DNA from: Promethearchaeota archaeon
GTDB taxonomy: Archaea > Asgardarchaeota > Lokiarchaeia > Sigyniarchaeales > SOKP01
Reading direction: 5' to 3'
DNA length: 51,058 bases
Assembly (NCBI GenBank): GCA_019057795.1
Contig: JAHLWS010000014.1
Span: 1 to 51,058 of the forward strand
Both the position numbers and the translations under genes were made by a program. Below are positions 1-51,058 of this stretch, piece by piece. Each line of letters starts with the position of its first letter. The stretch's first letter is position 1. The notes beneath the pieces were generated by a model, which saw only the letters and a list, made by a program, of their open reading frames with translations, made no database searches and had not been told where the DNA came from.

Positions 1-2
1 AA

Positions 3-236
3 AAACGATGGTTTATAGAGACGGGGTTTTCCGACTTAAATCGGATGGGTAGGCGCTGGAAGTCGAAACACGATAATACGAGATATTTAGACATGCTGGT
101 TCGAATGCTCCTTTATAATTCGTGGAAGATTAACAAGGCATGGCTCAAAAAATGCCGTAAAAAAGGGAAGAAACGCCAAAAGTGGACCTTACAAGACAAC
201 CAAGACGCTTTAGTTGATTTATTTCTCGAAGCGTAA
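3..236 (+). mobile_element. 3' fragment of IS4-superfamily (ISH3-like) DDE transposase, cut by the window edge
   Basis: Frame is open from base 3: KRWFIETGFSDLN matches the IS4-type R-W-x-I-E-x-x-F signature and is followed by an LLYNSW helix. A candidate right end ...TTAGATACTG (reverse complement CAGTATCTAA) finishes at 330. Confidence 0.75.
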
Positions 237-442
237 ATAAAATTAACAACTGTATATCAAAAAGGTGAAAATAATGTCGGCTCGGAAAAGAATAAAAATT
301 AATAGAAAAAAATTACTTCCTTAGATACTGAGTATAAAAAGAGAAATCTTTAAAATAAGAAAAGTTGATTAGTATTAATCAAAATTTATTATAAAAAATT
401 TACAAATAAAAAAAATACAAAAAACTAATATTAGTGTTTTTT

Positions 443-1876
443 ATGGCTGAAAATGAAGAAATTTCTTCAAGACATTCTTTTTCGACATACCTATCTTTTG
501 GGACATACAATATTCTCTGGACGATTCCAACGGCAACAATGAGTCTCTATATGTTTTTCTTTTATCATACTCAAGTCGGTCTCGATCCCATTTGGATCTT
601 GACTGTTGTTGGTATAAATACTGTGTGGGCCTCTCTCAACGACCCATTAATTGGGTGGCTAACCGATAAAAATTTTAAGTGGACAAGAAAATGGGGTCGA
701 CGTTTTCCGTGGATAGCAATCGGATTTATTCCACAGTCTTTATCTTTAATCATGATATTTGCTCCTCCTGATATAGATGCTTCAGTAAATCCTTTACCAG
801 TGATGCTTTGGCTTCTGCTTTCCCTGGTCGTGTTTGATTTGTTTATTACGCTTGTAGAAGTCCATACAGCTATACTTCGTGCAGATAAATTTCGAACGGA
901 AACAGAAAGAAGGAAAGGTGCGGGATCTTGGGGTGTCTTTGACATGTTAGGACAAGTCCTTGGAATGATGCTTCCACCGCTTCTTTTATTTTGGGGATAT
1001 ACTCTATTGTCTTTCACAGTTATGGCAGCAATGATAGCTTTGATAGCGATTATCTTTGGCATCATATTCGTCGCGAAGGGTGCTCGGGAGGATAAGATTA
1101 TTATTGATCGATATTACGCAAAAGATTATGAACGACTACATATGTTTAAAGGTCTAAGGTTAGTCCTTAAACAGAAAAGTTTTATGGCTCTCTACGCTTC
1201 TTACACTCTATGGCTCACGGCTACAGGTTCGATAATGGTTGGAATGGTAGCATATATAGTAACATTTATTTTACAAGATCCTAATCCGGATGCGATGATT
1301 CCCTTTTTCGCAATGTTTATCTTGGGAGGACTGATTTCTATTCCAGTTTGGCTCAAAATTCTTAAAAAAATGAATAACAATAAGAAAACCTATATTATCG
1401 GAAGTCTTTTTTTATGCGCCGTTATTGTGCCACTCACCTTTTTCCAAACAGATATTGAATTAATGATTATGATGTTTTTGTTTGGTTTCGGAAATGGATG
1501 TGTGTGGACAATTGGAATGCCCGTATTATATTCGAACGTTCAAGACGACTTTGTTGTGCGTACTGGGAAGAACCAGAAAGGTATTCTTGTTGGTACTTGG
1601 GCAATGATAGGACTGGTTACAGCTTTAATCGATGAAGCGATAATAACTCTGGTATTCGCGATTACTGGTTTTGATGCAGGAATCCCTGATTACGCTACTT
1701 TAGCTGCTACTCCGGGTATAGATGTAGGAGCAGTTTTATTGGGAATCCGGATTCTTTTAGGAATTATTCCTGCGGTGTTGGTATTAATAGGAACATTGAT
1801 CTTTTGGAAAGTATATCCACTTACTCAAGAAAAAGTTCTTGAAAACAAAGCTAAGCTGCAAGAAATTGGCTTTTAA
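443..1876 (+). CDS. GPH/MelB-like MFS sugar:cation symporter
   Basis: About 12 hydrophobic segments with NDPLIGWLTD and WGRRFPWI motifs. ATG 443 preferred to GTG 434. Oligo-T tract after the stop. Confidence 0.85.
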   Translation: MAENEEISSRHSFSTYLSFGTYNILWTIPTATMSLYMFFFYHTQVGLDPIWILTVVGINTVWASLNDPLIGWLTDKNFKWTRKWGRRFPWIAIGFIPQSLSLIMIFAPPDIDASVNPLPVMLWLLLSLVVFDLFITLVEVHTAILRADKFRTETERRKGAGSWGVFDMLGQVLGMMLPPLLLFWGYTLLSFTVMAAMIALIAIIFGIIFVAKGAREDKIIIDRYYAKDYERLHMFKGLRLVLKQKSFMALYASYTLWLTATGSIMVGMVAYIVTFILQDPNPDAMIPFFAMFILGGLISIPVWLKILKKMNNNKKTYIIGSLFLCAVIVPLTFFQTDIELMIMMFLFGFGNGCVWTIGMPVLYSNVQDDFVVRTGKNQKGILVGTWAMIGLVTALIDEAIITLVFAITGFDAGIPDYATLAATPGIDVGAVLLGIRILLGIIPAVLVLIGTLIFWKVYPLTQEKVLENKAKLQEIGF

Positions 1877-1926
1877 TTAATTTTTTTTTTTTCTTATACT
1901 TTTTTATTGAAAATCCTATTTCATAG

Positions 1927-3060
1927 TTATAACTTTAAAGGATATTCCCCGAATTTCTTTGTCGCAGAGATCATCGTTAAAACATTCTCGAGTTTACAAG
2001 AATTCGTTATGTCTGTGCAAGGGCTCAAAATATAACCCCCACCTTCGCCAGCGTCCCGAATGCACTTTTTCACAGCGTTTACGACGTCGTTTTTTGTGCC
2101 ATAGGGTAAAAGTTGAGAAACATCAATATTTCCGACCAAACATAGTTTATCTCCATATTTTTCCTTCAGGTACTTCAAATCCATACCTGCCATCGGCTCC
2201 AGAGACTGTACGCCGTCAAAACCTGCTTCGATTAGCCCATCAAAATATGGTTCAGTAAATCCATCCGAGTGAAAGATCGCATATTTTCCTGCTTTTTTTA
2301 CTTCATGAACGATTTTCTTATATGCGGGTACGATCAGCTCACGATGGTATTTAGGATTTATCATAGTAGTATTCTTTAAAGCAGAGTCATCGCATAGAAA
2401 GAAGATATCAAAATCTGTTTCAGCTAACATCTTTGCTGCTTGCACCGCTTTATTAGTCCTCAATTCAATATATCTTTTTATCTTGCTTTTGTTTTTTCTT
2501 ATTAATTTTATTAGCAATCCTAAACCAATTCCTTCCCAAATTGGCTCTAATATATAGTCTAATTGAGCACAAGGAACAATTTCGTCCATTGGGAACCTTT
2601 TAAGCCTTTTATTGATTTTAGAAGCAAAATCGGCTCCCTCTTCCCATTCAACATCGTAGTAAGTATCGTAAAAGTAATCTGCCATTTCCTCAGAATTGAT
2701 GTAATTTTTTAAATACCAAGAGATGTCTGAGTCAGCCGGGGGCTTTTTCAAAAAAAGTCTGCCATCGATATCAATGTATTTTTTAGGGTCTTCTGGCTTA
2801 GGAACTGGATGTTCGTTCAAATAACTTTGAGGTAGATGAACTGGAAAACCCTGAAAACCCCAAGAAGAATCAAACCCTAATTTTTTGTGAAAATTCAAAT
2901 CTACATAATAATAAAAGTATTTTCTAACCCTTTTGAAATCAGCACCCCAATATTTTAATAGTTCTTTTCTAAAACCAGGCATGATTTCTTGACAGAAAAG
3001 AGGTATCCGATCGACTTCTTCGTGGTTTAACGCTCTTAACATTCTTTCTCTTGCGTTCAT
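1927..3060 (-). CDS. Uroporphyrinogen decarboxylase / MtaA-CmuA-like family protein
   Basis: MNARER..AL.HEEVDRIP N-terminus; FHSDG, LEPMAGMD, LVGNIDV and GGGYILS motifs. Confidence 0.8.
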   Translation of the reverse strand: MNARERMLRALNHEEVDRIPLFCQEIMPGFRKELLKYWGADFKRVRKYFYYYVDLNFHKKLGFDSSWGFQGFPVHLPQSYLNEHPVPKPEDPKKYIDIDGRLFLKKPPADSDISWYLKNYINSEEMADYFYDTYYDVEWEEGADFASKINKRLKRFPMDEIVPCAQLDYILEPIWEGIGLGLLIKLIRKNKSKIKRYIELRTNKAVQAAKMLAETDFDIFFLCDDSALKNTTMINPKYHRELIVPAYKKIVHEVKKAGKYAIFHSDGFTEPYFDGLIEAGFDGVQSLEPMAGMDLKYLKEKYGDKLCLVGNIDVSQLLPYGTKNDVVNAVKKCIRDAGEGGGYILSPCTDITNSCKLENVLTMISATKKFGEYPLKL

Positions 3061-3163
3061 AATTTCTAGGATGTTTTAATTTTAGATGTTGTATAAGATA
3101 AGATAAAAAGAAAAGAAATAATCCGAAAATAAATTTATCTATTTTCTAATTCTAATAAATTAC

Positions 3164-3934
3164 ATGGCAATATTAATTGAAAAAAATTATCCTGTATTTA
3201 CCATTGTTATTAATAATCCCGAAGTTAAGAACGCAGTAGATGGACCTACAGCTCAAGAATTGAGTGGAGCATTTAGGGAATTCGAAAACGATAAAAAGGC
3301 TTTAGTTGCTGTATTATGGGGCTCTAATGGAACGTTTTGTTCAGGTGCAAATCTGAAAGCTATTGCTGAAGGAAAAGGTAATAAAATAGAAAAAGATGGA
3401 GATGGTCCGATGGGTCCAACGCGGATGTTTTTATCAAAGCCAGTTATTGCAGCTATAGCAGGTTATGCTGTTGCAGGAGGATTAGAACTTGCCTTATGGT
3501 GTGATATGCGTGTTGTTGAGAAAGATGCGATTTTTGGAGTATTTTGTCGCAGATTTGGGGTGCCTCTTATAGATGGTGGTACTGTGAGATTACCAAGACT
3601 TATTGGATTAAGTCGAGCTATGGATATGATTCTTACTGGACGCTCTGTGAATGCTGAAGAAGCACTCGTGTGGGGGCTTGCTAATCGAGTAGTTGATATA
3701 GGTCGATCGAGAATTGAAGCAGAAAAATTAGCAAGAGAAATTGCGGCTTTTCCAAAAACTTGCATGAGAAACGATCGCTTCTCCGCTTATGAACAATTTG
3801 GATTAGATATTAAAGATGCGATGGTAAATGAATTTAAATACGGTTTAAAAACCTTAGAAAGCGGAGAATACATAGAGGGAAGTCAAGCTTTTAGTAAAGG
3901 TAAAGGTAAACACGGTAATTTTAAGAGGATATAA
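3164..3934 (+). CDS. Enoyl-CoA hydratase/isomerase (crotonase) family
   Basis: FCSGANLK, KPVIAAIAGYAVAGGLELALWCD and GGTVRLPRLIG motifs. Confidence 0.9.
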   Translation: MAILIEKNYPVFTIVINNPEVKNAVDGPTAQELSGAFREFENDKKALVAVLWGSNGTFCSGANLKAIAEGKGNKIEKDGDGPMGPTRMFLSKPVIAAIAGYAVAGGLELALWCDMRVVEKDAIFGVFCRRFGVPLIDGGTVRLPRLIGLSRAMDMILTGRSVNAEEALVWGLANRVVDIGRSRIEAEKLAREIAAFPKTCMRNDRFSAYEQFGLDIKDAMVNEFKYGLKTLESGEYIEGSQAFSKGKGKHGNFKRI

Positions 3935-3958
3935 AATAATTTGTAATATGGTGATTAG

Positions 3959-4381
3959 ATGATTGTGTTTGAAGAATTTAGAGTAAAAACCCCAGAAAGA
4001 GAAGTTTTACTAGAAATTACAAATGAAATTAGAAAGATTGTAAGCAATTCGGGTATAAATGAAGGTGTCTGTCGCGTATTTGTACCCCACACTACTGCGG
4101 GAATAACAATTAATGAAAATGCAGATCCCTCTGTTATGAAAGATATTTCTAATTATTTGAGCAAATTGATACCAAAAGGCGGAAGTTTAGGATATTCGTT
4201 TAGACATATGGAGGGTAATTCAGACGCACACGTTAAATGCTCTTTAACAGGACACTCATTAGAATTATTAATTCATGATGGTAGGTTAATGCTTGGAACA
4301 TGGCAAGGTGTGATATTTGCAGAATTTGACGGTCCGCGAAACAGGAAAGTCTTTGTCCAAATTCAAGGAGAAATTAATTAA
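3959..4381 (+). CDS. yjbQ: YjbQ/UPF0047 family protein
   Basis: HTTAGITINENADP, EGNSDAHVK and LGTWQG..FAEFDGPR motifs; GGTGA SD upstream. Confidence 0.9.
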   Translation: MIVFEEFRVKTPEREVLLEITNEIRKIVSNSGINEGVCRVFVPHTTAGITINENADPSVMKDISNYLSKLIPKGGSLGYSFRHMEGNSDAHVKCSLTGHSLELLIHDGRLMLGTWQGVIFAEFDGPRNRKVFVQIQGEIN

Positions 4382-4403
4382 AATAATATCAATAAATTAT
4401 ACG

Positions 4404-5642
4404 TCATTTCTTTACTAATTTCAACGTTATAAAGAATGTGATAACTACTAAACCATTAATTAAGTAAAAGGGTAAAAATATATAGATTTCCCCTAAAGAA
4501 CTAATAACAATTGGTCCAATTGCGCTACACAAAAATCCTATAGCGTTGTTAAATCCGATGCCCGTACCTTTTAAATCCGGGTCAATTTTTTCGATAATGT
4601 TTAATAGTAATGTGTTTCCCGCTGGTTCGTACAACGCTAACCCTATCCCAACAAATATCGTAATTATTAAAAATACAATCAGATTAAAAACAATACTAGT
4701 CAAGAACGGAAGAGCAAAAAAGATAACAATTATTTGTCCTATTAACATCATTTTTCTTGGGCTATGACGATCTGTTAATCTACCAGAGATAAACACAAAA
4801 ATAATGTAAGCCGCTACAATAAGAATTAAAACATAGCTCGTTTGAATTTCGTCTAAAATAAATTGGACTTGTAAGACCCAAATTAAATATGCCATAATTC
4901 CTCCAAATATAAACCACCTTACGCTATTTAAAAAAATCGTAATTATAAACTGCTTTTCTTGTAATAAGATTTTTATATTTTCTAAATTTAGCGACATTTT
5001 ATTCTCATTTTTGGGACTTTCTAAATCCGCTTTCACTTTTTCGTTTCCCTTTTCTTTCAAGAAAATAATCATAACTACCCCCGATATTATTGTAAAAATC
5101 CCCGAAATAGAAAATATATTCCTAAACCCTAAATATGAAGAGATATATCCCCCAATAACGATACCTCCAAAGTATCCTAAGGACATCGATAACGCGTATA
5201 AACCCATTCCTTTTCCATGCTCTTCTTTCTCGTAAATATCACCAATAACTGCTTGTAAAATAGACGTATAAGCTCCTGCCCCTTGAATTGCTCTAAAGAT
5301 TATAAGTTGAACAATGTCCTGAGCGATAAAACATAAAAAAGTTCCAATTATGTATATAATCAATCCGATAAGTACAACTAATCTTCTACCATACTTATCA
5401 GAGGCAGCTGCGAATGGAAATTGAAACAGTGCTTGCGTTACAGAAAAGATCCCTATTACGATTCCATAAGCGGTAAGAGTTCCAGATAGGCTTATAATAA
5501 AAGAAGGTAACCCAATATTAACCACGCTTATTCCTAAATTTCTAAAAAATACTCCCATTAAGATAACAAAAAGCAAAATTTTTATGTGCTTTCCAAAATT
5601 GCTCTTTGAACTCTTTAAATTATCCTCAGTTTTAATCCCCAT
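4404..5642 (-). CDS. MFS transporter (MFS_1)
   Basis: SDKYGRR motif A, RAIQGAG, about 12 TM segments. Confidence 0.85.
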   Translation of the reverse strand: MGIKTEDNLKSSKSNFGKHIKILLFVILMGVFFRNLGISVVNIGLPSFIISLSGTLTAYGIVIGIFSVTQALFQFPFAAASDKYGRRLVVLIGLIIYIIGTFLCFIAQDIVQLIIFRAIQGAGAYTSILQAVIGDIYEKEEHGKGMGLYALSMSLGYFGGIVIGGYISSYLGFRNIFSISGIFTIISGVVMIIFLKEKGNEKVKADLESPKNENKMSLNLENIKILLQEKQFIITIFLNSVRWFIFGGIMAYLIWVLQVQFILDEIQTSYVLILIVAAYIIFVFISGRLTDRHSPRKMMLIGQIIVIFFALPFLTSIVFNLIVFLIITIFVGIGLALYEPAGNTLLLNIIEKIDPDLKGTGIGFNNAIGFLCSAIGPIVISSLGEIYIFLPFYLINGLVVITFFITLKLVKK

Positions 5643-5752
5643 TTATTTTAGAAATTAAGAAAAAAATTTAAAGTTATTTTTCGCAATATTTTAAACTTTT
5701 AATACTCATATTTACATAATCTTAGTTATTAATTTGGAAAAAAGGGATAATA

Positions 5753-6811
5753 ATGGAGATTGGATTTAATTCTTTATCAAATTTAGCCCAGATTAGGAAA
5801 GATGTGAAGAGAAAAAGAATCTCTAGTTACGATAAAACAGGAGCAAATGCTGATTTCCTTAACTTCAAGGGCAACGAAATAAGGGAAATTTGTAACATTG
5901 AAGGCGCTGGAATGATAAAACACATCTGGATGACAATTGCCTCGGGAGAACCTTATTACTTGAGAAAAACAGTTATTAGAATGTGGTGGGATAACGAAGA
6001 ACACCCTTCAGTAGAGTGCCCAATAGGAGACTTTTTTGGGGTAGGGCACGCAAAAACCGCAAATTTTTGGAGTCTACCGCTTTCTATGGGGCCAGAGGAC
6101 GGAAAAGGATTTAATTGTTTTTTCCCAATGCCGTTTTCAAAACGAGCTCGAATAGAAATTGAAAATGACAGTGACACAGCCCTGGTAGTCTATTTTTATG
6201 TTGATTATGAAGAATATAGCGCGTTAGACTCTACTTATGGTAGATTTCACGCTTTTTGGAATCGCGTAAATCCATGTGAAGGAAGCGATTATATTAAAAA
6301 GAAAAAAGTGGAATTCTTTTTTAGAAAGAACCCAACGCACGAAAAAGATTATTTTGTTATGAACGCCGAAGGTGAAGGTCATTTCGTTGGATTTCATTTA
6401 GATATCCATAATTTATATGAAACTGAGAAGCACAATTGGCCCGGTGAAGGAGACGATTACATAGAGATCGATGACGGTGAAATTATTCTTTATGGAACTG
6501 GTACTGAAGATTATTTTTGTACATCGTGGTGCCCAACTCAATACTATTGTTCACCCTACTTTGGAATTCCATTACCTGGAGGTAAAAATTGGAGTGGCAA
6601 AATATCCTATTATAGGTATCACATTGAAGATCCGATATATTTTCACAAAAATATTAAAGTAAAGATAGAGCACGGTCACGCGAATCAAAGATCAGACGAT
6701 TGGTCTTCAACAGCTTACTGGTATCAAACAGAGCCACATCAGAAATTCAAATCATTTCCGTTAGTTAACGATAGATTACCTAGAGAAGAACCTAAAGAGA
6801 TCGAACCTTAA
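5753..6811 (+). CDS. DUF2961 / glycoside hydrolase family 172 protein
   Basis: SSYDKTGANAD, PSVECPIGDFFG, FPMPF, WPGEGDD, GTGTEDYF, YRYHIEDPIYF and IEHGHAN motifs. Confidence 0.88.
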   Translation: MEIGFNSLSNLAQIRKDVKRKRISSYDKTGANADFLNFKGNEIREICNIEGAGMIKHIWMTIASGEPYYLRKTVIRMWWDNEEHPSVECPIGDFFGVGHAKTANFWSLPLSMGPEDGKGFNCFFPMPFSKRARIEIENDSDTALVVYFYVDYEEYSALDSTYGRFHAFWNRVNPCEGSDYIKKKKVEFFFRKNPTHEKDYFVMNAEGEGHFVGFHLDIHNLYETEKHNWPGEGDDYIEIDDGEIILYGTGTEDYFCTSWCPTQYYCSPYFGIPLPGGKNWSGKISYYRYHIEDPIYFHKNIKVKIEHGHANQRSDDWSSTAYWYQTEPHQKFKSFPLVNDRLPREEPKEIEP

Positions 6812-6841
6812 AAATAAAAATAAAAAACTTTTTTAAACTTT

Positions 6842-8194
6842 CTATAAATTCTTTAATTTAGTCAAACGTTCTTCGTGAAGTTCGCTCAACTTTTTTTGTT
6901 GCTCCATGAATTTTTCGTAGTTAAGTGGGAAAAACTTAAACACTAACAAAGCAAGTAAACCACCTATAACTGGAACGAATGATACTAATGCTTTTAATCC
7001 TATTTCCGCCTGGGGGGATTGTGTGATGGCTTCTACATCAAATTCCGTTAAAACTTGTACGATTATCAATGTTAAACCTGAAAAAACCATTGCTAGTCTT
7101 GCTACAAAAGTTAAGATCCCCATAAATGTTGCTTCTCGCCTTTTACCCGTCTTTAACTCGTCTGAATCTATTGCGGCGCTCATAGCTGGTTTAGTCATTA
7201 ACATTCCCCCTGCTCCAAATCCTGGAATTATTGTAAGAATAACTAGGAGAGGAAAATTATCAATAAGGAATAAAGGCCAAATTCCAATCGTAAAAATTCC
7301 AATAGAGAGCAATAATCCATACTTTGGACCTTTTTTGGCATAAATTCATTTCCAGAATAAGACGCTCGTAAGAATCCCTATGGCAATTCCTATTGCCGCA
7401 AATCCCACTAAACCTTCTTCCATTTTAAGAATAAATCGGGCATATAAAGGGAGAATGGTTAGTGTTAATCCAGTAAAGAAATCTATTAGTGTGTAGGTCA
7501 ATGTAATGTTTAGAAATGGCTTATTCGATAAAGTTTCTTTAAATGCCGTGAAAATAGGGAGTGGTTCATCGATTTGATACTCCTTCCTTTCCCTTGTACC
7601 TAAAAGAGACAATAACATAGTAACCGGTATTAAAGCACCAAATAATATACCTACTATGGGCCATCCCATTGCAGAGGCTAATAAAGGAGGTATTATTATT
7701 CCAATCATCGCGGACAGAAAAGCAATTAAGTCTTTAATAGCAACAACCGACGCACGCTCCTTTTAATCTTCATACATTTCTGTATATAACGCCGACCATG
7801 CGGTCATTGCCAGTGTGAAACCAAAATCGAATAAAAACAGCATAATCAAACCATGTAAGAAAATTCCCATTTGGTCTGTCCACGGAACCCACCATAAAAA
7901 CATAAAACCAATAGTAAATGGAACTATTCCAATTACAATATAAGGGATGCGTCGACCCCATCTTTTGAATTTCCATTTATCCATGTAATATCCCATTAGT
8001 GGGTCGTTAACGGCGTTCCAAATACCATATAATAGCAAAAGTAAACTGGCTGATCCAAGCTATAACCCAGCTACAATAGTATAAAAAAATATTAAAAATG
8101 ATTGGATCATATTGTAATGCAATGAGCTTGGAATTGCTGCTAACGAATAAAGAAAATGACCTGAAAATGAATGAATTCTATCTTTTTCTCTCAT
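6842..8194 (-). pseudogene. GPH-type MFS transporter interrupted by three in-frame stops
   Basis: ORF-track pieces 6842-7312, 7346-7708 and 7763-8038 are all in one frame from ATG 8194. Stops are TAG (8060-8062), TAA (7763-7765) and TGA (7346-7348). WNAVNDPLMG, WGRRIPY and DELKTGKRREA motifs are retained. Confidence 0.88.
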
Positions 8195-8269
8195 ATTTTA
8201 TCACTTTTCAGTTAATATTAATTATCTATATACAATTTTGTTGAGAATCTATTTTAATGTTTTTGATAT

Positions 8270-9766
8270 TTATTTATCATCTTCGATAACTTTTAAACCT
8301 AAAATTTTTGCTCCGTTTATGAAAACTTCCTTCCAATCGCCTATGAAAGTTACCCTATGCCATCCAAATGCTTCCCAATCATAGTTTTCCATAATTTCTT
8401 CAACATCGCTTTCTACTAACATTTTAGAAACGCAGCCTCTTTCATCCACTATATTATCTATTATTTTTCCCGTACGGATTGAGATTTTTTTTTCAAAAAC
8501 GCTGATTTTAATAGTCGTTACTGGTTCCCCTATTGGAAATTTAACGCGAGGCGAGGCACCTAAAAAATGAGTTTCACCATGGTATACGATATCATAAGGC
8601 GCTTGTGGCCCCTCTGGTCCTTGCAAATTACATGGAGCTACACAATGCATGTATGTGATTTGGTTTTTTTTGATATCAAAAGTGTGGTTGGACACATATC
8701 CAGGTCTACCAGTTAAGTACAGTCCAAAAAGAAAGCTTATGGTCGAATCCATGTCGGACTCACATATGCCGTATTTTCCTTCTTTACTTAATTCGAAAAA
8801 AGCCATGCAAGGATAAGCGGGAAACGCGCCGCACAATAAGAATGTGCCACAATCGGGAGTAAAAACGTCAATGTCTTTATCTTTCAAGATATTTTTAAAA
8901 GCTAGATATAGTTTTGCAGAATTTAAAATGGTTTTATCCGTGGGTTCAACTATCGTAGCGTTTTTAACCCATTTTTGAGCGATCTCTTTTGCTTGGTCCG
9001 TGTCAACTACATTATAATATTTGAGAATCTCATCTGGATCTCCTCTAATCATTTCTATATCGAATACATTCTTTAAGATTTCTTTATAGAGGGTTTCATC
9101 CTTTCTCCACTGGTGTGCTTGATCTAAACCAACTGTATCGGTATAAAATTCAAATTCCTCATCGCTAGTCATTTTACCTATTTGATCGAAAAACTCTGGA
9201 TGATTTTTAGCTATTCGCATTCGTTCGGGATTAAATAACCCTAATATGACATCCCAGTTCATTTGAATGATGTCTTTAGCGTAAATCAAGACCCTTTTTC
9301 CTCTTAAACGCATAAGATTAAACATATTCTCAAATGTTTTGTCAAAATCTTCTAAATTTTTTGAAGACAAAATAGATAACTGATAATTCTTGTCTTTAAC
9401 AGTTGAGAATATTTTTGTAAATGTATGGTCTCCAGCATAAATATAATTGGCTAAAATTACCGGTTTTTTGCTCTCAATAAATTCAATGCCCGCTTGAACA
9501 ATCCCTGGATCTCCATAATGCCCTATCGTAAAAACTATAACCCCGTCAACCTCTTCGATATCTTTCTTAATCTGGTTAACTAATTCGTTATCGTAGGTTG
9601 TAATAATCTTACTATAATTAAACTCTATTTTATTAAATCTCTCGTTTAGATGTTTTCTAATGGAATCTATCGTTTTGTTATTATCAAATCCCAAATAAGG
9701 CCATCCAGCTTCCCATTGTGGTTTTCCTATAAACACAACTTCTATTTTTACATCTTTGTTATTCAT
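8270..9766 (-). CDS. L-fucose/L-arabinose isomerase-like protein
   Basis: C-terminal CESDMDST, HCVAP, GEPVT and GWHRV motifs. ATG 9766 preferred because GGTAGTGA lies upstream; TTG 9784 is the alternative. Confidence 0.65.
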   Translation of the reverse strand: MNNKDVKIEVVFIGKPQWEAGWPYLGFDNNKTIDSIRKHLNERFNKIEFNYSKIITTYDNELVNQIKKDIEEVDGVIVFTIGHYGDPGIVQAGIEFIESKKPVILANYIYAGDHTFTKIFSTVKDKNYQLSILSSKNLEDFDKTFENMFNLMRLRGKRVLIYAKDIIQMNWDVILGLFNPERMRIAKNHPEFFDQIGKMTSDEEFEFYTDTVGLDQAHQWRKDETLYKEILKNVFDIEMIRGDPDEILKYYNVVDTDQAKEIAQKWVKNATIVEPTDKTILNSAKLYLAFKNILKDKDIDVFTPDCGTFLLCGAFPAYPCMAFFELSKEGKYGICESDMDSTISFLFGLYLTGRPGYVSNHTFDIKKNQITYMHCVAPCNLQGPEGPQAPYDIVYHGETHFLGASPRVKFPIGEPVTTIKISVFEKKISIRTGKIIDNIVDERGCVSKMLVESDVEEIMENYDWEAFGWHRVTFIGDWKEVFINGAKILGLKVIEDDK

Positions 9767-9896
9767 TTTAAAATTCACTACCAATCAAAAAATTGTATTA
9801 CTTATCTATTAGGTTTTGAACTTTAAAAACATTAAAAATTTTAAAAATAAAATTTTTCCGAAAAAACTTAAATATTCTGACAACCATTTTATTTAT

Positions 9897-10157
9897 ATGA
9901 TAATTGATGAGAAAGTAAAAGTCGGTAAAAAAGGGGAGATCCTTCCAAAAAAACCCTTGAGAGAAATTTCCGGTATCCGACCAGGAGATAATGTATTAAT
10001 TGAGGCTCAACCTGGTCGATTGATAATAAATAAAATTTTTACTGTCAAAGAACTTCTAGAAATGCCAATCATTTCGCAAGGAACAGCTGAAAGCGTAGAA
10101 AAGGATATTGAAGAAGAAATGAAAATACAAGAGAAATTGACAAATGAAGAACATTAA
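9897..10157 (+). CDS. AbrB/MazE/SpoVT-type antitoxin (VapB-like)
   Basis: VKVGKKGEILPKKPLREISGIRPGD AbrB fold with an acidic tail; overlaps the PIN gene. ATG 9897 preferred to TTG 9816. Confidence 0.8.
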   Translation: MIIDEKVKVGKKGEILPKKPLREISGIRPGDNVLIEAQPGRLIINKIFTVKELLEMPIISQGTAESVEKDIEEEMKIQEKLTNEEH

Positions 10158-10644
10158 ACCTTTAATAATGGATACAACCTATATTTTACCATTATTCGGT
10201 ATTAAAATAATAGAACTAACCAATTTTAAAAAATTCTCTAAAAAACTCTGGTCAAATGGATTAAAAGGATTTAATCTATACTTACCCTCAACATGCTTAA
10301 TGGAGGCTTTGTTTAAATTAACCGGGGAATATCGAAAGAGTAATGATGTTGATGTACTTAAACGTTACGCCATAGCAATACCTTCAATCCTTTCCTTCAG
10401 CTCGATACAAATCTTCAACCCGCTACTAAATCCTGAAGCAATTAGGATTGCGATTAACATAAAATATGCCGGCCACCCTGATCTTATGGATTGCTTAATT
10501 GCTGCCAGTGCTGTGGCATTAAAAGGGATATTCTTGACAGAGGATATTGAATTGAGTAAAATTTTAAAAATTATTCCGGAAACCAAAAATGTTTCTATTT
10601 GGTCTTGGAGTGATCTTATTAAAAATGAATTTGCTCAAGATTGA
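10144..10644 (+). CDS. PIN-domain VapC-like toxin
   Basis: IMDTTYIL...CLME...DLMDCLIAASA...FLTED acidic PIN pattern. Confidence 0.82.
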   Translation: MKNIKPLIMDTTYILPLFGIKIIELTNFKKFSKKLWSNGLKGFNLYLPSTCLMEALFKLTGEYRKSNDVDVLKRYAIAIPSILSFSSIQIFNPLLNPEAIRIAINIKYAGHPDLMDCLIAASAVALKGIFLTEDIELSKILKIIPETKNVSIWSWSDLIKNEFAQD

Positions 10645-10658
10645 TATAAGTAAGTTTT

Positions 10659-10838
10659 TTAATTAATGAAATATATTGGACTCGACCATGCTTGATGTCC
10701 ATTATCTAAAGTTATTTTAACATATAGATGGTCGTCTGTTTCCCTATTATGTGCCAATAAAATCGATCTTTCAAGCTGAATCGAGAAATATGGATTTACA
10801 TCTGGAACTCTAAAAATAAAATTTTTGTAAAAACCTTT
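10659..10838 (-). pseudogene. C-terminal remnant of a DUF3604/PHP-type metallohydrolase gene
   Basis: Startless frame (upstream stop 10839-10841) ending ...HLYVKITLDNGHQAWSSPIYFIN*, resembling the YVRV..DG..AWSSPI C-terminal motif. Confidence 0.6.
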
Positions 10839-10851
10839 TTAAACCAATAAA

Positions 10852-12294
10852 TTAAATGTTTCTTTCACGTACCCAATCAGCATTATCGCTCGTCCTTAGA
10901 TACCACCTTAAAAGTTTCTCTTTAAGATCGGCTTTAATTTTGTCGTAAGCGTATATATCAATTAAATTACTAGCTTCATTTGGATCGTACATTAAATCGT
11001 AAAGCTCTTCCTTCCCACTATCTCGAATAACAAGTTTCCATGTTTTGGTTCTTATCATAGCAGATCGAGCTACGGTTGATGGATTTTCTTGAGGAATATT
11101 AGTCTTATCGTAATAGATACCAATGCCCAGCATATCAGGGCTTTTAACAACCGGTTCAAAACATTGAGGTTCGCGAGAGTCATATCCTCCCTCAGCAAAA
11201 ACAGCAGTTCTTATTTTTTCTGAGCGACCTTGTAGAAAAGGAATTAAATTCTTGCCAAAGTGGGTATATTGAGTTTCTATTTGAGCAATATTCAATACTG
11301 TAGGAAAAAGATCAATAGTTTGAACAAATTGCTCGTATAGATTTCCTTTTGATTCGATACCAGGTATTTTTGTAATTAAGGGAACATTGATAAGACAATC
11401 TTGGAACGCGTTAGGCCATTTTTCTGTTAATCCATAGTCTCCTGTATAATCTCCGTGATCAGCAAAGAAGAATATTGCGCTGTTTTCATAAGCCCCGATA
11501 TCTTTTAACTTATCGATTATTTGCCCAAATTGGTAATCTACTCGAGAAACCATTCCGTAATATGTGGCGATAATTTCTTTAAAATCATCTTTATTTAAAT
11601 TGTCCAACCCGTACTTTTCTTGAATTAAACGCATAAATTCTGGCTTATCGTCCAATTTAGGCGGTACTGGTGCTGGTACTAATTCTCGATCGTACATAGA
11701 AAAGTAAGGCTCCTCAACCGTGTAAGGAGGATGAGGGAAGCTCAAGGCTATGTATAAGCAAAAAGGATTCTTATGATCAGAATTTAAATAGCTAATTGCC
11801 TTTTGAATAATGTGATAATCACTATCTTTTGATTCCTCCAATGTTCTCTCACCATAATAAAAAGATTTTCTCATAGGATGATCTAAGGGATAGGGATTAG
11901 TTTTCCAAGCACCAATTTTCGTTCTTAACCTTTTCGTTACGCTTTGTTTAATAGCGTCTTTTCCAAAAAGATCGTTTCTTCCTACCCAAACGACTTCATA
12001 TCCCTTAACTTTTAAGAATTTGAATAAATTTTCTTCGTGCGGTTGTAATAATTGGTAAAGGCTTCTGTGCCCATTCGAGTGTACATATTGACCTGTAAAA
12101 GTACAACACCTCGAAGGTCCGCAAACGGGATTGACAGTGAAACAATTAGTAAAAGCAGCGCCATCCTTGGCAAGTTTATCAATATTTGGCGTTTTAATAA
12201 CGGGATTTCTTCGACCATCAAAAGAAACGCAATCTCCACGCATTTCATCTGCTACAAAAAAAATAATATTAGGAAGCAGTTTCTCTTTAGCCAT
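10852..12294 (-). CDS. Formylglycine-dependent sulfatase (S1)
   Basis: PNIIFFVADE, TPNIDKLA, CGPSR (CxPxR), PHPPY, ADHGD and ELYDL..DPNE motifs. Confidence 0.92.
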   Translation of the reverse strand: MAKEKLLPNIIFFVADEMRGDCVSFDGRRNPVIKTPNIDKLAKDGAAFTNCFTVNPVCGPSRCCTFTGQYVHSNGHRSLYQLLQPHEENLFKFLKVKGYEVVWVGRNDLFGKDAIKQSVTKRLRTKIGAWKTNPYPLDHPMRKSFYYGERTLEESKDSDYHIIQKAISYLNSDHKNPFCLYIALSFPHPPYTVEEPYFSMYDRELVPAPVPPKLDDKPEFMRLIQEKYGLDNLNKDDFKEIIATYYGMVSRVDYQFGQIIDKLKDIGAYENSAIFFFADHGDYTGDYGLTEKWPNAFQDCLINVPLITKIPGIESKGNLYEQFVQTIDLFPTVLNIAQIETQYTHFGKNLIPFLQGRSEKIRTAVFAEGGYDSREPQCFEPVVKSPDMLGIGIYYDKTNIPQENPSTVARSAMIRTKTWKLVIRDSGKEELYDLMYDPNEASNLIDIYAYDKIKADLKEKLLRWYLRTSDNADWVRERNI

Positions 12295-12456
12295 GTTTAA
12301 AATATTATCATTTAAGATTTAAAAGTTTAATAATTAAGAATTCAAGTTTATTTTAAAATATTCAAAATCTAATATAAATATCCCAACACTTTTAATTTTC
12401 GAAAAATTATTTTCCGTTATAAAATATACGGAATATTATTCAAAAGGATATGAGCT

Positions 12457-13617
12457 ATGAATTCAAGGGAAAGAGTAAATATAACTTTAAATCATAAAGA
12501 ACCCGATAAAGTTCCGATTGATTTAGGAGGAAATCAATCAAGCATTCATATTAAAGCGTACAAAAAATTATTGGATTACCTTGAAATTGAAGATGAGAAC
12601 GTTCAATACGCTGATTTCGTTCAACAAATCGTACGTCCATGTGATAAAGTCTTAGAAAGATTTAGCATTGATGTAAGATATGTTCAACCCTTAGGGGGTA
12701 TGGTTAGAGTTCAAGACATGGAACCTCAATACGAGGCTAAATATGTGGGCTTGTATGACCAGTTTGGTGTGTTTTGGGGGAACGACGCTAAAAAAGATTT
12801 AGACGAGATATTATATTACGATCCTGTTATTCATCCTTTTGCTGATTTTAAATCTGTTAGCGATATAAGAGATTTTGACTGGCCCAATGGGAGAGATAAA
12901 ACACCCTTTAACGGATTGAAGGAATACGCTAAAAATTTGCGAGATACGACTGATTTTGCATTATCGACGCCTCCAGTTGGATGCATTTATGAATATTGCA
13001 CGTTTTTATTTGGTTTCACAAAAACTTTAAGATATTTAAGGACTAAGCCAGAATTACTAATTGCAGCAATGGAAGGTCTATTAAAGTATTGGACTGATTA
13101 TGTTACGGCCTTTTTAGACGAAGTTGGAAGTTATTTAGACATTGTATGCATTAACGGTGATCTTGCGGAACAAGCAGGACCTATAATGAGCGTTAAGCTT
13201 TACGAAAATATGATAAAACCGATAGAAAGGAAATTATCAAAAACAATTCACGAATTAGTAGAAACGAAAATAAACTATCATTCTTGCGGTTCGGTTTCGC
13301 TATTTATACCCCATTTTGCTGAGATTGGGTATGATGTTATTAATCCAGTACAAATAAGTGCCTATGATATGGAGCCTTGTTCCCTAAAGAAGCGATTTGG
13401 AGATATAATGTCGTTTTGGGGTGGTTTATGTAACACTCAAAGTACATTACCCTTTGGCACGCTTAAACAAATTAGGGACGAAGTACGAAGAAATTTCGAA
13501 TGTTTGAAACCCAGTGGAGGTTTTGTTGCGTCTAACATCCATAATATAACCGCCGAAGTTCCCCCTCAGAATATTGTAGCTATGTTTGATGCCGCTAATG
13601 AGTTTGGAAGTTATTAA
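12457..13617 (+). CDS. Uroporphyrinogen decarboxylase family protein
   Basis: MNSRERV..TLNHKEPDKVPIDLGG, YHSCG, NPVQISA and HNITAEVPPQNI motifs. Confidence 0.85.
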   Translation: MNSRERVNITLNHKEPDKVPIDLGGNQSSIHIKAYKKLLDYLEIEDENVQYADFVQQIVRPCDKVLERFSIDVRYVQPLGGMVRVQDMEPQYEAKYVGLYDQFGVFWGNDAKKDLDEILYYDPVIHPFADFKSVSDIRDFDWPNGRDKTPFNGLKEYAKNLRDTTDFALSTPPVGCIYEYCTFLFGFTKTLRYLRTKPELLIAAMEGLLKYWTDYVTAFLDEVGSYLDIVCINGDLAEQAGPIMSVKLYENMIKPIERKLSKTIHELVETKINYHSCGSVSLFIPHFAEIGYDVINPVQISAYDMEPCSLKKRFGDIMSFWGGLCNTQSTLPFGTLKQIRDEVRRNFECLKPSGGFVASNIHNITAEVPPQNIVAMFDAANEFGSY

Positions 13618-13690
13618 TAAAAGAGTTTTTTTACAATCTATTTTAATAATAAAATATTAGCGTAATTTTTTAATTTACAGGTGAAAAGAT

Positions 13691-14554
13691 ATAAAAAGTA
13701 AGAATTTTAAAATTTTTGACGCTCATCTACATACCTATGGCACATTTCTACCTAAAAATGAAGATTTAATTAGTTATCTGGATAAATACAACATCGAAAA
13801 AGCAATTATTACTACAGTCAATAGAGCAGCAAGCTCCAAAATCTATGTTAACAAAGATAGCACTGTTGAAAATAACTCTTCTAACAATAATATCGTAAAG
13901 AGAGCGTTTGAAAACTTAAGGAAGTTAACAAAAGGTCAATTGGACCATCAAGATGTTATTAACATATCAAACAAAGATCCAGAAAGATTTTATAAATTCT
14001 TCTGGTTCAACCCAAAAATCAAGCCTGAAGATGAGGATAGCGATTACACCATCTTAGAAAATCATTTTGACTTAGGTTTTTGTGGGGTTAAGATTCATTC
14101 TGGCATTCATTTAATAAAAATTCCAGAAGACATCATAAAATTAGTTACTTTTATGCAAGATTATAACAAAAAATTTCCGTTATTCATTCACTTTACACCA
14201 AAGTTTTCTGCTTTTGGAGGGATAAGCAGCAAAGATATAGCAAAATTAGCAAAAAATTATCCAAATTTGCGTATCATTATTGGGCATGCTGCGTTGGCGA
14301 TGGAATTTGCGATAGATCTTGGATTGAGCTTAAAACAATATAAAAATGTGTTTTTTGAAACTTCGTGCTCTATACCTTATGGCATATTAAGTCTGATAAA
14401 AATAGTAGGGCATAAACGCATATTATTTGGAACAGATTCGCCAGTCACTAATCCAATAAAACTTGAAATTGATAAAATATTATGCTTACCCATTACTGAT
14501 GATCAAAAACGAGATGTTTTTTTCAACAACATTGACAGCATAATTAGAAATTAA
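13691..14554 (+). CDS. Amidohydrolase_2-family protein, probable ATA start
   Basis: The IFDAHLH metal motif (Asp codon 13718) lies upstream of the ORF-track start 13940 in the same open frame. Also GVKIH, IIIGHA, FETS and ILFGTDSP. AGGTGA lies 6 nt before ATA 13691. Confidence 0.8.
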   Translation: MKSKNFKIFDAHLHTYGTFLPKNEDLISYLDKYNIEKAIITTVNRAASSKIYVNKDSTVENNSSNNNIVKRAFENLRKLTKGQLDHQDVINISNKDPERFYKFFWFNPKIKPEDEDSDYTILENHFDLGFCGVKIHSGIHLIKIPEDIIKLVTFMQDYNKKFPLFIHFTPKFSAFGGISSKDIAKLAKNYPNLRIIIGHAALAMEFAIDLGLSLKQYKNVFFETSCSIPYGILSLIKIVGHKRILFGTDSPVTNPIKLEIDKILCLPITDDQKRDVFFNNIDSIIRN

Positions 14555-14775
14555 ACCATTATTTTTCAAAGGTTTTAAACTTTTTTAGATTATCTTTCAA
14601 ATCTTTCACTAACATTTTATCAATATTAACTAGTTAATTAATTTTGACTTTAAATTAATTGTCGAGAAAATTATTATAGATTAAGTCGATTATTTCTGTT
14701 TTAATAATAGAATATATAAACGTAGTTGTGTAATTTTTTATTATAATCTTGTAAAAATTTATTCGAGTTGATACA

Positions 14776-15321
14776 GTGAAAAATTTAGGGGATGATAATT
14801 ACTACGAAGAGAACAATAATTGGGACATCATAGAAGTTTCAAAGGTTAACGACAAAATTATTAAAAAGCTTTTAAATTATCTGAAATATGATATATCAGA
14901 AAACTTCTTTATTTCCTTTGAAAGCCTTTTAAAATTAGGAAATAAAGTTCCAGAAGCTACAATTCAAAATATTATCAAAGAATTAGACCAAACTCATAAT
15001 TTCAAAAAAGATTTATTTCATTTCATTTTAAGCTTTGTAAAAAATGGCACAGTAGAATTTCACTTATTACCTCAAATATATAGCCCAGATTTCATCGTTA
15101 GGGCTCGAGCTATAATGAAAATAAAAGAAAATAACGATACAAGATATCTAAAGTTCCTACTCCCGTTATTAGACGACCCTGACGATTCCGTAAGATGGAG
15201 CGTGATAAAATTCTTGGCTAAGCATAAAAATAATCCAATAATCTTTAATGAATTAAAAAATCACATGAATAAGGAATTAAATCCTATAATTCATAGTAAT
15301 TTGAAGCAAATATTTGAATGA
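14776..15321 (+). CDS. HEAT-repeat-containing protein
   Basis: SPDFIVRARA and LLDDPDDSVRWSV HEAT-like repeats; GTG start. Confidence 0.7.
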   Translation: MKNLGDDNYYEENNNWDIIEVSKVNDKIIKKLLNYLKYDISENFFISFESLLKLGNKVPEATIQNIIKELDQTHNFKKDLFHFILSFVKNGTVEFHLLPQIYSPDFIVRARAIMKIKENNDTRYLKFLLPLLDDPDDSVRWSVIKFLAKHKNNPIIFNELKNHMNKELNPIIHSNLKQIFE

Positions 15322-15619
15322 GAGCACAAAATTAGAGAATAAAAAATAAGAGAACATAAGAAATACAACTTAGATTTACATCTATTTTTAAATATCTTGG
15401 TGCTCTTTAACTTTTTTATTTAGAAATTCACTGCTGAATTTTGTTAATTCAAGACTTATCTCATTTAATAAAAAAGCAAACAATTAAAAAAAGCATTTTT
15501 TATATATCATTTATAATATTAAGACCCAAAATTTAAAATTTCGATATAATCTTAGTTGTATAATGTTTTATTTATCAAACTTGAGGTATTAAATAAATTT
15601 CTAAAAAAGGTGTTATGTA

Positions 15620-16150
15620 ATTCCATCATATGATTATACTTTTAAAATTCTATTGCTCGGGGACGCATCAGTCGGAAAAACATCGTTTACTAAACGATTT
15701 TGCTACAATCTCTTCAATCCCTCAGAAAGGCTAACAATTGGGGTAGACTTTCATGTTAAGACAATAGATTTACATGGTAAAAAGATAAAATTGCAAATCT
15801 GGGATGTTGGAGGGGAAGAGCGCTTCAGATTCTTATTACCCACTTATTGTCTAGGTGCTAATGCGGCATTTTTGCTTTATGATGTTACCCGATCACAGAC
15901 CTTAGACAATATTAATGAATGGACCAATATAGTTCGCCAAAAGGGGGGTCCTATTCCAATTATGCTCGTAGGCGCGAAAATCGACTTAGAAGACGCTCAA
16001 CGTGAAGTTCTTCGAGAGTACGGAATTCAAGTAGCTGAAAAAAATAACATGGCTTCTTTTGCCGAAATATCGAGTAAATTGGATCAAAATGTAGACAAAA
16101 CCTTTGAAGTTCTCACAGAGCTTACATTAGAAAAAATTGAGAATAGGTGA
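15620..16150 (+). CDS. Rab-like small GTPase, probable ATT start
   Basis: YDYTFKILLLGDASVGKT (G1), TIGVDF, KLQIWDVGGEERF, LLYDVT, GAKID and ISSK. The first beta strand lies upstream of TTG 15653. Confidence 0.9.
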   Translation: MPSYDYTFKILLLGDASVGKTSFTKRFCYNLFNPSERLTIGVDFHVKTIDLHGKKIKLQIWDVGGEERFRFLLPTYCLGANAAFLLYDVTRSQTLDNINEWTNIVRQKGGPIPIMLVGAKIDLEDAQREVLREYGIQVAEKNNMASFAEISSKLDQNVDKTFEVLTELTLEKIENR

Positions 16151-16164
16151 GGTGATTAAATAAA

Positions 16165-17127
16165 ATGGTCGAACGTGAATTTTTGTCTCTTAACTCTTTA
16201 TTTGATTCAATAGGACTTATCGAAAAAGGTATTGAAAGAGTTTATCACTTTTTATTACAACACGGGAAAATTGATAATTTAAAGGAAGTCAGTACGCAAT
16301 TTAATCTTACATTGAAAAGAGGCTATAAAATTTGTGCCGTTTTAAACGACTTAGGCTTAGTTCAAATTTACGATAGACCAATGAAAATACATTTATCTAC
16401 TCCACCTGTAGCGATTTGGCAAAGAATTATAAACGAGCGTATTGAGGAGTTATCACAGCTTTTTCAAGAAAAAAAAGAGAACGCGGAAAGCGCGTTAAAA
16501 GAATTCATAAAAAATTACGATTTTGTCGAACAAATAACTCAAGAATTCGTAGAGTTTATTAATTACGACCTAACCAACTTCGATGAAACATATCATTCGT
16601 TTCTGGCAGAAAAAGAATGTAAAATCGCCTTAGGAATAAGATATGAAAATGATTTAACTTCAGTTATAAAAAAATATGGAATTTTGAATATTCCAGAGGA
16701 TTTAAATAAATCCATGAGAGCTGGAATGATTAAAATTAAAGAAAATCTAATAAATATCAATATTCAAGTTATATTTAGTACTGAATTGATTAAGGAATTA
16801 TTATCAAGCGAAGAATTTAACCTTATTTCAAAATACATTGATTTATATGGTTTAGAATTTAAAAGTATTGATGTACGTGTCACTGACGAAGTTTTTAGTA
16901 ATTTTAGTTTAACTGATAATGAATTAATCCAACCCAGTTTTGATCCAACTAATAAATTGTTTGGATCTTTTATCTCTCGAAATGCGAATATTTACCAAAT
17001 TTTTTACGATAAATTTAATGAATTGTACGAAAAAGGTATTCACTTGGTTCAATTTTTAAAAGAACATAAAGACATTACGATTGATTCTTTTTCTGAGAGC
17101 CAATTGTTTGGTTTATGTTTGTTATAA
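16165..17127 (+). CDS. TrmB-like transcriptional regulator (N-terminal wHTH, divergent C-terminal domain)
   Basis: SIGL..KGIERVYHFLL..G, RGYKICAVLNDLGLV and DRPMK pattern; GAGGTGA SD; 14 nt downstream of the Rab stop. Confidence 0.55.
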   Translation: MVEREFLSLNSLFDSIGLIEKGIERVYHFLLQHGKIDNLKEVSTQFNLTLKRGYKICAVLNDLGLVQIYDRPMKIHLSTPPVAIWQRIINERIEELSQLFQEKKENAESALKEFIKNYDFVEQITQEFVEFINYDLTNFDETYHSFLAEKECKIALGIRYENDLTSVIKKYGILNIPEDLNKSMRAGMIKIKENLININIQVIFSTELIKELLSSEEFNLISKYIDLYGLEFKSIDVRVTDEVFSNFSLTDNELIQPSFDPTNKLFGSFISRNANIYQIFYDKFNELYEKGIHLVQFLKEHKDITIDSFSESQLFGLCLL

Positions 17128-17182
17128 AAAGACAAAAAAAAAAGAAATATAGTTAAAGTTGTTTTTACTTACTTTTAATTAT

Positions 17183-17632
17183 TTAATCGTATCTTCTATA
17201 TGTGAAAAGTAACCAGAAAAATCCCAGTACTCCAACAATAAAAGCGACAATAACGATATAGTATGGCCAGTAGGTTAAATCAAATGATGCTGGATTAGTT
17301 ATCCATCCTATTACTGCCGTTACTCCTTGTACAGCCATGATAGAAAGCACAACCAAACCAATTCCCATTGCGTATTCTTCTTCCTTAAACATACCAATTC
17401 CAGCTACAAGACACCAGAAGCCCAAGACTATTGAAATTAAACCTTGACTTCCAAAAAATGTGAGTGCTGCAGCTAAATCGGGATTAGATTCGAAATCACT
17501 CAACCATGAAGGAACTATGATACCTCCCCATGCTAAAAAGTCCATGATGCCTTTAAACAAGAAAAGTAAACCCAGTACAATCATTATAATATTTAAAAGT
17601 TCGTTCGAATCTCTCTTTTTTTTTTCGCTCAT
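17183..17632 (-). CDS. Hypothetical 4-TM membrane protein
   Basis: Four hydrophobic segments; ATG with AGGT upstream. Confidence 0.7.
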   Translation of the reverse strand: MSEKKKRDSNELLNIIMIVLGLLFLFKGIMDFLAWGGIIVPSWLSDFESNPDLAAALTFFGSQGLISIVLGFWCLVAGIGMFKEEEYAMGIGLVVLSIMAVQGVTAVIGWITNPASFDLTYWPYYIVIVAFIVGVLGFFWLLFTYRRYD

Positions 17633-17832
17633 TTTTTATCAAACCTTTTACATTTAACAAAGATTAAATGCTGAGTATGAAGATATTTTACCAATTATAT
17701 AAATTTAATTTATTTAGATAATAATTTTATAAATTAAACTCTAAATTCGTTGTTTTGAATTAATAAGGAAAATTTTTTAAATTTCTAAGATAATTTAGTG
17801 TTAACTATTGATTTTTTCAATTTCAAGTAGAA

Positions 17833-18819
17833 ATGAAAAACTTCTTATCGCCGGATAAAATTTATTCTAACGTGGAAAATGGGAAATTTAGTAAAGCTAT
17901 AGCTGCTGAGCTGTTGATCTCATTAATCGAAGGAAGCGATAACCCAACAACTCGTGCTGAATCAATTAAAATTTCTGAGAAATTGAAAATTCACGATCAA
18001 AAAATCTTTAAAATCTTACAAAATTCTCTATTATCCGACGAGAGCCCATTAGTTAGGAAATCAGCTGCGAAATTCATTGGACAAATTTTTTTAAAAAAAG
18101 GTTTAAACACGCTAATATGGGTTGTACAGCACGATAAATCTCCAATAGTTTTAGCTGCTATTTCTGATTTGAATAGCAGACTTAATAAAGCCCGATTTAA
18201 GTCGTTAAGTAAAGAAATAAATATGTATTTGGCAGAAATAGCCCTATCCGTTGGTATAGTTCAAAATGAAGCAAAATTTATATTAGATTTGGAGGCTTTA
18301 TTTGCTCAAAACGATACTGATTATGAGCTCGAGTTAAAAACTTATCAATTCTACAAAAAATTAAAAGATAATAAACTTGGAGAATCTTGGCTTACAGTAA
18401 GGAATAAACGCATAGAATCCTTGAGTTTCAATTATTATAATTGGAAATATTTGAAAGAAATCCCTAGTATGTTTGACTCAATTTCTGAATTGCAAGATCC
18501 CCTGGTTTATTTAAATTATTTAGGAAAACTTGCTCTTAAAAGCAATATAATTCTCAAAGTACCCGACTCACTAGCGCTCCTCACAAATCTAAAAAAACTG
18601 AATTTAAGCAGAAATAATATTAAGGAATTTCCGAAATCAATTTTATCACTTTCTTATCTTAAGTATTTAGACATAAGTCATAATAAAATTTCTGATATAC
18701 CTGTGGAAATTAAAAACTTAAACTCGTTGGATGTTCTGAGAATTAGCCATAATTCTTTTCGAAAAATTCCAAATTTTTTAAGAGAATTCTTGCTTACACT
18801 TCAAGATTTTAAAATTTAA
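17833..18819 (+). CDS. HEAT-repeat + leucine-rich-repeat protein
   Basis: LLSDESPLVRKSAA and HDKSPIV HEAT repeats, then LKKLNLSRNNI, LKYLDISHNKI and LDVLRISHNSF LRRs. Confidence 0.85.
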   Translation: MKNFLSPDKIYSNVENGKFSKAIAAELLISLIEGSDNPTTRAESIKISEKLKIHDQKIFKILQNSLLSDESPLVRKSAAKFIGQIFLKKGLNTLIWVVQHDKSPIVLAAISDLNSRLNKARFKSLSKEINMYLAEIALSVGIVQNEAKFILDLEALFAQNDTDYELELKTYQFYKKLKDNKLGESWLTVRNKRIESLSFNYYNWKYLKEIPSMFDSISELQDPLVYLNYLGKLALKSNIILKVPDSLALLTNLKKLNLSRNNIKEFPKSILSLSYLKYLDISHNKISDIPVEIKNLNSLDVLRISHNSFRKIPNFLREFLLTLQDFKI

Positions 18820-18906
18820 ATACTTCTATACTTTTTTCTAAGATAATTATTTAAGGAATAAAATAGAAAGTAAAATAAAAATAAATTTAGAATTATGGTG
18901 TGAAAT

Positions 18907-20619
18907 TTGGAAGAAAAGAAAAAAGTATTGAATGGTGGCGATGTTCTAATAAAATGTTTACTCGAAGAAGACATTAAATATCTGTTTGGAATTATTGGTG
19001 GACAATTCTTAAATATGTTTGATGCAATTTATAGATGGGGTAAAGAAAAGGGCATTGAAACCGTGATGTTTAGACATGAACAGGGTGCTGCCCATGCAGC
19101 TGATGCTTGGGCAAGAGTAACTAATAAACCAGGAATCTGTTTTGGAACGGTTGGTCCGGGCGCAACTCAACTCGTTCCTGGTGTTGGTGCGGCATGGAGT
19201 GATAATATGCCTATGATTGTAATTGTACCTCAAGTAAATAGTAAATTTGCAGATTCCTTCACTTTACAAGGGAACCTCGACCAAATTACTATGTTCAAAC
19301 CGATTACTAAATACCAAAAAAGTATTAGAACAATTGAAGAAATTCCTAACGCCGTCCAAAAATGTTTTAGAGAAGCTACAAGTGGTCGACCAAGACCTGT
19401 GTTGTTAGAGATTTATGAAGACGCATTTCTCAGTCAGAAAGAAGAGAGCGAAATTCCCATAATGTCTCCCGAACAGTACCGTTGTATTGAGAAACCGGCT
19501 GTAAGCAATGAATTAATACAAAAATCGTTAGATTTGTTATTAAAAGCTGAGAAGCCGCTAATTGTTTCTGGAGGTGGAGTTTCGAGGTCTGAAGGATGGG
19601 AAGAACTACAAGAATTTGCTGAATATTTGAAAATTCCCGTTATGACAAGTATTATGGGGGTTGGAACCATCTCAAGTAAGTCAGAAAGTTTTATCGGAAC
19701 AACTATAAACGGTCCGGGCTTAAAAGCAGGCCCCGAAGCTGATGTGGTTCTAGCTCTCGGTTGCAAATTCAGTTACATTATGGGACATGGGAGTGAACCA
19801 TTCTGGCGCAATTCTCAAAAGATGATACAGGTAGATATTGATCCGGGAATAATTGGAAGAGCAAAACCAATTACTTTAGGTGTGGTAAGCGATTGCAAAC
19901 AATTTTTAAAACAAATTCTTGAGAAGGCTAAAAAGACTCAAAAAGTTGAAAATAGACCTTGGTTAGATGAATTATTGGATTTGAGAAAAACACAGATGGC
20001 TGGAATGATGAAAAAAGCAACAAAAGATAAGATTCCAATATTACCTCAAAGATTAGTAAAAGATGTTTTAGAATTCATGGATGAAGATGCGGTATTCATT
20101 AACGATGGTGGGGATATAGCCTGTTATGCTATAGAGCAAATAGATTATTATAAACCAAGACCACCACTCTCCTTCTTGCAAGCTGTTGGGATGGGTCATC
20201 TCGGGACTTCTGTAGGGTACGGAATTGGAGCGAAGCTGGCAAAACCGGATAAACAAGTAATATCAATATCTGGTGATGGTAGTTTTATGATGAATATTCA
20301 AGATCTCGAAACTGCTGTAAGATTAGGTTTAAGCAATCTCATCTTTGTGATAGCAAATAATAGCGCTTGGGGAATGCTTAAATCAGGTCAAAAATTATTT
20401 GTAGATAAGCATTATCTTGATGTTGATTTACCCAATTTTGATTATGCTAAATGTGCTGAAGGATTTGGGTGCTACGGAGAGGTTGTGACTGATCCGAATG
20501 AAATTAAACCGGCACTAGAAAGAGCTAAAAATTCCGGAAAACCAGCTGTAATAGATGTTAAAACAACTTGGACAATCCCAGATGCGACAAAACTTTTAGG
20601 AAGCATGGGAATTCTATAA
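18907..20619 (+). CDS. Thiamine pyrophosphate-dependent enzyme (acetolactate synthase / 2-hydroxyacyl-CoA lyase superfamily)
   Basis: RHEQGAAHAAD, GPGAT, GRPRPV and GDGSF...NNSAWG motifs. Confidence 0.9.
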   Translation: MEEKKKVLNGGDVLIKCLLEEDIKYLFGIIGGQFLNMFDAIYRWGKEKGIETVMFRHEQGAAHAADAWARVTNKPGICFGTVGPGATQLVPGVGAAWSDNMPMIVIVPQVNSKFADSFTLQGNLDQITMFKPITKYQKSIRTIEEIPNAVQKCFREATSGRPRPVLLEIYEDAFLSQKEESEIPIMSPEQYRCIEKPAVSNELIQKSLDLLLKAEKPLIVSGGGVSRSEGWEELQEFAEYLKIPVMTSIMGVGTISSKSESFIGTTINGPGLKAGPEADVVLALGCKFSYIMGHGSEPFWRNSQKMIQVDIDPGIIGRAKPITLGVVSDCKQFLKQILEKAKKTQKVENRPWLDELLDLRKTQMAGMMKKATKDKIPILPQRLVKDVLEFMDEDAVFINDGGDIACYAIEQIDYYKPRPPLSFLQAVGMGHLGTSVGYGIGAKLAKPDKQVISISGDGSFMMNIQDLETAVRLGLSNLIFVIANNSAWGMLKSGQKLFVDKHYLDVDLPNFDYAKCAEGFGCYGEVVTDPNEIKPALERAKNSGKPAVIDVKTTWTIPDATKLLGSMGIL

Positions 20620-20689
20620 ATAATAATTTCTTAATTTTTTTTTTAATAATCTTAAACCAAAATAAAAATTTTTTAAAGGTGTTAAAATA

Positions 20690-21703
20690 ATGAGAGGAGC
20701 TTATTTTTCAGAAGTTCATAAGATAGAAATAAAGGATGATTTACCTAAACCTGAAATATCCGCAGATGAGGTTTTAATAAGAATAAAGAATTGCGGCATA
20801 TGTGGTTCTGATGTTGGATCTTACTTGACAGGAGCCATGGAATCACAACAAATAATAATAGGTCATGAATTTTCAGGAGAAATTGCCGAAATTGGTGATA
20901 AAGTCAAAAAAATGAAAATTGGGGACCGTGTTACTGCTAATCCTAATGTTCCCTGTTTAGATTGTTATTATTGCAGACACGGTTTGGAGAATATGTGTAT
21001 TTTCTATACAATTGGAGTCACTCATGATGGTGCACTAACTGAATTTGTGAAAGTTAGAGCTGATAGAATACATAAATTACCAGAATCGGTTTCTTTTGAG
21101 GAAGGGGCACTGGTCGAACCGTTAGCAATCGGAGTGCAAGCGGTTAGGAATTCTGGGTTTAAAGTTGGAGACACTACCGCTGTTTTTGGGGCTGGTTCAA
21201 TAGGATTAATGACTATCCAAGTACTTAATGCAGCAGGAGCAAGTAAAATATATGTGATCGAACCAATTGAAGCTAAACAACAATTAGCGTTAAAATTGGG
21301 AGCAGATAAAGTTTTTGGTCCAAAAATATGGGGTAAAATCATAAAACTAACAAACAAAATAGGACCAGATTATGTGTATGATGGTGTTGGTTTGCCGGAA
21401 ACAATAATAAATTCCATGCAACTGGTTAAGATGGGCGGAACAATCATCATTATTGGGATGTACCCGGAACCGTTTGAGATGAAAGGTTTTCTCCAATTTA
21501 TGACTAAAAATATTACGATGATAGGCATGTATCTTGTAGATCAAGAATCGTATAGCACGGCTCTCAGATTGATTGAGCAGAAAAAGGTTGATGTTCTATC
21601 TTTAATTACTAAACGAATAAAACTTGATGAAGTTCCTGTCGCAATTGAAGATTTATCAAAAGGATTACATGATGATATAAAGATTATGGTTGCGATAGAA
21701 TAA
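20690..21703 (+). CDS. Zn-dependent medium-chain alcohol dehydrogenase
   Basis: CGICGSD, GHEFSG, CLDCYYC..C and GAGSIG motifs. Confidence 0.9.
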   Translation: MRGAYFSEVHKIEIKDDLPKPEISADEVLIRIKNCGICGSDVGSYLTGAMESQQIIIGHEFSGEIAEIGDKVKKMKIGDRVTANPNVPCLDCYYCRHGLENMCIFYTIGVTHDGALTEFVKVRADRIHKLPESVSFEEGALVEPLAIGVQAVRNSGFKVGDTTAVFGAGSIGLMTIQVLNAAGASKIYVIEPIEAKQQLALKLGADKVFGPKIWGKIIKLTNKIGPDYVYDGVGLPETIINSMQLVKMGGTIIIIGMYPEPFEMKGFLQFMTKNITMIGMYLVDQESYSTALRLIEQKKVDVLSLITKRIKLDEVPVAIEDLSKGLHDDIKIMVAIE

Positions 21704-21840
21704 TTCTTTAATTTTATTACTATTTTTTTACTTTTTTTAACATTATAACATTTTTGGATTATGACCTAATACCCTCTTTTTATAGATTTAATTTGATGAT
21801 TTTGGTAAATATTTATAAATCCATGTAACAATAAATAAGA

Positions 21841-21861
21841 TATTCACCAAATTTGTGAATA
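21841..21861. promoter_or_regulatory. Putative operator (inverted repeat TATTCAC-N7-GTGAATA)
   Basis: Perfect 7-bp arms between a TTTATAAA TATA-like box (about 21812) and ATG 21882. Confidence 0.4.
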
Positions 21862-21881
21862 AAAATTAAGAGGTTAATCAA

Positions 21882-23615
21882 ATGGAAGGTAAAAAGAGTC
21901 CATATGATGCGAAAATATGGACGAAATCTTATGATGAACATGTTAAACCCACTTTAGAATATCCTAAAGAAAGCCTTGGTAAAATTTTTGATGATGCTAT
22001 GAAAAAATATCCCGAAAGAATCGCTTGCTACTTTATGAAACGGGATATGCCCTTCAAAGAACTGAGGGAATATACACATCGATTTGCGACATTTTTACAG
22101 AAAAATGGTTTAAAAAAAGGAGATCGCGTTGCTATAAATCTAGCTAACTGTCCTCAATATTTGGCTGCACATTTTGGAACAATTTTAGCGGGCGGAGTAG
22201 CATCGGGCTGTTCACCGCTTTTAAGCCCAACTGAAATTGCTTATCAAATAAACGATAGTGAGGCTAAATTTTTTGTTACTTTGGATGCAGTATATGAGAA
22301 AGTATTAATGAAAGTAATAGAGAAGTTGCCAAATCTTAAATGCGTGATTACGACTAATATTTCTGATTACATGGGGCTTTCAAAACCTATAGTATTTCTT
22401 GGTAAGCTACTAGGTAAAATACCAAAAGGAAAAGTTGAACCTTATTCCGGAAAATTAATTATTGATTTCAAGGATGTGATGGAAACATCCATTGACTTAC
22501 AGGATGTAGATATAGATGTGAAAAATGATCTTGCCCTACTTCAATATACCGGCGGAACCACAGGGTTACCTAAAGGCACAGAACTTACTCATGCTAACTT
22601 AATTACTAACGTAGTTCAAGTAGCAACATGGTTAGATAGAAGGGAAGCAAAGGAAGGCGAAAATAATTTATCTGCTTTTCCGCTCTTTCATTTAGCTGGT
22701 TTAGCTATGAGTATGATAACTATATATACTTCAGGAGGACAAATCTTAATTGCAGACCCTAGAGATACAGACCATATTATTGAAGAAATGATAGAAAAAA
22801 ACCCAAAAATAATGGTGAATGTACCAACCTTATTTTTATCAATTATGAACAACCCAAAATTAAAGGATGTACCCAAATCTACCTTCAATAATATAGATAT
22901 GTATGTTTCAGGGGCTGCGCCTTTTCCCGCAGAAGCAATTAGGGATTTCGAAGAATCTATGCTTGGTACTAATAAGGTTTTAGAAGTTTACGGGATGACT
23001 GAGACAAGTCCAATTCTAACTATGAATCCCCATTATGGTAAGAAGAAAATCGGAACTGTAGGTTTACCCGTACCTGACACTGAGTTGAGACTTGTAGATA
23101 TTGAAACGGGAAAACAAGTAGAACTTGGACAACCAGGAGAAATTATTTGTAAAGGTCCTCAAGTTACAAGAGGTTACTTTAACAAGCCAGAAGCAAACGC
23201 AAAAACTATTATTGATGGATGGCTTCATACTGGTGATGTTGGTGTTATGGATGAGGATGGATTCATAACGATTGTGGATCGAACAAAAGATATGTTAATC
23301 GTAAGTGGGTATAAGGTTTATAGCGTTCATGTAGAAGATGTAATGACAAAGCATCCAGATATAGAATTAGTAGCAATCATAGGTTTGAAAGATCCAGACC
23401 GCCCTGGGAGCGAAATTGTTAAAGCAGTCGTTCAACTTAAGGAAGGAATTCAGCCAACTGAAAAAGTGCAAGAAAACTTAAAAAAATATGCTGCTGAACA
23501 TCTCTCGAAATATGAAAATCCAAAACAATGGGAATTCAGAGAATCACTTCCTTTAACAGCAGTAGGAAAGGTATTAAAAAGATCTCTCCGAGAAGAAGAA
23601 ACCAAAAATGATTAA
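21882..23615 (+). CDS. Long-chain-fatty-acid--CoA ligase family
   Basis: YTGGTTGLPKG, YGMTETSP, GWLHTGD, DRTKD and PLTAVGKV motifs. Confidence 0.92.
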   Translation: MEGKKSPYDAKIWTKSYDEHVKPTLEYPKESLGKIFDDAMKKYPERIACYFMKRDMPFKELREYTHRFATFLQKNGLKKGDRVAINLANCPQYLAAHFGTILAGGVASGCSPLLSPTEIAYQINDSEAKFFVTLDAVYEKVLMKVIEKLPNLKCVITTNISDYMGLSKPIVFLGKLLGKIPKGKVEPYSGKLIIDFKDVMETSIDLQDVDIDVKNDLALLQYTGGTTGLPKGTELTHANLITNVVQVATWLDRREAKEGENNLSAFPLFHLAGLAMSMITIYTSGGQILIADPRDTDHIIEEMIEKNPKIMVNVPTLFLSIMNNPKLKDVPKSTFNNIDMYVSGAAPFPAEAIRDFEESMLGTNKVLEVYGMTETSPILTMNPHYGKKKIGTVGLPVPDTELRLVDIETGKQVELGQPGEIICKGPQVTRGYFNKPEANAKTIIDGWLHTGDVGVMDEDGFITIVDRTKDMLIVSGYKVYSVHVEDVMTKHPDIELVAIIGLKDPDRPGSEIVKAVVQLKEGIQPTEKVQENLKKYAAEHLSKYENPKQWEFRESLPLTAVGKVLKRSLREEETKND

Positions 23616-23706
23616 TTAAAACTTTTTTTTTCTATTTTTATAAAATTATATTAAGAAACTTATCAAATACTATTCATAAATATAAATTTATTTCTAATTC
23701 AAAGAG

Positions 23707-24996
23707 TTGATGTTAATGAATAATAAAAAAGGTAAAGTTCAATGTATAAATGATGAAATTCTTGAAAAACTCTCGTTAAAAACCCGTAATAAGTTTTTAA
23801 ATTACAATTTGATGAGTTTTTTAAAACCGAAGCACTTCAATTTCCTTAAACAAGCCCAAAAGTATTTTGTGAAATTTGAAAAGGATAATAACATAACCCA
23901 TAACGAAGATTTCTACGAATGGATTCCTGAAATTGGCAGAAACGGATATATTACTCGAATGCACAAATTTGATAATATTGGGTTAAACTTCGAGCCTTAC
24001 GGGATGACGACAGAATTTATGAGGGTTTTAGCCATGGATTTCTTTGATCCACAGCTAGCTATGGGCGCTGGAGCTACAGTTTTAGCAGTAAATCCATTAA
24101 TGCTCCATCACGAAAATATCGATGTTCGATTAAAAGCGCTAAAAGAATTAGTAACGGGAGAAAAAATAGGCTGTATTTGTATAACTGAACCAGAAAGAGG
24201 CTCTGATGCGGTTCATATGCTAACGACCTGTGACGAACAAGGGGATGGAAGCTTCCTTCTTAACGGTGTAAAGATATATCAAACTAATGGAACTAAAGCA
24301 GATTGGGCGGTTATTTACGCTGTAACAGAAAAGAATAATGGTAACACAATGGCCCAATTATTAGTTGACACTTCGTGGGACGGATTTGAAGCCGAACGGG
24401 TTAACATCCCTTGGACTCCAAGGATTCATATAGGTAAAGAAACTTTTACAAATATGAAAATTCCTGCTGAATATGTATTAGGTAGACCAGGTGATGGACG
24501 AACGCACTTATTTGAAGGACTTAATTTAGAAAGATTAGGAATTGTGTGTTTAAATGTTGCTGAAGCTTGGAACGCGATTACTCACGCCGTAATATATACT
24601 AATATGAGAAAACAATTTGATAAGGTAATATTGAAACATCAAGGCGTAGGATTTCCTTTGTCTGATCTCTGGGCTCAAACCACGAATATGACTTTAGCAA
24701 TCTTAAATATTTGCCAAACAATTGACGACAAAATGGAGAAGCTCGGGACGCTTCCTAAAGAGTTTAATTTAGCCTTGGGTGCTACTGCGTCACAACTTAA
24801 GTTCCTTAGTACAAAACTTTCTGAGCGGGTGGTGTATGAATGTGCCAACCTTATGGGTGGAGCAGGAGTTTGTGATAATACCCTAATGCATGATTTATTA
24901 GGAATTAGTAGAATCCAAGAAATTGGAGGCGGAACGAGACAAATACAACAGTATATTATGAGTTATGCTCTAAGACAATTGTTTCGGCTACTGTAG
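23707..24996 (+). CDS. Acyl-CoA dehydrogenase
   Basis: CITEPERGSD, LNGVKIYQTNG, RKQFDK and EIGGGT motifs. The exact start could be TTG 23707 or a nearby ATG. Confidence 0.88.
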   Translation: MMLMNNKKGKVQCINDEILEKLSLKTRNKFLNYNLMSFLKPKHFNFLKQAQKYFVKFEKDNNITHNEDFYEWIPEIGRNGYITRMHKFDNIGLNFEPYGMTTEFMRVLAMDFFDPQLAMGAGATVLAVNPLMLHHENIDVRLKALKELVTGEKIGCICITEPERGSDAVHMLTTCDEQGDGSFLLNGVKIYQTNGTKADWAVIYAVTEKNNGNTMAQLLVDTSWDGFEAERVNIPWTPRIHIGKETFTNMKIPAEYVLGRPGDGRTHLFEGLNLERLGIVCLNVAEAWNAITHAVIYTNMRKQFDKVILKHQGVGFPLSDLWAQTTNMTLAILNICQTIDDKMEKLGTLPKEFNLALGATASQLKFLSTKLSERVVYECANLMGGAGVCDNTLMHDLLGISRIQEIGGGTRQIQQYIMSYALRQLFRLL

Positions 24997-25048
24997 CATC
25001 CCATTTCTTTAAATATATTTTTTTTTTCTTAAAATCAAACTAAATTAT

Positions 25049-25288
25049 TTAAATAAGTTCTATCGGTTCGTTATGGTTATCTAAAAAGTTAAGTTTTTCG
25101 TAAAACTGTTCGCTTGGGATATATTTAGCGCTCCAAATTAAAAGGCCATCTTGCTCTGTTTCAATAAAGTCATCCTCAAATAAATCCTCTAAACACACAG
25201 TTTCTTCTTGGCTTGTTATGTCTTTCTCTATGAATTCATCAATAACATCTGTCCCAACTGAATTTGTCATAAAAACTAAAGATTCCAC
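25049..25288 (-). CDS. Small acidic hypothetical protein
   Basis: 79 aa; GTG preceded by GGAG; fills an intergenic gap. Confidence 0.6.
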   Translation of the reverse strand: MESLVFMTNSVGTDVIDEFIEKDITSQEETVCLEDLFEDDFIETEQDGLLIWSAKYIPSEQFYEKLNFLDNHNEPIELI

Positions 25289-25404
25289 GTTTTCAACTCC
25301 AATTTGAAAAATTATCTGGTAGATAATTTGGTTTTATAAAATAAGATTTCTTAAAGTATAGTAAAACCTTTACGATAATATTAAAATAATTAGAGGGAAT
25401 CAAG

Positions 25405-25590
25405 TTGCCAGAATATGAAGTTAAGGTAAAATTCTACATTTTTCCATATAGAAAATTTAAAATAAGCGCTAAAGATGAAAAGGAAGCAAGAAAAATCGCT
25501 AATGACCAAGCTCAACATATCATTGATACTTTAGATTTTAGCATAACTAATATAAAGGCAAAAGAATACCTCATGGACAAATTTCTGTGA
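25405..25590 (+). CDS. Small hypothetical protein
   Basis: 61 aa; GAGGG before TTG; beta-beta-alpha-beta-like pattern; oligo-T after the stop. Confidence 0.6.
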   Translation: MPEYEVKVKFYIFPYRKFKISAKDEKEARKIANDQAQHIIDTLDFSITNIKAKEYLMDKFL

Positions 25591-25739
25591 AAATTTTTAT
25601 TTTTCTCTTTTTTTTTCTTTTGGTTAAGATTAAACTTAGATTACTTCTAAATTCAAGTTGTAAACAATTATAAATGAAAAAATCTAACTCTATATATTTG
25701 AGTTTATTCAAATTGATCATTTTAGAATATTAAATGATT

Positions 25740-26321
25740 TTATTTATCCTTTCTATCTTTTTCTTTATTGAGATTGAAAAATGGAAACATGAATGGTATT
25801 TTAGAAGCATAATCTAAAAACTCTTCACCGTATTTGGCTTTTAATGATAAATCTTCTATTTTGGCTAAAAAGATATAAGCAATAACTTCTGCAATCCATA
25901 TATATACAATCCAAGAGCTTTTAAAAATTTCATAAGGAAAAATAATATTAACGGGAGTAGTTTCTAAACTTGTAATAGTAAACCCAAAAGTCATGATGAT
26001 TATACTAACATATTGAGGATGCCTAATATACTTATACGGTCCCTTTTTAATTAATTCTTTTCTATGGATAATTTGATAAATCAAACTATAAATAAAAAAG
26101 AAGCTTCCGAAATAAATTATATATATTCCCGGATAACCAAAGAAAGCAGAAAAATCCATTAATAAAATAGAAGGATTTTGAAAAAATGCAATAAGATAAC
26201 CAATTAATGGTAAACTCATTATACCATGCCATATGGAAGCATTTGGTATGTATTGAAAAACAGGAACAAGATATCCTATTACTTTTAGAATGCCCTCTTT
26301 TAATTTATTTAAGAGATCCAT
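25740..26321 (-). CDS. ICMT/PEMT-family membrane methyltransferase
   Basis: LIKKGPYKYIRHPQY and ED..L..KYGEEF..Y motifs; multiple TM segments. Confidence 0.8.
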   Translation of the reverse strand: MDLLNKLKEGILKVIGYLVPVFQYIPNASIWHGIMSLPLIGYLIAFFQNPSILLMDFSAFFGYPGIYIIYFGSFFFIYSLIYQIIHRKELIKKGPYKYIRHPQYVSIIIMTFGFTITSLETTPVNIIFPYEIFKSSWIVYIWIAEVIAYIFLAKIEDLSLKAKYGEEFLDYASKIPFMFPFFNLNKEKDRKDK

Positions 26322-26387
26322 ATATCTTATAAAACAATGTATAATTTAATTTCTTATTATTCAAATTAATTATTTTGAGAAAATGAA

Positions 26388-27209
26388 ATGAAAATCGAAG
26401 ATATTCAAGATATAATCTATGAAAAGGAAGAAAACGGAATCTGTACTGTTACAATTAACCAACCCAAAAGAAAAAATGCAATGTCATTTGTAACCTTTTT
26501 AGAAATTGAGACCGTGTTAGCAGATATGGAAGCTGATAAAAATGCTAAAGTTTTGATTATTACTGGCTGCGAAGAAGCTAACGCGTTTTCGTCAGGAGGT
26601 TATTTCAATATGAATATGATAACTTCAATCCCTAAAGAAATATTAGAAGAAATTGATCTAACAGACATCGCGATTAAAAGATTGTCAATGAAATTTTGGA
26701 ATTTTTCTAAACCGGTAATCGCCGCTATAAACGGATTAGCAGTAGGTGCGGGTTTTACTATGCCATTAATAGGAGCTGATTTAATTTATATGTCTGAAGA
26801 TGCTTGGATTGGTTTTTATTTTATGAGACGCGCAGTTATAGCGGAATTTAGCGCCCATTTTTTGCTTCCATTTTACATTGGTTTTCAGAAAACTAAAGAA
26901 TTACTTTATTTTGGTAAGAAGATAACTGCTCAAGAAGCCTACGAGCTTGGCCTTGTAAATAAAGTTTTACCAAAAGAAGAATTGATGCCATTTGTTAGAG
27001 AGCAAGCATTGAGACTCATTCCTCCTAAAGGTCCGTCTTTATCGATAAAATTAATGAAAAAAACTATGCACGATTATTTTAAAGACATTTTATCAAGAAC
27101 GCTAGACCTTGAAAACGAAGGTCTCAGAACTCTTTTAAAAACCCACGACTTTAGAGAATCGTTGAAAGCATTAATTCAGAAACGAGATCCAACTTTTAAA
27201 GGAAAATAG
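26388..27209 (+). CDS. Enoyl-CoA hydratase/isomerase family
   Basis: NQPKRKNA, AFSSG, KPVIAAINGLAVGAG, ITAQEAYELGLVN and KRDPTFKG motifs. Confidence 0.9.
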   Translation: MKIEDIQDIIYEKEENGICTVTINQPKRKNAMSFVTFLEIETVLADMEADKNAKVLIITGCEEANAFSSGGYFNMNMITSIPKEILEEIDLTDIAIKRLSMKFWNFSKPVIAAINGLAVGAGFTMPLIGADLIYMSEDAWIGFYFMRRAVIAEFSAHFLLPFYIGFQKTKELLYFGKKITAQEAYELGLVNKVLPKEELMPFVREQALRLIPPKGPSLSIKLMKKTMHDYFKDILSRTLDLENEGLRTLLKTHDFRESLKALIQKRDPTFKGK

Positions 27210-27249
27210 TAATTTAAGTAATAAAAATTGTTTTAACTAAGTTAGATCA

Positions 27250-28776
27250 ATGACTATGACTATTGATAAAATTGGTTTTGATAACGAAAAGTATCTAAAA
27301 GAACAATCTATGAGCATCTTAGATCGAGCAGCTCAATTTGGAAATAAATTATATCTTGAATTCGGCGGAAAGCTGGTCTATGATTATCACGCTTCGCGAG
27401 TCCTTCCAGGGTTCGACCCAAATGTGAAAATGAAGCTTTTGAAGACTCTTGAAGATAAAATTGAGGTTATTATTTGTATATATTCTGGAGATATAGAAAG
27501 GAGGAAGATTCGCGCAGATTTTGGCATAACATATGACAATAATGCACTGAAATTAATCGACGATCTTCGAGATGGGGGGATTAACATATGTGCCGTGGTA
27601 GTGACGCGTTATAATGGTCAACAAGTAGTAAAACAATTCATGAATAAACTGGAACGCCGTGATATAAAAGTAGTTACACATCAGCTAATTAGAGGTTATC
27701 CAACCAACATTGATTTAATTATAAGTAAAGAGGGGTATGGTTCAAATGAATACATTGAAACATCCAAACCTATAATCATTGTCACTGCACCCGGACCAGG
27801 TAGTGGGAAATTGGCAACTTGTCTTTCTCAAATGTATCACGAGCATATAAGGGGGATAGATGCGGGTTATGCTAAATTTGAAACCTTTCCGATTTGGAAC
27901 TTACCGTTAAAACATCCTGTAAATATGGCATACGAATCGGCGACTGCTGACATCGGGGATTTTAATCAAGTGGATCCCTTTCATCTTGAAACTTATAATA
28001 TTACCGCAATAAATTATAACAGAGATGTTGAGATTTTTCCGGTGGTCAAGAAAATTATGCTAAGGATTATGGGTAAAAAATTAGTATATAAATCTCCTAC
28101 TGATATGGGTGTAAATAAAGCAGGTTTTGCTATAATTAACGATAATCTGGTGCAGCAAGCAGCAAAACAGGAATTGATCCGAAGATATTTTCGGTATAGC
28201 TGTGAATATGCAATGGGTGTTACGGAAAAGAAAACTGTGCAGAGAGCGGAACTGTTGATGAAAGAACTGAATCTCACAGTATTTGATCGAGAAGTGGTAA
28301 AAGAGGCTCGTCAAGCGTCTATAGCTGCCCAAAAAAAAGGTAAAGGAAATGATGGTGTATTTGCTGGAGCTGCATTACAATTGAGGAATGGAAATATAAT
28401 AACGGGTAATAATTCTCCACTGATGCATGCCGCTTCCAGTTTAATCTTAAATACTATCAAAGAATTAGCCGGTATCCCTAAAAACATTCATCTTTTGTCT
28501 CCAAATATTTTAAAATCTATAAGTTATTTAAAGTCGGAGATTTTTAATAACAATCGATTGAGTCTTAATCTCGAAGAGACTCTTATAGCCTTAAGTATAA
28601 GTGCCGATTTCAATCCTTCTGCTAAAGTTGCAATAGAAAAACTTAAGGAACTTTATGGTTGCGAAATGCATTCAACTCATATACCCACTCCAGGAGACGA
28701 AGCTGGCTTGAGAAGATTAGGACTTAACATAACATCAGATCCAAATTTTTCATCAAGAAGTCTTTTTATAACCTAA
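27250..28776 (+). CDS. DUF1846 (UPF0371) family protein
   Basis: LYLEFGGKL..D.HASRVLPGF, TAPGPGSGKLATCLSQ, YAKFETFP and YKSPTDMGVN motifs. Confidence 0.88.
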   Translation: MTMTIDKIGFDNEKYLKEQSMSILDRAAQFGNKLYLEFGGKLVYDYHASRVLPGFDPNVKMKLLKTLEDKIEVIICIYSGDIERRKIRADFGITYDNNALKLIDDLRDGGINICAVVVTRYNGQQVVKQFMNKLERRDIKVVTHQLIRGYPTNIDLIISKEGYGSNEYIETSKPIIIVTAPGPGSGKLATCLSQMYHEHIRGIDAGYAKFETFPIWNLPLKHPVNMAYESATADIGDFNQVDPFHLETYNITAINYNRDVEIFPVVKKIMLRIMGKKLVYKSPTDMGVNKAGFAIINDNLVQQAAKQELIRRYFRYSCEYAMGVTEKKTVQRAELLMKELNLTVFDREVVKEARQASIAAQKKGKGNDGVFAGAALQLRNGNIITGNNSPLMHAASSLILNTIKELAGIPKNIHLLSPNILKSISYLKSEIFNNNRLSLNLEETLIALSISADFNPSAKVAIEKLKELYGCEMHSTHIPTPGDEAGLRRLGLNITSDPNFSSRSLFIT

Positions 28777-28898
28777 TTATATATCAATAATTTAATTTTT
28801 TATAATCTCGAAATTCTTATAAAATGTGGTTGCTATTTAATATATTTATAAAGATCAATTAATAATTATTATAAAAATCGGAGATGTGAAATATAGAA

Positions 28899-30593
28899 TT
28901 GACAGATGCCAATGAGAGTAACACACGATTTATATTCATTACGGGAGGTGTAATGTCTGGTATAGGTAAGGGAGTTGTTACCGCTAGTATAGGAAAGGTG
29001 CTTCAATTCCGGGGGTTCAATATTTCGGTGGTTAAGATCGACCCTTACCTAAATGTTGATCCAGGAACGCTTAATCCAATTGAACACGGTGAATGTTTTA
29101 TTACAGAAGATGTATGGGACTTTACACCCGTGCCAGAGTCAGACGAAAGATGTTATAAAATTTCTGAGATAGACCAGGACTTCGGGACTTACAGTAGATT
29201 TTTGGGTATCGAGATGCATCCTTCACATAATATAACTTCTGGCCAGATATATTTATCAACTATCTTAAGAGAAAGAAAAGGTAAATTCTTAGGAAAAACC
29301 GTACAATTGATCCCTCATGTGACTAGTATTATAAAGAAAAGATTAATGGCCATTTCAGAAAGTGAGAATTTAGATGTATTACTAATAGAATGTGGCGGAA
29401 CTGTAGGCGATTTAGAATCAAGTATCTTTTTGGAAGCTTTTCGACAAATTAAATTGGAATACCCTCATCGTACGGCTTTAGTTCACGTAACTCTTGTTCC
29501 TTATTCTCGGGCGGTTGGTCAGCAAAAATCAAAACCAACGCAACATTCTGTTAAAATGCTTCAAAGCGTGGGATTACAACCAGACATAATAATAGGTCGG
29601 AGTGAAAAACCTTTAGCTGACGATATAAAATCGAAAATCTCCCTTTACTCAAACATTCCAGAAGCCGCAGTAATTTCAAATCCCGATTTAGATGTCGTAT
29701 ACGAATTACCTTTATTATTTGAGGAACAAGGATTAGGAGATTTTCTTTGTGAACTTATAGATTTAAAAGCAAAATTAGTTTCGTATAGCGAAGTCACTAA
29801 TTATTCCGAATGGGTAAAAATGGTAGAGTTATACAAAAACGCAAGTAAAACGGTAAGAATTGCGATGCCTGGCAAATATTTTAATATATCTGATTCGTAT
29901 ATTTCCATCAACGATGCTTTAGAACACGCAGCGGCTCATCAAGGATATAAGACTGAATTGAAAATGATTAATATCACCGAAGACACCAATATTGAAGAAG
30001 TATTAAGAGATTGCGATGGAATACTATTGACACCCGGTTTTGGAGAGAGGGCTGTTGAGGGAATGATTAAATCGGCTGAATATGCTATGGAAAAGAAAGT
30101 GCCCTTTTTGGGTATTTGTTTTGGTGCTCAGTTGTTTTATATTGCCTTCTGTAGAAAATATTTAGGATTAACTGGAGCAAACTCCTCTGAAATAGTTACC
30201 GATACGCCATATCCTGTGGTAGATCTTTTAGAAAGCCAGAAAGATGTGACTGAGAAAGGTGGAAGTATGAGATTAGGTGCTCATAAAATAATTATTGAGA
30301 AGAACACTAAACTCTTTAACGCTTATAACCAAAAAGAAATTAAAGAAAGGTTTAGGCATAGATATCATATTCAAGAAAGATTTATTACAGAAGAAGCCAA
30401 ACAAAAAGGAATGATTGTATCAAGTAGAGATGAAACCGGGAAAATAATAAATAGCATTGAATTAAATCGAGACGACCATTGGATGGTTGGAACCCAATTT
30501 CACCCCGAATTTAAATCAAGACCATACGCTCCTAGTAAGTTATATTTTGATTTTATAAAAGCGTGTATTGCTAAAAAAGCTGGAAATATTTAA
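28899..30593 (+). CDS. pyrG: CTP synthase
   Basis: ITGGVMSGIGKG, KIDPYLNVDPGT, ECGGTVGDLES, KPTQHSV, GICFG, ERFRHRY and QFHPEF motifs. Confidence 0.96.
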   Translation: MTDANESNTRFIFITGGVMSGIGKGVVTASIGKVLQFRGFNISVVKIDPYLNVDPGTLNPIEHGECFITEDVWDFTPVPESDERCYKISEIDQDFGTYSRFLGIEMHPSHNITSGQIYLSTILRERKGKFLGKTVQLIPHVTSIIKKRLMAISESENLDVLLIECGGTVGDLESSIFLEAFRQIKLEYPHRTALVHVTLVPYSRAVGQQKSKPTQHSVKMLQSVGLQPDIIIGRSEKPLADDIKSKISLYSNIPEAAVISNPDLDVVYELPLLFEEQGLGDFLCELIDLKAKLVSYSEVTNYSEWVKMVELYKNASKTVRIAMPGKYFNISDSYISINDALEHAAAHQGYKTELKMINITEDTNIEEVLRDCDGILLTPGFGERAVEGMIKSAEYAMEKKVPFLGICFGAQLFYIAFCRKYLGLTGANSSEIVTDTPYPVVDLLESQKDVTEKGGSMRLGAHKIIIEKNTKLFNAYNQKEIKERFRHRYHIQERFITEEAKQKGMIVSSRDETGKIINSIELNRDDHWMVGTQFHPEFKSRPYAPSKLYFDFIKACIAKKAGNI

Positions 30594-30599
30594 AGCACT

Positions 30600-30791
30600 A
30601 CGACAGAAAAGAAACCAAATGATTACTGTTACCTCATAAGGAGTTGCCAACCATGCATAAAAACACAAATATCAAAAAAGCACTTACCTTATTACGAATG
30701 CGAATTATGTATATGGCGTATTCGTTCTGATAACCCACGTCATTTAAAAAGTCTTCAAAGAATTTATGAAAAATATAATCCTAACATCTAA
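30600..30791 (+). CDS. Small Cys-rich putative Zn-binding protein, possible ACG start
   Basis: 63-codon frame (T/M)TEKKPNDYCYLIRSCQPC...YECELCIWR...NPNI* with two CxxC motifs and no in-frame ATG/GTG/TTG. Confidence 0.5.
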   Translation, partial: TTEKKPNDYCYLIRSCQPCIKTQISKKHLPYYECELCIWRIRSDNPRHLKSLQRIYEKYNPNI

Positions 30792-31006
30792 TTAATTTTT
30801 CTTGTAGTATCAATTAAATTTCTATAAACATATTCTCTAAAAGCCAGTTTTTCTAAAGAACATTTTTGTCTTAACCTAGAAGCTAAAAAAAGTTATTATT
30901 TATTTACCAAGCAGTTTTTATTTAACAGCTTAATAAATATTCTTAAAAGAAATTAATAGCTATTTTTAATTTAATGATATAAAATAAGAAGAATATATTT
31001 GTACAA

Positions 31007-32140
31007 ATGCTTTATAAGAAAGAAAGACCCGCAATTTTAATGCTTAAAGATGGTCGGTATTTTCAAGGAATTGGGTTTGGCGCGACAAAAACAATTTATG
31101 GCGAAATTGTATTTAATACAATAACGGGGGCGGGCTATAACGAGACTTTAACGGACCCCTCTTATAAAGGACAAATCGTTGTAATGACACACCCACTTGT
31201 TGGAAATTACGGAGTTCCAGCCTGGGAAAAAGACGAATGTGGCATTAACAAATATTTTGAATCAGATTCAATTAAAGTAAGTGGATTCGTTGTAAACGAG
31301 TGTTGTAAAAATCCGAGCCATTACGAAAGCACAAAGACCCTAAACGAATTTCTTTTAGAGGAAGATGTTCCCGGAATAGAATGGATAGATACTAGAGCGA
31401 TAACTATAATTTTAAGAGAAGAAGGAGTTCAAGTTGGATTACTTGCAGTGTTTAATCCGGGTGAAAAACCTAACATTGATGAGTTAAAAGAGAAAGCTAA
31501 AAATGTGGCCGATCCTAACCTTAGACATTTAGCAAGCGAAGTTTCGATTAAAGAAGTCAAGAAATTTACACCTACTAATCCGAAAGGTAAGGTAATTGTA
31601 ATTGATTTGGGAGTTAAACATAATATTCTTAGAAATTTAGTTAAAAGGAAAATGGAAGTAATTTTAGTTCCATACAATTATTCTTACGATGAAATTATGA
31701 GTTATAAACCAAATGGTGTATTTATATCCAACGGGCCAGGAGATCCCGCCACGTGCAAGAAAGCAATTGAAGTCGCTCGTAATTTAATCAAAAATAATAT
31801 TCCAACAATGGGCATATGCTTGGGGAATCAAATAATTGGTATAGCTGCAGGTGGATATTCTTATAAGTTAAAATACGGTCATAGAGGCGGAAACAAAACT
31901 GTTATTAATCCAATAACTAAGCAATGTTATATAACATCTCAAAATCATGGGTTTTGCGTGAAAGATTTTGAAAAGGGAGGCTTTAGCGAATTTCTCACTA
32001 ACATAGATGATGAATCAAATGAGGGGATAATTCACGATAGTAAGCCTATCTTTGCCGTTCAATTTCACCCTGAGGCCTGTCCAGGACCCTTAGATTCGTT
32101 GTATCTATTTGATAAATTTATCGAGCAAATGGAGTTATGA
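31007..32140 (+). CDS. carA: Carbamoyl-phosphate synthase small subunit
   Basis: GEIVFNT, LTDPSYKGQ, SNGPGDP, GICLGNQ, TSQNHGF and VQFHPEA motifs. Confidence 0.96.
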   Translation: MLYKKERPAILMLKDGRYFQGIGFGATKTIYGEIVFNTITGAGYNETLTDPSYKGQIVVMTHPLVGNYGVPAWEKDECGINKYFESDSIKVSGFVVNECCKNPSHYESTKTLNEFLLEEDVPGIEWIDTRAITIILREEGVQVGLLAVFNPGEKPNIDELKEKAKNVADPNLRHLASEVSIKEVKKFTPTNPKGKVIVIDLGVKHNILRNLVKRKMEVILVPYNYSYDEIMSYKPNGVFISNGPGDPATCKKAIEVARNLIKNNIPTMGICLGNQIIGIAAGGYSYKLKYGHRGGNKTVINPITKQCYITSQNHGFCVKDFEKGGFSEFLTNIDDESNEGIIHDSKPIFAVQFHPEACPGPLDSLYLFDKFIEQMEL

Positions 32141-35100
32141 TTATGCCGTTAGATAAATCGATAAAAAAAGCTTTAATTTTAGGCTCTGGGGGCATCCGAA
32201 TTGGGCAAGCTGGAGAGTTTGATTATTCTGGAAGTCAAGTTTTAAAAGCATTAAAAGAAGAAGGTATAGAAACGATATTAGTTAATCCGAATATTGCTAC
32301 TATTCAAACTGACCCTACATTATCTGATAGAGTATATTTACTTCCCATTAATGTAAAATATGTTGAGGAAGTAATAAAAAAAGAGAAACCAGATGGCATT
32401 TTACTGGCATTTGGAGGTCAGACAGCTCTAAATGTCGGTGTCGAACTAAAAGAGCAAGGAATATTAGAAAAATATAACATAAGAGTCCTTGGAACCCCTA
32501 TAGAGGCAATTGAAGTCACTGAAGATCGAGAATTATTCGTAAAAGCTATGAATGATGCAGATGCAAAAGTATGTCAAAGTAAAGCAGTAACATCATATAA
32601 AAAGGCGATTGAAGTAGCTCAAGAATTTGGGTTTCCTTTAATGCTCCGAGTAGCTTATACTTTAGGAGGTAGAGGATCAGGTATCATTGACAATATGAAA
32701 GATTTCGAAAGAATGGCAAAAAAAGGGTTAGCCCAATCGAGGATTAATCAAATTTTAATCGAGGAATCCGTGTGGGGTTGGAAAGAAATTGAATACGAAG
32801 TTGTAAGAGATTCTGTGGATAATTGCTTCATAAATTGTAATATGGAAAACTTTGACCCAGTTGGAATTCATACAGGAGAGAGTATAGTGGTAGCACCGAG
32901 TCAAACGCTCACTAACGAAGAATATCATATGTTGCGTTCTGCTTCAATTCGCGTCATAAGGGGTCTTGGGATTATCGGTGAATGCAACATTCAATACGCA
33001 TTAAATCCTTTTTCAAAAGAATTTCGAGTGATTGAAGTCAATGCTCGCCTTTCGAGATCCTCTGCGTTGGCCTCAAAAGCTACTGGGTACCCTTTAGCGT
33101 ACATAGCTGCCAAATTGGCAATTGGATATACTTTGCCAGAGCTAAAGAATAAAATTACTGGGATTACAACAGCATGTTTTGAACCCGCTCTTGATTATTT
33201 AGTTCTAAAAATTCCACGATGGGATTTAACGAAGTTTCATAAAGTTGATCGCCGCATAGGAAGTCAGATGAAATCAGTTGGGGAAGTAATGGCAATAGGA
33301 AGAACATTTGAAGAAGTTCTCCAAAAAGCAGTAAGAATGCTAGATATTGGTATGAAAGGATTAGTAGCAAATAATTTAGAACCAATTGAAGATGTCAATG
33401 AATTGAAATATACATTAAGAAACCCTACGGATTTAAGGCTCTTTAGAATTGCTGAGGCAATTAAAAAAGGAATCTCAATTGATGAAATATATCGTTTATC
33501 AAGAGTTGATAAATGGTTTTTGTATAAATTAAAAAATATAGTAGATCTTAAACGTCAGATACAAGATATTGAATTGCTTGAATCAGATGATGATGAGAAA
33601 AAATATTGGTTAGAGCGTGCTAAAAGATTTGGCTTTTCAGATGGCCAAATTGCTAAGATAATGGGCGTTGATACAATATTCATCCGGCAAATGAGAAGAA
33701 GACTAAATATTCATCCTTTTGTTAAAAGAATTGATACCTTAGCCGCCGAATGGCCAGCAGTGACTAATTATCTTTATTTAACATACAGCGCATCGGAGCA
33801 CGATATTAATTTTGAAAAGGAGCATAAATCTAATCTTAAAAAAGTTATTGTATTAGGCTCAGGAACTTATCGTATTGGCGCGAGTGTGGAATTTGATTGG
33901 GGCTCGGTTAATTGTTTATGGGGCTTAAAGAAGTTGGGAATCGACCAAGCAATAATGATTAATTATAACCCTGAAACAGTATCAACTGATTACGACATTT
34001 CAGATAAGCTTTATTTTGAGGAATTATCAGGAGAAAGAGTGTTAGATATCTGCGAACTGGAGAAAGCAGACGGTATCGTAGTATCCGCAGGGGGACAAAT
34101 AGCTCAAAACTTAGCTTCAAAATTTTCTAAATATTCTGAAATTTTTCGGAAAACAGGTATAAATATCTTGGGAACTCATGGAACGCGAATCGATATGGCG
34201 GAAAATAGGAGCAAATTCAGCACCTTATTAGATCAATTAAATATAAAGCAACCTGAATGGAATGCATTGACAACAAGCGAGGAAGCCATCGAATTTGCGC
34301 AGAAAGTGGGATATCCAATACTTGTTAGACCTTCATATGTATTAAGTGGAGCAGCTATGAGAGTTTCTTACGATGAAAAAACGCTAAAAGATACTCTTGA
34401 TCTCGCCGTATCCGTATCAAGTGAATACCCCGTTGTTATTACTAAATTCTTCACAGATGCTAGAGAAGTAGAGTGTGATGGAGTATGCGATGGTGAAAAT
34501 GTATTTATAGGTGCTATTGTAGAACACATCGAGAACGCAGGCATTCACAGTGGAGATGCTACTATGGCAATACCACCTCAAACAGTTTCCAACGAGGTTA
34601 TTTCAAAAATTGAAGATTATACGAATAAAATTGCCTTAGCATTAAAAATTTTCGGTCCTTTTAATGTTCAATATCTCGTTAAAAATAGCGAAGTTTACGT
34701 AATTGAATGCAATTTGCGGTCCAGTAGAAGTATGCCCTATGTTTCGAAATCTCGAGGCATAAATTTAATGCGCCTTGCAGCTGAAGTAATAATGGGGGGT
34801 AAGATTCCTAAAAGATTGATGAATCTTCCTTTGGGAAATTATGTATCAATAAAGGCCCCAATGTTTTCTTTCATGAGACTTGATAAGGCAGACCCTATAT
34901 TGGGGGTTGAAATGAGTTCAACGGGAGAGGTAGCTTGTATAGGCGAGGACTTTCCAGATGCCTTGATGAAATCGTTAGAAGCGGCTGATATGAATGTACC
35001 TATTGATGGTGGGAACATCTTGATCTCTGTAGGTGGTGATGAATTAAAAAATCAAGTAATTCCTTTAGCAAAAAAATTAAAAAACTTAGGTTTTACGATT

Positions 35101-35454
35101 TTTGCAACAGAAGACACTAAAAAGGCTTTAAATAAAAATAACATTGAAGCTGTAAAACTTTATAAGGTCCACGAATACGGAATGGAGCCCAATATTATGC
35201 AATGTTTACAAGAAGGACGCATTGATATGGTTATAAACATCCCATTACCAACAACAGTCAAAGAGAAATTTAAAACCATAATGGAAGACGAATATAAAAT
35301 TAGACGCATGGCAGTAGACTACAATATTCCTGTAATAATCAATTTACAGTTAGCAAAAGCAGTTATTGACGCTATAAAAAATACGCGTGAAAAGAAAGTA
35401 AAAATAAAATCGCTTAATGAATACCACCAAACGCTAAAAGAAGTATATTGGTAA
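32137..35454 (+). CDS. carB: Carbamoyl-phosphate synthase large subunit
   Basis: IGQAGEFDYSG, EVNARLSRSSALASKATGYP, NPETVSTDYD, second ATP-grasp domain and MGS domain; ATGA overlap with carA. Confidence 0.97.
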   Translation: MIMPLDKSIKKALILGSGGIRIGQAGEFDYSGSQVLKALKEEGIETILVNPNIATIQTDPTLSDRVYLLPINVKYVEEVIKKEKPDGILLAFGGQTALNVGVELKEQGILEKYNIRVLGTPIEAIEVTEDRELFVKAMNDADAKVCQSKAVTSYKKAIEVAQEFGFPLMLRVAYTLGGRGSGIIDNMKDFERMAKKGLAQSRINQILIEESVWGWKEIEYEVVRDSVDNCFINCNMENFDPVGIHTGESIVVAPSQTLTNEEYHMLRSASIRVIRGLGIIGECNIQYALNPFSKEFRVIEVNARLSRSSALASKATGYPLAYIAAKLAIGYTLPELKNKITGITTACFEPALDYLVLKIPRWDLTKFHKVDRRIGSQMKSVGEVMAIGRTFEEVLQKAVRMLDIGMKGLVANNLEPIEDVNELKYTLRNPTDLRLFRIAEAIKKGISIDEIYRLSRVDKWFLYKLKNIVDLKRQIQDIELLESDDDEKKYWLERAKRFGFSDGQIAKIMGVDTIFIRQMRRRLNIHPFVKRIDTLAAEWPAVTNYLYLTYSASEHDINFEKEHKSNLKKVIVLGSGTYRIGASVEFDWGSVNCLWGLKKLGIDQAIMINYNPETVSTDYDISDKLYFEELSGERVLDICELEKADGIVVSAGGQIAQNLASKFSKYSEIFRKTGINILGTHGTRIDMAENRSKFSTLLDQLNIKQPEWNALTTSEEAIEFAQKVGYPILVRPSYVLSGAAMRVSYDEKTLKDTLDLAVSVSSEYPVVITKFFTDAREVECDGVCDGENVFIGAIVEHIENAGIHSGDATMAIPPQTVSNEVISKIEDYTNKIALALKIFGPFNVQYLVKNSEVYVIECNLRSSRSMPYVSKSRGINLMRLAAEVIMGGKIPKRLMNLPLGNYVSIKAPMFSFMRLDKADPILGVEMSSTGEVACIGEDFPDALMKSLEAADMNVPIDGGNILISVGGDELKNQVIPLAKKLKNLGFTIFATEDTKKALNKNNIEAVKLYKVHEYGMEPNIMQCLQEGRIDMVINIPLPTTVKEKFKTIMEDEYKIRRMAVDYNIPVIINLQLAKAVIDAIKNTREKKVKIKSLNEYHQTLKEVYW

Positions 35455-35480
35455 ACAAAAAAATCTGATTATTTGAATCG

Positions 35481-35966
35481 TTATATTAAGGATTCTATTG
35501 TAAAATCTGTTTTAAATCTCCTAATTAAAATTGTTAAAATTTCTTTTTTTGATTTCATTTTACCGTCATAAGAAATTTTGAATACTTTTTGTTGCGGATT
35601 GTATTCTACAGGATACTTAGAGCGATTGATATCGAAATAGAGCTCTAAATCTTCGTAAATTCTTTTTATTACATATGTCTGATTTTCTATAGGTATAGGA
35701 TTTAAAATTTCGAATTCTAAACCTTTTTTCTTTAAAAGATTCTCTAAAAAATGCTTTTCTTTCCTACGTAACCTTATTGACCTAAATTTCCAAAAATGCC
35801 CTATAGTCCACCAGCTAAAAGTATAAAGCAAAATAATCCATAAAGAAGTAATATAAGCAGTTATTGGTGCACCCAAATTAATTAAGAGCCAGTTAAATAC
35901 GCCAAGGAAGAATCCACTAAAAATATAAGCTTTTATCGTCCACCATTTTTTCGACCTTTCCATCAA
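35481..35966 (-). CDS. Hypothetical membrane-anchored protein
   Basis: Two N-terminal TM segments plus a soluble C-terminal part; GAGGG upstream. Confidence 0.65.
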   Translation of the reverse strand: MMERSKKWWTIKAYIFSGFFLGVFNWLLINLGAPITAYITSLWIILLYTFSWWTIGHFWKFRSIRLRRKEKHFLENLLKKKGLEFEILNPIPIENQTYVIKRIYEDLELYFDINRSKYPVEYNPQQKVFKISYDGKMKSKKEILTILIRRFKTDFTIESLI

Positions 35967-36095
35967 TGAGTTCCCTCTATTTGTCGTTCTATAAATTTCA
36001 AATTTAAGTTTAAATTTTTTTTCCTAGCTTTTTAATTAATATTATATCGGTTTTCTAATATTTATTAGTAAACCAAATTATTTATTTGTTTACCA

Positions 36096-36148
36096 AAATG
36101 AAACTTAAGAGTCTTTTTTTCTTTTCGATTTTGGGTATTTGATAATTC
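36096..36148. repeat. Diverged direct copy of 36880-36932 (3' end of the 82-aa gene)
   Basis: 47/53 nt identical and ungapped. The minus strand reads IIKYPKSKRKKDS* versus IIKYPKSRGKIDP*. Confidence 0.9.
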
Positions 36149-36174
36149 AAACGCTAAAAGAAGTTTACTGGTGA
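36148..36174 (+). repeat. Direct copy of the carB 3' end (35428-35454)
   Basis: CAAACGCTAAAAGAAGTTTACTGGTGA versus CAAACGCTAAAAGAAGTATATTGGTAA: 24/27 identical, and both read QTLKEVYW*. Confidence 0.9.
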
Positions 36175-36256
36175 TTTTACATATCTTGGTTATTATATCT
36201 TTTTTCTTTTCATAATTACAAGTCGTTTTAAAATCCTCCATTTAATGTGCAATAAT

Positions 36257-36829
36257 TTATGCGTAAATTTCCTGCTTTGAAACGGAAAGATTTTTGTAGT
36301 TTAAAACGAGATTTATGCACTTCCTATAATTAGAGACCCATCGAGAATTTATAACATATGGTCTCCTATCTCCAAAAAAAATCCGAAGTTGAATAGTCTT
36401 CCGCCTTCTCGGTTCTTTAGAAGTAAAAAAAAGAATCCAAGATGACCGCCTTCGACGGTAATCTTCTTTGATTTTTACGTAATCTATATCGGCAATATCT
36501 TCAAAAGGGATAAATCTGGTTTTCAGAGATAATAAAATCGTTGGCTTACGAAGCGCTATACCTTTCTCGTAAATGATGATGTAGCTTAAAAAATATCTAA
36601 CGACGGAAAAGAATGTGAGTATACCCATAATACACCCACCGAGAAGCAGCACAATTGCTACAAGTGGACCGCCTTCACGCATTAAAGATTCGTTAATAAA
36701 ATAAAAAATTAAAAACACTATGAACATTAATGTAGAACTAAGCCCAAAACCGAGATCGCCCTTCCAACCACCTTTGTTCCATTGAGCAAGCTCGTTCCTC
36801 CAAATTTCTTTTAATAGCGGTTTTTCCAT
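36257..36829 (-). CDS. Hypothetical membrane protein (2 TM + possible bacterial PH-like domain)
   Basis: Two TM segments then IIIYEKGI..RFIPFEDIADI, a pattern reminiscent of bPH domains. Confidence 0.65.
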   Translation of the reverse strand: MEKPLLKEIWRNELAQWNKGGWKGDLGFGLSSTLMFIVFLIFYFINESLMREGGPLVAIVLLLGGCIMGILTFFSVVRYFLSYIIIYEKGIALRKPTILLSLKTRFIPFEDIADIDYVKIKEDYRRRRSSWILFFTSKEPRRRKTIQLRIFFGDRRPYVINSRWVSNYRKCINLVLNYKNLSVSKQEIYA

Positions 36830-36888
36830 GTCGAATTGTTTATGTCCTTATTATTATTATAATAATTATAATATTATTTAAATGAAAC

Positions 36889-37137
36889 TTAAGGGTCTAT
36901 TTTTCCTCTCGATTTTGGATATTTAATAATTCCCACTACTAATAATGGAGAAGCCGCCATTATACCAAATGGTATACCGTAAAAAAATGCAATTATCACA
37001 GCTTCTCCTTGATTAATTGAAATTATTCTTCTAGTTAACCATGTTAACAAACCAAAAAAGGTTCCCATGATGAAAAACCCTTTTTTTGTATTCACTCCAT
37101 GGTTTAATTTTTTAAACCATATAGTTAATCGCTTCAT
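36889..37137 (-). CDS. Small 2-TM hypothetical protein
   Basis: 82 aa, two hydrophobic segments, GAGGGT upstream. Confidence 0.65.
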   Translation of the reverse strand: MKRLTIWFKKLNHGVNTKKGFFIMGTFFGLLTWLTRRIISINQGEAVIIAFFYGIPFGIMAASPLLVVGIIKYPKSRGKIDP

Positions 37138-37211
37138 TCTTAGATTTTTACCCTCTTTATTCTATGAAGATATAATTTTTGTTTATAAGGTGCGTGATTA
37201 ATTTTTCTCTC

Positions 37212-38237
37212 TCAAGCTTTAAAATCAAGAGATTCTCCACAATTTGGACAAAATTTAAATTTGGTTCCCATATGATACCCACAAACGGGACAATATAAGT
37301 CTGAATCGGCATGTTCTGGTTGAACTTGAACCTGTTCTGTTCTATATGGCTCAGTTGGTACTTGAAAATAACCTCGTCGGTATCCTAAATCGAATCTTAC
37401 TTTTAACGATGCGAAAAGAGTGGTCAATAAACATATAAAAAGTGGTCCAAGAATGATTGTTACTAAATTATTCAATAACTCGTTCAAAAATAGCATATCA
37501 TATCTCCTGCTTGCTGGGTTATACCACGAGGCTAATGTAGGGGCATCCACATGCCATACAAGGTTTAAGAGCCAACCGAAAATCACACTAATTGTGCGGA
37601 TAATTAAAGAGCTGATAACCAAAACTCCAACGATTTTCCAGAATGCTCCTTTAGTAATTAATCTTGCTTGTTTGAGAGGTTTTTCTATGTTTTCAAATTG
37701 ATAAGTGAATACTGAACAAATATAAAGTCCGAAAATTATAAATCCAGGAATCAATAAAAACCAGAACCCAAGTGGAACTCCAAGACCAAGAATAGCAAGG
37801 ACTACAAATAATTTGGAATTAAATGATTTCTTTATATCTTGAACGAAATCAGTATCTAAGTTTAAGTACTTCTTGTAGAGGTAAATACTCACGGAACTCA
37901 TAGCTAAGGCTGTAAATAAAGTGTTAATAATACTATCTATAAAGATAACGCTAAGACCAAATAGTAAATAATTTATGAGTTGAGGTATATCAGCTTCCGT
38001 CGGGTTTGAAGGATCGATTGTACTAATTACTTTTTCTCCAAGAACACTTAATTGCCAATTCAGATCTGCAAGTAAAAAAATCTTTAAAAGCAAATAAATT
38101 ACATAAAAAAGGGTGAGCGGTACGATAATTTTTGCCCAGTTCTTCCCAAATAAGCGAAAACCATCGGAAATGGATTCTCCATAACTTTTTTTTGCTATTC
38201 TTGTTAATTCTTGAGATTCGCGTGACATAACTTTCAT
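37212..38237 (-). CDS. Multi-pass membrane protein with C-terminal zinc ribbon
   Basis: About 5-6 TM segments; CPVCG...FCPNCG. Confidence 0.8.
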   Translation of the reverse strand: MKVMSRESQELTRIAKKSYGESISDGFRLFGKNWAKIIVPLTLFYVIYLLLKIFLLADLNWQLSVLGEKVISTIDPSNPTEADIPQLINYLLFGLSVIFIDSIINTLFTALAMSSVSIYLYKKYLNLDTDFVQDIKKSFNSKLFVVLAILGLGVPLGFWFLLIPGFIIFGLYICSVFTYQFENIEKPLKQARLITKGAFWKIVGVLVISSLIIRTISVIFGWLLNLVWHVDAPTLASWYNPASRRYDMLFLNELLNNLVTIILGPLFICLLTTLFASLKVRFDLGYRRGYFQVPTEPYRTEQVQVQPEHADSDLYCPVCGYHMGTKFKFCPNCGESLDFKA

Positions 38238-38397
38238 TATTTATATGTGAGTAAGGATCAATCTAATAAGATTCAAAGTAAGTTAATAAATATTGTTATA
38301 ATTTGTTTCTGAATTCTAAATTAACATTCTTTTGCCAATAACAATCAAAGATTTGAAAATAAAAATAAAAAAAAGATTTTAGATTTTTTAATTTATT

Positions 38398-39372
38398 TTA
38401 ATCTCGTTTAATTTTTGTAAAAATCCAGGGTACTAATGTGACGAGTAGAAATGAAAGTATTAGGTATTGCAATAAATCCATAATTGGGGACTCTGGAAAT
38501 GCAAAACTAAGAACTAAATAGAGAACTAATGTAATCACTATTCCAATAACTAAATTTAAGATTCTTTGTTTATTACTTAACTCTCTGGGGTCATACTTTA
38601 TTTTTTCCGTCTCAAGAATATATCCTAAGGCTAATCCCATCATCGAACCACTTACCAGTCCATAATCGCCTGTTGGATTTGGAAATGCGTAGATTCCTAT
38701 TACAAATAATAAAATAGGAATTACTACTGACAAAATGAGTTTAATTGTAAGAGACAATGATGATATTTTTTCAGATACTTTAGGTTCTAAGATAATAAAC
38801 AGAATTAACCATATGAATCCAATTGTTAATCCCCCCCAAACATCTTGTAAATCATGTACTCCGATTATTACTCGCGAACTTGCTATAAGGTACACTAAAA
38901 CAGTAAAAATCCAAAAGAGGATTTTGTTTTTCTTTACATGAGCTTCATAGGCTATATATCCATAAGCGGCAATAGAATTTATAGAGTGACCTGAAGGAAA
39001 ACCAAATCCCTCCATAACAGGTTCACCAGTTACTAGTGGGCGTAGGTTTGTAGGTGGTCTTGGGTCTCGACAAATGTCTTTTATAGTTTCACTTACATAG
39101 TATGCTCCTAATAAAGAGTAGGCTAGATTTCTAGCAAATTTCTTATCATACGTATACCAAACTATTACAATTAGAAAAATAAAAACCCGTACACTCCCTA
39201 GCTCAGATATTAACGAAAAAATAGTATACACGATGGGATTATAATAAAAGAATTCATTAAACCAGATATTTAACCCAGCGAGGTATAGAATTAACCCAAC
39301 TACAAATGTTACACCAGCAATGATTAAAATATAGATAATTATTTTCTTCATATCTTGATTGGCTTCGTTCAA
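38398..39372 (-). CDS. PAP2-family membrane phosphatase
   Basis: KDICRDPRP, FPSGH and SRVIIGVH...D motifs. Confidence 0.9.
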   Translation of the reverse strand: MNEANQDMKKIIIYILIIAGVTFVVGLILYLAGLNIWFNEFFYYNPIVYTIFSLISELGSVRVFIFLIVIVWYTYDKKFARNLAYSLLGAYYVSETIKDICRDPRPPTNLRPLVTGEPVMEGFGFPSGHSINSIAAYGYIAYEAHVKKNKILFWIFTVLVYLIASSRVIIGVHDLQDVWGGLTIGFIWLILFIILEPKVSEKISSLSLTIKLILSVVIPILLFVIGIYAFPNPTGDYGLVSGSMMGLALGYILETEKIKYDPRELSNKQRILNLVIGIVITLVLYLVLSFAFPESPIMDLLQYLILSFLLVTLVPWIFTKIKRD

Positions 39373-39580
39373 TATTTTTCACTTTTTTTTAAAATTATTC
39401 TAAAAACAATGGTATTATAATATTTTACATACTAGTATAAAAGGTTTTCTTCAAAAATTACCGGTAAAAATATAATTTTACCATTAATAAAAATCATGAA
39501 AAAAAATAAATAGTAATTAAATTTTGCTTTAGATAACTGTTTAAATGTAATGAATAACAAAAATATCGGGTGTCAAATAG

Positions 39581-39862
39581 ATTTACTATCGAGGATACAT
39601 TTTGGTTCGCTTAAAGATTATCGGAACTCAATGGAAGATTGTAGAGAAATTGAAGGGTTTGAAACCAGAAGAAGATCAAGATTGGAAGATTACTTATACA
39701 TCCCCTACTTATGGTGGTTGGGATTTAATTGTAGAATGCATTTTTAATAACTTAGAAGATTTGGATAAAATCGTGTCCTTCTGTCGAACTGATGAAGATT
39801 TAAAAGAGTGGATCGATGCCACAACAACTCTGATCAGCACAAAAAGAAATTTTGAAGAATAG
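39581..39862 (+). CDS. Stand-alone Lrp/AsnC C-terminal (RAM-like) domain protein, probable ATT start
   Basis: RGYILVRL...TYGGWDLIVE..NNLEDLDKIV...TTTLIS. The first beta strand begins upstream of TTG 39602. GGGTG lies 8 nt before ATT 39581, which directly follows an in-frame TAG. Confidence 0.65.
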   Translation: MYYRGYILVRLKIIGTQWKIVEKLKGLKPEEDQDWKITYTSPTYGGWDLIVECIFNNLEDLDKIVSFCRTDEDLKEWIDATTTLISTKRNFEE

Positions 39863-39885
39863 AGGTTTTTTTCTTATTTTATCAC

Positions 39886-40884
39886 TCAAATCAAATTATT
39901 AATAATAATCTCGGAAATATCTGACGAGTATTCACCTGTTCTCCTGATGCTTTCGATTATAAACCCTATTTCAACAAGATACTCTGAATTAGGATTAATT
40001 TTAATAAAATTACATACTTTTGTTAATTTTTTAGTGGATTCGATGGTTTCATTTGCTAATGTTAAACTATTTTGAAGCCAGGCGTCTAAACTCATGTTTA
40101 ATAAGTCTAAAGAAATCCTACTTGCATTCATAATGTTTTTGTACAATTCTTTATCGATTTTTTGGTAATCTATAAGTAAAACATTTCGCGCGATTTTTAC
40201 GGCGTGGTCCGCAATTCTCTCTAGAAATCGGCCTATAAATTTATAATTACTGGCATCTTCTAATGTAATACCTAATTTTTGGCACAATATAATATCTCGT
40301 AATACAATGTGAGCCTGGCGCTCGACTAGCCAATTCAATCGATCAATTTCATCATCACTTTCAATCACTTTTTCCGCTAGCCTTTTATCCTCCGTTTCCA
40401 AGGCTTTAAGTGCGTCCTCGTGCATACCATTAGCTAGGATATACATCCTCCTGATCGTTTTTTCAAATGGCATTTCTTTTGGGTCGAGTAAATCTTTGAT
40501 TATAATATTGTTATCTGTTTCCTCTATTATTTCAGTCCCTATTGTAATTTTTCTGAAATTTATTACAGTATCTCTTATTTTTGACTCAATCTTTTTACTA
40601 GATTTCACTTCTATAATGTTATACCCCATAATATAAGCTCCAACTAATAATCGAAACAAGAAATCAGAGTTTTTAATCTCGTCAATGTCGAACTTCTTCT
40701 CTCTTATAAGTTTTTCTGAACTTATGTAAGGAGTAATAAGTAAATTACCATCTGGTTGTGACAGGATTCCAATAGTATCTTTAACCTGAATTCCGTGCTT
40801 ATCAATCCATTCTCTTGGTAGACTAATGATATAAGTAGACCCACCCGTTTTTTGTACTTTTCTTGTTTCAATATTGAAAGACAT
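39886..40884 (-). CDS. Archaeal AbrB-PhoU phosphate uptake regulator
   Basis: ETRKVQKTGGSTYIISLPREW, LVGAYIMGY, DDEIDRL and LERIADHA motifs. ATG 40884, or GTG 40896. Confidence 0.9.
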   Translation of the reverse strand: MSFNIETRKVQKTGGSTYIISLPREWIDKHGIQVKDTIGILSQPDGNLLITPYISSEKLIREKKFDIDEIKNSDFLFRLLVGAYIMGYNIIEVKSSKKIESKIRDTVINFRKITIGTEIIEETDNNIIIKDLLDPKEMPFEKTIRRMYILANGMHEDALKALETEDKRLAEKVIESDDEIDRLNWLVERQAHIVLRDIILCQKLGITLEDASNYKFIGRFLERIADHAVKIARNVLLIDYQKIDKELYKNIMNASRISLDLLNMSLDAWLQNSLTLANETIESTKKLTKVCNFIKINPNSEYLVEIGFIIESIRRTGEYSSDISEIIINNLI

Positions 40885-41097
40885 AACTTTTTCCACTAAA
40901 TTGTGTGTTTTATAAATATTATATTTATATAGAAAATAAATATTTTTTATATATTCTATATATTTTTCCTCAAGAATTTATAGATTTGTTTTAATTTATT
41001 TTATATTATACATATTTCAGGCACCAATCTTTAGAGTATATTGAAGAAATGGGTAATGTGAAGATTTAATAATATCTAACAACTTAAAGGGATTAAG

Positions 41098-42012
41098 ATG
41101 AATGAAAGATATTTTAAAAATAAAAACGCAGTAATCACTGGAGCAGCAAGCGGGATTGGTCGAACTTTAGCCTTAGAACTCGCCAAAATGGGAACTAACC
41201 TTGTGATTTCAGATATTAACTTGGAGCGATTAGAAAACGTAAAAGAAGAAGTGGAAGCTTATAAAGTTAAAGTCGTCTCAAAGAAGTGTGATGTCTCGAA
41301 AAAATCCGATGTTAAAAACTTGCGAGATACTACGCTCTTAAACATGCAAGATGTACATTTTCTTTTTAGCAACGCAGGAATAGCGGCAGGTGGACATCTT
41401 GAAAGCTTTTCAAACGAAATATGGAGGAATGTCATCAATGTAAACATATGGGGCATGATTAATTTAGTTAATGCGTTTATTCCTAAAATGGTAGAACAAG
41501 GTTTTGGGCACGTTATTGTAACCGGCTCTATTGCGGGAATAATTGGAGCTGGTGGATTAATTCCGTACAGCACCTCTAAATTTGCTAATTTTGGATTCTG
41601 TGAAGCTTTGTACGGAGAATTTAAAGATAAAGGAATAGATGTTTCTATAATTTGTCCGTTCCCTATTAAAACTAATCTAATTGAAACAGCTAAAATGAGT
41701 TTTTCTCCCGATTTGCTTAGTAAATATAGTCAAGAGCAGTTAGCCAAAGGCTTCGAATTTGGAAAGGAACAATATTGGAATGAATTCACAAAAGGAGGAT
41801 GCGAGTTAGATAGGGCAATACACATTTATCTCAAAAAAATCGCTAAAAAAAAACTCTATATAAGCGAACGTAAAAAAGCGAGATATCTCTTCTTTATAAA
41901 AGGGCTATGGCCAAATTTTTATAAAAAGCTCGTGAGGAAAGTAGGTGCTGAACACATTAATGTGCTGGACGAATCAACTAAAAAAGCCATTGATTTCATA
42001 GAAAATATCTAG
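41098..42012 (+). CDS. Short-chain dehydrogenase/reductase
   Basis: TGAASGIG, SNAG and YSTSK motifs. Confidence 0.92.
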   Translation: MNERYFKNKNAVITGAASGIGRTLALELAKMGTNLVISDINLERLENVKEEVEAYKVKVVSKKCDVSKKSDVKNLRDTTLLNMQDVHFLFSNAGIAAGGHLESFSNEIWRNVINVNIWGMINLVNAFIPKMVEQGFGHVIVTGSIAGIIGAGGLIPYSTSKFANFGFCEALYGEFKDKGIDVSIICPFPIKTNLIETAKMSFSPDLLSKYSQEQLAKGFEFGKEQYWNEFTKGGCELDRAIHIYLKKIAKKKLYISERKKARYLFFIKGLWPNFYKKLVRKVGAEHINVLDESTKKAIDFIENI

Positions 42013-42114
42013 ATAATTAAAGCACTAATTCTAAAAAATTGAATATAAGAAATTTGAGAAAAAATTTTTTAATTTATTTTTTTTAATTTAGTAGATTTAA
42101 TTGAATTTTTAATT

Positions 42115-42621
42115 TTACAGGAATAATTCCATAAATATCTCATCATCGTAATTCCCATCTAACTTAACTTGTTTAGCTAAAACTCCTTTTTTAATAAATC
42201 CTAATTTTTTATAGAAATTTTGCGCTTTATTATTGCTCCCTCGAACATAAATAATAATTTTTTCATAGCGATTCAATTTAGCAAAATTAATTGTGTAGCG
42301 TGCCAATTGTTCTCCAATTCCATTTCTCCTCCAATTAGGAAGGATAAAAGTACCCATAACGCCAACATGATCGAATGAATTTGTATATTTTGCCCATAGA
42401 TCTAAAGATTGGAATCCTACTATTTGTTTTTTAATTTCTGCTAAAAAAATTCCTTCTCGATCGGAAAGTTGGGCTATATATGTTCTCTCTTGTTCAGATG
42501 TAAAAGGAATATTAACCGCAGTATAAATTTTTTCAGCACAAATAACTTTCCATATTGAAGAAATTGCTCTTGCATCGTCAATTGTTGCTTTATGTATATT
42601 CAAGTCCATTATTTTTCTCAA
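42115..42621 (-). CDS. GNAT-family N-acetyltransferase
   Basis: RRNGIG and NNKAQNFYKKLGF motifs. The start may be the internal ATG (MDLNI). Confidence 0.88.
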   Translation of the reverse strand: MRKIMDLNIHKATIDDARAISSIWKVICAEKIYTAVNIPFTSEQERTYIAQLSDREGIFLAEIKKQIVGFQSLDLWAKYTNSFDHVGVMGTFILPNWRRNGIGEQLARYTINFAKLNRYEKIIIYVRGSNNKAQNFYKKLGFIKKGVLAKQVKLDGNYDDEIFMELFL

Positions 42622-42738
42622 AACTATGAATTATATTAGATAATATCAAATTGAATTACCATATTATGTTTTCTAAGTTAAGAAAATGTAAAAATAATTG
42701 GTATTATAAATAAAAGAAAAGAAAAAAGAATAGTTTAT

Positions 42739-44097
42739 TTATAGGCGAGTAATATATCTGTTCCGTTCCCACTCGCTTACAACAACTCGATAAGCATCAT
42801 TTTCTTCTAACTTCGCGTAATAGAAGTTTTTAAATGGTTCTTCTCCAAACACTTCTTTCAAAAAATCTGAATTTCTAAACTCATTCAGGGCTTCGCTTAA
42901 ACTTCCAGGTAGGGAGTTAATTCCTTCTTTTATCATCTCTTTCGTTGTTAAATTGTAGACGTTTCTATCCGTTGGTTCAGTGATTTCTATATCATCTGAT
43001 AAAATTCCGTCCAATCCAGTTGATAAAAGGACGGCAAATTGTAAGTATGGATTTCCAGCAGGGTCAGGACATCTTATCTCGCATCTAGCAGCAGTGGTTT
43101 TACCGTGAAATTCGGGTACTCTTATTAATGGTGACCTATTCCTAAAACCCCACGCAATATAAACTGGCGCTTCAAAACCCGGTACAAGTCGTTTGTAAGA
43201 ATTTGGCCAACTACTTAAAACAGCACACATAGCTTTCGCGTGTTTAAGTTGCCCAGCGATCCACTTCTTCATAGTATAAGAAATAAAAGCCGGATCGGAT
43301 TCATCGTAAAATATGTTTACTCCGTTTTTCCAAAGACTCTGATGAACATGCATCCCAGAACCATTTATGCCATCAAAAGGTTTGGGCATAAATGTTGCCG
43401 TCATGTTATTCTTTGCTGCGACCATCTTGACTATCATTTTAATTGTATTCGTATTGTCAGCAGTTTCTACTGCTTTACCATAGCGAAAATCGATTTCGTG
43501 CTGTCCCAATGCGACCTCGTGGTGTAAACATTCGATCTCAATTCCAAAAGCGTCGCAATATTCAGCAATCGTGTATCTCATTTTTTCGTTAATATCGTAT
43601 GGATCATAATCAAAATAACCCCTCATATCTGACGGCTTAAACGCTGCCTCTCTCGATTGTTGTTCTAACATAAAAAACTCCATTTCTGGCGCACAGTAAA
43701 ACGTGAATCCGTGTTTTTCCGCCTTTTTAACGGCTTTTTGAAGAATATAGCGCGGATCGCCTTCAAATCTCGTACTATCAGGGTTATATATGTCGCAAAA
43801 AACGCGAGCAACCTTTCTATTGTCGTTCCTCCAAGGAACAATGTTAAATGTGCTTGGATCAGGAAGTGCAACTTTATCAGATTCTTCTATGGCTCCATAA
43901 CCCGTTATGGAACTCCCATCAAAGTTCTCGCCTATATCAAAAAATTCTTCGATCCTTTTCGAATTTATCTCAAAAGACTTAATAATACCTTGAATATCGG
44001 TAAATTGAAGGTATATAAACTTAATACCTTCCTCTTTAACCTTCTCGATTACCGTCTCACATAACCCTTTTCTCTTCGGATCCTCCTTTTCAATCAT
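42739..44097 (-). CDS. glnA: Glutamine synthetase type I family
   Basis: FDGSSITG, HHEVALGQHEIDF, ATFMPKP, NGSGMHVHQSL, NSYKRLVPGFEAP, NRSPLIRVP and EIRCPDPAGNPYL motifs. Confidence 0.9.
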   Translation of the reverse strand: MIEKEDPKRKGLCETVIEKVKEEGIKFIYLQFTDIQGIIKSFEINSKRIEEFFDIGENFDGSSITGYGAIEESDKVALPDPSTFNIVPWRNDNRKVARVFCDIYNPDSTRFEGDPRYILQKAVKKAEKHGFTFYCAPEMEFFMLEQQSREAAFKPSDMRGYFDYDPYDINEKMRYTIAEYCDAFGIEIECLHHEVALGQHEIDFRYGKAVETADNTNTIKMIVKMVAAKNNMTATFMPKPFDGINGSGMHVHQSLWKNGVNIFYDESDPAFISYTMKKWIAGQLKHAKAMCAVLSSWPNSYKRLVPGFEAPVYIAWGFRNRSPLIRVPEFHGKTTAARCEIRCPDPAGNPYLQFAVLLSTGLDGILSDDIEITEPTDRNVYNLTTKEMIKEGINSLPGSLSEALNEFRNSDFLKEVFGEEPFKNFYYAKLEENDAYRVVVSEWERNRYITRL

Positions 44098-44289
44098 TTT
44101 TTACATCAATCATTTTTTTAAGTTTTGATAATGGAAATTATTCCACTTTTTGAATAAAAATGTGATATGGAATTTATAAATTTACTGATTAACTAGCGAT
44201 TTATTTTAGAAAATGTATAAAAAATTAAAATTGTGGTACTACAAAAATCTATCTTCTTGATTTTTGAAAGGGAAGAGAAGTTTATGGAT

Positions 44290-45234
44290 TCAAAAAAAAT
44301 CCATATCATGGCTTAACATAGGGTTTTTTTCCGTACATGGAACCCCAAATTGGCAAAATTCACAACCTACAAGGAAAATATCTTCTTTTAATTTCCAGTT
44401 AATACGGCGAGAATCAGGCTTCAGAATTGAACCAAGACGCGGTACCATTTTTCTGGCAACCTTCATGCGATATTTATTACATTTTACTTTATTATGTCCT
44501 TTTACTGTAATCGCATTTGCAGGGCACTTGTTAATGCATTCTTTGCAAATTCCTTTAGCATAATATAAACAGTTAGCGTAAGGTTCATCGCTCTTTCTTC
44601 GAGAAATTTGGATTGGGGCATTAGTAACCACGGAGGCTAATCTAATATTACATCCTACTTCAGTGATAAGTCCTTCGTGCAAACTGAAGGTTCCTAATCC
44701 CGTAGCAAAAGCGATATATCTTTCAGACCAAGTAGAATAATATCCTCCTTTTAAAACAATTGTATAAGCATCACTAAACAACCCAGATATAGCATTATAG
44801 CTTTTTTCTTTAAAGAAATTAATTGTTTGCTTTATTACATACCTTTTGAATTCATTGCCATAATTTCTAGCAACGGAATAGATTTCAGCTGGCAACGTTA
44901 TTTTAGGTAATTCAATTCGGTTATTACTTTCCTTGCGAATCTTATCAACAAAAGGAAACACTATTGATACTACATAAAGGTCCGACGCTGACAATTGCTC
45001 TTGACCACTTGCTATCCACATTTCTAGAGGTGTTAAATGTTTCTGACCTATAATTTTTTTAAACTTATGAAAAATGGGATCATTGCCTTGAGCAACGCCT
45101 ACTAATGGATGAGAAAAAATATTTCCACCCCCATATTTCTCTGGAAGACGGTTAAGCTTGCTAATTTTAAATTCTTTTTCTAAAAATCCTAATAATTTAT
45201 CATTCATTAATCCTAAAGAATTAGATTGCTCCAT
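44290..45234 (-). CDS. QueG/reductive-dehalogenase-like 4Fe-4S protein
   Basis: WSERYIAFATGLGTF, RLASVVT, CKECINKCP and CEFCQFGVPC motifs. Confidence 0.75.
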   Translation of the reverse strand: MEQSNSLGLMNDKLLGFLEKEFKISKLNRLPEKYGGGNIFSHPLVGVAQGNDPIFHKFKKIIGQKHLTPLEMWIASGQEQLSASDLYVVSIVFPFVDKIRKESNNRIELPKITLPAEIYSVARNYGNEFKRYVIKQTINFFKEKSYNAISGLFSDAYTIVLKGGYYSTWSERYIAFATGLGTFSLHEGLITEVGCNIRLASVVTNAPIQISRRKSDEPYANCLYYAKGICKECINKCPANAITVKGHNKVKCNKYRMKVARKMVPRLGSILKPDSRRINWKLKEDIFLVGCEFCQFGVPCTEKNPMLSHDMDFF

Positions 45235-45392
45235 TTTTAAAATTTTATTAAATTTTAATTTTCATTTATATTTTGAATTGTTTAATATGTAGGAAATATT
45301 GATTTTTAAAATATTTCATAAAATAAAGATAATAAAAATAGAGTGTCTTTCTTCACACCCTATCTTAAAAAAGGATCAAAATAAAATGGATT

Positions 45393-46265
45393 TTAATATT
45401 CAGACATATACTTATAAAAATGCTTAAAGAATCCTTTAGTTTTGTGAGTAATAAAATTTCCTTTAATTTCTGGGTCGTTAATTACATTTTGAATATTGTA
45501 GCCCTCTTTTATTACAAAAAGATTCATATATTTATTTGATATTGCCTTTTCCGGGCAAATGTAAACACAACGCATACAAAAAGTGCACTTATTTCCAAAT
45601 ATTATTTTCCCATTACTTACAGATATGTTTCTTGTAGGACATTCTTTTATACATTTACCACATAAATTACACGAGTCTGTTGTTATTAAATATTTACCAA
45701 AATAAGACGCACCATTACTCTCTGCTTTATTGAACATATAAGTTCCAATTTTTAGCCATAAACTATTTTTTTGAAGATTTACCTTTCCCAAAAGTATTTC
45801 TTTGGTTCCCCTTTTAACCTTCTTAACAGCTACTTCGTATAACTGTTTAATTAGAGAATCATCGTATTTAAGCATTACATTAGCAGGCATAACAATCAAG
45901 TTTTCATGAAATACTTTATACCCTTTTTTGTTAAGATGTTTTCTAACCAAGCTTGTAGACCCCCCAGAACAAAGCGGATCTCCTGCTGTTTTGAAAGTAA
46001 ATGTTTTTTTATCATCTACATTTGGCAACCTGTCAAGAAAATCAAAAAATATTTTTGGAGCGCTAAACGCATGTACAGGGTGTCCAAAACCTAGAAGGTC
46101 GTAATCATCTATAGAAAGCGCAAGTTTTTTATTTAAAATATCCTCAATAGGTATAAGCTTTGTACTGAACTCTTTCCTTTTGAACTTGTCTGCAAACAAA
46201 TTCGCAACTAATTTAGTGTTTCCCGTCCCAGAAAAATAGAAAATTCCTATATTTTGAATATTCAT
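45393..46265 (-). CDS. EFR1-type flavodoxin-ferredoxin fusion
   Basis: YFSGTGNT, MPAN, CNLCGKCIKECP and CTFCMRCVYICP motifs. Confidence 0.85.
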   Translation of the reverse strand: MNIQNIGIFYFSGTGNTKLVANLFADKFKRKEFSTKLIPIEDILNKKLALSIDDYDLLGFGHPVHAFSAPKIFFDFLDRLPNVDDKKTFTFKTAGDPLCSGGSTSLVRKHLNKKGYKVFHENLIVMPANVMLKYDDSLIKQLYEVAVKKVKRGTKEILLGKVNLQKNSLWLKIGTYMFNKAESNGASYFGKYLITTDSCNLCGKCIKECPTRNISVSNGKIIFGNKCTFCMRCVYICPEKAISNKYMNLFVIKEGYNIQNVINDPEIKGNFITHKTKGFFKHFYKYMSEY

Positions 46266-46482
46266 TTTTATTTCATTCCATAAATTAAATCTCTAGTTAT
46301 TCAATTAAAGTTAATGAACTATTCTTTAATATTCTTTAAACTTGCGATTCATTTATGAAATAATTTTAATCGTTAAAAATTGGACTCAATATTTTTTAAG
46401 AATGTTATGTCATTTTATATTTTAGGAATCTCTTATTAAAAGAGAATAAATCATAAAAAAAAAATAAAAAGAGTGAAAAAAA

Positions 46483-47049
46483 CTGTCAAGTGAAAAATAT
46501 AAACATCGTTATTATTCTAAAAAGAAATACGAAGCTGCAATTACCATTTTCGGAACTGGTCTTGTATTTTTATTCGTTGCGATTATGTCGTTAGTTTTTA
46601 GAGCGATTAATTTTGACCTTATCGGCTTATCAAGTTGGGGATTTTGGTTGTTCATTCCTGCTTTTTTCATTATGATTGGTGGGTTTCAACAGATTTATAC
46701 TAACATTCAATTCAAAAAAGCAGTAAGAGTTGCAATATTAGATCGTGGTAATCAGGGCGCTCATAAGTTAGAAGATATAGCGCTTGAAGTCGGGATTAAA
46801 CCTAAAGATGTGCTTCGGGTTCTTATCGATTTGCGTCAAAAAGGAGTTGTTAGTTATCGTTTTAATTCTGAAACTGGCGAGATTATCCTTGGAGAGAACA
46901 TCGTTTACGCTCCCGTTGATAATTACATAGCTCCACCTAAAAATCTTGCAGAACCCTTATCAACAGAAGGAAAGAGTTATTGTGTTTATTGTGGCCAGCA
47001 ACTTCGAGAAGGTTCCTTATTTTGCGAAAACTGCGGGTCTAAAATTTAA
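46483..47049 (+). CDS. Membrane protein with winged-helix and C-terminal zinc ribbon, probable CTG start
   Basis: The frame is open 34 codons upstream of ATG 46585, adding most of a TM helix. GAGTGA lies 6 nt before the CTG. LEDIALEVGI..DVLRVL and CVYCG..CENCG motifs. Confidence 0.7.
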   Translation: MSSEKYKHRYYSKKKYEAAITIFGTGLVFLFVAIMSLVFRAINFDLIGLSSWGFWLFIPAFFIMIGGFQQIYTNIQFKKAVRVAILDRGNQGAHKLEDIALEVGIKPKDVLRVLIDLRQKGVVSYRFNSETGEIILGENIVYAPVDNYIAPPKNLAEPLSTEGKSYCVYCGQQLREGSLFCENCGSKI

Positions 47050-47117
47050 TTTAAGTAATTTTTACTTTAAAAAACAATTTTATTTTTCTTTTTACTAAAC
47101 TTATTTGATTTTAAATC

Positions 47118-47288
47118 TCAATAGGTTGTTTCGTTATTTAGACAATTTTTACAGACTAATTCTATGTAATTACAAGATTCTCTCAAAAATAATTTATGAT
47201 GTTTTATTTCGCAATTATAGCACTCCTTCTTTCGATAAAATAAATTAGGAATAAGATATTCGTAAGATTTTATTTTTAGACTATTCAT
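47118..47288 (-). CDS. Small putative zinc-ribbon protein (56 aa)
   Basis: ATG-started ORF absent from the ORF track, with CYNC-x19-CKNC, lying in a 420-bp gap. Confidence 0.55.
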   Translation of the reverse strand: MNSLKIKSYEYLIPNLFYRKKECYNCEIKHHKLFLRESCNYIELVCKNCLNNETTY

Positions 47289-47469
47289 AAGGAGCTAAAA
47301 ATCAAATTTTCTTTTAAGTCCAAACACGGTAGAGATTTTTTATTTGTAAATTACTTAATTGCGTTGTTTTTTTAAAAAGTTATAATGTGGTAAAAGATTT
47401 ATTATTATAATCTATTTACTAAGATAAGGATGATCAAAAATTATTATTGAGAAAATAGAAGGCAATGTA

Positions 47470-48441
47470 ATGAATCGACAAAATCGCGGTGAAAATAACA
47501 AGGCGCTAATAGAATTTCAAACTGTATCAAAAAGCTATAAGAATACTTTAGCTTTAGATAAAATTTCTTTCACTATAAACAAAGGAGATGTGTTTGGATA
47601 TATTGGACCTAACGGAGCGGGAAAAACGACCACAATTAAAATCCTAGTAGGATTAATAAGAGATTATACTGGAGATGTGTATATCGCCGGGAAAAATATA
47701 TCTAAATCTCACCAAGAGATATATAAAATACTAGGTTATCATCCACAAGAAGCGGGTTTCCAAAGATGGCGCACTATAAATCACGCTCTAAGAACATTTG
47801 GGCGTTTATCGGGTTTAGAATCTAATCGTCTCGAATCAAAAATTCAGGAAGTACTAGAATTTGTTAACCTACAAGATGTAAGGTATAAGAAGATAATTCA
47901 TTTATCGGGAGGGATGATTCAGAAATTAAGATTAGCTCAAGCACTTCTAGATGACCCTCAGATATTAGTGTTAGATGAGCCATTGTCCGGATTAGATCCG
48001 AGTAGTAGGTATCAAGTGAAAAACCTAATAAAAAATCTGAGCCAAAAGGGAATTACTATATTATTTTCTTCTCACATCTTAACTGACATTCAGGATATCG
48101 CAAATAAGATCGGTATAGTGAATAAAGGCAGAATTATTAAAATTGGCTCCCCTGAAGAACTACAAAGTGAGTTCCACATAGGTAACATTATCGAAATTGT
48201 ATATATTAAAGGAGGAAACCCTTGTCCAAATTTAGATGATATTGACGGAATCGAAAGAATCGAAATTGGCGCTTCTAACAAACAATTTGTTCATTTAAAA
48301 GTAGATGCTGATATAGACGATACAATTAACAGGATACTTAAAACGATAACAGAACACAAATCTAAAATGCGCAATTTTAGAATTCTAACGCCTAGTTTAG
48401 AGGAAGTCTATTTAAAATATATTGAGGGTGATGTTAGATGA
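47470..48441 (+). CDS. ABC-2 type transporter ATP-binding protein
   Basis: GPNGAGKTT, LSGGM, LDEPLSGLD and SSH motifs. Confidence 0.93.
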   Translation: MNRQNRGENNKALIEFQTVSKSYKNTLALDKISFTINKGDVFGYIGPNGAGKTTTIKILVGLIRDYTGDVYIAGKNISKSHQEIYKILGYHPQEAGFQRWRTINHALRTFGRLSGLESNRLESKIQEVLEFVNLQDVRYKKIIHLSGGMIQKLRLAQALLDDPQILVLDEPLSGLDPSSRYQVKNLIKNLSQKGITILFSSHILTDIQDIANKIGIVNKGRIIKIGSPEELQSEFHIGNIIEIVYIKGGNPCPNLDDIDGIERIEIGASNKQFVHLKVDADIDDTINRILKTITEHKSKMRNFRILTPSLEEVYLKYIEGDVR

Positions 48442-49100
48442 GTTTAAAGATTTTATTCTTAGACGAATTGAAAGGATTTTATAAATCAAAAGTTATGATT
48501 ATTTTGTGGGTAGGAATGCCCTTGTTATCGCTGCTATTCAATTTTATCGTTCCAGACACTGAAGGTATTCCAATCTCTTCTATAGTTGCACTTATGTTCT
48601 CTAGCATTGGTGGAATGCTTGCTTCTGCTATGTTGAGTACATCTATTGCGAGTGAAAAAGTACGGCATGTTTACGATTTATTTTTAATTAGACCAGTTAG
48701 ACGTACAAATATACTTTTAGCAAAATTTTTTGCTGTGTATTTGTGTTTAATTATTGCTACAGGCATCTCTCTTGCTATCGGTCTTATTATTGATCACTTT
48801 ACTATAGGAACTCTTCCTGAATATGTTATAGATCAAAATATAGAGTCACTAGCAATAAGTTTGGCAGCTATGGCAATTTCTTGTTCTATCGGAATATTTT
48901 TTGGCATAATGGTTTCATCTGTTCCTGTAGCCGCAATATTGTCAGTCTATTTAGGCAATCAAATTTCTGCAATTACTATTTTACCAACGCTCTTCTTAGA
49001 TTTTATCGATCCTATTCTTTTCTCTTTACTTATAGGTTCTATTGTACCAACAATTATACTAATAATAAGTATTACGATATTTGCGCGGAAACAGTTTTAA
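48438..49100 (+). CDS. ABC-2 type permease
   Basis: Six TM segments, SIASEK..LIRPVRR..LLAKF; ATGA overlap with the ATPase. Confidence 0.88.
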   Translation: MSLKILFLDELKGFYKSKVMIILWVGMPLLSLLFNFIVPDTEGIPISSIVALMFSSIGGMLASAMLSTSIASEKVRHVYDLFLIRPVRRTNILLAKFFAVYLCLIIATGISLAIGLIIDHFTIGTLPEYVIDQNIESLAISLAAMAISCSIGIFFGIMVSSVPVAAILSVYLGNQISAITILPTLFLDFIDPILFSLLIGSIVPTIILIISITIFARKQF

Positions 49101-49122
49101 TTGATCAATAAAATTGATTTTC

Positions 49123-50679
49123 TTATAACAAGTATTCTTCTTTTTTAGCATAACTTACTTTAAAGAGATCAAGCCATTTATTGAACTTCTCTAATCGTTT
49201 TTGAAAAGATTCAAAATTCTTCTTGTTTTTAGGCGACCAAGCCGTTTCTGCAACAGCGATTAACCTTGGAAATGTTTGCCATTCTAGGTTTTTCTTATTT
49301 TTTACAAATTCCGTCCATAAACAAGCCTCAATTCCTAAAATGCGTTTATGAAATTTTGATTCTAATTCGTTCGGAATTGGTTCGTAATTATAAGTTCTTT
49401 CTAAGGGGATATGGTTATAAGGGTAATTTAGATAAACCGCTGAAAATTCAGACATCACTATTTTCCTTCCCAATCTTGCGTGCTCTAAAACTTGCTTTAA
49501 ATTCATCGTCCAATAATGACATATCGCATTTTCGATAAGTTTGTCGTTTAGAATTTCGTTCCATCCTATTACCTGTCTTCCTTTAGACCCTAAATAAACT
49601 GCAATTCGATTCGTAAAATATACTTGTAAATTTTCTACGCTTCCAAGGCTCTCGTCTTTAATACGAGCTTGGCAATCAAGACAGCGTTTCCACCTCCTTT
49701 TAGGAGTTTCATCGCCACCAATATGAATTATGTTAGAAGGGAAAATTTCAATAATTTCGTTTAAAACATTTTGGGTAAATTCAAAAACTTTTTCTTTTCC
49801 TATACAAAGCACATCTTTATGAATCCCAAACCGAGTACTAACTTTAAAGGGCCCGCCAGTACAACTCAACTCTGGATAAGCCGCGAGAGCTGCCGTTGTG
49901 TGCCCGGGAAAATTTGATTCTGGAATAATTGTAATAAACCGCTCAGTAGCGTATTGAATCAGCTCACGAAGATCTTGTTGTGTGTAATAGCCCGACACGG
50001 GAATTCCATCTAGAGGAACTTTATTTTTTTTATTACTTCTATAAGATCGTTGAGAGGTTGTTCCCTCCCGTTTTGAGCCGATTTCTGTAAGTAGCGGATA
50101 TTTCTTTATTTCTATTCGCCAACCTTGATCATTTGTGAGACCCCAGTGAAATGTATTTAATTTTAAGAGAGCCATTAAATCTAAGATTTTCTTAACAACT
50201 TCTTTTCCAAAAAAGTGGCGCGATTCGTCTAACATGAAACCTCGCCATTTAAAACGAGGATAATCCTCTATTACAACACACGGAATAGAAATTTCTAAAT
50301 CTATGTTTTTACTCCCAATTTTATCGGTTGGAATTAACTGTTGCATCGTCTGAATGCCGTAAAAAACTCCACTTGGCGTAGAAGCCGAGATTTCAATGTG
50401 ATTTGGTGAAACTATTAAAGTGTATCCTTTGTGGTTTAGCTGTTTTTCGTTATTAATTGTTTTAAGAATAATTATATTATTACTTTCCTTAGTTTGCAAA
50501 TCTTCCTTTATAACAATATTTAATCCGAGCGTTATTAATAAAATCTGCTTCAATTGCTCGGCAATTGCTTTTAATTTTAGATCTGTCAAAATTAGAGTTT
50601 GTTCGTTTAGAGTAAACGCTCCCTCTTTTGACGAGATATTAACAGGTTCCGGGATTATGTCAAGCTCTTTTAGAGTCAT
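49123..50679 (-). CDS. GH20 beta-N-acetylhexosaminidase
   Basis: DYPRFKWRGFMLDESRHF, DQGWRIEI, HIGGDE and GIEACLWTE motifs. Confidence 0.92.
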   Translation of the reverse strand: MTLKELDIIPEPVNISSKEGAFTLNEQTLILTDLKLKAIAEQLKQILLITLGLNIVIKEDLQTKESNNIIILKTINNEKQLNHKGYTLIVSPNHIEISASTPSGVFYGIQTMQQLIPTDKIGSKNIDLEISIPCVVIEDYPRFKWRGFMLDESRHFFGKEVVKKILDLMALLKLNTFHWGLTNDQGWRIEIKKYPLLTEIGSKREGTTSQRSYRSNKKNKVPLDGIPVSGYYTQQDLRELIQYATERFITIIPESNFPGHTTAALAAYPELSCTGGPFKVSTRFGIHKDVLCIGKEKVFEFTQNVLNEIIEIFPSNIIHIGGDETPKRRWKRCLDCQARIKDESLGSVENLQVYFTNRIAVYLGSKGRQVIGWNEILNDKLIENAICHYWTMNLKQVLEHARLGRKIVMSEFSAVYLNYPYNHIPLERTYNYEPIPNELESKFHKRILGIEACLWTEFVKNKKNLEWQTFPRLIAVAETAWSPKNKKNFESFQKRLEKFNKWLDLFKVSYAKKEEYLL

Positions 50680-50842
50680 TTTACAAGGCTTCCTTCAAAT
50701 TTTTTAAAATAGGATATAGAATTAATAAAAAGATTAGGTTAAAGAATTTTAAATTCCATTAAAATTTAAAGATTATTTTGATTACATCGATTAATTAGAA
50801 AATAATAAATCTTAAAATTCAATCTTAATATTTTTTTTTAAT

Positions 50843-50983
50843 ATGAAAGATAAGGATAAGGGACACCCTTCGGGTGAAGATATTGATCTTAATATTTTAG
50901 GAATTCTTAGCGAAAATAGTCGGGAAAATTTTAATCAAATCTTAAGTTTACAAGTTAACAACTTTTTTTATATTTTTTTGTAA
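50843..50983 (+). pseudogene. Truncated Lrp/AsnC-type HTH regulator
   Basis: EDIDLNILGILSENSRENFNQI resembles the Lrp N-terminal helices. Similarity ends near 50941 and the frame stops after 46 codons. Confidence 0.55.
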
Positions 50984-51058
50984 TATCTCTTATTTTTCTT
51001 TCCGACATTATTTCTTCAGTATTTTAAGTTATTAGAATTGTTCAAAACTGCGTTTAAC

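Follow-up and report, generated by a model that had tools for sequence, protein, structure and literature searches.

The near-cognate codons that open five reading frames in a stretch of Promethearchaeota archaeon DNA (51,058 nucleotides of contig JAHLWS010000014.1, hereafter the window) are very probably genuine translation starts, a conclusion reached without N-terminal peptides or ribosome profiling. Probably a few percent of all genes in this genome start at ATT, ATA, ATC, CTG or ACG, and standard gene finders shorten the encoded proteins because these starts are other than ATG, GTG or TTG. The preliminary description had proposed that start selection is systematically permissive in this lineage and is missed by gene callers. 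This proposal was supported by four independent lines of evidence, namely the orthologous start slots of the five genes, a genome-wide enrichment, the Pfam boundaries of further candidates (14 of 20) and an independent assembly of positions 13500-31000. None of the observations that would have refuted it was made: no assembly error was found, the orthologues were not uniformly canonical, and the genes were without decay. As judged from sequence comparison, near-cognate starts appear to be tolerated in the long term within the genus, as they replace ATG at homologous slots, persist across species and include that of the essential gene for ribosomal protein S4 (rpS4).

Near-cognate starts in the window

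Reading frames, bounding stops and motifs were re-read on the contig and matched the preliminary description at all five sites (Table 1). With 43 ORFs of 100 codons or more in the window, in addition to smaller ones, the earlier count of about five near-cognate starts in 50 genes is fair. This share (10%) probably exceeds the genome average, estimated at a few percent (~6%) using a rough codon-usage mixture model that may include frameshifted genes. The canonical gene chosen for comparison (AGGTG-8-ATG at 20690) had been correctly described, as had the common use of TTG, which accounted for 39 of ~225 SD-led canonical starts genome-wide. The aligned SD spacing was 6 in genes 1, 2 and 5 and 7 in gene 4.

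Table 1. Near-cognate start sites of the window and the genes that they open.
Gene	Start codon	Upstream motif	Distance to start	Coordinates	Strand	Product	Match or frame
1	ATA 13691	SD AGGTGA 13679..13684	6 nt	13691..14554	+	Amidohydro_2-family amidohydrolase	Pfam PF04909, E 1.3e-13
2	ATT 15620	SD AGGTG 15608..15612	7 nt	15620..16150	+	Rab/Ras-family small GTPase, Rab-like	Pfam Ras, E 4.8e-44
3	ACG 30600	no SD	6 nt past pyrG stop	30600..30791	+	63-residue CxxC...CxxC small protein	64-codon ORF, in frame with pyrG
4	ATT 39581	SD-like GGGTG 39568..39572	8 nt	39581..39862	+	93-residue small protein	weak Lrp/AsnC ligand-binding (RAM-like) Pfam match, E 0.061
5	CTG 46483	imperfect SD GAGTGA 46471..46476	6 nt	46483..47049	+	membrane protein with C-terminal zinc ribbon	Pfam Zn_Ribbon_1

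Start slots in orthologues

Alignment of orthologous 5' regions, which had been suggested as a check, placed a canonical start codon of orthologues in the slot homologous to the near-cognate codon for all five genes. No ATG, GTG or TTG was present between the in-frame upstream stop and the conserved N-terminal residues, clearly so for genes 1, 2 and 4.

In gene 1, the TGA inside the SD (13682-13684) is the bounding in-frame stop, and the first ATG, GTG or TTG is TTG 13940, 83 codons downstream of the ATA. The SD complements the 3' end of the organism's 16S rRNA (GGATCACCTCCT), and orthologues keep the same AGGTGA. The extension contains, as claimed earlier, a conserved fold element: FDAHLH lies upstream of TTG 13940 and was present in 20 of 20 orthologues. 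The start slot was occupied by ATA in this genome, in G009, G005 and G012, and also in G018, and by ATG in 11 others. Two orthologues (G015 and G014) have TTA or GTA in the slot, which the near-cognate model leaves unexplained.

Gene 2 has an in-frame TAA at 15602, upstream of its ATT. Position 1 of the Pfam Ras profile corresponded to residue 14 of the stop-to-stop frame, the K of FKILLLGD. TTG 15653 lies within the profile, three positions in, and a start there loses most of beta-1, in agreement with the assignment of Rab beta-1 to the extension. This TTG was not conserved among orthologues, which carried ATT (eight genus members), ATA (two), ATG (five) or GTG (one) in the start slot. The arrangement AGGTG-N7-ATT was kept in G005, G018, G013, G007, G010 and G017, and AGGTG-N6-ATT was found in G012. 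In four orthologues (G012, G007, G010 and G017) the spacer includes an in-frame stop 1-2 codons before the ATT, and two of these four have no canonical codon at all ahead of the P-loop.

The ATT of gene 4 directly follows TAG 39578 and was kept through the genus, with G007 having ATG in that slot. A GGTG core 8 nt ahead of ATT or ATC was retained in most genus orthologues. The extension had been held to include RAM beta-1: its segment YYRGYIL, upstream of TTG 39602, was indeed conserved in 22 of 22 homologues, other families included, but the RAM-like Pfam match itself is weak. TTG 39602, with GAGGA 6 nt upstream, was considered as a start and rejected on the basis of the orthologues, as about 9 of the 22 homologues have no TTG in this slot, which is often TTA or CTC. 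The GAGGA is not regarded as an SD because it encodes the conserved Arg-Gly of YYRGY.

Only the 4-mer GTGA of the gene 5 motif fits the SD consensus, and its TGA (46474) is the in-frame stop. The extension contains a conserved RYYSKKKYEAA with no canonical start ahead of it, and the downstream ATG 46585 falls inside the first hydrophobic segment. Across ~45 Promethearchaeota homologues the slot held ATG or TTG in most, GTG in 2-3 and ATT in one. CTG was found in the organism's own clade, comprising this genome together with G005/HM4_B22, Loki_b31 and ABR02, within which the extension showed synonymous changes only. The imperfect SD and the existence of a downstream ATG count against this start.

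Genome-wide enrichment and domain boundaries

In-frame codons located upstream of the first canonical start and preceded by a 5-mer SD at an aligned spacing of 6-7 were counted in long ORFs, within their open 5' ends. ATT was observed 47 times where 10.0 were expected (P 2e-17), ATA 35 times (7.9 expected; P 1e-12) and ATC 9 times (1.9 expected; P 1e-4), while CTG and ACG were each observed 4 times (0.9 and 1.0 expected, respectively). Expressed as SD-led excess, the codons ranked as ATG (171), TTG (39), ATT (37), ATA (27), GTG (15), ATC (7), CTG (3) and ACG (3), and the usage rates of ATT, ATA and ATC per available codon were similar. ATH codons peaked at the same aligned spacing of 6-7 as canonical starts. 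At spacing 6, 44 ATH were found vs 13 AT-control codons (pools of 2738 and 6429, respectively), and genome-wide neither AT-only control codons nor out-of-frame ATH showed a peak at spacing 6-7. The enrichment depended on spacing, frame and codon alike.

In an ORF set selected without reference to the SD (23 or more open, coding-like codons ahead of a canonical start), an SD of at least 5 nt preceded a near-cognate codon in 24%, compared with 5% of non-coding-like ORFs and 16% of ATG starts. When SD-led codons were tallied in all ORFs across their first 80 codons, internal Ile codons swamped the ATH signal and the tally was uninformative for ATH, but it showed that canonical SD-led starts had not been undercounted. 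The search for N-truncated Pfam hits, also suggested beforehand, gave a positive result: of 20 further candidates, 14 have a profile start that lies upstream of their first canonical codon, and the other six have no Pfam domain or a domain that starts after that codon.

Two additional positions of the window were considered and set aside. GTG 40896 with ATA 40959, proposed as a sixth case, was rejected because ATG 40884 (MSFNIETRKVQKTGG...), which follows an AT-rich stretch resembling a promoter, is almost certainly the true start. ATT 47440 owed its detection to a TGATC 5-mer alone, and ATG 47470 is more likely to be the start.

Near-cognate starts in rpS4 and aIF1

The M1 slot of rpS4 was occupied by ATC in nine genus members, by ATA in one and by ATG elsewhere. 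For aIF1, the start slot was ATT in all 13 genus orthologues (13/13), ATA in a sister genus and TTG in two others. The aIF1 leader (-30..-1) was 87% identical among genus orthologues vs 55-60% at neutral-like sites. An in-frame TGA lies 3 codons upstream of the ATT, the zinc knuckle precedes the first GTG with no canonical start available, and the alignment to Methanocaldococcus jannaschii aIF1 begins 4 residues past the ATT.

The ACG codon downstream of pyrG

Among the five starts, the weakest case is ACG 30600, as it represents a strain-specific change from ATG and has no SD. The gene 3 ORF has no canonical start codon anywhere and opens at this ACG, after the pyrG stop TAA 30591. In the nearest relative (G005) the copy is 84% identical and has ATG in the same slot, as do the homologues of family f4. 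Among the variants listed, strains in three other samples (runs X3, X5 and X7) show 30601 C>T, giving ATG, and the contig of the source run retains ACG. Frameshifts at poly-A runs were present in the homologue of two relatives.

For this gene it is quite possible, if not quite probable, that ACG is not a start, either because the change from ATG silenced the gene in this strain or because the frame is reached by read-through of the pyrG stop. The ATG of the nearest relative and of the three other samples, the lack of an SD and the weak genome-wide ACG enrichment agree with such a reading, and the position of the ORF in frame with pyrG, 2 codons past its TAA, with read-through. Against it stands a 63-codon frame that is undamaged and so similar to the G005 copy. 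G005 and G009 moreover preserve the order of pyrG stop, 6 nt and start, an arrangement consistent with termination-reinitiation coupling. If gene 3 is translated, this would most likely occur by re-initiation after the pyrG stop, but ACG 30600 could be a recent start-codon loss.

Initiator tRNA and decoding

One initiator tRNA (tRNA-iMet, C70:174351-174457) was identified, with anticodon CAU, A1:U72 and a GGG/CCC stem, which are standard archaeal identity elements. The 16S anti-Shine-Dalgarno end would pair with the GGTG-type motif and bring the codon that follows it by 6-8 nt into the P site of the 30S subunit. The ordinary Met-tRNA initiator (CAU) would then be accepted there on AUU, AUA and AUC despite the mismatch at the third base, and more rarely on CUG and ACG. 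These proteins are inferred to start with the initiator tRNA, hence with Met.

An altered decoding apparatus that reads ATH as a start, through an initiator tRNA with a changed anticodon or a second initiator, seems improbable. The similar rates of ATT, ATA and ATC per available codon could be produced by a change of the first anticodon base. However, the sole initiator-like tRNA found has CAU and the standard identity elements, and a pattern search for tRNAs with a GGG/CCC anticodon stem and a non-CAU NAU anticodon returned nothing except two non-tRNA-like matches. This search is limited by incomplete tRNA detection (14 tRNAs with ARAGORN, the intron mode of which was implausible, and 27 Rfam hits, the initiator being found by pattern search), and base modifications are invisible in DNA.

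Downstream starts and assembly artefacts

That translation begins at the first downstream ATG, GTG or TTG, the upstream frames being untranslated leaders left open by chance, is very hard to sustain. There are indeed canonical codons downstream (TTG 13940, TTG 15653, TTG 39602 and ATG 46585), and the CGAGGA ahead of TTG 39602 resembles an SD. Against this, the extensions carry conserved protein sequence (FDAHLH, Ras beta-1, YYRGYIL and RYYSKKKYEAA), changes in the gene 5 extension within its clade are all synonymous, and TTG 39602 and TTG 15653 are unconserved, with some orthologues lacking any canonical codon there. In addition, 83 open codons are very unlikely by chance in intergenic DNA with ~8.5% stops per codon.

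Assembly or sequencing errors, or pseudogene decay, are the least credible explanation. In their favour, the genome is metagenome-assembled with 7.5% estimated contamination, two relatives have the poly-A frameshifts noted for gene 3 and ACG 30600 is ATG in other strains. Against them, an independent assembly (depth 18) showed no difference across 17.5 kb, the same ATT, ATA, ATC or CTG is found again in genomes of different species that were assembled independently, all five frames are undamaged, and essential rpS4 and aIF1 are affected genus-wide. The independent assembly is a Logan contig of the likely source run (contigs, not raw reads); it aligned to 13500-31000 without a single difference or gap, which rules out assembly errors at sites 1-3. 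Sites 4 and 5 fall outside this stretch. In RNA runs just a small share of the sequence words was present.

Comparison with known systems

Near-cognate initiation is known in bacteria, where infC and pcnB of Escherichia coli start at AUU, and NCBI table 11 includes ATT, ATC, ATA and CTG as alternative initiators. The present starts resemble the bacterial ones in that SD-directed AUU, AUA, AUC or CUG codons would be read by a normal initiator tRNA, open otherwise ordinary proteins and are missed by callers restricted to ATG, GTG and TTG. Whereas the bacterial cases are rare exceptions, here ATT and ATA are each about as frequent as TTG in SD-led starts, and more frequent than GTG. They also persist across species in essential genes, in an archaeal host with eukaryote-type aIF1, aIF1A and aIF2 and not IF3.

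In another Asgard archaeon (Kariarchaeaceae), the annotated N-terminus of the tubulin AtubA lacked the first beta-strand, which was restored by moving the start to an ATT further upstream that is plausibly spaced from a ribosome-binding site and was described as a single "rare ATT start codon" (PMC13394414). That case was a one-off rarity in one gene, while the starts reported here are genome-wide and lineage-wide, with statistics and orthologues. Ribosome profiling of Haloferax volcanii placed ~30% of putative alternative initiation sites at near-cognate codons, which the authors set aside as possible false positives (PMC7261190). These were mostly alternative sites, unlike the present codons, without which a conserved protein would have no possible start. 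The literature searched contained no report of genome-wide near-cognate starts at such a frequency in an archaeal lineage.

A possible aIF1 feedback loop

The bacterial infC gene (IF3) autoregulates through its own AUU start, and in eukaryotes eIF1 is autoregulated by start-site quality through a poor start context. The aIF1 gene of this genus is similar in being a proofreading-factor gene with a conserved weak start codon and a conserved leader; it differs from infC in that aIF1 is homologous to eIF1, not to IF3. By inference, a lowered aIF1 stringency would permit near-cognate starts, and the conserved AUU start of aIF1 may form an IF3-like feedback loop. We know of no experiment that demonstrates autoregulation of an aIF1-type factor in archaea.

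It is only tentatively suggested, as a doubtful but possible reading, that stringency in the genus is set low by design, with an AUU-started aIF1 in an IF3/eIF1-like loop holding it at a level that lets SD-positioned AUU, AUA and AUC be regular starts (roughly a fifth of strongly SD-led starts). The link between the ATT start of aIF1 and genome-wide ATH use is an inference. aIF1 is known to discriminate against non-AUG codons (PMC6237735 and Sulfolobus work cited there). Inspection of aIF1 loop 1 identified no fidelity-residue change, the differences (RKWGR vs RYGK/RFGK of characterised aIF1) being only conservative. If real, this loop would be the first of its kind in archaea, and it would belong to the lineage that is closest to eukaryotes.

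Implications

In Loki-type Asgard genomes, a few percent of proteins are cut short or overlooked by callers limited to ATG, GTG and TTG, and the lost N-terminal parts include P-loops, Rossmann folds, metal sites and signal peptides. Such errors pass to comparative work on eukaryotic signature proteins, to structure prediction and to expression constructs; the tubulin study already repaired one such start by hand (PMC13394414). An archaeal lineage with eukaryote-type initiation factors appears to rely on AUH for starts at about the frequency of UUG or GUG, and its AUU-started aIF1 would make it possible to test directly, in cultured relatives, how start-codon fidelity control (IF3, aIF1, eIF1) evolved.

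Orthologue comparison at the five proposed near-cognate start sites

The near-cognate start codons (ATT, ATA and ATC, together ATH, and CTG and ACG) are real, as judged from sequence, homology, statistics and assembly, with the exception of gene 3 (see Table). All five sites were read in the window as the preliminary description had reported them. The source genome is metagenome-assembled (4.95 Mb, 31% GC), the window being its entire contig C14, and its closest named relatives are sediment Promethearchaeota/Promethearchaeia (Loki-type Asgard) genomes, e.g. Loki_b31, ABR02 and HM4_B22. As the 16S rRNA terminates in GGATCACCTCCT, the Shine-Dalgarno (SD) consensus is GGAGGTGATC. Over positions 13500-31000, an independent Logan contig from the probable source run (depth 18) showed 0 differences and 0 gaps, so that sites 1-3 represent real sequence.

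Proposed near-cognate starts and related loci (G000, source genome; G026, complete genome of another family, f2).
Feature	Position	Strand	Details
Gene 1, amidohydrolase	ATA 13691	+	AGGTGA-6 nt-ATA; in-frame stop is the TGA within the SD
Gene 2, Rab/Ras GTPase	ATT 15620	+	AGGTG-7 nt-ATT
Gene 3, CxxC...CxxC protein	ACG 30600 (window 30591-30602)	+	6 nt past pyrG stop, same frame as pyrG
Gene 4, weak RAM-like match	ATT 39581	+	GGGTG-8 nt-ATT; ATT immediately after TAG
Gene 5, membrane protein	CTG 46483	+	GAGTGA-6 nt-CTG
Initiator tRNA	G000:C70:174351-174457	+	CAU anticodon, A1:U72, GGG/CCC stem; 29-nt T-loop intron
aIF1 (SUI1; L096/L097)	G000:C70:199626-199979	-	start ATT
rpS4 (L140/L250)	G000:C5:39799-40299	-	start ATC: AAGGTGA-N6-ATC-GGA-GAC-CCA (IGDPRR)
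FtsX-like permease	G026:C1:198102	+	apparent ATA start, GAGGTGA-N6-ATA, IIKYALRNIFRQ...
174-codon ORF	G026:C1:926345	+	apparent ATT start, AAGGTGA-N6-ATT; first canonical codon 91 codons downstream

For each protein, 30 relatives were searched, 18 from the same genus and 12 from three other families, and the 5' ends of the orthologues were read at the slots homologous to the proposed starts; canonical codons are ATG, GTG and TTG. In gene 1, where 83 codons separate the ATA from the first canonical codon, ATA occupied the slot in the source genome and in three relatives; a fifth genome also had ATA, preceded by GGTG, and eleven had ATG. FDAHLH lay downstream of the slot in all orthologues. Loci L005 (genome G015) and L007 (G014) had TTA and GTA at this slot, 6 nt after AAGGTGA, which is unexplained: no canonical or AUG-near-cognate codon was found at their 5' ends ahead of FDAHLH, and initiation in these two may use the conserved ATT within K-I-F-D, or NUA may be tolerated. 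At the gene 2 slot, behind a conserved AGGTG-N7, eight genus members had ATT, two ATA, five ATG and one GTG; in four orthologues the spacer contains an in-frame TAA or TGA, and therefore no coding is possible upstream. TTG 15653 lies three residues after the start of the Pfam Ras profile, and two orthologues lack any canonical codon ahead of the P-loop.

In gene 4, the YYRGYIL segment upstream of TTG 39602 was kept in every homologue, including those of other families, in which an ATG stands a few residues ahead of it. Within the genus, ATT or ATC behind a GGTG core was maintained, one member had ATG at the exact ATT slot, and about nine of the 22 homologues had no TTG at the position of TTG 39602. 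ATG 46585 of gene 5 falls within the first hydrophobic segment; among about 45 Promethearchaeota homologues the start slot held mostly ATG or TTG; two or three had GTG, one had ATT (AAGGTGA-N6), and its own clade (the source genome and three relatives) had CTG. Within this clade the N-terminal extensions showed only synonymous differences.

The ACG of gene 3, a 63-residue CxxC...CxxC protein with no Pfam match whose whole frame lacks a canonical codon, is a strain-specific change. The slot held ATG in the nearest relative and in distant homologues, and strains of three other samples carried 30601 C>T, converting ACG to ATG. These sediment/cold-seep strains resembled the version of relative G005 at 30601, 30619, 30635 and 30644-30645. 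The start of this small Zn-ribbon ORF (also L090 and L092) was always 6 nt past the pyrG stop and in frame in the source genome, G005 and G009, suggesting termination-reinitiation coupling. Gene 3 is the exception among the five: its ACG may serve for re-initiation coupled to termination of pyrG, or the start codon may have been lost recently. Homologues L091 (G016) and L092 (G009, close to an A-run) were frameshifted, either through misassembly of the respective genomes or because they are pseudogenes.

Elsewhere in the window, the GTG 40896 start of an AbrB/PhoU-like gene (40884-40977, - strand) was replaced by ATG 40884 (MSFNIETRKVQKTGG) as the most likely one; an AT-rich promoter-like stretch lies upstream, and the 27-codon open frame upstream of the start was non-coding.

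Genome-wide enrichment of SD-led near-cognate codons

The genome-wide test drew on 4124 non-overlapping stop-to-stop ORFs, each 100 codons or longer. In this set, the count of open codons ahead of the first canonical one had a heavy tail, reaching at least 50 in 82 ORFs compared to about 7 expected by geometric decay. When in-frame codons of open 5' regions with a 5-mer SD at an aligned spacing of 6-7, exactly the canonical-start peak, were counted, ATT (47 observed, 10.0 expected), ATA (35, 7.9) and ATC (9, 1.9) were enriched, while CTG and ACG were each observed 4 times (about 1 expected); AT-only control codons and out-of-frame ATH showed no peak at this spacing. The excess of SD-led starts amounted to 171 for ATG, 39 for TTG, 37 for ATT, 27 for ATA, 15 for GTG and 7 for ATC, making ATH about as common as TTG and commoner than GTG among strongly SD-led starts.

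Based on a codon-usage mixture model, about 116 ORFs had at least 20 coding-like codons ahead of any canonical start; the extrapolated total would be around 250 ORFs (about 6%), an approximate value in which some frameshifted genes may be counted. Among ORFs picked independently of SD, 24% had an SD of 5 nt or longer before the near-cognate codon, compared to 16% of ATG starts; the SD dependence of near-cognate starts therefore at least equals that of ATG starts.

An independent check of domain boundaries supported the suspicion that gene callers miss such starts: in 14 of 20 further candidates, a Pfam profile started 2-42 residues past the near-cognate codon and ahead of any canonical one. 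These included DAO (residues 5-358 matched, first canonical codon at residue 100), DNA_methylase (3-370, residue 118) and GD_AH_second (7-135, residue 81), as well as AFOR_N, IF-2B, Gtr1_RagA and Fer4. At the rpS4 slot, nine genus members shared ATC and one carried ATA; ATG stood there in the six remaining members and in each of the 13 genomes from other families.

Breadth was sampled in 1.2 Mb only of G026, where ATH at SD spacing 6-7 was observed 9 times (3.1 expected); two or three of these cases were convincing. The ATH-start habit is therefore present in that family too, and appears about threefold rarer.

Initiation machinery

The initiator tRNA had standard archaeal-type features. Over the whole genome, ARAGORN detected 14 tRNAs and Rfam 27; given these low counts, many tRNAs are probably intron-rich or unassembled.

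The gene for aIF1, a factor that reportedly discriminates against non-AUG codons (PMC6237735), has no canonical codon ahead of the zinc knuckle. Its ATT is the fourth codon past an in-frame TGA, and the alignment with M. jannaschii aIF1 begins four residues after it. The start codon was ATT in 13 of 13 genus orthologues, all of which kept the invariant leader AAAGGTTGTGAA, ATA in a sister genus, TTG in two genera and ATG in more distant ones. The 30 nt before the ATT were 87% identical across the genus, compared to 55-60% at -60..-31 and at third codon positions. The ATT and leader may reflect IF3/eIF1-like autoregulation. Concerning the fidelity residues of aIF1, only conservative loop-1 differences were detected.

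Interpretation

Bacteria are known to use near-cognate starts, and table 11 includes them. A 'rare ATT start codon' is mentioned in an Asgard tubulin paper (PMC13394414), and ribosome profiling in Haloferax detected near-cognate sites (PMC7261190); no genome-wide account of near-cognate starts in Asgard archaea was found in the literature searched. Outside gene 3, the near-cognate codon is positioned by an SD, and the normal initiator tRNA most likely reads it; the identity of the first amino acid, a contribution of aIF1 stringency and autoregulation of any kind are inferences. The permissive start selection that had been proposed is supported by the orthologue slots, the SD-spaced enrichment, the Pfam domain boundaries and the assembly, and near-cognate codons are tolerated in this lineage as stable alternatives to ATG.
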